Assembly (NCBI GenBank): GCA_038046385.1
Contig: JBBSWH010000017.1
Location: forward strand, 1-31,586
Length of the DNA stretch: 31,586 nt
Direction of reading: 5' to 3'
Source: Nanobdellota archaeon
Lineage (GTDB): Archaea; Nanobdellota; Nanobdellia; Woesearchaeales; GW2011-AR4
Both the position numbers and the translations under genes were made by a program. The notes under the pieces are model-generated. The model saw nothing but the letters and a program-made list of their open reading frames with translations. It ran no database searches and was not told the DNA's origin. This document shows, piece after piece, positions 1 through 31,586 of the stretch. The number at the start of each line of letters is the position of its first letter. Position 1 is the first letter of the stretch.

Positions 1-2
1 TT

Positions 3-135
3 ATTGTAAATTCATGGGTTTAAAACCCCATGCTTTAGCATGAATTTACAATCCCGCAGACTTGCCTATTAATTACGAGGCACAATCAAAACCCAGACTT
101 TTAAGTCAGGGATTGTGCCGAGTGGCAAGTCTGCG
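3..135. repeat. Two adjacent nested foldback elements (IS200/IS605-end-like or MITE-like palindromes)
   Basis: ATTGTAAATTCATG (3-16) pairs with CATGAATTTACAAT (39-52), enclosing GGGTTTAAAACCC and an alternative CATGC-TTTA-GCATG hairpin. CGCAGACTTGCC (55-66) pairs with GGCAAGTCTGCG (124-135), enclosing GGCACAATC/GATTGTGCC and GACTT-TT-AAGTC. Confidence 0.8.
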
Positions 136-208
136 TTATCTTGCAGTGCTTTTCGTACATTTCTGTATTGCATACTGTGCATAGGACATTTTCCTCTGGC
201 TTGGCCAT
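101..208 (-). pseudogene. Small CPxCG-related zinc-finger protein (HVO_2523-like), apparently interrupted after KHCKI by the foldback element
   Basis: Manual translation MAKPEENVLCTVCNTEMYEKHCKI-TQTCHSAQSLT*. The first CxxC and the EMYxxHCK motif are present. The expected second CPxCG knuckle is replaced by hairpin sequence from position 135. Confidence 0.55.
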
Positions 209-257
209 AGAATATACTTTTGATTGAATGTTTTAATACTTTTCCAAAGAAAAAATA

Positions 258-420
258 TGCTCCCGCCGGGATTCGAACCCAGGTCTTCGGATGTTTTTAG
301 CGCGGGCTAAAAACCCAGTGAATCTTTGATTCACGCTGCGAAAATCCGAAATGATTGGTTATCCCCAAAGAACAACCCCATATAATGGACTTTCTTCAGA
401 CCGGACTACACTACGGGAGC
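258..420 (-). tRNA. tRNA-Glu(UUC) with two introns: 42 nt in the D-loop (359-400) and 46 nt at canonical 37/38 (293-338)
   Basis: Removing both introns gives a 75-nt cloverleaf GCTCCCGTAGTGTAGTCCGGCCAATCATTTCGGATTTTCGATCCGAAGACCTGGGTTCGAATCCCGGCGGGAGCA. The 37/38 intron has a strict BHB (TTTT/AAAA helix, bulges CG^C and AC^A). The D-loop intron has a relaxed BHB (GTCC/GGAT helix). No encoded CCA. Confidence 0.92.
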
Positions 421-521
421 ATTAGTAGTCTAGATTTAGATTTTTTACCCTATTTTTAAATTTAGTGCTTTTAGGCTCGTATTTCACATACGTTTAAATT
501 CACGGAGAAAAAACCAAAGCA

Positions 522-788
522 ATGGAAAGCATTCTTGCGCTTCTCGCGTTGTTGTCAGGGATAGTTGGAACTTTTGCATATATCCCGCAGATTTTGCATA
601 TGGTAAAAGAGAAAAGCTCTAAAGGGACAAGTTTGAGTGCATGGATTCTGTGGCTGACAACCGGACTTGTGATTTTAGCCTACGCAATTGAAAAAAAAGA
701 GTTTGTTTTCGTGACAATAATGTCTGTTAGTTCCGCTGCAAACCTTGCTGTAGTCCTGCTGACTGTAAAATACCGGAAGAAAAATTAA
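522..788 (+). CDS. SemiSWEET/PQ-loop family small transporter
   Basis: 88 aa with three hydrophobic helices and the PQ-loop motif AYIPQI...KSSKGTS. Confidence 0.85.
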   Translation: MESILALLALLSGIVGTFAYIPQILHMVKEKSSKGTSLSAWILWLTTGLVILAYAIEKKEFVFVTIMSVSSAANLAVVLLTVKYRKKN

Positions 789-792
789 AAAG

Positions 793-923
793 TGGGCCTC
801 AAGGGATTTTTTCTGCACGGCTTGTGCCAATGCATTTGAACCCTCGACCTACGGCTAGCTTAGAATATGTTTAAAACACGGCCATATAAGACCGTCGCTC
901 TAACCAAGCTGAGCTAGAGGCCC
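793..923 (-). tRNA. tRNA-Ile(UAU) with two 28-nt introns: canonical 37/38 (857-884) and T-loop ~59/60 (~807-834)
   Basis: Spliced 75-nt product GGGCCTCTAGCTCAGCTTGGTTAGAGCGACGGTCTTATAAGCCGTAGGTCGAGGGTTCAAATCCCTTGAGGCCCA. Anticodon TAT is at 888-886. BHB at 37/38 (CTTA/TAAG helix, bulges TA^T and CT^A). The T-loop intron boundary is ambiguous because AAAT is repeated. Confidence 0.9.
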
Positions 924-947
924 ACAGAATACCGAGATTTATCTTGG

Positions 948-959
948 TTTAAAAGGTTT
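948..959 (-). promoter_or_regulatory. BRE/TATA promoter of tRNA-Ile
   Basis: Minus strand AAACCTTTTAAA lies about 25 nt upstream of the tRNA 5' end. Confidence 0.6.
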
Positions 960-969
960 TTGTTAGCCC

Positions 970-1185
970 TTACCCAAACTTGCCTTCTCTTGACAGGCCT
1001 TCGATTGCCATCCTCAGCTTTTCAGCGTGCTTTTCAAGGTCGCGCTTCAGCTCTTTGTATTCTTCTGCGCACAGCGGATGGCCATCTTTTTCAGCATCAG
1101 TTACTGCATGCTTGTCTATATGCCCGACTAATTTCGATATCTTATACAAAATTTTTACCTTATTATAGTTGCAGCTGCAAATCAT
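970..1185 (-). CDS. Small helical hypothetical protein
   Basis: 71 aa with SD GAGGTG upstream and two predicted long helices containing His/Cys/Glu. Confidence 0.7.
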   Translation of the reverse strand: MICSCNYNKVKILYKISKLVGHIDKHAVTDAEKDGHPLCAEEYKELKRDLEKHAEKLRMAIEGLSREGKFG

Positions 1186-1249
1186 ATCGATACCACCTCT
1201 TTTTTGAGTATCCTGTTTTTCAAGCTATTTAAACTTTTGCATGCCCTTT

Positions 1250-1399
1250 GCTCTGTAGAAAATCTCGCTTCGCTCGGCTGCCATCGCTCGCATTATCTGT
1301 ACACCTAAATTGCAAAAATTCCCATTGCAATTTCCTTTTTGCTGAATGTTAAGCCTTATTATGCTCGCATATTGATGGCAGCTTTATTTTCTACAGAGC
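1250..1399 (-). repeat. Foldback element family A, copy 1
   Basis: 14-bp terminal IR GCTCTGTAGAAAAT (1250-1263/1386-1399) and inner stem GCTGCCATC/GATGGCAGC. The minus strand has a tandem-GA core GCGAGCAT/ATGCGAGC and a side hairpin CGAGCGAAGCGAG. Confidence 0.85.
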
Positions 1400-1451
1400 C
1401 CATGCCTGTTTTATCATTAAATATTTATATAAGTTGATAGCATGAAACCAT

Positions 1452-2279
1452 ATGATAAGGGCAAGAAGCAAAATCATCCTTTTTTCTTTAATTGTTGTTC
1501 TGCTTTTGGCATCCTGCTCAAAGCCGGAATGTGAGAAAAACACAGACTGTGTTTCAGCAAACAAATGCGTTGCTGCAAGATGTGCAGATGAAAAATGTGC
1601 CTACACTTCAAAGGAGAACTGCTGCGGAAACGAAGCAAAAGACAAGATTGAAGACGGCAAGCCAGGAAATTCGTGCACATGCCCTTCTGATTACGGCAAG
1701 TGCGATGGTATTGGTAAGGTTAAATCGGGCTCAAGGACAATTGATGCAACATACGCCCATTACTATTGCCAGAATAATGAATGCATTTTGGGTGTTGAAA
1801 CAGATGACAAGTCAGCGCAGAATTTCCTCGATTCAATCAATGTATTTTATTTCAAGGCAAGCTCTGTTTTAGCATACACCAAACCATTTGACATGTCAAG
1901 TGACTATTTTGAATTGACATTAACGCTTGACGATGTAAACAAGGATTTGGAATTGCCGATTAAACTGACAAGGATAAATATGCTGTATACAAGCCCAAGC
2001 ACAAAATCAGAGCAGCTTATTGCAGAGCAGCAGCTTGCTAATTCAATAATCAGGATAGGCCAGCAAGTATTCTTAAGAGTCCCATTAAATCTTGATTACA
2101 GGCCGCAGGAAATAGAAGAAACTGGATCGTTAAGATATGTTCTTGATTATTCTTACACCAAAAGAGTTCCAAATGGGAAGAACGCAGACGGGTCAACAAT
2201 ATATTCAACAGAGCAGGTAAGGGAAAAATTCACTTCTCCGACAAAACAGGTTCTATTTGTAAGAAGCGAAGCAAAATGA
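1452..2279 (+). CDS. Cys-rich putative surface lipoprotein
   Basis: Signal peptide ending in lipobox-like LLLAS-C, about a dozen Cys in the N-terminal half and a beta-rich C-terminal half. Confidence 0.75.
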   Translation: MIRARSKIILFSLIVVLLLASCSKPECEKNTDCVSANKCVAARCADEKCAYTSKENCCGNEAKDKIEDGKPGNSCTCPSDYGKCDGIGKVKSGSRTIDATYAHYYCQNNECILGVETDDKSAQNFLDSINVFYFKASSVLAYTKPFDMSSDYFELTLTLDDVNKDLELPIKLTRINMLYTSPSTKSEQLIAEQQLANSIIRIGQQVFLRVPLNLDYRPQEIEETGSLRYVLDYSYTKRVPNGKNADGSTIYSTEQVREKFTSPTKQVLFVRSEAK

Positions 2280-2809
2280 AAAAAGGAGCCATAGAGCTTT
2301 CTATGAACTTTATTGTGGTAATCATAATATCCGTCGTCTTATTCGGCTTCGGAATATATTTTATTTCAAGATTAGCAGCACAGGCAACGGAATTGAAAGA
2401 CATGACTTCCGGAGAGCTGGATGAGAAAATCAGCAACCTTGTATGTGAAACTTCTGACAGGGTCTGCATTGGAATTGACAAGAAGACAATACAAAAAGGG
2501 AAATTTGATGTTTTTGGAGTCAAGATATTGAATATATTGGATACGCAGGATTTTGACATTAGAGTAGATCATCCAGATGGATTGCTTGGCTATAAAAAAG
2601 ATAAGACAGAGATTCCCCTTGATACCCCTTTGATAATTAACCCGCAAGAAAGAAGCGTTAAGATAAACAAGAACAATGAGCAAACATTAGGATTCGGGAT
2701 AGAAGTTCCGAAAGACGCGACATCTGGAACTTATATTTTTAACATAGAAATTAAAGTTGGTGGCGAGTTATACACGCCGCTGTTGAAGTTCTATGTCGAC
2801 GTACCATAA
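2276..2809 (+). CDS. Class III signal peptide (pilin-like) protein with Ig-like C-terminus
   Basis: MKKG|AIELS followed by a hydrophobic helix. Overlaps the previous stop (ATGA). Confidence 0.8.
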   Translation: MKKGAIELSMNFIVVIIISVVLFGFGIYFISRLAAQATELKDMTSGELDEKISNLVCETSDRVCIGIDKKTIQKGKFDVFGVKILNILDTQDFDIRVDHPDGLLGYKKDKTEIPLDTPLIINPQERSVKINKNNEQTLGFGIEVPKDATSGTYIFNIEIKVGGELYTPLLKFYVDVP

Positions 2810-2824
2810 TAAAACAGTATAATC

Positions 2825-3577
2825 TTACTCCGCTGCTTTTACAATTTCTGCAAAGCTTTTTGCGTTAAGTGAAGCGTTTCCGACCAATCCGCCGTCAATG
2901 TTTTTCATTGCAAGAAGCTCTTTTGCATTTTCCGGCTTCATTGAGCCGCCGTAAAGAATTCTTATTTTTTTGGCAGACTCTTCATTAAAAATTCCTGATA
3001 AGACTTTTCTTATGAAAACATGGGCTTGCTCTGCATCATCTTTTGTAGCTGCTTTTTGATTTGGATTTCCTCTGCTTATCGCCCACACAGGCTCGTATGC
3101 CACTGTAAGATTTGCAGTGTCCCCAACTCCAGCCAACCCCTTTATCAGCTGGCCTTCAAGAATATTTTCTGTTTTGTCATTGCTTCTCTGCTCCCAAGTT
3201 TCTCCGACGCAGAAAATTGGTTTTAGATTGTGCTTTAATGCAGAAATTAATTTTTTGTTTATCATCCCATCATCTTCCTTGAAGAATTCTCTTCTTTCAG
3301 AATGGCCAATGATTACATATTCGCAAAAATCTTTAAGCATCAAAGGGGATATGTCGCCTGTAAATGCGCCGGAATCATCAAAGTGCATGTTCTGAGCGCC
3401 GATTTTGATATTGCTTCCCTTGGCTTCTTTTGCAGCATCATGCAGCGCAGTAAATGAAGGGCACAAAACAATGTCTGCATTTGCATCTTTTACAATAATT
3501 TTGAATTCTTTAATGAAAGCGACAGCTTCTGCTCCTGTCTTGTTCATCTTCCAGTTTGCCGCAATAAGTTTTTTCAT
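2825..3577 (-). CDS. tpiA: Triosephosphate isomerase, bacterial/eukaryal type
   Basis: AANWKMN, IIGHSERR, AYEPVWAI, YGGS and DGGLVGNASL motifs; 250 aa. Confidence 0.97.
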   Translation of the reverse strand: MKKLIAANWKMNKTGAEAVAFIKEFKIIVKDANADIVLCPSFTALHDAAKEAKGSNIKIGAQNMHFDDSGAFTGDISPLMLKDFCEYVIIGHSERREFFKEDDGMINKKLISALKHNLKPIFCVGETWEQRSNDKTENILEGQLIKGLAGVGDTANLTVAYEPVWAISRGNPNQKAATKDDAEQAHVFIRKVLSGIFNEESAKKIRILYGGSMKPENAKELLAMKNIDGGLVGNASLNAKSFAEIVKAAE

Positions 3578-4197
3578 ATTTTTCTCCTCCTTGAAACTGC
3601 ACCTGAAATTATCAACAATAAAGAGATTATAAATGTTGCCATTGCAATTCTTAATCCAATGTCCATAAACAGCTGTTCAGGGTATAGTCGAACTATAATC
3701 TCTTTTGACGGGTCAAACATGTAGTTTCCCTGCGGGAAAAATGTTTTATGAAATGATTCAAATGTTGAATCAAAATTAAAAAAAATAAATAAAAATATTA
3801 ACGCTCCAAAAACAATTGTAAAAATTCCCCCGTAAAAAATTATATTTCCGAATTCTTTTTTTATGTTTTTGCTTTTTTTTGAAAGATAAACAAAAAGCAC
3901 TAGATATAAAACTACAAAAAAATAAAATAATTTGTTGGAAGCGCTAATTATATTCCTGACGTCTTCGAGATGGGATTTTTCCCTTTGGCTGAAATCATCC
4001 GGCAAATCATTTGTTCTTCCTTTGATAAAGTCAATAACTTTTCCGTGCAGTTCATCTGCATTCTTCACTTCGCTATATACGCCGTATTTTTCAAACTCGT
4101 GTTTGTAGAAATAATTATTGAATGCGTAGATGTTGAATGCAACAGATAAAACAATGAAAGAGATTGTAAGAATGAAAAAATATCTTATGGCTTTCAT
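3574..4197 (-). CDS. DUF1461/TIGR01906 integral membrane protein (Lit-like)
   Basis: Four hydrophobic segments and motifs E.SHLEDVR, FESFHKTFFPQGNYMFDP and LYPEQLF. Confidence 0.8.
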   Translation of the reverse strand: MKAIRYFFILTISFIVLSVAFNIYAFNNYFYKHEFEKYGVYSEVKNADELHGKVIDFIKGRTNDLPDDFSQREKSHLEDVRNIISASNKLFYFFVVLYLVLFVYLSKKSKNIKKEFGNIIFYGGIFTIVFGALIFLFIFFNFDSTFESFHKTFFPQGNYMFDPSKEIIVRLYPEQLFMDIGLRIAMATFIISLLLIISGAVSRRRKI

Positions 4198-4611
4198 TTA
4201 ATTGTCCATGACTATTACTTTCTTTTCTGAATCTATGGCTTTTTTTATAGCGTCTTCAATTGAATTTATGTTTTTCTTATGCTCTGTCTTGCTCGGCCTT
4301 TTCATTTCCTGAAAAACCTGCCTTGCAGCTGCAAATTTGATGTCTTCCTCTTCCTTTATTTCTGGAGCTTTTTCTTTTTCGGTCAGCTCTTCAAAGGCAT
4401 CTTTTTTCTTGTCTTCATCTTTTTCAGAATTTTTTTTGTTCCTTACGTAATCAGATGAGGCACCTTCTTCACTTGAGCCGTATTTCTGCTCGTTGTAGTG
4501 CTTGTCGTCGCTTTTGCCACTATCGGCCGCAAAAATGTTTCCGTATTTTGAAGAACCGTAACTAGAAGTGATATTCAGCTTGTCCTCATCCCATATTTTT
4601 GCATGATACAT
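4198..4611 (-). CDS. Hypothetical highly charged protein
   Basis: ORF track 4198..4626. The ATG at 4611 is preferred because it follows the stop of the upstream small ORF. K/E/D/S-rich. Confidence 0.7.
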   Translation of the reverse strand: MYHAKIWDEDKLNITSSYGSSKYGNIFAADSGKSDDKHYNEQKYGSSEEGASSDYVRNKKNSEKDEDKKKDAFEELTEKEKAPEIKEEEDIKFAAARQVFQEMKRPSKTEHKKNINSIEDAIKKAIDSEKKVIVMDN

Positions 4612-4615
4612 TGAG

Positions 4616-4774
4616 TTATGATGCAATCAACCCGTTCCATACTGGTTTTTTTATCTTATAGCCCTTCTTGATGAGCATATCGGCTTCTCTGTTGTTGCTC
4701 TCAAGCAGCTGGGCTTCAAAAGCCAAATCAGGAGTTACTTCTTCTATCTCGAAAAACGGTTGTAGTTGCTTCAT
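4616..4774 (-). CDS. Small hypothetical protein (52 aa), missed by the ORF track
   Basis: MKQLQPFFEIEEVTPDLAFEAQLLESNNREADMLIKKGYKIKKPVWNGLIAS*. Strong SD GGAGG and TTTAAAAA TATA upstream; fills the gap. Confidence 0.7.
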   Translation of the reverse strand: MKQLQPFFEIEEVTPDLAFEAQLLESNNREADMLIKKGYKIKKPVWNGLIAS

Positions 4775-4835
4775 TTCTCATTCCTCCCTCTGTTTTTAAA
4801 CCTTTCGGTTTTAACTACCCCACAGTAGATAAAAC

Positions 4836-5159
4836 TTAAGTTTTGGCAAGGATTAAATCAATCTTCTTTCGAAGCTCTGGCTCAGGGTAAGCCCCTATAA
4901 CCCTGTCAATCTCCTTACCCCCACTGAATATGATCATGCATGGGATTCCCCTTACATCGTGCTTTGCAGCAATCTCCTGATTATCATCAACATTCATTTT
5001 TGAAAATTTTAATTTTTTTGAGTATTCGCTTGATATTTTTTCAAGAACCGGCCCAACCATCCTACAAGGCCCGCACCATGGCGCCCAGAAATCAACGAGA
5101 ACAGGAGTTTTGCTGTTGGTGACTTCCTTGTCGAAAGTATCACTTGTTAAATCAAGCAT
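4836..5159 (-). CDS. trxA: Thioredoxin
   Basis: VDFWAPWCGPC active site and GIP cis-Pro motif; 107 aa. Confidence 0.97.
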   Translation of the reverse strand: MLDLTSDTFDKEVTNSKTPVLVDFWAPWCGPCRMVGPVLEKISSEYSKKLKFSKMNVDDNQEIAAKHDVRGIPCMIIFSGGKEIDRVIGAYPEPELRKKIDLILAKT

Positions 5160-5246
5160 AAGATACGTAGCTCTGAAATCATATTTAAGCTTTTTGTTAT
5201 TAGGAAAACATAATAAAAATCTTCAGGGCATTTTATAATTGAGATT

Positions 5247-5750
5247 TTACCTGAAAATCAAGAATCTTTTCTTGTCAGAATCCAGGTCAGTAAAAGAATC
5301 AACTTCTTCTTTTAATGCAGCAGAGCATGACTTGCCGAATGCAATGGCTTCTATCCTGCACCCAAGCGCGTGCCTTAAATGCCTCACCAAAGGAACATAA
5401 TCCCCGTCGCCGCTTACAATCACGATTGTATCAAGCCTTGGCGCCAATTCGATTGCATCCATTGCCAATCCGATGTCCCAGTCGCCTTTCTTTGCTCCGC
5501 CGGCAAATATCTGCAGGTCTTTTGCCCTTACTTTATATCCCATTTTTTCAAGAGCATCGAAAAAATTCTGCTCTTCACCGACATCTGCCTTGATAACATA
5601 GGCTATTGCCCGTATCATGCTTCTGTTGGCAGTCGCTGTCCTTAGAATTTGCGCAAAATTGACTTTTGCATTGAAAAGATTCTTTGCAGAATAGTACATA
5701 TTCTGTACGTCAACAAAAACTCCGACCCTTTGATCTTTGAATCCCGGCAT
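5247..5750 (-). CDS. NYN domain (LabA/DUF88, PIN-like) protein
   Basis: VFVDVQN, KGDWDIGLAMD, VSGDGDY and D.F.DL motifs. Confidence 0.92.
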   Translation of the reverse strand: MPGFKDQRVGVFVDVQNMYYSAKNLFNAKVNFAQILRTATANRSMIRAIAYVIKADVGEEQNFFDALEKMGYKVRAKDLQIFAGGAKKGDWDIGLAMDAIELAPRLDTIVIVSGDGDYVPLVRHLRHALGCRIEAIAFGKSCSAALKEEVDSFTDLDSDKKRFLIFR

Positions 5751-5751
5751 G

Positions 5752-5901
5752 TTAACCTTTTAAAACATTCTGCTCAAATCCGCAGCCCGCGCACATTATT
5801 TTTCCGTTTATGTATTCCATGCTCAGTTGTCCGCACTTCGGGCACTGCTTGACAACAGAAAATTTCCTAAGCTTTCCTGCAATCTCTTCTCCATTGTCCA
5901 T
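5752..5901 (-). CDS. Small CPxCG zinc-ribbon protein (49 aa), missed by the ORF track
   Basis: MDNGEEIAGKLRKFSVVKQCPKCGQLSMEYINGKIMCAGCGFEQNVLKG*. Two CxxCG knuckles; the stop is 1 nt before the NYN start; TTTATATA upstream. Confidence 0.85.
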   Translation of the reverse strand: MDNGEEIAGKLRKFSVVKQCPKCGQLSMEYINGKIMCAGCGFEQNVLKG

Positions 5902-6070
5902 GACTTAAGTTATATGGTGGAAGCAGGTATATAAAGATTGTGAAAAAAATTAATGGGCTTTGTTAAGACTAGTTTAAGCGACTATTTTATTGAGTTATCT
6001 TTAATTTATTTTGAGTTAATGTTATTCGTTAATGAGTTTTTAGTTATTGTTTTTATTAATATTTATTTCC

Positions 6071-6115
6071 GCCTTCGGCAAATGTTAGTGCTCGCTGGCA
6101 CCATAACCAGCTCGC
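6071..6115 (-). repeat. Motif family B, copy 1 (tandem-GA hairpin plus GCCGAAGGC)
   Basis: Minus strand GCGAGCTGG-TTATGGTG-CCAGCGAGC, 10-nt spacer, then GCCGAAGGC. Confidence 0.7.
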
Positions 6116-6152
6116 CATACATTATAAATCAAAAACTAAAACAAAAAAGAAT

Positions 6153-6365
6153 TCACTTAATTATTTCGTACTCTTTCACGATTATCCACGTGAAAAGCAT
6201 CAAAATAACTGCGCCTGCGATTATCCACGACAATCCAATCGGGCCTGCTTCGTTGAACATCAGCCACAGCCCATAGGCCATTATTCCAAAGCCAAGCCAT
6301 AAAAACTTGTCAAGCACAATCTTCATGATTTCAAATTCCTGGTTTTCTGTCAAGCGTCGTTTCAT
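6153..6365 (-). CDS. Small two-TM membrane protein
   Basis: 70 aa, LTENQEFEIMKIVLDKFLWLG followed by two hydrophobic helices. Abuts the upstream pilin-like gene. Confidence 0.8.
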   Translation of the reverse strand: MKRRLTENQEFEIMKIVLDKFLWLGFGIMAYGLWLMFNEAGPIGLSWIIAGAVILMLFTWIIVKEYEIIK

Positions 6366-6366
6366 T

Positions 6367-6906
6367 TTAACCTCTTACCACAACAAAAAAGTCTTTTTGA
6401 TCATAGACATTATCCGGTGTAGGCAAATCAGTGTCAATTACGTCAAACGTCATGAAATAAGAGCCTGAAGGAATTGATGTCGGTATACTCAATCTTATTT
6501 GCCTAACATTTGCATCCGCTGGGGGCACTTTATATTCAGTATTTTCACCAAATTGAAACCAATTGCCCACTTGAAAGATACCTCCAGTGGGACTTGAAAT
6601 TGGAGTAAACTGCATTTTATAGTGCAAGTCGGAATCTTTTTTATTTCTAATCCCTACAGTCAAATATTTAGCTTCTCCCTTATCAAGAGTGACAGAGTCC
6701 GGAAAGTTAACTTTTTGATCATTTGTTATCATTTGATTTACAATATCCTTCTTAACTTGATCTGTTACTGTGCTTGTAGTGTCCCCTATATCACTGAACA
6801 TTCCCCTAATAAATCCTAGTCCAAGACCAAGAAGCGTCATTGCCAAAACTATGATAACTATTGCCTGTATCGAAATCTCTAGAGAACCTTTCTTGTTGAA
6901 CATCAC
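6367..6906 (-). CDS. Class III signal peptide (pilin-like) protein, paralog of 2276..2809
   Basis: NKKG|SLEIS plus hydrophobic helix. C-terminal IP..IPSGSYFMTFDV resembles VP..ATSGTYIFNIEI. SD GAGGTGA. Confidence 0.8.
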   Translation of the reverse strand: MMFNKKGSLEISIQAIVIIVLAMTLLGLGLGFIRGMFSDIGDTTSTVTDQVKKDIVNQMITNDQKVNFPDSVTLDKGEAKYLTVGIRNKKDSDLHYKMQFTPISSPTGGIFQVGNWFQFGENTEYKVPPADANVRQIRLSIPTSIPSGSYFMTFDVIDTDLPTPDNVYDQKDFFVVVRG

Positions 6907-6989
6907 TTCACCTCTTTTTTATAACAAGACTATCATTTTATCTTAGGTTTATAAAGTTTTCGAATTGAGATTTTATAAATTCTAACAGC

Positions 6990-7001
6990 AACCTTTAAAA
7001 A
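6990..7001 (+). promoter_or_regulatory. BRE/TATA promoter; probably leaderless rpl10e transcript
   Basis: AACCTTTAAAAA ends 22 nt before the ATG at 7024. Confidence 0.6.
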
Positions 7002-7023
7002 CAGGCAGAATTTCCATTTCTTC

Positions 7024-7563
7024 ATGGCAAAACTAAGATGCTTCACAGCTTACAGGAATACAAAGAGGCCTTACACAAGAGTTTCAAAATTCAAGGCAAA
7101 GTCCTACATAAGGATGGTTCCTAACGTAAAAGTCGTTAGATTCGAAACAGGATCTCCTGGAAAAGCCTTCGGCTGGCTATTAAGCCTTAATTCAAAATCA
7201 CAGCTGAACATAAGAGATCATGCTCTTGAAAGCGCAAGACAAACTTCTAACAAACTTCTTGAAACATCAATCGGCGTTGGTTCATTCCACCTTAAAGTAA
7301 AATCTTATCCTTATCACGTCATGAGAGAGCACGCGCTTGCAGCAGGAGCTGGAGCAGACCGTTTCTCGTCAGGAATGGCTCACGCTTTCGGCAAACCGAT
7401 AGGAGTTGCTGCAAGAGTCATGAAAGGCCAGACTATTTTTGAAGTAAGTGTTGACAAACAGAATCTTCCGGTTGCAAAACAGGCGCTTGAAAGAGCATCA
7501 AAAAAGCTCCCGTGCGCATGCACAATAGTCATATCAGAAAAAAAAGCAGTAGAGAAAAAATAA
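7024..7563 (+). CDS. rpl10e: 50S ribosomal protein uL16 (L10e)
   Basis: RPYTR, IRDHALESAR, YPYHVMREH..AGAGADR.SSGM..AFGKP.G.AARV and A..KLP motifs. Confidence 0.96.
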   Translation: MAKLRCFTAYRNTKRPYTRVSKFKAKSYIRMVPNVKVVRFETGSPGKAFGWLLSLNSKSQLNIRDHALESARQTSNKLLETSIGVGSFHLKVKSYPYHVMREHALAAGAGADRFSSGMAHAFGKPIGVAARVMKGQTIFEVSVDKQNLPVAKQALERASKKLPCACTIVISEKKAVEKK

Positions 7564-7588
7564 GTTTCTTTTTTAAAAAGGGGTTTAA

Positions 7589-8641
7589 ATGAACATAGGC
7601 GCATATTTTGAGTTCATAAAACAGCATAACTACATTTATTCTATTTTGATTCTGGTAGTATTCTTTGCATTATCCAGGATTTTGGTATGGGTGTCTGAAA
7701 AGATAATACTTAGGATTACAAAAAAGACAAAAACGGACCTCGATGATATCATTGTAAAAAGGCTTGACCACCCGATTTCATTGATACTTTTTTTTGCCGG
7801 CATCAGGATTGCGCTGGTTCCTTTGGGAATGAAACAATCTGTTCTTGACCCGATTGAAAATATAATAAAATCCATTATTGTAATGATAGTTACTTACATT
7901 GTTGTAGCCATATTCGATATTTTGATAGATAAATGGGGCCGCACAGTTGCAGCAAAAACAGAATCCACTTTTGATGACCAGCTTGTTCCGATATTCCACA
8001 GGTTTTCAAGAATCTTCATCTCAGTTGTCGGGCTTCTTTTCATTTTGCCTGTTTGGGGAATACAAATAGGCCCATTGCTCGCAAGCCTTGGAATCGCTGG
8101 AATCGCAATTGCATTTGCTTTACAAAGCACCCTTGGCAATGTATTTGGCGGCATGTCAATAATATTTGACAAAAGCGTCAAAGTTGGAGATAAAATAAAA
8201 ATAGACGCAGACACAATGGGAACTGTCGAAGATGTCGGATTAAGAAGCACAAAGATAAGAACATGGGACAACGAGATGATAACCATCCCAAACGGCAAGC
8301 TTGCAGAGTCAAAGATACTGAACTTTATGCAGCCAGACCCATCTGTCAAGGTCACGATTGATTTTGGCGTTGAATACGGTTCAGATCCAAATCAGGTAAG
8401 GGAAATTGTTTTAGGCACAATAAAAAAGATTCCGAATGTGATAAGGCAAAATGAAACAAGAGTGCTCATGATGGAAATGGGGGATTTTGCAATGAAGTTC
8501 AGGGCAGCTTTCTGGGTTAATGATTTCGACATCAAGTTTGACACGAAATGCCTTGCAACAGAAGAAATCTACAATGCATTAAGAAGCAACGGAATCGTAA
8601 TACCTTTCCCGACAAGAACAGTATATCTAAAGAAAGAATAA
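7589..8641 (+). CDS. mscS: Small-conductance mechanosensitive channel
   Basis: LLASLGIAGIAIAFALQSTLGN, KVGD.I, GTVEDVGLRSTKIRT.DNE.ITIPN and IPFP motifs. Confidence 0.95.
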   Translation: MNIGAYFEFIKQHNYIYSILILVVFFALSRILVWVSEKIILRITKKTKTDLDDIIVKRLDHPISLILFFAGIRIALVPLGMKQSVLDPIENIIKSIIVMIVTYIVVAIFDILIDKWGRTVAAKTESTFDDQLVPIFHRFSRIFISVVGLLFILPVWGIQIGPLLASLGIAGIAIAFALQSTLGNVFGGMSIIFDKSVKVGDKIKIDADTMGTVEDVGLRSTKIRTWDNEMITIPNGKLAESKILNFMQPDPSVKVTIDFGVEYGSDPNQVREIVLGTIKKIPNVIRQNETRVLMMEMGDFAMKFRAAFWVNDFDIKFDTKCLATEEIYNALRSNGIVIPFPTRTVYLKKE

Positions 8642-11158
8642 TCACTCTTTAAGTATTTCTTTTATTACCTTATATGCCTGTTCGTATTTGTCGATATCCA
8701 GCAAGTCAACATGCAATGTGCTGAACTGGCCGCATGTTCCGTTTACAAAATACTGCTTTGAATTCTCTGCTGCAGCGTTCTTTGCAAGCACTATTCCGTC
8801 GCCATCTTCAGTATCCATACTGCAGCCAACGCCTATAACAGAATACATCTTGGCTTTCTGCGGCTGGCCTGAAGGATCATTAAGCTTGTTTATGAAAATG
8901 CTGTTTGACTGCATGTCTTGGCATTCCCTGTTCTCTCCGATCAATCCGCAGTAGTCTCCGGTTTTTCCGGAAATGCCTTTGTTTGGGGTGCCGACCATTA
9001 TAAGTTTTTCAACATCATCATCACCAAATATCTGCATGTACCTTCTCGCCACCAAACCTCCCATTGAATGGGCTATTATTTCAACTTTTGGCTTGCCTGT
9101 CCTTTCTTTGACAATCTGGATGATATCCTTTAATCTTAATGCATAAGCGTCTATATTCTCGCTTTTAGTTGGGATGACTATATATTGATCATCCTGCCTA
9201 AAGGCATCATAATAATAGCTCGCCTTCACAGTAACCGGCTTTCCTGACAATCCCCATGTTCCTTTTGCAACCTGCTCGTTTTTCGAGTATAATGAGACTA
9301 TGCCTGCATTGATGTAACCGTCTTCCTGCAGCTTGTATTGCAGCTTGTTAAAAGCGTCAAGCGAATATTCAGGGGAGTTGTCTTTTGCAAACGAATGTCC
9401 GTGAAGCAATATTATTGGGAACGATTTTGGGTCATTCATGCATGAATCATCATTGCAGCAGGGTTTGCATTCATTAAAAATGCAGCACAAAGGAAGATTA
9501 TCCGATAATTGCGTTTCGATGCTCGAAGTTATGTTGTACTGAACCGGAGCTATTGCTTCAAAATTAAACTCCTGCGTTCTTTTTTTTGCAGACTCAACGG
9601 CAGAGCATTTCTCGAGCATCTCCAGTGTTTCATCGGAAGCTTTTATTTTTGATAACAAGTGAAGCGATAGATTTTCATTTGCAATAAAAGCGGTTGTTTC
9701 TGTTATATTTGACGGGATTCTTTGAGAAGCTGCTTCAATTACATCATTTAATGCCTCTTTTTTTGCCTCTTCAAAAGAAGTGTAGTATGAGTTGTTTATG
9801 TTCTGCAAAAGAGTATTTGTATAGTTTATCACTAACGCCTCAAATGATTTTGTTGCGGGAAATTTTATTTTTCCATCATCTATTTTTTTCAGCGAGTCTT
9901 CTGCAATTTGACTGTAGGAACTGTTAATCTCCATCAGTTTTATGCAGTTTTCATTCAATATTGAAGTATCCGGATAATTGCCTGCAAATTCAGTTGTATT
10001 GCCTATGGTGTTTTTTAATGAAGCAATTTCATTGCAATTCCCCTGTAGCACGCACATAACATTCTTTTCAAAATCAGCCTGATAAGCTATTCCGAAAAAC
10101 AATTCCAAAGCAGGGGTTCTCAATTCATTTTCAATGCTATTCTCGCCTGCCGCAAGTTCTGCTGTTTTCTCCATTGCAGACGGATAATCGCTGAATGTGT
10201 TGTTTGAAAATGAAGCTGCAAACTTATTGAATGCCATTATGTTTTCATTAAGGGAATTTGCAATGCCTGCATTGTTTACTGCAGCTGCAATAGAATTCAG
10301 CCGGTCAATCTTTTTGTTGAGCTCTGCAAGAGCTGAAAATATTGAATTATGGATGCCTATAGTATTCTGCATGGAATCCTCAAGATTGTTTATTGAGTTT
10401 CTAATCAGTCCAAGAGTGATGAGGTAGCTCTCATTGTAAATACCGTTGAGCTTCACATATGATTCTTTGAACCATAATGCCCTTAAATTCTCGACATCAA
10501 GCCCCAATATGTCAAATTCCTGATCTATTGAATTTTTTTGCCCTGAAAGGTTCAGGAAGTTTGCCTTAATCCCAATCTCATAATATTTTCTGTCTGCCTG
10601 CTGGCGCATGACATCGACTTCTGCAAGCGTTTGCAGCATCTGCGTTATATTCTGCTTTAGCTTTTGCTTTAGCTCTGTTTCTGTCTGCGTCAGGTAATAA
10701 TTTACTGTTATGAATGATGAGCGCATTTTTTCGCTGCTGTCGGTGAAGCATATGAATGACTTTTGGCTCCTGCATCTTGCTTCAAAATTGTATATATCCT
10801 GCCCGCTCCCCATGCGATTTGCCTTTATTTCATAAGATTTAGAAAAGTGCTCCTTGTTGGAAAGCAAAAAGCTGCCGTTGTCGACAACAATATTCCTGCT
10901 CCTGTCATAAAATGAATATGAGCACGACGCTTTGCAGCTCGGAGAATTTTCAAGATATACATCGAAGTCTATATTGCTTACATTGCCGTAGTTCATATCA
11001 ATTGATTTCTGCAGCGGATTGAGATATATGATAGGCTCATTTCCAAGAAAGAAATTTATCTGCTGATTAAAAAAAACAAAGGAGTATATCAATACTAATA
11101 CTATGGCTGCAACTATTAAAAATTCATATTTCTTCCAGAAAGATATTTCCCCAGCCAC
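8642..11158 (-). CDS. Large membrane-anchored protein with C-terminal alpha/beta hydrolase (lipase/PGAP1-like)
   Basis: N-terminal TM helix, long helical stalk and Cys-rich linker, then PIILLHGH, IIAHSMGG, GTPNKG, DGDGIV and a terminal His. GTG at 11158 is preferred to the track start of 11230, but the start is uncertain. Confidence 0.85.
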   Translation of the reverse strand: MAGEISFWKKYEFLIVAAIVLVLIYSFVFFNQQINFFLGNEPIIYLNPLQKSIDMNYGNVSNIDFDVYLENSPSCKASCSYSFYDRSRNIVVDNGSFLLSNKEHFSKSYEIKANRMGSGQDIYNFEARCRSQKSFICFTDSSEKMRSSFITVNYYLTQTETELKQKLKQNITQMLQTLAEVDVMRQQADRKYYEIGIKANFLNLSGQKNSIDQEFDILGLDVENLRALWFKESYVKLNGIYNESYLITLGLIRNSINNLEDSMQNTIGIHNSIFSALAELNKKIDRLNSIAAAVNNAGIANSLNENIMAFNKFAASFSNNTFSDYPSAMEKTAELAAGENSIENELRTPALELFFGIAYQADFEKNVMCVLQGNCNEIASLKNTIGNTTEFAGNYPDTSILNENCIKLMEINSSYSQIAEDSLKKIDDGKIKFPATKSFEALVINYTNTLLQNINNSYYTSFEEAKKEALNDVIEAASQRIPSNITETTAFIANENLSLHLLSKIKASDETLEMLEKCSAVESAKKRTQEFNFEAIAPVQYNITSSIETQLSDNLPLCCIFNECKPCCNDDSCMNDPKSFPIILLHGHSFAKDNSPEYSLDAFNKLQYKLQEDGYINAGIVSLYSKNEQVAKGTWGLSGKPVTVKASYYYDAFRQDDQYIVIPTKSENIDAYALRLKDIIQIVKERTGKPKVEIIAHSMGGLVARRYMQIFGDDDVEKLIMVGTPNKGISGKTGDYCGLIGENRECQDMQSNSIFINKLNDPSGQPQKAKMYSVIGVGCSMDTEDGDGIVLAKNAAAENSKQYFVNGTCGQFSTLHVDLLDIDKYEQAYKVIKEILKE

Positions 11159-11426
11159 AAAACTATAAGTTGAAAGGTTGATTAAATATGTTTCGGGCTG
11201 TAAACTAGAACTGCAGCGAGTTTTACTCATAATTTTCTATATTGATAATAATAAAGTTACTATATGCTTACATATATAAAATAGAAAGCTTTAAATATAA
11301 GTTATCCCCTTTAATATACATATTTGTATACTACTATATTATACAAGTAAGAGTAAACGTAGGGGAAATGCTATTGTAATTGTAAAGAAAACGTAAGAGC
11401 AGTAGCTGTCTAAAAATACAGGCAGG

Positions 11427-11476
11427 TTTAGGATGCTGACAAGAATAGAAATTTAGGATACTGATAAGAATAAAAT
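11427..11476 (+). repeat. 25-bp imperfect tandem duplication upstream of antiporter
   Basis: TTTAGGATGCTGACAAGAATAGAAA followed by TTTAGGATACTGATAAGAATAAAAT (21/25 identical). Confidence 0.8.
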
Positions 11477-11485
11477 ACAATTAAA

Positions 11486-13213
11486 ATGGCAACTGAACTC
11501 ATTAGCTTAGGGATACTATTCTTCTGCGCAGTAATCGGCGGAATAATTGCAACAAAATTCAAGCAGCCTGCAGTATTCGGACTTTTGCTGGTTGGCGCAA
11601 TAATAGGGCCACATTCATTCAACATAGTCAAAGATGTGAACATGATAACAATGATGGCCGATTTTGGAGCTATCCTTTTGCTGTTCGTAATCGGGCTTGA
11701 GTTTGATTTTTCAAAGCTTGCAAAGACTGGCGCAAGATCATTAATAATAGGGCTTCTGAAATTTGCAATAGTATTATTTTTGGGATTTGAAGCAACAATG
11801 CTTCTTGGGTTTGGAATAAAGGCTGCGCTTTTCATGGGAGTTATACTGTCATTCAGCAGCACAGTTGTCATTGTAAAGGTTCTCGAGCAGAAAGAGATGT
11901 TTAGCAGGAAAGAAGTTCCTCTTCTGGTGGCTATATTAGTAATAGAAGACATAATAGCAGTTCTTGCATTGACATTCTTTTCCGGAATGAAGGATGCTGG
12001 CAGCGGGATAATACCATTGTTTGAAAAAGTAATATTTGCAATAGCTGTTTTGGTATTTGCTTATTTTATAACAATGAAGCTTCTAAGAAAATCAACCAAT
12101 TTAATATTAAAGAACAACACCGATGAATCAGTATTTGCATTTTTATCGCTTGGGCTTGGAGCGTTGTTCAGCTACCTTGCATTTTACCTAGGATTAACGC
12201 CTTCAGCGGGAGCATTCCTTGCAGGAAGCCTTATCGCATCCCTTCCAAACTCAAAAGAATACGGAAAAGCAATCCACCCTTACGCTTTGATATTCACTGC
12301 GATATTTTTCATCTCAATGGGCACCCTTGTTGACTTTGATGTCATAAGGTCCAACATACCCTTGATAGGCGTATTGATAGCTACAATATTCCTATCAAGG
12401 TTCATTGCAATAGGATTCCTTACCTTTTTGCTTGCAAACTTCAAGAATGACCAGCCGTTTTTCTCGAGCATAGCAATGATGTCAATCGGGGAATTTTCAC
12501 TGCTTGTCGCAAAGGAAAGCAAGAACTTCAATGTCGGAATAGACCTTGTAACAATAACTGCTGCAATAATATTCTTAAGCGCAATAATGATGTCAATCGG
12601 AATAAATTACAGCGAAAAAATGCATTCCGGCTTCAAGTCAAGAGTTCCATTAAAAACCAAATTCAAGCTTGACAGAATATCAGGGTATATGAGGGGATTC
12701 TTTGACCAGATGGAAATAGAAACATTTTTCACAAAAAAATTAAGGATAGAATTTAAGTCAGCATCCATGCATCTTGTTGCTATTGTGTTCCTCGTTATAG
12801 CGCTCAGAAGGCTTTCAGTTCCTGTAAAAGATTACTCTGTTTTGCTCTCTTACGCATTTTATGCAGTATGCTTTGCAGCAGTTGCTTATTCGCTAAAATT
12901 GCTGTTCACAAGATTAAAATCAATACACTACACCTTGTCTGTAATACTTACAAACGTTGACTCGTCAAGGAACATAAAAAAGTGCACATACATCCTAAAC
13001 AACTTATTGATTGCACTTTTATTCCTGTTTGCAGCAATGTTTTTCCCGTTTGCAATGTTTGCATTCAACTTGGGCTCATGGTCCAATTTCGTTTCGATAG
13101 GACTTATGATACTGTCAGTTTATTATTTCAGGAACATAATGCTGCTGATTGAAGGCGTTCGCAACATACCGAGCTACAATGCAGGAGTCATAGCCGCTTC
13201 GAAATTTTCGTAA
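11486..13213 (+). CDS. CPA2-family cation:proton antiporter with C-terminal membrane extension
   Basis: G.ILLLFVIGLEF, LSFSSTVVIVK, ILVIEDI, GAFLAG, FFISMG and GEFSL motifs. No RCK domain; about four extra TM segments. Confidence 0.9.
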   Translation: MATELISLGILFFCAVIGGIIATKFKQPAVFGLLLVGAIIGPHSFNIVKDVNMITMMADFGAILLLFVIGLEFDFSKLAKTGARSLIIGLLKFAIVLFLGFEATMLLGFGIKAALFMGVILSFSSTVVIVKVLEQKEMFSRKEVPLLVAILVIEDIIAVLALTFFSGMKDAGSGIIPLFEKVIFAIAVLVFAYFITMKLLRKSTNLILKNNTDESVFAFLSLGLGALFSYLAFYLGLTPSAGAFLAGSLIASLPNSKEYGKAIHPYALIFTAIFFISMGTLVDFDVIRSNIPLIGVLIATIFLSRFIAIGFLTFLLANFKNDQPFFSSIAMMSIGEFSLLVAKESKNFNVGIDLVTITAAIIFLSAIMMSIGINYSEKMHSGFKSRVPLKTKFKLDRISGYMRGFFDQMEIETFFTKKLRIEFKSASMHLVAIVFLVIALRRLSVPVKDYSVLLSYAFYAVCFAAVAYSLKLLFTRLKSIHYTLSVILTNVDSSRNIKKCTYILNNLLIALLFLFAAMFFPFAMFAFNLGSWSNFVSIGLMILSVYYFRNIMLLIEGVRNIPSYNAGVIAASKFS

Positions 13214-13244
13214 TAAAAACAATATAGCAAAACTTACTTCACAC

Positions 13245-13284
13245 AGCTGCCATCCTTTCACTCTGATGGCAGCTTCCTTTTTTT
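13245..13284 (+). terminator. Hairpin plus T-tract downstream of antiporter
   Basis: AGCTGCCATC (13245-13254) pairs with GATGGCAGCT (13265-13274), followed by TCCTTTTTTT. Confidence 0.65.
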
Positions 13285-13360
13285 ATACATAGCCAATTCC
13301 AACCAAACCTTTTTAAATCGGGTAATTCTCCATCCACTATAATCAGGAGGTTAATTCAAT

Positions 13361-13774
13361 ATGGCAAGTTTTAAATTATGCATTTCAGATCCGGCAACAG
13401 GAAAGACATTCCAAAAGGAAGTCAAAGAGGGCATGGCAAAGCCATTTATGGGCCTTAACATAGGCGAAACAGTCACAGGCGACAATTTCGAGCTTGCAGG
13501 ATACGAATTCAAGATAACAGGCGGATCAGACTACTGCGGCTTTCCAATGAGGAGAGGAATTCTTGGAATGAGAAAAAAGATAGCTCTTTACGGCGGAATC
13601 GGATTCAAGGGCGCTGAAAAAGGCATAAAGAAAAGAAAGACAGTCTGCGGCCACAAAGTTCACGATAAAATAGCGCAAATCAACCTTAAGGTAACAAAAC
13701 AGGGCGCAAAGAAGCTTGCAGAAGCCTTCGGAGTTTCAGACGCGCCAAAGGAAGAAAAGGCAGAGAAGAAGTAA
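13361..13774 (+). CDS. rps6e: 30S ribosomal protein eS6
   Basis: FKL.ISDP.TGK, ITGGSD..GFPMR, K.RKTV.G and QINLKV motifs; SD AGGAGG; upstream of aIF2-gamma as is usual in archaea. Confidence 0.96.
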   Translation: MASFKLCISDPATGKTFQKEVKEGMAKPFMGLNIGETVTGDNFELAGYEFKITGGSDYCGFPMRRGILGMRKKIALYGGIGFKGAEKGIKKRKTVCGHKVHDKIAQINLKVTKQGAKKLAEAFGVSDAPKEEKAEKK

Positions 13775-13919
13775 TTTCTTTATCTATCACATTTTTATAC
13801 TAACACTTTATACTAATATATTCACGGGTGGGTGGAGGGCTTCACGCCCAGACTTAAAGTGCAGCAATAAACTTCCCTCCCTTAAAATTCAAAGCAAACT
13901 GATAAAATAAAAACAACTT

Positions 13920-15188
13920 ATGGTTAAGAAGAAAAAAGAAGCATCAGAAAACGATCTGCCGGAGCAGCCTGTAATAAACATAGGCATGGTCGGCCACGTT
14001 GATCACGGCAAGACAACACTTCTAGAAAGATTATCCGGAAAATGGACAGACACTCATTCTGAAGAATTAAAGAGAGGAATCACAATAAGGCTTGGATACG
14101 CAGATGTAGTTTTCAGGAAATGCGCAAAATGCAAGGGCGCTAACGCATACACAACCAAGGAAACATGCGCAACATGCAACGAGCCAACTGCCCCTTTAAG
14201 AAAAGTAAGCTTTGTCGACGCGCCAGGACACGAATCTTTGATGGCAACGATGCTTTCGGGCGCCACAATAATGGACGGCGCTTTGCTTCTTGTTGCTGCA
14301 AACGAGCAGTGCCCGCAGCCGCAGACAAGAGAGCATCTGCAGGCGCTTGAGATAATCGGAATTAAGAACCTCATAATAGTGCAAAACAAGATTGACATGG
14401 CCGGCGAAGAGCAGGCACTGAAAAATTACCAGCAGATTAAGGATTTTATCAAAGGAAGCAGCTTTGAAAATGCGCCTATAATACCAATTTCAGCCCAGCA
14501 CCGTGTTGGATTAGGATTTCTGATACAGGCAATTGACGAAAATATCCCGACGCCAAAAAGAGACAGTGAAAAAGAGCCAATGATGCTCATTGCAAGGAGC
14601 TTCGATATTAACAAGCCAGGAATAATTCCGGAAAAGCTTGTTGGAGGAGTTCTTGGCGGAAGCTTAAGGCAGGGAATTCTTAAAGTAGGCGATACAATCG
14701 AGATAAGGCCTGGAAGGGTTATTATTGAAAAAAACCAGCAGGTCTGGAAGCCAATAACAGCAAAAATAGTAAGCTTAAACACAGGCGGTTCGAGTTTAAA
14801 TCAAGTCGGTCCAGGCGGCTCAATCGGAGTTTTGACATCATTGGATCCTTCTGTTGTCAAGTCAGACCAGTTAACCGGCGCAATTGCCGGAATTCCGGGA
14901 AAAATTCCAAAGGTATGGAACGAATTAACCCTAGAGGTTCATCTCCTTAAAAGAGTTGTCGGAACAAAAGACGAGCTTGTTGTTGAGCCAATCAAGCTTA
15001 ACGAGCCGTTGATGCTTAACGTAAACTCAGCAGCAACTGTGGGATTTGTAGGTGAATTGAAGAAAAACAAAGTCACATGCAAACTGAAACTGCCTGTGTG
15101 TGCAGACGTAAAATCACGCGTCACAATCTCAAGAAGGATAGGCAACAGATTCAGGCTTATAGGGTACGGGGAGATTGTAGATAAGTAA
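13920..15188 (+). CDS. eif2g: Translation initiation factor aIF2 subunit gamma
   Basis: GHVDHGKTT, EELKRGITIRLGYA, zinc knuckle CxxC..CxxC, DAPGHE, QNKID and RLIGYG motifs. Confidence 0.98.
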   Translation: MVKKKKEASENDLPEQPVINIGMVGHVDHGKTTLLERLSGKWTDTHSEELKRGITIRLGYADVVFRKCAKCKGANAYTTKETCATCNEPTAPLRKVSFVDAPGHESLMATMLSGATIMDGALLLVAANEQCPQPQTREHLQALEIIGIKNLIIVQNKIDMAGEEQALKNYQQIKDFIKGSSFENAPIIPISAQHRVGLGFLIQAIDENIPTPKRDSEKEPMMLIARSFDINKPGIIPEKLVGGVLGGSLRQGILKVGDTIEIRPGRVIIEKNQQVWKPITAKIVSLNTGGSSLNQVGPGGSIGVLTSLDPSVVKSDQLTGAIAGIPGKIPKVWNELTLEVHLLKRVVGTKDELVVEPIKLNEPLMLNVNSAATVGFVGELKKNKVTCKLKLPVCADVKSRVTISRRIGNRFRLIGYGEIVDK

Positions 15189-15246
15189 TCACTTTCTAGT
15201 AGTATAAATACAAACATTTAAATATACTTACTCTCTTTTAATTCTT

Positions 15247-15570
15247 ATGAGGGTGGCATTCGGACTGTTGTTTGTAATTATTGCAATATTCTCATTTAGC
15301 TTTGCTGCTGTAAAGATGAATAGCATTCTGGATGATAAGAATACAGATAAAAAAAGCCCTGTTGAATTCAGCACATTTACATCAGCTGTCTGCAATAATG
15401 ACGGAAATTTTGTAAACTGCAAGGATGAAATGTTTGTGCAGTGCAACGGAAAAGTTTCAAAAGCAGACGAAATTAAAGACTGCAACGGATTCAGCCTTGA
15501 TTCAAATAAAATAACTGGGCTTGCTGTTTTTGAAAAAGAATGGAACGACCCAAGGAACGAAGTGAATTGA
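15247..15570 (+). CDS. Small secreted or membrane-anchored hypothetical protein
   Basis: N-terminal hydrophobic helix, four Cys and a C-terminal W.DPR. Confidence 0.7.
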   Translation: MRVAFGLLFVIIAIFSFSFAAVKMNSILDDKNTDKKSPVEFSTFTSAVCNNDGNFVNCKDEMFVQCNGKVSKADEIKDCNGFSLDSNKITGLAVFEKEWNDPRNEVN

Positions 15571-15571
15571 A

Positions 15572-16153
15572 ATGCAGCCAACAGATAGCCAGCCGGGATT
15601 AGTGGGATTGATAGATAGGTATGAGCATGAACTCACTTCTAGCGAAGACCTAAGCCTTTTTGGATTTTCCACAGAATTGGCAGGCCTTGACACATTCAAT
15701 TATGATTCAGCCTCAAGGGCATCAATAACAGAGATCATGCACGAAAGGGAATTTAACCAAAATTCAAGGAATAGAGTATACCGGCACGCAATAAGGAGGG
15801 AAGCTGTGAATGCAGTGCCAGATAGAACTGCAGGAGGGCACATCTTCAGCCTTATGGAAATTATGCTTCTTGGAGATAACTATGCAGAAAATTCAATAAG
15901 CCCTGAAGCGCAAAGAAAACAAATTGTTTCCGCTTTAGCCGGCACCGTGCCGCAAAATTCATTAAATAGTTACCTTGAATCAATGAGTTTAAGGTATGAA
16001 GACATTTTAAAATCAATAGAAAGAAACCGCAAATCCGAAAAAGGAGTATGGGAAAAAATATCTGGAGAAGATCACTATCCGGTTTTTTTGAGAGAAAAAA
16101 ATCTATTTGATAGGTTTAAGATTGATGCGGCTAATCTTTACCATAAACCGTGA
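15572..16153 (+). CDS. Hypothetical protein
   Basis: 193-aa ORF abutting the previous gene; no motif recognised. Confidence 0.6.
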   Translation: MQPTDSQPGLVGLIDRYEHELTSSEDLSLFGFSTELAGLDTFNYDSASRASITEIMHEREFNQNSRNRVYRHAIRREAVNAVPDRTAGGHIFSLMEIMLLGDNYAENSISPEAQRKQIVSALAGTVPQNSLNSYLESMSLRYEDILKSIERNRKSEKGVWEKISGEDHYPVFLREKNLFDRFKIDAANLYHKP

Positions 16154-16169
16154 TTAAAAAATTTAGAAA

Positions 16170-16715
16170 TTAATCCGCTTTCTTAACCTTCAGCGCAGTT
16201 TTAATTGCCCTGTCGCTGATTATTGCTGAATTTCCGGAAGGGTCTTCAATTATTATCTTCTGCTTTTCATGCCCGCAGGTTATCTTCAGTATTTTTTTAA
16301 GCATGTTCCTGGACTTTTTCTTTTCTTCCTCGTCTTCTTCTGAGTCCCTTGCAAATTCGACCTGGTGCTTGACCCTGTTAAGGATGCCCTCTATATTAGT
16401 CACAAATCCCTGCGCTGCAGGGCCTGATGTTATTGTTACAATATGCGGAATCTTGACAGTTGCCTCTGCTGATTTTACAACGCGAACTTTCATGTCCTCT
16501 GCGCTGGATATCTCAAACTCGTATTTGCAAGGTTCTTTTCGGTCAACAGCCTCAATATCTGCTTTGTGGTACTTGCAATTGCTGCAGGTCATTGAAAACA
16601 TCATGATTTTTCCAAAATAAGGCACTTCCGTGTCTCTTTCTGTGAGAACCAATGTCTTTTCGCGGCATAACGGGCACGCTTCATGCTCCATTTCCGCTTC
16701 TGTTTCTTCAGCCAT
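16170..16715 (-). CDS. ZPR1-like zinc finger protein
   Basis: CPLC...VPYFG...CSNC.Y, RVVKS, TNIEGIL and IEDPSGNS motifs. Confidence 0.95.
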   Translation of the reverse strand: MAEETEAEMEHEACPLCREKTLVLTERDTEVPYFGKIMMFSMTCSNCKYHKADIEAVDRKEPCKYEFEISSAEDMKVRVVKSAEATVKIPHIVTITSGPAAQGFVTNIEGILNRVKHQVEFARDSEEDEEEKKKSRNMLKKILKITCGHEKQKIIIEDPSGNSAIISDRAIKTALKVKKAD

Positions 16716-16795
16716 GCATTAAAACAGAAAGTGTTTCTTTTTATAGTTTTTGTTTTTGTAGAAACCAATATAAATAAAATAAAATTACCAAGATT

Positions 16796-17632
16796 ATGAT
16801 TCAGGAGCTGCAAAAGATTTTTCATTCGATAACAAAATCATTGGAGATACTTTACGTTCTGGAAGATGCAAAGCCGTGCGCAAGAATCCTTGTTTTTGAA
16901 GACGAAAAAGACAAAACAGAGCTATTCCTCAAAATAAATTCTTTGCACGTAGTTTTCTCGGATTTCAAGGTTCTGAAACAGAACACCGGAAGCGAATTCT
17001 ACTCTGACAAATCTGTAAAAATACCTAAAGATGATTCAAGAAAAGGGTATTTTATTGCTTATGTATCCGCAAACAAAGATATTTGCGAAAAGGCAAAAAA
17101 AGCAGAAGAAAAAAACAATCATAAACTGCTTGGAAAGGTTCTCGGCTATCCTGAATGCTGCTGCGAATTCTTTGAAAATCATTTTAATGAGAAAAATACT
17201 GATTTAACGCTTAGTGCACTTGAAAATTCAGATGGAATTGAATTTCCTTTTTACCTTAACATAGCTGCAAGGCATTTTGACATCTCACTTTTGAGCCATT
17301 TCCCCCACAGCCTAGACTGCAAGCCGTCAATTGATATTGCAAAAAACAATTTAAAGATAATAAAAAAGAATTCGGAGCAGGTGTCGGAACTGTTTTCCAA
17401 GGTACTCCATTGTGCTGTTGTTTATACAAAAGATGAAGGAATCTTCCTTTTCAGGAGATTTGAAAAAAAGGAAAATGAGCTGATTTACGGCGATGTATTG
17501 GACACCCAGAAAAGCAAATTGTACTATCTTCTTGCATCGAATTCCACGCTTGAAATCATTGACAAGCACAGTTTCGTTGTTGCAGGAGAGCAAATTTCAG
17601 GAAAAAATTATGGGATAATGATTTTCATTTAG
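16796..17632 (+). CDS. DUF483-like protein
   Basis: LGKVLGYPECC..F motif and HFPHS.DC..S. Confidence 0.7.
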   Translation: MIQELQKIFHSITKSLEILYVLEDAKPCARILVFEDEKDKTELFLKINSLHVVFSDFKVLKQNTGSEFYSDKSVKIPKDDSRKGYFIAYVSANKDICEKAKKAEEKNNHKLLGKVLGYPECCCEFFENHFNEKNTDLTLSALENSDGIEFPFYLNIAARHFDISLLSHFPHSLDCKPSIDIAKNNLKIIKKNSEQVSELFSKVLHCAVVYTKDEGIFLFRRFEKKENELIYGDVLDTQKSKLYYLLASNSTLEIIDKHSFVVAGEQISGKNYGIMIFI

Positions 17633-18158
17633 AATACAAAGAAAACCTGCTTCCGTTTATCATAAAATTGCTTTTTTTCTGGAAAATGCTGGGTTCAAAA
17701 TGGTGTCCGTGATGAAGAAGCTTGCCTTTCATCTCCTTGACTAGCTTGTTTTCGATTCCTCTTTCGAGAGGAGCATCTGGCGCAAGGAAAATGATGTCAT
17801 AAGCTCCAAGCTTGTGCTCAAAGAAATCCTTGTTGTGAAAAATAACATTTGAAATTCCTGTTTTCTGCTGCATTTCCAATGCTTTGCTGTGCAAAAAGGC
17901 ATCAATCTCTATTCCCTCTGCCTGTTTGCAGAACAAGGATGCAATCAATGCAATCTTCCCATCTCCGCTTCCAAGATCAAGAAATCTCTTATGCTTCTGC
18001 AGCTTTATTTTTTTGAAGGCGCTGTAGACTTCATCGGATATTGAAGCATTCCAAAATCCCTTTTCCGTGCTCCACATTGGGAGCTTTCCATTTTTCATCA
18101 ATCCCTTGTAGAATTCATCGTATGCGCCCTTTATTTCAAGGAATTTTTTGTCATCCAT
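17625..18158 (-). CDS. Class I SAM-dependent methyltransferase
   Basis: FLDLGSGDG, GIEID and KDFF...YDIIF motifs. Confidence 0.9.
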   Translation of the reverse strand: MDDKKFLEIKGAYDEFYKGLMKNGKLPMWSTEKGFWNASISDEVYSAFKKIKLQKHKRFLDLGSGDGKIALIASLFCKQAEGIEIDAFLHSKALEMQQKTGISNVIFHNKDFFEHKLGAYDIIFLAPDAPLERGIENKLVKEMKGKLLHHGHHFEPSIFQKKSNFMINGSRFSLYSK

Positions 18159-18241
18159 GTAGTTTTAGTAATCAGCAGGTATAAAAATTTAACTATAACC
18201 GCATCAAAACATTTATATTATTGTCAAGATATGTCAATGAT

Positions 18242-18294
18242 GAGGTAGCGTCGAAACCTATTTCGACTGACCTCCTCGTAGACACTCGGAGGTG
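18242..18294 (+). promoter_or_regulatory. Structured 5' leader with alternative anti-SD pairing
   Basis: GAGGT..GTCGAAA/TTTCGAC..ACCTC hairpin. The overlapping CCTCC (18271-18275) can pair with SD GGAGG (18288-18292). TATA ATTTATAT at 18211. Confidence 0.5.
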
Positions 18295-18299
18295 TTTTT

Positions 18300-18911
18300 T
18301 TGCAAGATACATTATTTGACAGAGTAATAAGGTTTCATGAGGTAACTTTAAAAAAATCTTCTGTCAAAGTTCCAAAATTAAGAGCAAGGAAAAAGCAGCT
18401 TTCTGCAAAAGCTTCACAATCAAAAAATGATTCCAATATACCTGTTTCTTCCATAATCAATTTAATAATAAAATCACTGTCTGAAACTAAAAAATCAGAA
18501 ACAACAGAAACAAAACAAGAGCCGGAGATTAAAATCGCTGAAGAAAAGCCTGCTGAATCCGGAGGCTACGGCACAATGCAAAAGAATTACGGAGCTTCTC
18601 CGCAGTCTTCTTACATTGATTATGCAAAATTGTTCAGCTATCTTGGCAAGTTCATAGCCGGAAGCCCTTATGCACAGGATAATTCAGCTTCAAACGGTGC
18701 TGTAAACCCAATGTCATCAAGCACAGGCCTTGTCAGCAAGGAAACAATGGAGAAAGCAGGCCGCTACATCAAATACATGGCAGGCGGCGCAGATTTAGAT
18801 ACACTTTCAATGGTGCCAAAAGCAGGAATGAGTTCTTCAGAATGGGAGAATTTCAAGATGTGGATGAAGCTTGACCCTGTTATGTACAGATTAAAGGTAA
18901 GCACTTCTTAA
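18300..18911 (+). CDS. Hypothetical protein
   Basis: 203 aa with TTG start and SD GGAGGTG; S/K-rich. Confidence 0.7.
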   Translation: MQDTLFDRVIRFHEVTLKKSSVKVPKLRARKKQLSAKASQSKNDSNIPVSSIINLIIKSLSETKKSETTETKQEPEIKIAEEKPAESGGYGTMQKNYGASPQSSYIDYAKLFSYLGKFIAGSPYAQDNSASNGAVNPMSSSTGLVSKETMEKAGRYIKYMAGGADLDTLSMVPKAGMSSSEWENFKMWMKLDPVMYRLKVSTS

Positions 18912-18916
18912 GAATT

Positions 18917-19417
18917 TTACTGCAATCCTGTTTCTTTCGCCAGCTTGTAAAGAATCTGCCTGCTTGAATCAAGCCTGCTGGCGTTTTTCTGGCTTTCTGT
19001 CATGTGCTTTTCTGCAATATTAATACGCTCTCCTATTGTGCCAATGATTGCCACGTGTTCTTCTGAAAGAGGGTTTCCTGTTGCAACAATGCCGTACATC
19101 TCCCTTAACTGAGAATAATCACTGTAAAGCTGATTGACTCCCCTGTATCCAACATCTTCTTCAGCATTTGCAGGGGCAGATGATACTGCGCCTTCAAGAG
19201 AACCGTCAGCAGGGGCAAACAGGCTTGCTATATCGACTTCTTTCTGCTCCGGAGTTATCTCCTCAGCCAATTCTGCTATCTTCAGCTCATGCATTGAGTC
19301 TTTTATGAGTTTGCCTATCTCTTTAGCTTCTTTTTTCCCGTCTTCTTCCATTTCTTTAAGGAGTTTTATTCTTTCCTCTGGAGACAGCTTATTCAGCTCT
19401 TTCTTGTTCAGCTTCAT
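18917..19417 (-). CDS. Hypothetical acidic helical protein
   Basis: 166 aa with N-terminal LSPEERIK.LKE helical segment. Confidence 0.75.
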   Translation of the reverse strand: MKLNKKELNKLSPEERIKLLKEMEEDGKKEAKEIGKLIKDSMHELKIAELAEEITPEQKEVDIASLFAPADGSLEGAVSSAPANAEEDVGYRGVNQLYSDYSQLREMYGIVATGNPLSEEHVAIIGTIGERINIAEKHMTESQKNASRLDSSRQILYKLAKETGLQ

Positions 19418-19479
19418 TATAATATGACGAGAAGAAGAAGAGATATTTATAGGTATACCTTAAAGATTATATAAAAAGT

Positions 19480-19648
19480 AAAGTTAGCATCAATTCGCGA
19501 AGGCATTTTATTGATTTATCCAACATGACAGGGGGAAGCGAATTGAGCAAAGCTCAATTGCTCACTTGAAGCTATGCTTCAAGTTGAGTCCCTTACGGGG
19601 ATGTCATGTATTCTAAAAAGAGGGATAGCCTGAGCCGATGCTAACTTT
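19480..19648 (+). repeat. Foldback element family A, copy 2, with nested multi-hairpin insert
   Basis: AAAGTTAGCATC/GATGCTAACTTT stem and GCGAAGGC/GCCTGAGC core. Inner ACATGACA/TGTCATGT closes three hairpins: AATTGAGC-AAA-GCTCAATT, CTTGAAGC-TAT-GCTTCAAG and CCC-TTACG-GGG. Confidence 0.8.
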
Positions 19649-19663
19649 CAATTTATATTAAGA

Positions 19664-21946
19664 TTACTCTAAAGGAACTGCGCTCCATAATGTCCAGTCA
19701 TTTGAAGGAGCATATCCTCCAAAGACATAATTTGGCGATTTATTCTGCCCGAAGAATGAATACTGGACATCGCCCCATGCCTGCGGAACTCCAGAGCCTT
19801 TAAAGCCCATGCCATACACCGGGCTTCCAAAGAATTTCCATGTTTTCATCAAGCCATGAAAGTCGCTTAAATCTGTTGAAGCATCTGCTCCCGGCTCTAC
19901 TGTTATGGCCTTGTCGTAGCCATATTTCTTTATTGTGGATATTATCTGCTTTATCGGGCTGTTTCCCTGCCCCGGCGCAAGGTGGTCATCATGATAGCCG
20001 TAATTGTCTGCAAGATGTATGTTGCCGACCATGTGCTCCTTTGCAAGGCTTTCAATCGTGTCTACTGCCCATTTGTTGAACGCCAAATCGTTCTGCTCTT
20101 TTGATTTACGCGGATCATCCTGCCAATATTTTCTCCATAGGTTAATGTGGCCTGTGTCAATAGTTGCTTTAACGTGCCTTTCTGCAATTTTTTCAGCTTC
20201 TTCCTTGGTAACGCCAGTATAGTATGGATTAGCCTGCTTCAGCTTTCCGTCTCTCATCATCTTTATTTTTTCTTCTGTCAGCTCTTCAGGCGCCATGCTT
20301 GCTCCGTAAGATATCTCCGGCTGAGTCAGCATATCCACCATCCTTTCTCTGGTTTTCTTGATTATCCACTTCAGCTCTTCAGGATGGCCGCCAAACCTTT
20401 CAGGGAATATGTGCTCCACTGCAAGAACAACAGGATTATTTGGGTCTTTTGTCTTTCTAAAAGCGTGCACTGCTGCCTCTGCATACAGCCTTATTCCCTC
20501 TTTTTCCAGCCTTTTGATTGGAGTTATAATGTGATCCTTTGTTTCATGGGTATCTTTTGCCTGCGCTTCCTGCCCTGCTGCAGTTGACCTTGAAAATTCC
20601 ATTCTTCTTTTGACATCAAATATCTGGCCGTCTATCACTTCGACAGGATCTTTCATCTCTCCAGGAACAAGACCGCCGGTTGCGCCGTAGATTTCTCTGT
20701 CTTCTTTGAATAATTTCCATTGTTCTTCTTTCGGCATTGTTTTTTTGAGATTGGCATAATAATCGCGAAGTTCTGTTAATTTTTTCAGTGCTGCAGTGTC
20801 TCTTTCAGAGTCTTTTGAATATTGCAGCGACCATCCTCTTGCAACGCTTTCCTGGGCATCTAAAGTTGCTTTTACATAAGCTTCTTCAGGGTACATTTTC
20901 TCATAGTAATTTGGCCTTCTTCCCTTGGATTGCTCAAACCACCTGTTGTATTCGTCAGCTTCCTGCTTGAAGTCCTCAAAGGACTTAAGCTGTATATCAA
21001 AAAGCCTTTTATTATGGTCAAATTTCGGAACTCTCCCTTTACTGTGGTCATAAGGATCTTTTATCAATTTGCCTTCATAGTCTACATAATCTCCTTTTCT
21101 GATACTTACCCTGTTTCCGTTTCCATCATTTTCTTCTGAATTATCATATCCTGCGTAATCGCGCTCTGCTTTGTTCCACACGGGATATGCAACCAATCTG
21201 TCTTTCTGCACTGTGTCAATTTTTGCAGAAGTTCTGTCGTCTAATAATTCAAACTTCGCATCAAGCTCTTGCGTGTGCGCCTGCTTGAACAGAAGCCTTC
21301 CGGTTTTATCTCGTGAAAGGTTAAGCCTTCCTGTCTCATCATCAAGATAAATGTCAGTCATCGGCCGCTCGAATTCTCCTGAGTGGATAACAACAGATCC
21401 TCCGCCTAAGTCGGCTTGGAAGTCAATCGCTCTTTTTAATTCAAACAAATCCTGAGTTGCATTGTAGATTGAGAAATTTCCCCTTTCATCACGCCCCATC
21501 AATCCCATTAATTGGAAAGAAGCGTGCGTTGTGAACTTTACTTCATTTGCCATTGACAATTCTCTGATTGCCTGCCTTTGGTCTTCGCCCAACATTTCCG
21601 GTGTTTGCGCGTTCCTGTTTCCGCTCCTGTAGCCAGGAAACTGGATTTCTATATTGCCTGCGCCCATCCTTATCTTGGAATAAATGCCTGCAACGTTTGC
21701 CGCGCTTATTCCCATCGGAACAGACATTCCAATATCTTTTATTCCCAATCCAAGCCCGTAAGAATCATCTTCTCCGCCTGCATGTTTGTGTCCATCGCCT
21801 GCATGATGGTGCCCTCCTCCGACTCCGCCTCCATGAGCGTGTCCATCGTGCCCCGTATGCCCTTCTCCTCCAATATAATTCTGGGAGTCCATTGCGCTGA
21901 AGTAGTCTGTAACAGCAGCCCTGTAATTTTGTTTTCCGAAATCCAT
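19664..21946 (-). CDS. Xylose isomerase/endonuclease IV-like TIM barrel with large insertion and His/Gly-rich N-terminus
   Basis: TTHAS, VVIHSGE, LAVEH, TIDTGH, IHLADN, DDHL and TVEPG motifs. Confidence 0.85.
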   Translation of the reverse strand: MDFGKQNYRAAVTDYFSAMDSQNYIGGEGHTGHDGHAHGGGVGGGHHHAGDGHKHAGGEDDSYGLGLGIKDIGMSVPMGISAANVAGIYSKIRMGAGNIEIQFPGYRSGNRNAQTPEMLGEDQRQAIRELSMANEVKFTTHASFQLMGLMGRDERGNFSIYNATQDLFELKRAIDFQADLGGGSVVIHSGEFERPMTDIYLDDETGRLNLSRDKTGRLLFKQAHTQELDAKFELLDDRTSAKIDTVQKDRLVAYPVWNKAERDYAGYDNSEENDGNGNRVSIRKGDYVDYEGKLIKDPYDHSKGRVPKFDHNKRLFDIQLKSFEDFKQEADEYNRWFEQSKGRRPNYYEKMYPEEAYVKATLDAQESVARGWSLQYSKDSERDTAALKKLTELRDYYANLKKTMPKEEQWKLFKEDREIYGATGGLVPGEMKDPVEVIDGQIFDVKRRMEFSRSTAAGQEAQAKDTHETKDHIITPIKRLEKEGIRLYAEAAVHAFRKTKDPNNPVVLAVEHIFPERFGGHPEELKWIIKKTRERMVDMLTQPEISYGASMAPEELTEEKIKMMRDGKLKQANPYYTGVTKEEAEKIAERHVKATIDTGHINLWRKYWQDDPRKSKEQNDLAFNKWAVDTIESLAKEHMVGNIHLADNYGYHDDHLAPGQGNSPIKQIISTIKKYGYDKAITVEPGADASTDLSDFHGLMKTWKFFGSPVYGMGFKGSGVPQAWGDVQYSFFGQNKSPNYVFGGYAPSNDWTLWSAVPLE

Positions 21947-22095
21947 TTTAGATTTTTTTAATTGAGTTTTATTTTAATTATTGGGTTTTATTATTTTAAT
22001 TTTAATATGTTTTAGTTAATGAAGTGGTTTAATAATTTTCGTTATTGCGTTTGTTTTATTTTTTGATTATTTTTATTATTATTTTTTACAATGTT

Positions 22096-22131
22096 GCGAG
22101 CCGTTGAGCGAGCCTATCTTTCGCCGAAGGC
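22096..22131 (+). repeat. Motif family B, copy 2
   Basis: GCGAGC-CGTTGA-GCGAGC, 9-nt spacer, then GCCGAAGGC. Confidence 0.7.
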
Positions 22132-22171
22132 ATTAATTTTAATTAACAGCTCCAAATAATAAACTTTAAAT

Positions 22172-23578
22172 TTACCAATTAAGCATATCATGCTGCTTCT
22201 TAAAGTGATGGTAAGTTGTCCACATTGTTTTCTTTACAGCGCTCTGCTGCCTCTGCCTTGCAAATGCTGTTTTCATGATGTCTGTCTGCGTTACTCTTTT
22301 CTGCTTCGCCTCTTTGTTCATCTTAAAAGATAAAAATAATTCTGCAAAGCCGTGGAATATTGACATGAAAGGGCCGGGCCTCTTGATGTTTGTTTTCGGA
22401 GCGGGCTTTTTATCCTCAAATTCTTCGCCGGCTTCCTTCAGGTATCTAACTAATTCGTCTCCCAGTGAATCCAATGCAGCCTGAACAGAGCCGTCAATAA
22501 CCCCCAATAGCTGGAAGTCTTCCTGTTCCCTCATTCTTTTGTAGTTTTCAATCTCCTTATCAGTCCAGGCATATGCCCTGAAGTCAATTTCAACCCTTCC
22601 AAGGTGCAACGGCCCTCTTTGGTATTCCTGATTGTAGCTCATTTCCGGCCTTGTTCTGAATAAGTAATGCATCAGTATGCACTGGTTAACTGGGGACCCT
22701 GGTTTTATTGCAAGCAGTTCTATCTCTATCATTGAACTTTCAAAAGCGGCTATTAAATCCGGCATCTCGCTCTTTGTCTGGTCAAGCTGCAGCCTCTGTA
22801 TATTTTTCAGGTAAGGCTTAACCCATGAGACGTACATCCTTATTATCTCAAAATGCTGTCTTAGATATTTTAATGTAAACTTTCTTCTGTTTTTTAGCTC
22901 ATCATATGAATGCTCTTTCCACGCAAGAAATGCCCTTAATTTTCTCTTCAAAACTTCTTTTACTTTCCTGTTGAACTGGCCTCTTTCTCTCTCTGTTACA
23001 ATATCCACATCTTCCTGTTTCTGCGGATGCGTGCTGAAAAACAAGTCAGGCAAAGTTGTAAACTGAACTTCACGTGCCATTCCATAAACTGAAGCCGGGT
23101 TTTTTGCGCCCTGCTCGACCAAGTCAACCCAAATCCCTTTCAGTGTGATTTCTGCGCTCTCTGCGCTTGGGCTGTTTGTAAAGCTGTCATTGTAATAGCT
23201 TAATCTTTCATCAAGAATCCTCATCTCCCTCACAAGCTGGAATAATTCACGCACCATTTTCCCTATTGTAGCTAAAAATTGTGAAACTTTGTCCTGCTGC
23301 AGCCCTATCCTTTGCTGCGATGCTCCAAAGAAAGCAGAATTTTCAGCAGCTGCAAAAACATCCGTTATCTTGTCTATTTTTGGGAAGCCTCCAAAGTATC
23401 TCATGTAATGCAAAGTCCAGAAATAAGGCTCTTCTATCGAGATGTTATATCCTTCGTAATGAAGCCTGTACCTTCTTGTGGGCTTAGGATATCCTGTCCT
23501 TATCTTGGATCCTCTAAACTCCTCGCTTTCCTCTGTTTCGTCGAATCCAAATTTCTTAAGATCAGCTTCAGTTACCAT
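22172..23578 (-). CDS. Uncharacterised 468-aa soluble helical protein
   Basis: Long ORF with SD GAGG, helical/coiled-coil stretches and an amphipathic segment PFMSIFHGFAELFLSF near the C-terminus. Confidence 0.85.
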   Translation of the reverse strand: MVTEADLKKFGFDETEESEEFRGSKIRTGYPKPTRRYRLHYEGYNISIEEPYFWTLHYMRYFGGFPKIDKITDVFAAAENSAFFGASQQRIGLQQDKVSQFLATIGKMVRELFQLVREMRILDERLSYYNDSFTNSPSAESAEITLKGIWVDLVEQGAKNPASVYGMAREVQFTTLPDLFFSTHPQKQEDVDIVTERERGQFNRKVKEVLKRKLRAFLAWKEHSYDELKNRRKFTLKYLRQHFEIIRMYVSWVKPYLKNIQRLQLDQTKSEMPDLIAAFESSMIEIELLAIKPGSPVNQCILMHYLFRTRPEMSYNQEYQRGPLHLGRVEIDFRAYAWTDKEIENYKRMREQEDFQLLGVIDGSVQAALDSLGDELVRYLKEAGEEFEDKKPAPKTNIKRPGPFMSIFHGFAELFLSFKMNKEAKQKRVTQTDIMKTAFARQRQQSAVKKTMWTTYHHFKKQHDMLNW

Positions 23579-23623
23579 CTATCCTCTTTTTTTGTTGTTG
23601 TATTCATTTTACTCTTTAAATGA

Positions 23624-25309
23624 TTATGCATGAATCGGATGGCTGTGGCCAAGAGAAGCTCTTCTTTTGAGCTCTTCAAGATGGTACAATTTGTTGTTTA
23701 CCATCCTGTTAACATCTGTGCCAAATGTCTCGAGTATCAATGAAACATGCTCTCCGCCAAGGAAATGCGGAAGTATGACATAATCTGCGCCTGCGTCGTA
23801 AAGCTCAAGCGCATCATCTATCTGGCTTCCTGTGACAAAAATAGCTGCTTTGCTGTTTAATTTTCTTGTTTCCCGTATCAGCAGAACATTATCTTCTTTA
23901 TCAGGCACTGTTGAGATTATCATTGACGCGTTTTTTAAGTCAAGCCTTTCCATTATTTCAGGATCGCTGGCATCGCCGTAAAAGCACGGAACTTTCTCAT
24001 CTATCAGCATCTTTACCGTTTCCGGATTGAAGTCAACAACAACATAGTCCTTTTTTATTTTCTTAAGGCTTTTAACTATGCTGTAGCCTATCCTGTTGTA
24101 GCCGCACAGCACTACAAAGTTCTTCATCTTCTTAGGCATGTACTCAAGTTCCTTGTAACCTTTAGAAAACCTGCTAAAAATACCCAGCATAGGCGCAAAG
24201 AGATTGTAGATGCTGTTGGAGTAATTTATAAGATAAGGGGTCATGACTATTGTGACAACTGCAAGCAGCACTGTTGCAGAGAAAAGTTCCTGCGATATGT
24301 GCCCCAGTATCATTCCCTGCGCAGCCAGTATAAGCGAAAATTCTGAAATCTGCGCCAAAGACAGCGACGCTGCAAAAGATGTTTTTTTGCTGTATCCGAA
24401 CATTGAGCATATCAGCATAACTACAAGCGGCTTAAGTAAAAGCACCAATGCAATAAACACAATCAGCGGCTTAAGTATGCTGCTCAATGAGCTGATAGAC
24501 AGCTGCATTCCCAAAGACACAAAAAACAATACAGAAAAAAAGTCCCTCAATGGCTTTATTTTTCCGACTATCTCTGCATTATACGGGCTCTTTAACACTA
24601 TTCCTGCCATAAAAGCCCCGACTGCAATTGAAAATCCTATGTAGTCTGCAATTATTGAAAACAAAAATGCTACTCCAAGGGACGCTATGAACAGCAGTTC
24701 CTGCGACGATGCTGCGAACTTGAACAGGTGAGGAAGAACATATTTTCCCGCTGCAAATGCAACTGCAAAAACAGCAACACCCTTGATTAACGATACTAAA
24801 ATTCCCGATGAATGCCCCAAAAGGGACATGACCAATATTGCGATTATATCCTGCAGCAATAAAATCCCAATTATTATTCTCCCATGCAGCGTGTCAACTT
24901 CTCTTTTGTCAGACAGCAGCTTGACGACAACCATTGTTGAGCTGAAAGCGATTATCAGCCCAAAATAAAACGCCTCTATGCTTTTCATTCCAATCAGCAT
25001 TGTTGCTGCAAAAGCAAGGGCAAACACAATCACCATTTGCAGCATTCCCCCCATTGTTGCAACCTGCCCGACATCTTTCAGCTTTTTTATGTCAATTTCC
25101 AGCCCGACAATAAATAACAGAAATGCTATTCCTATTTCTGAAAGGCTCTTGATGCTTCCCAAATCAGTTATGACTCCCAAGTACGGCCCTAAAAGTATTC
25201 CTGCAAGCACATACGCAAGTATCAGCGGCTGTTTCAGCAGCCTTGCTATGTAAGCAAACAGCGTCGATATTATTACTATGAATCCAATATCAAAAAACAT
25301 GCTTTGCAT
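23624..25309 (-). CDS. Kef-type K+/H+ antiporter (CPA2 plus TrkA-N/RCK)
   Basis: GIAFLLFIVGLE, AFSSTMVVVK, ILLLQD, FFVSLG and QISEFS motifs; C-terminal LCGYNRIG, YGDASD and GADYVI. ATG at 25309 is preferred. Confidence 0.93.
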   Translation of the reverse strand: MQSMFFDIGFIVIISTLFAYIARLLKQPLILAYVLAGILLGPYLGVITDLGSIKSLSEIGIAFLLFIVGLEIDIKKLKDVGQVATMGGMLQMVIVFALAFAATMLIGMKSIEAFYFGLIIAFSSTMVVVKLLSDKREVDTLHGRIIIGILLLQDIIAILVMSLLGHSSGILVSLIKGVAVFAVAFAAGKYVLPHLFKFAASSQELLFIASLGVAFLFSIIADYIGFSIAVGAFMAGIVLKSPYNAEIVGKIKPLRDFFSVLFFVSLGMQLSISSLSSILKPLIVFIALVLLLKPLVVMLICSMFGYSKKTSFAASLSLAQISEFSLILAAQGMILGHISQELFSATVLLAVVTIVMTPYLINYSNSIYNLFAPMLGIFSRFSKGYKELEYMPKKMKNFVVLCGYNRIGYSIVKSLKKIKKDYVVVDFNPETVKMLIDEKVPCFYGDASDPEIMERLDLKNASMIISTVPDKEDNVLLIRETRKLNSKAAIFVTGSQIDDALELYDAGADYVILPHFLGGEHVSLILETFGTDVNRMVNNKLYHLEELKRRASLGHSHPIHA

Positions 25310-25310
25310 A

Positions 25311-25457
25311 TTATTCAAAAATTCTCAGTGATTCATCCTCCCTCGATTTTCTTGACCTCTCGCTCAAGTTCAGCTCTATAACGTCGCTGTTCTTCAGCAT
25401 GTTTTCCATCTCGTTTTTGGTCTTTCCCAAAATCGCCGCCAAATCTTCAATTCTCAT
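25311..25457 (-). CDS. Small protein (48 aa), possible HTH-like N-terminus; missed by the ORF track
   Basis: MRIEDLAAILGKTKNEMENMLKNSDVIELNLSERSRKSREDESLRIFE*. Tightly packed between both neighbours. Confidence 0.7.
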   Translation of the reverse strand: MRIEDLAAILGKTKNEMENMLKNSDVIELNLSERSRKSREDESLRIFE

Positions 25458-25613
25458 TCAACCACCGCCTTTCTTCTTTATTTCCAATATGAAGCCCTCT
25501 CGGTGCTTCTTGAATTCCATTTCCATCCCTTTTTTTAGCCCCTCGTACTGCGCTAAAAGTTTTGGAATAGTGATTATGAGCTGGCCAGAAGGGAGTTTTT
25601 GTATTTTTACCAT
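25458..25613 (-). CDS. AbrB/MazE/SpoVT-type DNA-binding protein (51 aa); missed by the ORF track
   Basis: MVKIQKLPSGQLIITIPKLLAQYEGLKKGMEMEFKKHREGFILEIKKKGGG*, matching the GQ..ITIPK.....G...G....F swapped-hairpin pattern. Confidence 0.8.
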   Translation of the reverse strand: MVKIQKLPSGQLIITIPKLLAQYEGLKKGMEMEFKKHREGFILEIKKKGGG

Positions 25614-25758
25614 CGGTATACTATTATTTTTAATGGTTTATTTAATATTCTAAGATATGTTTAAGAAAATACTTTAATTAATAGTATTTAAAGCTTACGG
25701 TTTTGGCGGTTTGAGGAGAAAGGCTATTTTTATAAAGGGAAAATGGTTATTTTGAAGC

Positions 25759-26280
25759 ATGGCCAGTGTTAGTTCTATATCGGAGGAAGCAATGATGCAA
25801 TATCATCTGTTTAGCAGAGAATGCAGGCATCACATTTCAAGAACAATATCGGATCATGCCAATTATCCTAACTTAAGGGGACCCAATACCAAAGGAAGCA
25901 AAAATGTGCCTCCGGAAACATACAAGGCAAGAATCAATATTTTAGGAAGGCCGATGGAAATGGAGCACACAGGAGAAAGAAGATTGAATGTGGGCGGACT
26001 TGAGGTGATTGTTGTCGTGCAAGCTCCTCTTGTAGATGCTTCAGATTACCTTAAGGGATTTGATATGGCTAATGGAGTTCCTATGAGGACTGTGATTGGA
26101 GATGACTTGCTTAAACTTCAGAATATTTCCAGAGAGATTCATGATAATTGGATAAATATAAATCCAAAAATGAAAAGTTTATTAGCTGAAGGGAGTTATT
26201 TGAGTTTCGTGCAGATGATGCTCCATGCAATAGACAATTCAATTGCAACAGCTAAGATAAAGTATAAACAAATGCACTAA
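25759..26280 (+). CDS. Hypothetical protein
   Basis: 173-aa ORF with TTTATAAA about 25 nt upstream; no motif recognised. Confidence 0.65.
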   Translation: MASVSSISEEAMMQYHLFSRECRHHISRTISDHANYPNLRGPNTKGSKNVPPETYKARINILGRPMEMEHTGERRLNVGGLEVIVVVQAPLVDASDYLKGFDMANGVPMRTVIGDDLLKLQNISREIHDNWININPKMKSLLAEGSYLSFVQMMLHAIDNSIATAKIKYKQMH

Positions 26281-26296
26281 CTTAAATTTTAATAAT

Positions 26297-26650
26297 ATGG
26301 CAAATCAAAAGTGGGTAAAAAAGCAGAAAAAAGCCAAAAGCTTTGAAGTAATCCCTGCAAAGAAGCATGATGACTATAGGGATTTTGTTCTGGACGACGG
26401 ATGCTACGTTCTTATAAAAATTTACAGAAAGACCGGAAACATAGGAGTTGGAATCTGCGACTATAAGCACACCATACTAAAGGAATTCCGCGGAAAAAGG
26501 GTACAGGACATTTACCATACAATATTTGCGTACAGCAACAAGCACAAAAAGAACTGGTTCAAAAGGCTGGATCATGCAGCATATCTCGGAAAAGAATTAA
26601 AGAAGGCAGAGATTGCGCTTGCAACAGGAAATGATTATGTTCAGGAATAA
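26297..26650 (+). CDS. Stand-alone DUF4346 domain protein
   Basis: D..G.Y.LI and RLDHAAYLGKELKKAEIAL..G.DYVQE motifs. Confidence 0.85.
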   Translation: MANQKWVKKQKKAKSFEVIPAKKHDDYRDFVLDDGCYVLIKIYRKTGNIGVGICDYKHTILKEFRGKRVQDIYHTIFAYSNKHKKNWFKRLDHAAYLGKELKKAEIALATGNDYVQE

Positions 26651-27513
26651 CTCCCTAGTTTTTTGATCTCTTCAACCATATCGCTTGCCAAATAAGTGAA
26701 GCCTTTTTTCTGTTTCAGAAGCAAATCTCCAATCTTTTTGTTGAAGTAAGACGCGTTGATTGCGCTCTGCACAATATCTTTTGACTGCGCAAGAAACCCT
26801 GCGCATAAACCAGCAAGAACATCCCCTGTTCCGCCTTTTGTCATGCCTGGGTTTCCGCCTTTAACATAAAGAATCTTATTTTTTGAGATTATAATGTCAA
26901 TTTTTCCCTTCAGTAAAATAATGTTGTTTTTTTCGAGAAAACTTTGAGTTAATTTTTTTATTGATATTGATTTTTTAACAATGCTTTTTTCGTTATTGAT
27001 TTGTTTTATTGCTTTTTTGTCTATTTTTGAATTCAATAAAAAGTATTCAAGCTCTTTTGCATGCGGCGTTATGATGGAGTTTTCCGTATCGTCCATTGAG
27101 ACTGCTTTTATCGCATCAGCGTCTATAACCTTAAGGTTTTTTATTTCTTTTACAGACTTTTTGCAGAATTTTTTTGTTTCATTTCGCATTCCAATTCCAT
27201 TTCCAATAAGAAAAACATCAAATTTTTCAGACTGTTTTTTTACTAATTGAAAACTTTCCAATGAGAAATGATTTTCTGCAATTTTTAATGTCACTAAATC
27301 AGGAGAATAAGCGTTTGAAGCTCTTGTAACATTTTCAGGCGCAATTATCTTTACAAGATCGCAGCCGCTTCTCAGTGCAGCCATCGAAGCGAGGATTACA
27401 GCGCCTGCATAATTCTCGCAGCCGCCGACAGCAAGAACATATCCGTTGTCCCCTTTGCGGCTTGCCGCTTTTCTTTGCGGAATCTTTATGTCTTTTTTTG
27501 TTATGAAGCGCAT
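26641..27513 (-). CDS. nnrD: ADP-dependent NAD(P)H-hydrate dehydratase
   Basis: SRKGDNG.VL.VGG, Y.GA, ALRSG.D, IGNGIG, VIDADA, ITPH..E, LLKG and GGTGDVLAG motifs. ATG at 27513 is preferred. Confidence 0.95.
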   Translation of the reverse strand: MRFITKKDIKIPQRKAASRKGDNGYVLAVGGCENYAGAVILASMAALRSGCDLVKIIAPENVTRASNAYSPDLVTLKIAENHFSLESFQLVKKQSEKFDVFLIGNGIGMRNETKKFCKKSVKEIKNLKVIDADAIKAVSMDDTENSIITPHAKELEYFLLNSKIDKKAIKQINNEKSIVKKSISIKKLTQSFLEKNNIILLKGKIDIIISKNKILYVKGGNPGMTKGGTGDVLAGLCAGFLAQSKDIVQSAINASYFNKKIGDLLLKQKKGFTYLASDMVEEIKKLGSYS

Positions 27514-27600
27514 AACCTTATTAATGCTTAATATTATATATACTTTTTGCAATATTATTTTCTTGGTTTTTGTTTCTTATCCAGCAATGGTTTTTTACGG

Positions 27601-28551
27601 TCAACTGGATTTAACTGCCCTTAAATCATCAAAATAAGAAGTGCCTGACGGGCCGCTTCCGGGAAGAGCGCCTCCACACCATTGGACTGTTGCAAAGAAC
27701 ATTAGGAATGTGTTCTTGCCGCTGTTGTAATTAGAGACTTGCACAAATGTCCAGTCGGTTGTCCCGGTTATCAAGGCGGAATTCTGCCATGATGCCCAGG
27801 AGGTATTTGCAATTCCTACTCCAGAAGCTCCGACTTCTCCGACGGTTTTTACCCATCCGGTAAGGCTATAGAGCGTGTTTTGCGCCACAGGTATGTCTTG
27901 AACATAATAATTATTGCAATAAGAATTGCTTCCTGAGATTATTGCGCTGTAAGCGCCGGATTTTGCAAAAGCAGTTGTCGCCCCCGCGGTGCCGCCTGCC
28001 CAATTATTCCAGCCTGAAAGGCTTCCTGCCTCAAATCCGGGATTCTGCAAAATAGTGTTTATGAATTGGTTGCTTTTTATGGTGGTGTATACAGAACCCT
28101 CTACAAGCTTGCTGAAAGAGCTGCTGCTTGATGCCTTATGATAAGTTAGTTTTATATCGATTTTTTCCTTGCTGTCGCGCATAAGCCCTTCCCCTGTAAA
28201 GCCGCACGATATGACTATATTTTTAGCAGCTCCGCTTTTCCACACAGCGCCAATTGCAGAGGAGGTACAGTCAGAAAGCTGAGTTGTTCCGGCAGATAAA
28301 TTGACAGAATCAATGATTATTGGCTCTCCGGCATTATTGGTCAGCATCAAGTCAATCCCGTTTACACTCATTAAATAATCTTTGCATCCGAATTCTGAGC
28401 CAAAGCTGCATCTGCTCGGCAATAGATTTTTTGGGCTTAGTATTCCAAAATATGCCAAAGCTCCAATAGCAATCAATATTATCAAAAAAGCCCACCCATA
28501 GGTTACAAGAAATTCCAATGCGGCTTGGCCTTTTTTAAGCGAAATATCCAT
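27601..28551 (-). CDS. Class III signal peptide pilin-like protein fused to a CBM4/9-like galactose-binding-like domain
   Basis: KKG|QAALEFLVTYGWA plus hydrophobic helix; C-terminal LQNPGFE.G...W, SG.YS, Y.LTGWVK, GTTDW and YFDDL motifs. Confidence 0.85.
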   Translation of the reverse strand: MDISLKKGQAALEFLVTYGWAFLIILIAIGALAYFGILSPKNLLPSRCSFGSEFGCKDYLMSVNGIDLMLTNNAGEPIIIDSVNLSAGTTQLSDCTSSAIGAVWKSGAAKNIVISCGFTGEGLMRDSKEKIDIKLTYHKASSSSSFSKLVEGSVYTTIKSNQFINTILQNPGFEAGSLSGWNNWAGGTAGATTAFAKSGAYSAIISGSNSYCNNYYVQDIPVAQNTLYSLTGWVKTVGEVGASGVGIANTSWASWQNSALITGTTDWTFVQVSNYNSGKNTFLMFFATVQWCGGALPGSGPSGTSYFDDLRAVKSS

Positions 28552-28656
28552 GTATTATAATCGCCTAAAAATCTTTTTAAGCTTTTTGGCTAGAACGTAA
28601 GTTATTCTGGCAAATCCGGCGTATGCAACAACAAATTTATACTATGGCTATTCTTT

Positions 28657-28758
28657 CTACTCCTGTACTTTTGCGTGCGCCTTGTGCAGCCTGTCGTGGT
28701 ATTTAACAACTTCTTCAATGCTCATCTCGTTTAATTCTTCTGCTGTGCATATTTTCAT
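28657..28758 (-). CDS. Micro-protein (33 aa); missed by the ORF track
   Basis: MKICTAEELNEMSIEEVVKYHDRLHKAHAKVQE* with SD GGGAGG upstream. Confidence 0.5.
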   Translation of the reverse strand: MKICTAEELNEMSIEEVVKYHDRLHKAHAKVQE

Positions 28759-28838
28759 AGTAAACCTCCCAATCGCTTTAGGATGGTAATACTGTGCAGC
28801 TTATTAACCTTTAGAACTGAAACATAATGAAAAAAGGA

Positions 28839-29426
28839 TTATAATCCAATATCAGCAACAACAACCCTTTCCTTGAACTGATCTAATCCTTGTTTCATGT
28901 CGTGAAAAGTCACAATCAGGTCTGCGTTGATGTACTTGTCAACTGTTTCTCCGGTGTCCGGGTCAATCCCAGTCGGAATGTCAACCGAAACTTTTGCTGC
29001 TTTTGAACCGTTTATGTCATCTATTATAGCCGAAATTTCCTTGTTTAATCTTCCTTTTATCCCGATGCCGAGGATTGCATCCACTATGATATCATAAGCG
29101 TCAAAATCGACTTCATCATCAATAAGAAACTGGATTTTGTCATTGCGTTCAATTTTTTTGTAGTTTGCAAGAGTCTCTTTTTTCATTCTTTTTTCATCGC
29201 CTATGAAAAGAATGTCCGTTTCAGCTTCGTCGCAAAGATGATTGGCCGCAACAAACCCATCGCCGCCGTTGTTTCCATGATAGCAGACAACAAGGACCCT
29301 TTTATTTTCCAGTCCAAATTTTTCCTTTATTGCATTGTAAACAGCCTTTCCGGCATTTTCCATAAGAACAGCCCTTGAAACTCCGCTTTCCTCTTCCAGC
29401 ATTTTTATGTCCTGAGATGTTATCAT
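28839..29426 (-). CDS. nnrE: NAD(P)H-hydrate epimerase (YjeF N-terminal domain)
   Basis: LMENAG, GNNGGDGFVAA, IVDAILGIG, SVDIPTG and ADL.VTF motifs. Confidence 0.95.
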   Translation of the reverse strand: MITSQDIKMLEEESGVSRAVLMENAGKAVYNAIKEKFGLENKRVLVVCYHGNNGGDGFVAANHLCDEAETDILFIGDEKRMKKETLANYKKIERNDKIQFLIDDEVDFDAYDIIVDAILGIGIKGRLNKEISAIIDDINGSKAAKVSVDIPTGIDPDTGETVDKYINADLIVTFHDMKQGLDQFKERVVVADIGL

Positions 29427-30217
29427 TTTGTTACAAGCGTTATTTTTTCAATTGCATCTTTGTTATTGTCAAACCTTTCTATCAAATTATTTATATCTTT
29501 TTCCGTCATATATCCGCATTCTGTTAAAAAATCCGTGAAATCTATTTTTTCAGCGTTCGCGAATCTCTTGATTAATAATTCATAAGGATAGTTCATTGCA
29601 GGCCTTATGATTTTTTTCTTCATCAAATCAACAATAACCTGATTTGACCATTCTATGGCAATATCATTCTGGACAGCGTTGATGAAAGAGCCATCGGGGA
29701 ATGCCTGATTTAAAAACCTTATCATTTCTTCATGTTTTTCTGGAATTATTGGAAGCATTTTTTCCATTGCTCCGCACTCTCCGAACATTCTGTCCTTGTT
29801 TTTTTCAGTGAACGGGCTTCTGTTAAAAGGGAATAATCTGCAGACATAAGCCCTTTTTGTGTGATAAATCGAGCATTTTCCGTCTTTCAGGAAATGGCAC
29901 GCATCCTTTTCTGTGTCCATAAAGTAGCTTAAAATTATTGCTTTGTTGGAATTCAAGTCAAGAATTGCCCTCAATGGCCTGATGTTTGCATCAACATTCG
30001 CTTCTTTCTGCCATTCCCTGAACCTTTTTGCTTCCCAGTCCCACAAAGGAAAGGTCATTCTTTCAATTAGAGCAACCTGAAAAACCGGAAGCTTGCCGAA
30101 AACATGCTCTTTTAGAAACTCAACATCTTCATGAGGCATCATGCCCCTTATGTGGCTGCAGCAGTTCCCGCAAGCGCTGCACTTGAAATTTAGGCCTTCT
30201 TGGATATGGATAAACAT
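29423..30217 (-). CDS. YkgJ/CxxCxxCC family cysteine-cluster protein
   Basis: FKCSACGNCC and CHFL.DGKCSIY..R..VCRLFPF motifs. Confidence 0.9.
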   Translation of the reverse strand: MFIHIQEGLNFKCSACGNCCSHIRGMMPHEDVEFLKEHVFGKLPVFQVALIERMTFPLWDWEAKRFREWQKEANVDANIRPLRAILDLNSNKAIILSYFMDTEKDACHFLKDGKCSIYHTKRAYVCRLFPFNRSPFTEKNKDRMFGECGAMEKMLPIIPEKHEEMIRFLNQAFPDGSFINAVQNDIAIEWSNQVIVDLMKKKIIRPAMNYPYELLIKRFANAEKIDFTDFLTECGYMTEKDINNLIERFDNNKDAIEKITLVTK

Positions 30218-30263
30218 TCTACTCTGGCTTTGAGCTTAGGCTATTTAAATTTTTATCAAACTT

Positions 30264-30427
30264 GGCGTTATTGAAAAGTTGAAGGTTGCCATCAATATGC
30301 GAAGCTTATCAAAAGAACGAATCGAGCATTTTTTGAGGTTCCAGAGAAAAAAATGCAATCCATCAATAAACTCCAAGCTGAGCGATGGCAACCCGAAGCT
30401 CAAAGCTGAGGACTTTTCAATAACGCC
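30264..30427 (+). repeat. Foldback element family A, copy 3
   Basis: 16-bp terminal IR GGCGTTATTGAAAAGT, inner GGTTGCCATC/GATGGCAACC, core GCGAAGCTT/AAGCTGAGC and side hairpin CGAAGCT-CAA-AGCTGAG. Flanked by TCAAACTT and TTAAACTT. Confidence 0.85.
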
Positions 30428-30521
30428 TTAAACTTTGAAAGGAGTATTGTAAGTTGTTTTATTTTCTATATCGAAATTAATACTTGCATAATAAAATTGG
30501 TTTTCCATAGTAAACTTTATA

Positions 30522-30640
30522 TACTTACATTGTAAGTACATATGTAATGGTCATATCTCTATCCTTAAAATACAAAATACGTATAAATTACGACTTAAAA
30601 CTAAAATTATTGAGTATTTTCTATACTTACATTGTAAGTA
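30522..30640. promoter_or_regulatory. Two identical palindromic operator-like sites TACTTAC-ATT-GTAAGTA
   Basis: Exact 17-bp copies at 30522-30538 and 30624-30640. The first overlaps a TTTATATA box. Confidence 0.8.
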
Positions 30641-30671
30641 TGATATTTTCATTAAAAATTGAGGGATATAT

Positions 30672-31097
30672 TTGAAAATTCCTCAACAAAATTCAAAATT
30701 AGAAAATATTTCTTATGTACCATTAGGAATATTGCGCGACCGTTCTGTTACTCCATTGGAAGCTATTGTAGTTTATTTCAAAAATTTAGGATTCTCTTTC
30801 AAGGAAATTTCTTTGATGATCAACAGGGACCCGAGAACAGTTTGGACCGTGTATCAAAGAACAACAAAGAAAAAAAAAGGAGAGTATTCTGAAAATAATT
30901 CAAAGCTTGAAAACATTTCTTATATTCCGTTACGCATATTCAAGAACCGTTCTGTTACTGCTCTCGAAGCGATTATCCTTTACCTTAAGGATTCCGGCTT
31001 TTCTTTCAAGGAGATATCTCTTTTGATTAACAGGGACCAGAGAACAGTATGGACTGTCCACCAAAGGGCAGTCAGAAAAGGGGTGCAGCATGAATAA
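30672..31097 (+). CDS. Tandem-duplicated HTH (sigma-70 region 4-like) DNA-binding protein
   Basis: Two ~70-aa repeats, each NSKLENISY.PL.I...RSVT.LEAI..Y.K..GFSFKEISL.INRD.RTVWTV.QR. Confidence 0.85.
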   Translation: MKIPQQNSKLENISYVPLGILRDRSVTPLEAIVVYFKNLGFSFKEISLMINRDPRTVWTVYQRTTKKKKGEYSENNSKLENISYIPLRIFKNRSVTALEAIILYLKDSGFSFKEISLLINRDQRTVWTVHQRAVRKGVQHE

Positions 31098-31578
31098 GCT
31101 AAACCCTGTGTTTAAGTTTGCTGCATTGTTCCTTGTTGTAATAATTGCACTTATGGGATTCCATTACATGAAGCCGCTTTTCACTGGTTTTGTTGTCAAT
31201 GAAAAAGAGAATGCTTATGTTGACAGAATAGGGCAGGAGTTCATCTCCAGTTCTGAATATGCATGGCAAAAAGAGAATAACGGAGCATTGAAGAGTTTCA
31301 AACTATCTGGAGCCATGGAGAATAACACTGCTGCAAAAATCTGGCTTGAAAGCGACGGAATAAGGTACCTTGTATTTGACACTGCAAAAACTGAAAGCAT
31401 TTCCGGAATAACCGGATTTGTTGTTGACGAGAACGGAAATGAGATAAACGCAACAGTAAACGAAACAATAGATGAAATATTAATCAATGAAACGATTGAA
31501 ATAAATGAAACAATAAACAACGAAACAATTTCAATAAATGACCTCCTCTCGCACCCTAAAGGGTGGAGTTTCCTTTAG
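31090..31578 (+). CDS. N-terminus of a membrane-anchored surface glycoprotein, apparently truncated by a hairpin element
   Basis: N-terminal TM helix, two TGFVV motifs and a run of N-x-T sequons (NAT, then NET four times). The sequence switches abruptly to hairpin-derived DLLSHPKGWSFL*. Confidence 0.7.
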   Translation: MNKLNPVFKFAALFLVVIIALMGFHYMKPLFTGFVVNEKENAYVDRIGQEFISSSEYAWQKENNGALKSFKLSGAMENNTAAKIWLESDGIRYLVFDTAKTESISGITGFVVDENGNEINATVNETIDEILINETIEINETINNETISINDLLSHPKGWSFL

Positions 31579-31586
31579 GTAAAAGC
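31541..31586. mobile_element. IS200/IS605-family end-like hairpin (no transposase in window)
   Basis: CCTCCTCTCG-CACCC-TAAA-GGGTG-GAGTTTCC resembles the subterminal hairpin pattern of IS200/IS605 ends. Confidence 0.6.

Follow-up and report, generated by a model that had tools for sequence, protein, structure and literature searches.

The tRNA-Glu(UUC) locus

The window analysed here is the whole of a 31,586-nt contig (C17) of a woesearchaeotal (DPANN) genome, designated G000, whose assembly amounts to 1.28 Mb in 19 contigs, has a GC content of 38% and is 85% complete. Together with 80 relatives, it makes up a comparison set of 81 genomes. The features of the window that are considered below are the following:

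258-420, minus strand: tRNA-Glu(UUC) gene with two introns (Rfam RF00005, 38.9 bits; ARAGORN after in-silico intron removal)
293-338, minus strand: anticodon-loop intron of 46 nt at position 37/38, between G37 and A38 (junctions in relatives, drawing of the bulge-helix-bulge (BHB), R1 covariance model)
318-334, minus strand: intron hairpin 1, GTGAATC-AAA-GATTCAC, with a 7-bp stem and an AAA loop (sequence, hairpin scan, fold)
293-314, minus strand: intron hairpin 2, GTTTTTAGC-CCGC-GCTAAAAAC, 9 bp (hairpin-pair scan, fold)
359-400, minus strand: D-loop intron of about 42 nt, with boundaries placed to within a few nucleotides (RF00005 insertions, loci of relatives, ARAGORN)
1-139, minus strand: family A, a transposase-less, PATE-like insertion of about 135 bp with TTAT flanks at 1-4 and 136-139 (BLAST copies, empty sites)
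140-208, minus strand: 5′ fragment of a four-cysteine zinc-ribbon gene, 23 codons, cut by family A (orthologues in relatives)
31539-31586, plus strand: family B, one end of a multi-copy IS200-type element (contig-end repeats, match to contig C77 of genome G002)

ARAGORN, and Rfam at gathering thresholds, called nothing in the window, and the tRNA appeared only with relaxed filters, where it scored 38.9 bits against RF00005 (gathering score 29) and contained two insertions of 47 and 49 nt. When positions 338 to 293 and approximately 40-43 nt of the D loop were removed in silico, ARAGORN called a tRNA-Glu(ttc). The tRNA gene is interrupted, precise removal of the insert restores a canonical tRNA, and the exact junction is given by the intron-less orthologues of relatives. 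A BLAST search with the gene found no second tRNA-Glu(UUC) in the 85%-complete assembly, in which the only other isoacceptor is CUC, on contig C14. The D-loop intron is conserved across the genus, with 84-95% identity in the loci of the same genus. Many relatives also carry T-loop introns of varied sequence; the tRNA-Glu of G000 has none.

The anticodon-loop intron is not an assembly artefact, since it was bridged with no differences by Logan contigs from all four of the public runs compared, which belong to four studies. None of the contigs from these four runs, in which rare variants are dropped, skips exactly positions 293-338. A joint from 286 to 401 in run X4 has 26 other letters between its two sides, and it was read as the tRNA-Glu of another organism.

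On the minus strand from 334 to 304, the intron reads GTGAATC-AAA-GATTCAC-T-GGGTTTTTAGCCC, and the GGGTTTTTAGCCC portion itself forms hairpin 2. The intron is preceded by TTCG and ends with AAAAC. The 3′ arm of hairpin 2 can alternatively pair with the exon TTTT and with the AGCG of the intron, and this pairing forms a BHB. The resulting hBHBh′ structure is a perfect motif that consists of the distal helix AGCG/CGCT, the bulge CG-C, the central helix TTTT/AAAA, the bulge AC-A and the anticodon stem TCGGA/TCCGA, so that two 3-nt bulges are separated by a 4-bp helix, as a BHB requires. The hand-drawn BHB structure has a folding energy of -15.6 kcal/mol and is not the minimum free energy structure (-21.2 kcal/mol); the double-hairpin conformer (-20.1 kcal/mol) is approximately 5 kcal/mol more stable than the BHB. 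Because the double-hairpin conformer lies below the BHB in energy, the intron resembles primarily a double hairpin and only secondarily a BHB.

Both EndA (PF01974, 97.5 bits, C6:72431-72691) and RtcB (PF01139, 536 bits) are encoded in the genome, in agreement with an earlier reading of the window, made from its sequence alone, that had invoked the host EndA. As part of the overall explanation that we favour, the 46 nt at 338 to 293 probably constitute a BHB tRNA intron, which is predicted to be spliced by the host EndA and RtcB.

IS200-type and PATE-like elements in the window

Family B contains a subterminal hairpin, CACCC-TAAA-GGGTG, at 31552-31565, followed by GAGTTTCC (through 31573, plus strand). 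Of the 38 contig ends of the assembly, 7 terminate in these 48-54 nt of family B, and another 5 terminate in a further repeat, family C. A complete IS200 is present on contig C77 of the relative G002; its left end is 90% identical to family B over 40 nt, its right end shares 26 of 32 positions with family C, and on the opposite strand it carries the gene for a 171-aa Y1 transposase (tnpA, L074 1284-1799). Judged by these matches, G000 has a multi-copy IS200 that is bounded by family B at one end and by family C at the other, and the part between them is missing from the assembly. Both ends of the G002 element have, in the same orientation, a 5-bp hairpin with a TAAA loop and GGG at once thereafter (CACCC-TAAA-GGGTG-GGGTTTCC and CGCCC-TAAA-GGGCG-GGGAATTAAACCC). 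A second IS200 of approximately 725 bp, found in 8 loci of 5 genomes at 72-91% identity, has the hairpin CCAGC-TAAA-GCTGG-GGGTTTCTC at the end upstream of tnpA. The suggestion that hairpins in the window resemble IS200/IS605 ends was confirmed in that the pattern is present at both ends of the tnpA-bearing G002 element and at one end of the 725-bp IS200. On the evidence of these ends, IS200 termini in the genus are genuinely marked by a hairpin whose loop is (T)AAA and by GGG and a T/A-rich stretch after it. G000 has just one assembled Y1_Tnp gene, a divergent single copy (C10:41826-42305, 53 bits), and the flanks of this gene look unlike these ends.

Family A was found by BLAST at 14 places in the genome, with lengths of 105-190 bp, and three contig ends, including the start of the window, break inside it. 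The copies start with TTAT-TGTAAATT and end with GTCTGCG TTAT (...GTCTGCGTTAT). They have nested stems with compensatory changes and loop tips that vary in length. As in PATEs, terminal inverted repeats are absent, palindromes lie near the termini, and the element is too short for a transposase. On the minus strand, 42 to 16 reads CATGC-TAAA-GCATG-GGGTTTTAAACCC, and 107 to 88 reads GACTT-AA-AAGTC-T-GGGTTTT, the latter hairpin being part of a longer stem, CCCTGACTT-AA-AAGTCTGGG. These palindromes resemble IS200 ends, as is seen when the hairpin at 42 to 16 is set beside the right end of the G002 element, and on the minus strand family A has a B-like and then a C-like hairpin, arranged and oriented as in the G002 IS200.

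The insertion site of family A could be compared with empty sites. The zinc-ribbon gene is uninterrupted in all four loci of relatives that hold it (L027, L034, L036 and L014), and in G000 the 3′ fragment that was split off from it is found where contig C15 ends. At the empty site the relatives have a single ATAA (TTAT), and G000 has ATAA, the element, and ATAA again. Among the copies, all 12 left junctions have TTAT, as do 10 of the 12 right ends, and the tetranucleotide never changes its orientation with respect to family A. This pattern fits a strand-specific insertion at a fixed tetranucleotide, and the same pattern would be given by a 4-bp TTAT duplication. Since the element is a transposase-less insertion with two IS200-type hairpins in IS200 order and orientation, positions 1-139 are classified as a PATE-like insertion that splits the zinc-ribbon gene, and the claim that hairpin elements disrupt a gene in the window holds at this site.

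Two other readings of positions 1-139 were rejected. For a TnpB/omega-RNA element, PF01385 gave no match, PF07282 scored 19.2 bits, which is below its cut-off, and Rfam reported no HEARO or omega-RNA; for an mRNA BHB intron, no convincing BHB could be drawn by eye at the ends. Ends resembling family A were not found beside tnpA in any of 10 loci.

The sequence-only reading had quoted four hairpins as copies of one motif, a hairpin followed by G(G/A)GTTT. All four are present as written, and positions 293-338 are exactly the intron. A pattern scan for a perfect stem of at least 5 bp, an A-rich loop, a spacer of 0-1 nt and G(G/A)GTTT gave 14 matches in the genome compared with a mean of 0.85 (range 0-4) in 20 dinucleotide-preserving shuffles, an excess that is not a clean p-value given that the motif was defined post hoc. 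The 14 matches represent four independent things, namely site 1 of family A (4 matches), site 2 of family A (2), family B (7) and the intron (1). The four hairpins share an architecture, and to that extent they are the same motif; as elements they fall into three families (family A, the IS200 end of family B, and the repeat R1 described below). Because they do not form one family, the pattern scan with shuffles and the R1 model were used in place of a covariance model of the four copies.

Lineage-specific gain of the anticodon-loop intron

The 80 relatives were searched with the tRNA-Glu gene, and 29 loci were read. In 26 of them GGATTTTCG is followed directly by ATCCGA, with no intron at 37/38 and exactly 46 nt missing. 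One locus (L033, G017:C37) has a 39-nt intron at 37/38, and two loci from two other genera (L037 and L038; genomes G048 and G047) have introns of 18 nt at the same position. The 18-nt intron of G048, AAGCTTTTGGCTAAAAAC, shares an AGC...GCTAAAAAC frame with the G000 intron, and the alignment between the two is marginal (score reached by 87 of 2000 shuffles). Homology between the G000 and G017 introns was rejected, as their alignment score of 18 is close to the shuffled mean of 17.3 and was reached by 868 of 2000 shuffles.

A DNA tree of the single gene RtcB (28 rows, quick IQ-TREE) placed G000 deep within its genus as the sister of G017 (SH-aLRT 98). G026, G007 and G028 join these two genomes in a clade (96), and the loci of the former three (L027, L023 and L022) have no intron. 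As the intron is missing in 26 of 29 loci, including those of close relatives on the RtcB tree, it appears to have been gained in the recent ancestry of G000, and a lineage-specific gain is the economical reading of the 46-nt intron on this single-gene tree. The history of the 37/38 site is clearly not one clean event, since the sister G017 carries a non-homologous intron of 39 nt at the same position; by this comparison, the site has been hit or rewritten more than once.

A dispersed family of double-hairpin modules

BLAST of the intron against the 80 relatives returned many short matches to its first 32 nt, in places outside tRNA genes. These 32 nt at the 5′ end are 84% identical to a module in G044 (E 7e-4), and the match in G041 reads CAGCGAAAATCAAAGATTTTCTGGGCTTT. 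A covariance model, R1, was built from seven BLAST matches to the intron, and it pools several hairpin subfamilies. The layout of R1 is CAGCG, a 6-7-bp hairpin with an AAA loop, CTGG, and a second hairpin of 8-9 bp. The model gave 507 matches (E<=0.01) in 60 of the 81 genomes, and 26 matches (E<=0.05) in G000. The intron itself scored 47.4 bits, a value that is circular in that the model derives from the intron's own BLAST matches.

Among the best R1 matches are inserts within tRNA-Gln(UUG) of G027, G036 and G025, where 45-46 nt are found at 38/39 to 40/41 and consist of CAGCG, a hairpin, CTGG and an 8-bp hairpin. The Glu intron aligned with these three Gln introns over its full length, with 32 of 46 positions and global scores of 48, 43 and 42, compared with a shuffled mean of 19 (sd 3.7); the scores were reached by none of 2000 shuffles. 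As is known for transposed introns, related introns thus lie in different tRNAs, in Glu at 37/38 in G000 and in Gln at 38-41 in the three relatives. In each case the 3′ arm of hairpin 2 fits the host exon, with AAAA against TTTT in Glu and AAAGG against CCTTT in Gln. The Gln-type intron is absent from the tRNA-Gln of G000 itself. R1-like segments were also found in the intron of tRNA-Ser(CGA) of G000 (22.5 bits) and in a tRNA of G042 that was read as Ser-like, and the intron of tRNA-Arg(GCG) of G000 shares both ends with the Glu intron (CAGCG...CGCT.GAAAAC).

Outside tRNA genes, nine of nine R1 copies examined sit in gaps between open reading frames, and most of the nine lie directly upstream of the next gene, in its orientation and beside a TATA-like run. 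Their status as non-tRNA copies was judged by open reading frame context; Rfam scans of loci missed the positive controls, which were multi-intron tRNA-Gln and tRNA-Ser genes. A tandem array of three R1 units is present at C1:176920-177085. The units of this array are bounded by AAACC, and copies such as that at C4:6673 end with AAACC. The intron has TTCG...AAAAC, and these flanks do not match the family A target TTAT. Genome-wide, adjacent hairpin pairs number 172 in G000 compared with 27-45 in shuffled sequence.

A related double hairpin lies in antisense orientation within an 82-86-nt T-loop insert of a tRNA on contig C5, and two double hairpins of 50 nt are nested inside copies of family A without target duplication. 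Both arrangements lend support to insertion at the DNA level. Taken together, the matches show the intron to be, by sequence comparison, a copy or member of the dispersed R1 repeat, which also occurs in other tRNA introns and at intergenic sites.

Origin of the intron

The explanation that we favour, with somewhat more than even confidence, is that the intron descends from a small mobile double-hairpin module of the R1 family, which came to lie in the anticodon loop of tRNA-Glu(UUC) through insertion or copying at a recent point in the ancestry of this species. The greater stability of the double-hairpin fold compared with the BHB speaks for a sequence that was a module to begin with. A copy of the module would have entered the loop at the DNA level. 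In the transcript, the 3′ arm of hairpin 2 (GCTAAAAAC) would switch partners and pair with the exon UUUU and the intron AGCG, giving a BHB; EndA would then cut after G37 and before A38, and RtcB would join the exons. The copy may have persisted because the arm of hairpin 2 re-pairs with the exon into a BHB that EndA can cleave. The proposal that mobile hairpin elements seed tRNA introns, which had been made from the window sequence, is supported for the 293-338 intron by its lack in 26 of 29 loci and by its alignment with the Gln introns at scores that no shuffle reached.

The same homology can be read differently if R1 is primarily a family of tRNA introns that spreads between tRNA genes, by reverse splicing and reverse transcription or by recombination between BHB-forming sites, with the intergenic copies as by-products. 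Such copying would account for the full-length similarity of the Glu and Gln introns, for the match of the hairpin 2 arm to each host exon and for the shared ends of the tRNA-Arg(GCG) intron, and it has a precedent in Thermoproteales, as presented by Yoshihisa (2014, PMC4090602). We consider it unlikely, as the intergenic and tandem copies of R1 are abundant, one copy lies antisense in a T-loop insert, and modules are nested in family A, which is a DNA repeat. It is also conceivable that an ancestral mini-intron at 37/38, of the form A-AGC-loop-GCT-AAAA-AC, was lost in most species and that its loop in G000 later received a hairpin insert of about 32 nt. The marginal frame shared with the 18-nt intron of G048 would fit such a history, as would the position of the 18-nt intron of G047, also at 37/38. 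On the RtcB tree it would call for the intron to have been lost many times independently. Pairing with the exon TTTT dictates the shared 3′ end, and the Gln homology is not confined to the interior but takes in CAGCG at the start and the two arms of hairpin 2; we therefore rate this history as rather improbable. That the insert is an ordinary BHB intron, in which A/T-rich hairpins resemble IS ends and repeats through genome composition, is disfavoured and would be very surprising. The genome has a GC content of only 38% and contains 2061 hairpins with stems of at least 6 bp, and the motif was defined post hoc; chance or convergence would nevertheless have to produce the Gln-intron score that 0 of 2000 shuffles reached, the 14 motif matches where 0.85 were expected, and the 84% identity of the 5′ 32 nt to the G044 module (E 7e-4).

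With regard to how an inserted R1 module would be moved, the Y1 transposase of IS200 is a tentative candidate, one that we think less likely than not, since the architecture of the intron, a hairpin plus GGGTTT, is also that of true IS200 ends and of a PATE within the window. The claim that one IS200 motif, moved by TnpA, underlies all of these hairpins is supported for positions 1-139 and 31539-31586; for the intron itself it is supported only by analogy. The expectation that the intron would resemble true IS200 ends in sequence was not borne out, in that the 69 kb of sequence surrounding 22 tnpA loci contained nothing that R1 matched clearly (one match at 13.3 bits, E 0.16). The number of R1 matches does not track tnpA, which is present in 16 of 27 same-family genomes with at least 8 R1 matches and in 11 of 21 with fewer, although this is a weak test in that multi-copy IS200 interiors drop from assemblies. 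G000 provides an example of such dropout, since 12 of its contig ends come from an IS200 and the tnpA of that element is missing from the assembly. A bolder version, which we hold to be doubtful, is that the R1 double hairpins are minimal, terminal-only IS200 derivatives that are moved as single-stranded DNA by Y1, and that their right-end linker (...AAAAC or ...AAACC) would pair with a U-rich tRNA loop to form the BHB in a single step. If this were true, IS200/IS605-type transposition would be a general generator of archaeal tRNA introns.

Relation to known systems

How tRNA introns of the protein-spliced kind come to lie in archaeal genes has yet to be settled, and the tRNA-Glu locus addresses this question. 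In Thermoproteales, similar BHB introns in different tRNAs and positions point to recent gain at the DNA level (Fujishima et al. 2010, as summarised in Yoshihisa 2014, PMC4090602), and Yoshihisa (2014) calls the mechanism of tRNA intron transposition unknown. The present case is similar in that related BHB introns occur in tRNAs of different identity. It differs in that G000 belongs to the DPANN (Woesearchaeota), that the related copies are in the tRNA-Gln of other species rather than in the same genome, and that R1 is also abundant outside tRNA genes, where it is intergenic, tandem or nested in another repeat. This abundance suggests that the donor was a mobile module able to exist on its own.

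In Caldiarchaeum subterraneum, tRNA intron gain over a short time has been attributed to a 1.8-kb recombinase-encoding element that leaves a tRNA fragment (Sugahara et al. 2012, PMC3293823). Both cases tie a recent tRNA intron gain to a mobile element, whereas the G000 insert is 46 nt long, non-coding and itself the intron. A 2026 preprint on Asgard archaea describes, in the portion drawn on here, repeated intron gains at BHB-competent sites and gives no route of arrival; likewise, the portion used of a paper on circular omega-RNAs places no BHB at those RNAs. A literature search, mostly at record level, found no link of IS200- or PATE-like hairpin repeats to tRNA intron gain. The present case differs from these in its putative donor, a non-coding hairpin module of 46-60 nt that is found outside tRNA genes as well; the genome that harbours it has active IS200 elements and PATEs of the same architecture. 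At this locus a gain that is dated coincides with a precisely defined empty site in relatives, with a donor family that is also found outside tRNA genes and, on the same 31-kb contig, with real IS200 elements and a PATE of the same hairpin architecture, and this combination makes the question of intron arrival directly testable. The tRNA-Glu intron may thereby illustrate, in a specific case, the way in which introns are acquired by the tRNA genes of archaea.

Elements of the IS200/IS605 group, as described for IS608 (PMC3597680), insert strand-specifically next to a fixed tetranucleotide, and the PATEs of Haloquadratum include, in the sections consulted, terminal-only forms of 52 bp and small repeats nested in PATE palindromes (PMC3119063). 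The 50-nt modules nested in family A are comparable to these short PATEs and nested repeats of Haloquadratum (PMC3119063). Families A, B and C are like IS200/IS605 and PATEs in their lack of terminal inverted repeats, their subterminal hairpins in the same orientation at both ends, a flanking tetranucleotide that looks fixed and an apparent insertion in one orientation relative to it. The intron and R1 are unlike them in that the match is one of architecture only (an AAA-loop hairpin and GGGTTT...AAACC), with no sequence similarity to tnpA-linked ends; the intron also has no shared target oligonucleotide, and R1 does not co-occur with tnpA.

Bacterial REP/REPIN sequences and Rickettsia palindromic elements are short palindromes of high copy number that are often paired, and their insertion in functional RNA and protein genes is tolerated. 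The suspected mobiliser is a single-copy relative of Y1 transposases. These elements are bacterial, and we know of no link between them and protein-spliced tRNA introns. Like REP/REPIN, R1 consists of short paired palindromic modules, and G000 has one divergent, single-copy Y1_Tnp gene, that on contig C10.

IS200-type element at contig ends, a split gene and a probably truncated gene

In the source assembly (G000), 12 of the 38 contig ends terminate within either end of one multi-copy IS200-type element, the two ends of which are distributed as followed:

Window 31539-31586, and contig ends of C2, C7, C12, C14, C16 and C18: family B end
Contig ends of C1, C2, C3, C10 and C13: family C end

The interior of this element is absent from the assembly and presumably consists of tnpA, its Y1 transposase gene. 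Because this interior is missing, counts of tnpA in such genomes underestimate the IS200 load. A single divergent Y1_Tnp (HUH) gene (53 bits) is located at C10:41826-42305, where the flanks carry GC-rich hairpins that are dissimilar to the repeats, and this gene may be a domesticated, REP-transposase-like copy.

The ORF at window 31090-31578 (+) continues into the IS200 end, where it meets a stop after 13 codons, and it is therefore probably a gene that was truncated by IS200 insertion. Family A, a transposase-less PATE-like element of ~135 bp at window 1-139, splits a small four-cysteine zinc-ribbon gene into one part at window 140-208 (-) and another at the end of contig C15. The location of these two halves on C15 and C17 (the window), parted by family A, shows that the two contigs are neighbours in the genome.

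Introns of tRNA genes

Comparison of the tRNA-Glu(UUC) gene among relatives (loci L012-L040) showed that its introns turn over very rapidly within the genus. The intron in the D loop is conserved; most species have T-loop introns that are unrelated in sequence and length, and some loci (L024, L035) contain a third insert in the D-arm. The relative G017 has two such genes with different intron sets (L033 on G017:C37, and G017:C1:2462-2553), which could reflect a paralogue or a mixed bin.

The intron at the tRNA-Arg(GCG) locus of G000 (C4:51013-51117) is 31 nt long, starts with CAGCGAAAATC at the 5′ side and finishes with CGCTTGAAAAC at the 3′ side. It shares both ends with the 46-nt tRNA-Glu(UUC) intron at window 293-338, and its interior is a single hairpin.

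Intergenic repeat units

Intergenic units of R1, the dispersed double-hairpin family that includes the tRNA-Glu(UUC) intron, are located immediately upstream of genes and in the orientation of the gene (G000 C1:176920-177085, C4:6640-6708 and C11:42520-42588; L090 and L098 in relatives). These units have AAACC at the end, followed by the TATA-like TTTAAAAA, and may carry or target promoters.

A double-hairpin repeat of another kind was observed at window 19541-19584 (AATTGAGC-AAA-GCTCAATT, gctc, ACTTGAAGC-TAT-GCTTCAAGT), with at least 6 similar copies elsewhere in the G000 genome.

Follow-up and report, generated by a model that had tools for sequence, protein, structure and literature searches.

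MITEs of the IS5 family (IS903/ISH1-like group) have short terminal repeats that start with GG and an 8-9-bp duplication. Among folded motifs with tandem GA pairs, the kink-turn has a 3-nt bulge directly beside the tandem GA, and box C/D RNAs carry the C and D boxes. The structured MITE-like repeats bcr1, Nezha and Chunjie of bacteria, of 130-235 bp, have been described as stably folded and as having direct repeats; bcr1 is transcribed and has undergone compensatory changes, and its stability is said to have been lost several times (PMC3184786). CGTC-tagged REPs have been described as short single stem-loops, with stems of 8-9 bp and loops of 4-5 nt (PMC3733652). With regard to insertion sites, the TnGBS, ISLre2 and ISKra4 elements (p-MULT) were reported to insert at a fixed distance of 15-17 bp upstream of promoters; their enzymes are of the Mutator type, the promoters are bacterial sigma-A promoters and the insertions are mostly oriented, while for the archaeal ISH6 that report merely suggests a promoter bias (PMC3942029).

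The elements analyzed here were identified in a window of 31,586 nucleotides, the whole stretch of DNA that was examined, from a Nanobdellota archaeon. The account that we favor, as a probable one taken as a whole, is that they are gene-less MITEs with IS5-type ends located about 15 bp upstream of TATA-like boxes, and that their core is a candidate protein-docking fold on one DNA strand. In common with IS5-family MITEs, they have terminal repeats starting with GG, an 8-9-bp duplication, no ORF and an autonomous partner of 0.9-1.1 kb that belongs to PF01609 and has NF033579 as its best match; in contrast with them, one core spans many end classes, the partner of copy 3 is devoid of PF13737 and scores below the NF033579 cut-off, and insertion appears to be tied to TATA boxes. 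Their size range, direct repeats and stable fold recall bcr1, Nezha and Chunjie, as do, in the case of bcr1, the compensatory changes, but those repeats as described have no conserved non-canonical motif, fixed-length bubble or promoter spacing (PMC3184786). With the CGTC-tagged REPs of the published description, they share a CGTC/CATC tag adjoining a stem and dispersed intergenic copies, and differ from them by a multi-helix core of 110 nt set within DDE ends and target duplications (PMC3733652).

The three foldback copies proposed in the initial annotation, at 1250-1399 (minus strand), 19480-19648 (plus strand) and 30264-30427 (plus strand), were all found there when the window was re-read, and so were their pattern (stem-CATC-bulge-GY-GA-stem), the compensatory stem changes listed for them and, in copies 1 and 3, the side hairpins, the terminal repeats and the flanking direct repeats. 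Their centers had been taken as unrelated, which they are not, since every copy has two arms of 16-21 nt, a 7-bp inner stem, a purine bulge and an apical hairpin. Relative to dinucleotide shuffles, the fold energies of copies 1, 2 and 3 correspond to z = -5.3, -5.5 and -5.9, respectively, and none of the 200 shuffles of each copy folded as well.

Copy 1 is a MITE of 152 bp (1249-1400, minus strand). Its 15-bp left terminal repeat (1386-1400, minus) is of a class shared with the IS ends of two other loci, L348 and L353, and its right terminal repeat (1249-1263, minus) has an altered outermost base. Between them are the folded core (1276-1383, minus), which runs from the outer stem through a 5-nt bulge, 2 bp, the tandem GA, 4 bp and the two arms to the inner stem, the purine bulge and the apical hairpin, and a side hairpin (1264-1275, minus) with a tandem GA and a GAA loop, whose closing C is the last base of the core. 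The target duplication at 1240-1248 (plus) is identical at 7/9 positions to its 9-bp second copy at 1401-1409 (plus), and a TATA-like box (1226-1233, minus), a putative promoter element, starts 15 nt past the right end and faces away from it. Copy 3 is a MITE of 164 bp (30264-30427, plus), with terminal repeats of 16 bp at 30264-30279 and 30412-30427, a folded core at 30284-30393 and a side hairpin with a tandem GA at 30394-30411 (all on the plus strand). Its target duplication (30256-30263, plus) is identical at 7/8 positions to the 8-bp second copy (30428-30435, plus), and a TATA-like box that might serve as a promoter (30242-30249, minus) starts 14 nt past the left end, before the ORF at 29423-30217. 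Copy 2 (19480-19648, plus) consists of a folded core with terminal repeats not above chance; it looks different from the others because a 50-nt double hairpin of another family (19539-19588, plus; ends within 1 nt) is nested in its apical purine bulge. A possible eroded end remnant and a candidate 8/9 direct repeat are located 11-12 nt outside copy 2.

The genome of the window harbors approximately 36 copies of the family. A model search of this genome yielded 34 matches, and a search with a relaxed pattern gave 33 hits, namely 31 true copies and two that were dropped as chance hits, compared with 0-1 hits in five triplet shuffles. The MITEs are 154-166 bp long, devoid of genes, dispersed and multi-copy, and all copies are intergenic apart from three small chance ORFs; about five partial remnants and two copies with damaged GA motifs were also found. 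Matches are present in 23 of 151 genomes of the same archaeal order, the hosts being tiny groundwater archaea. The core cannot be essential, since copies are missing from 20 of the 43 genomes of the genus and from two genomes that consist of a single contig. One strict core pattern had no match in viral contigs, copy 3 had none among the PLSDB plasmids, and the contigs of five DNA runs, which drop rare variants, contained neither an empty site nor a circle. A role in 3'-UTRs or as terminators was rejected as a general rule, as 14 of 36 copies are flanked by divergent genes and, among the others, both strands are read.

The initial annotation had suggested a non-autonomous mobile element, and terminal repeats, target duplications and cognate transposons bear this out; the movement of the HUH/REP type by recognition of structure that it envisaged fares less well, mobility being best explained by sequence-specific ends of IS5-type DDE transposases. 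The terminal repeats are 15-17 bp and the target duplications 8-10 bp long. In 144 copies, 75 duplications were called, and lengths of 8, 9 and 10 bp were found in 16, 31 and four copies, respectively, while chance matches of 8-9 bp amounted to 8/5550 in a cross-pair control. A 934-bp element in a Woesearchaeota MAG (locus L339) has perfect 16-bp ends that are those of copy 3, and a perfect 8-bp duplication; a relative of 1.12 kb is found at L275/L246. More generally, when the right ends of 27 ISs are compared with MITE ends, 10 are alike at 14/14 positions and 17 at 12/14 or more. The partner transposase matches PF01609 with 28.3 bits (cut-off 23), its best match is NF033579 (IS5) with 81 bits (P0001; model cut-off 140), and it has invariant D110, D181 and E233 residues, as in a DDE triad. 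PF13737 was not found in the L275 protein at E <= 0.1, and no sequence relative of the transposase was found in the PDB. Because the ends match those of IS5-type transposons of the same order, the elements are likely moved by an IS5-type enzyme, and that they are MITEs of such transposases, which would cut them out and paste them elsewhere, is very likely within the favored account. The window's own genome, 85% complete, yielded no transposase of the partner family. A match to a known IS end was thus obtained for the ends, and none for the core, which was absent from the IS loci scanned and has no Rfam family. Differences between cognate transposons, rather than structure, account for the apparent covariation within terminal repeats.

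Other partners were considered and rejected. Transposases of the PF13737 class reach 152 and 190 bits with NF033579 and their elements have the same TATA spacing, but their ends merely resemble those of the MITEs and have no core halves. IS1595 (PF12762) is absent from the window's genome and from five of five copy-rich genomes. For IS256 and ISLre2, PF00872 and PF06782 genes occur in 11 and three of 301 genomes, respectively, and nine inspected loci had other or unreadable ends. GIY-YIG elements were not found or had other ends.

A TATA-like box starts 9-24 nt outside 20 of 48 right and 16 of 48 left MITE ends, with a peak at 15 nt, compared with 0-5 of 48 ends in five other bins, and the same spacing is found for IS ends (13 of 27, vs. 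1 per other bin). We therefore regard promoter-directed targeting as likely within the favored account; the transposase may find its insertion site through the promoter complex of TBP and TFB. Insertion at a fixed distance upstream of promoters is reminiscent of the p-MULT elements as described, from which the present family differs by its IS5-type enzyme, by the archaeal TATA boxes and by the fact that either end can face the promoter (PMC3942029). Targeting of this kind is known from Mutator-type elements of bacteria, to which an IS5-type family that acts at archaeal TATA boxes would be a counterpart in archaea. If true, the connection of a transposase with TBP/TFB would be open to experimental test, and the insertions would serve as a naturally occurring map of promoters in DPANN archaea that have not been cultured.

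The core is approximately 110 nt long, and conservation of its structure, as proposed initially, is supported by covariation. In the alignment used for these counts (A5), 23 of 23 modeled pairs change on both sides, 97.6% of the cells are paired, the score is 0.71 compared with 0.04-0.13 when slid, and one-sided changes affect only 33 of 2331 cells. The three copies are genuine members of the family. Y-GA-R is kept on both strands in 138 of 141 parsed cores, and nearest-neighbor identity is 0.92 in stems vs. 0.67 in arms. The bulge, of 4-7 nt, is separated from the tandem GA by two Watson-Crick pairs. Nested inserts are found in 17 of the 141 parsed cores, all of them apical and none in the arms. 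The core might be made of two helical modules, one with the bulge and the tandem GA and the other with the purine bulge and the hairpin, spaced by two arms of fixed length. Tandem GA near a bulge and two arms between two modules are features of kink-turn and box C/D RNAs as well; unlike in those, however, the bulge is larger and two pairs away from the GA, the C and D boxes are not kept and there is no complementarity to tRNAs. In Rfam 15, the window and 20 loci matched no family at the gathering score, with only weak, unrelated hits. An attC-type site was discarded on inspection, the order of the core sites being reversed relative to that of attC.

Whether the core acts as DNA or as RNA is finely balanced, the chances of single-stranded DNA within the favored account being about even. 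Orientation is polar within contigs (32/36, p = 0.003) and independent of the neighboring genes, although polarity is weak in other genomes (20 of 34 neighbors agree) and could arise from the transposase alone. This pattern of orientation, the rarity of one-sided changes and the GNA triloops, which close 15 of 41 parsed side hairpins, are what points to DNA. A protein-docking fold on single-stranded DNA is likely, and it may form when the strand is unpaired at replication. According to energy models, both strands fold about equally. A less likely possibility, but one to be taken seriously, is that the same MITE carries its core as a small RNA cargo, with transcription of the GA strand by read-through or from a backward-firing TATA box yielding a protein-binding RNA with a two-armed bubble. 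YNCG-type loops are a family of stable RNA loops, and the apical loops of one subfamily are UACG (30), CUCG (2), CACG (1) and UUCG (1), counts without a denominator since the pattern was preset in the scan. Two divergent copies have GUA/GAA (3x3) or GGA/GUA in place of GA/GA, reminiscent of loop-E-type motifs, G-T outnumbers A-C by 34:13 in the core and by 12:10 in the ends (ratios biased by the parser), and a TATA box 15 nt away might start a transcript near the end of the element. On the other hand, the TATA boxes are found about equally often on either side, an upstream gene reads the GA strand at only 15 of 36 copies and 14 are placed between divergent genes, one-sided changes of the G-U type are rare, and Rfam has no match.

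Regardless of its chemical nature, the folded middle likely has a job of its own, because it is intact in copies without ends. Broken pairs represent 10/880 (1.1%) in 40 end-less copies and 14/1760 (0.8%) in 80 copies with ends, low rates that are partly built in because the parser and the models require a near-intact core. In simulations, uniform decay sufficient to erase the ends broke 28-34% of the outer pairs, and 39-52 of 60 such copies were still detected. We consider it fairly probable that the core is selected after loss of the ends, and selection would then operate both in mobile lineages and in copies no longer able to move. It is rather unlikely, in comparison, that the core serves only the spread of the element, for instance through pairing of the ends while the strand is unpaired, and loses its role together with them, the end-less copies being young deletion products and the stems being kept by fold-back templated repair. 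The patchy distribution of the family and the conservation of gene neighborhoods, at about the chance level by a rough estimate (11 pairs shared across genomes), are in keeping with this. So is the loss of ends by deletion, indicated by cores that often begin 1-6 nt from a stop codon; deletion could remove ends fast, and a copy without ends may therefore be recent. Templated repair would account for double changes that lack intermediates, and arms have diverged among young copies too. However, templated repair preserves symmetry rather than sequence and should erase both the bulge and GA/GA, which are kept. In one subfamily, moreover, the ends decay along a gradient while 0 of 322 core pairs are broken, and two copies, L060 and L071, precede the same gene and have nearly the same core, the former without ends. 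The converse also occurs, L239 having kept its ends and lost half of its core.

In a broader, tentative proposal, an archaeal IS5-type family would read the TBP/TFB promoter complex, hence the fixed distance to the TATA box, and a structured module hitched onto many end classes would be brought next to promoters across the genome. The host would then retain this module at individual copies, as a novel type of cis-acting fold, or small RNA, with a putative binding protein. The core is an example of a folded module that a mobile element can transport across different transposase specificities and that can then remain behind under selection; concrete and alignable, it lends itself to structure probing and protein pull-down.

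The arms suggested another function, that of guides in a dual-guide RNA similar to box C/D, bridge or tigRNAs, each copy having its own target. Both arms vary in sequence, keep a fixed length (16-21 nt), are set between conserved modules and are free of inserts, and unique guides would account for selection on each copy. Nevertheless, arms match their own flanks over 6.9 nt and other flanks over 6.7 nt, their co-located genome hits (167) are within the range of the controls (87-217), and their complementarity to the genome or to its 24 tRNA genes is not above that of shuffles. They drift gradually, by scattered substitutions around a consensus, which also disposes of the variable cargo loop invoked earlier, and four copies in one genome (G009) have identical arms at unrelated sites. 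For targets in the own genome, whose assembly lacks the 16S rRNA, the guide reading is largely refuted, and overall it is very improbable. Membership among bridge RNAs, tigRNAs or omega RNAs was rejected, as the guide segments match no target or donor site, and the arms gave no signal of forming a paired stem or of providing an internal TATA box.

Finally, the least plausible explanation is a REP/REPIN-like element whose fold is recognized by an HUH (IS200-type) enzyme responsible for its movement, given that the ends are identical to those of DDE transposons, with matching duplication length and TATA spacing, and that no core copy lies near the single Y1 transposase gene of the genome (C10:41904), although that gene is present and the same tandem-GA mini-hairpin is present in further repeats of the genome (26 vs. 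4-11 in shuffles).

The initial annotation placed three foldback copies in the window, and all three stand where and as described: copy 1 (1249-1400, minus strand), copy 2 (19480-19648, plus strand) and copy 3 (30264-30427, plus strand), with fold z-scores of -5.3 to -5.9. They belong to a family of gene-less MITEs that have a folded core of about 110 nt. In the source genome (1.28 Mb, 85% complete, archaeal by its gene content, with the window as contig C17; the sequencing runs containing it are groundwater metagenomes, where labelled), a relaxed core pattern gave 33 matches, 31 of them true copies and 2 discarded as chance, as against 0-1 in five shuffles. Profile searches added five insert-bearing copies and about five partial remnants, and R2, a search model of the core, found 34 matches. 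A second model, R1, had matches within the genus in 23 of 43 genomes and within the order in 23 of 151, spread over 22 of 144 genera; these 23 of the order include the unpublished genome G174, which enters no other result. When 151 genomes were drawn from the whole phylum, the 19 with a match all came from the same order. Among single-contig genomes, two have no copy and a third has one.

The core anatomy was derived from 141 distinct parsed cores. A 10-bp outer stem closes in CATC/GATG and is followed by a 5' bulge of 4-7 nt facing 0-3 nt, and then by two pairs, a tandem GA and four pairs. Beyond two unpaired arms, mostly of 16-21 nt, are found an inner stem of at least 7 bp, a purine-rich bulge and an apical hairpin. 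In 138 of the 141 cores, the GA of either strand is preceded by a pyrimidine and followed by a purine, a context that the parser favors. Among 102 aligned copies, all 23 pairs vary on both sides, 97.6% of the cells are paired, and the covariation score is 0.71, compared with 0.20 for shuffled and 0.04-0.13 for slid alignments, although this is not a formal test, as the copies are related and their alignment was made to follow the structure. In an unfitted alignment of 21 copies, 18 of 24 pairs already covaried. Given this shared anatomy and covariation, the centers are homologous, and the earlier view that the central loops are unrelated has to be abandoned. Copy 2 differs merely by the 50-nt foreign double hairpin that it contains. 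Nested inserts are present in 17 of the 141 cores, invariably at the apical bulge or apical hairpin, and three further copies have an insert within the 5' bulge. Three copies share the 50-nt double hairpin, each at this bulge (window 19539-19588; C1:80841 and C5:23265 of the source genome), and different double-hairpin families occupy that site in others.

Full copies measure 154-166 bp, with a 15-17-bp terminal repeat beginning GG and a tandem-GA side hairpin. A repeat-plus-duplication call was obtained for 75 of 144 copies, with duplications of 8 bp (n = 16), 9 bp (n = 31) and 10 bp (n = 4), three read as 11 bp, and 21 calls of 6-7 bp that are not trusted. When flanks of different copies were cross-paired as a control, an 8-9-bp match arose in 8 of 5550 cases. 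The terminal repeats form many classes, over which core types are mixed. The loci L224 and L308 are gene-less elements that share the copy 3 terminal repeat and have different interiors; L219 and L239 are also gene-less elements with this repeat, and their interiors are different or half-deleted. Some core-bearing elements are enclosed by a second, longer terminal repeat (L131 3000-3220; L085, L025, L027), with a 9-bp duplication for the outer wrapping of L131, which suggests capture by another IS end.

The mobile frame is of a known kind, and its autonomous IS5-type partner is identified. Scanning of metagenome contigs with the copy 3 terminal repeat yielded at least 122 loci, mostly by chance. 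L339 is a complete 934-bp element whose perfect ends are identical to those of copy 3, with a perfect 8-bp duplication. L275 is a 1.12-kb element with a copy 3 end and two ORFs, one of 290 aa and one of 79 aa that encodes a zinc ribbon; L246 provides the other flank and an 8-bp duplication. The L275 transposase has 108 relatives, belongs to PF01609 with an invariant D/D/E triad, and has NF033579 (IS5) as its best model, with a score under the cut-off; PF13737 is absent from the cognate transposase of copy 3. The profile of the L275 transposase family matches 23 of 42 other genomes of the genus and has no match in the 85% complete source genome. Six named genomes encode the cognate transposase; one of them is recorded as Ca. 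Woesearchaeota and three as Nanoarchaeota/Nanoarchaeia. Together with the archaeal gene content and the groundwater runs, this makes a Woesearchaeota-type DPANN archaeon the probable source of the window. Right ends were read for 27 IS copies: 10 equal a MITE end at 14/14 and 17 reach 12/14; 6 of 200 control windows reach 14, these being taken from the same loci and possibly overlapping true ends. The core model had no match in the scanned IS loci, except that L131 and L122 each have a separate MITE copy close by. Small divergent ORFs accompany some IS elements (L275 1978-2214; L122 805-1047; upstream in L051-L053), and none was seen in the shorter L339. The zinc ribbon encoded by the L275 ORF has a weak match of TFIIB type (E 0.009); these ORFs might encode a targeting helper. 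Another genome of the order has a 1.7-kb ISLre2-type element (PF06782; L215 1087-2824) with terminal repeats of at least 14 bp and a 9-bp duplication.

The new parts are the archaeal promoter spacing and a folded cargo that is shared and retained. Of 48 copies whose ends are well defined, 20 at the right end and 16 at the left have a TATA-like box that begins 9-24 nt outside the element, with a peak at 15, compared with 0-5 in five other distance bins; the pattern was devised for this analysis, and the boxes are predicted rather than mapped promoters. The same spacing occurs at 13 of 27 IS ends, in the window at copies 1 (15 nt) and 3 (14 nt), and in genome G200, where a PF13737 element shows it in 3 of its 4 full copies. 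TBP/TFB would guide insertion to such promoter-spaced sites. TnGBS and related elements are described in PMC3942029 as having a 15-17-bp spacing at sigma-A promoters, and for the archaeal ISH6 that paper goes no further than to suggest a promoter bias.

Terminal pairing is at chance level in 40 of 141 copies and intermediate in 21, and 80 have ends. Broken core pairs amount to 10 of 880 in the 40 end-less copies vs. 14 of 1760 in the 80 with ends, and nearest-neighbor identity is 0.88-0.96 in stems and 0.67-0.80 in arms. One subfamily of the source genome has no broken pair among 322, and its ends range from intact to chance level; the references for this count are imperfect. Simulated uniform decay of 20-25% broke 28-34% of outer pairs and left 39-52 of 60 copies detected; few copies as decayed exist in the source genome. 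Selection on the core has against it ascertainment through the parser, possibly fast loss of ends by deletion, the existence of damaged copies and the patchy presence of the family.

We give about an even chance to the core acting as single-stranded DNA. Its action as RNA, in favor of which are the YNCG apical loops and 3x3 variants, is a tentative, somewhat less probable alternative. The rarity of one-sided changes, the GNA triloops and the same mini-hairpin in other repeats of the source genome favor single-stranded DNA. Copy orientation in the source genome is polar within contigs (32/36, p = 0.003), and the strand showing the tandem GA motif is the C-rich one in 26 of 36 copies, with weak skew; other genomes give just 20/34 for polarity. 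This polarity is no proof of a DNA role, because contact between transposase and clamp can cause orientation bias (PMC3971601). A 3'-end role of the core fails as a general rule, and every test run on the arms as guides, covering their own flanks, the genome and its tRNAs, came out negative.

In the full-text papers covered, which are mostly open-access, no description was found of the family or of TATA-spaced IS5 insertion in archaea. The nearest structured repeats are those described in PMC3184786 and PMC3733652.

Other repeats were observed. At the contig end, window 31525-31586 (minus strand) has a weak HgcC match (26.8 bits, E 0.019); read contigs continue past the window end from 31575, where depth increases, and an IS200/IS605-type element that was not assembled may have its end here. 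Five contig ends of the source genome (C1:183165, C2:48, C3:39428, C10:57787, C13:46) have a repeat in common, which opens with a tandem-GA, GTA-loop mini-hairpin and probably marks an end of some mobile element missing from the assembly. The tandem-GA mini-hairpin occurs in two more small repeat families (C1:35524, C1:41536, C2:43772, C4:37604, C6:101659, C10:10165). The sole IS200-like Y1 transposase (159 aa; L001 1423-1902, on C10), whose terminus resembles a PCNA-binding motif, is a candidate mover of the nested hairpins. Further repeated intergenic or short stretches of the window (21950-22170, 23300-23360, 43-290, 826-983) show loose ends and raised depth in read contigs. Copy 2 adjoins a minus-strand gene (19664-21946) for a 760-aa TIM-barrel protein (PF01261) with a His-rich N-terminal stretch, beside which a 468-aa protein with no Pfam match is encoded on the same strand (22172-23578).
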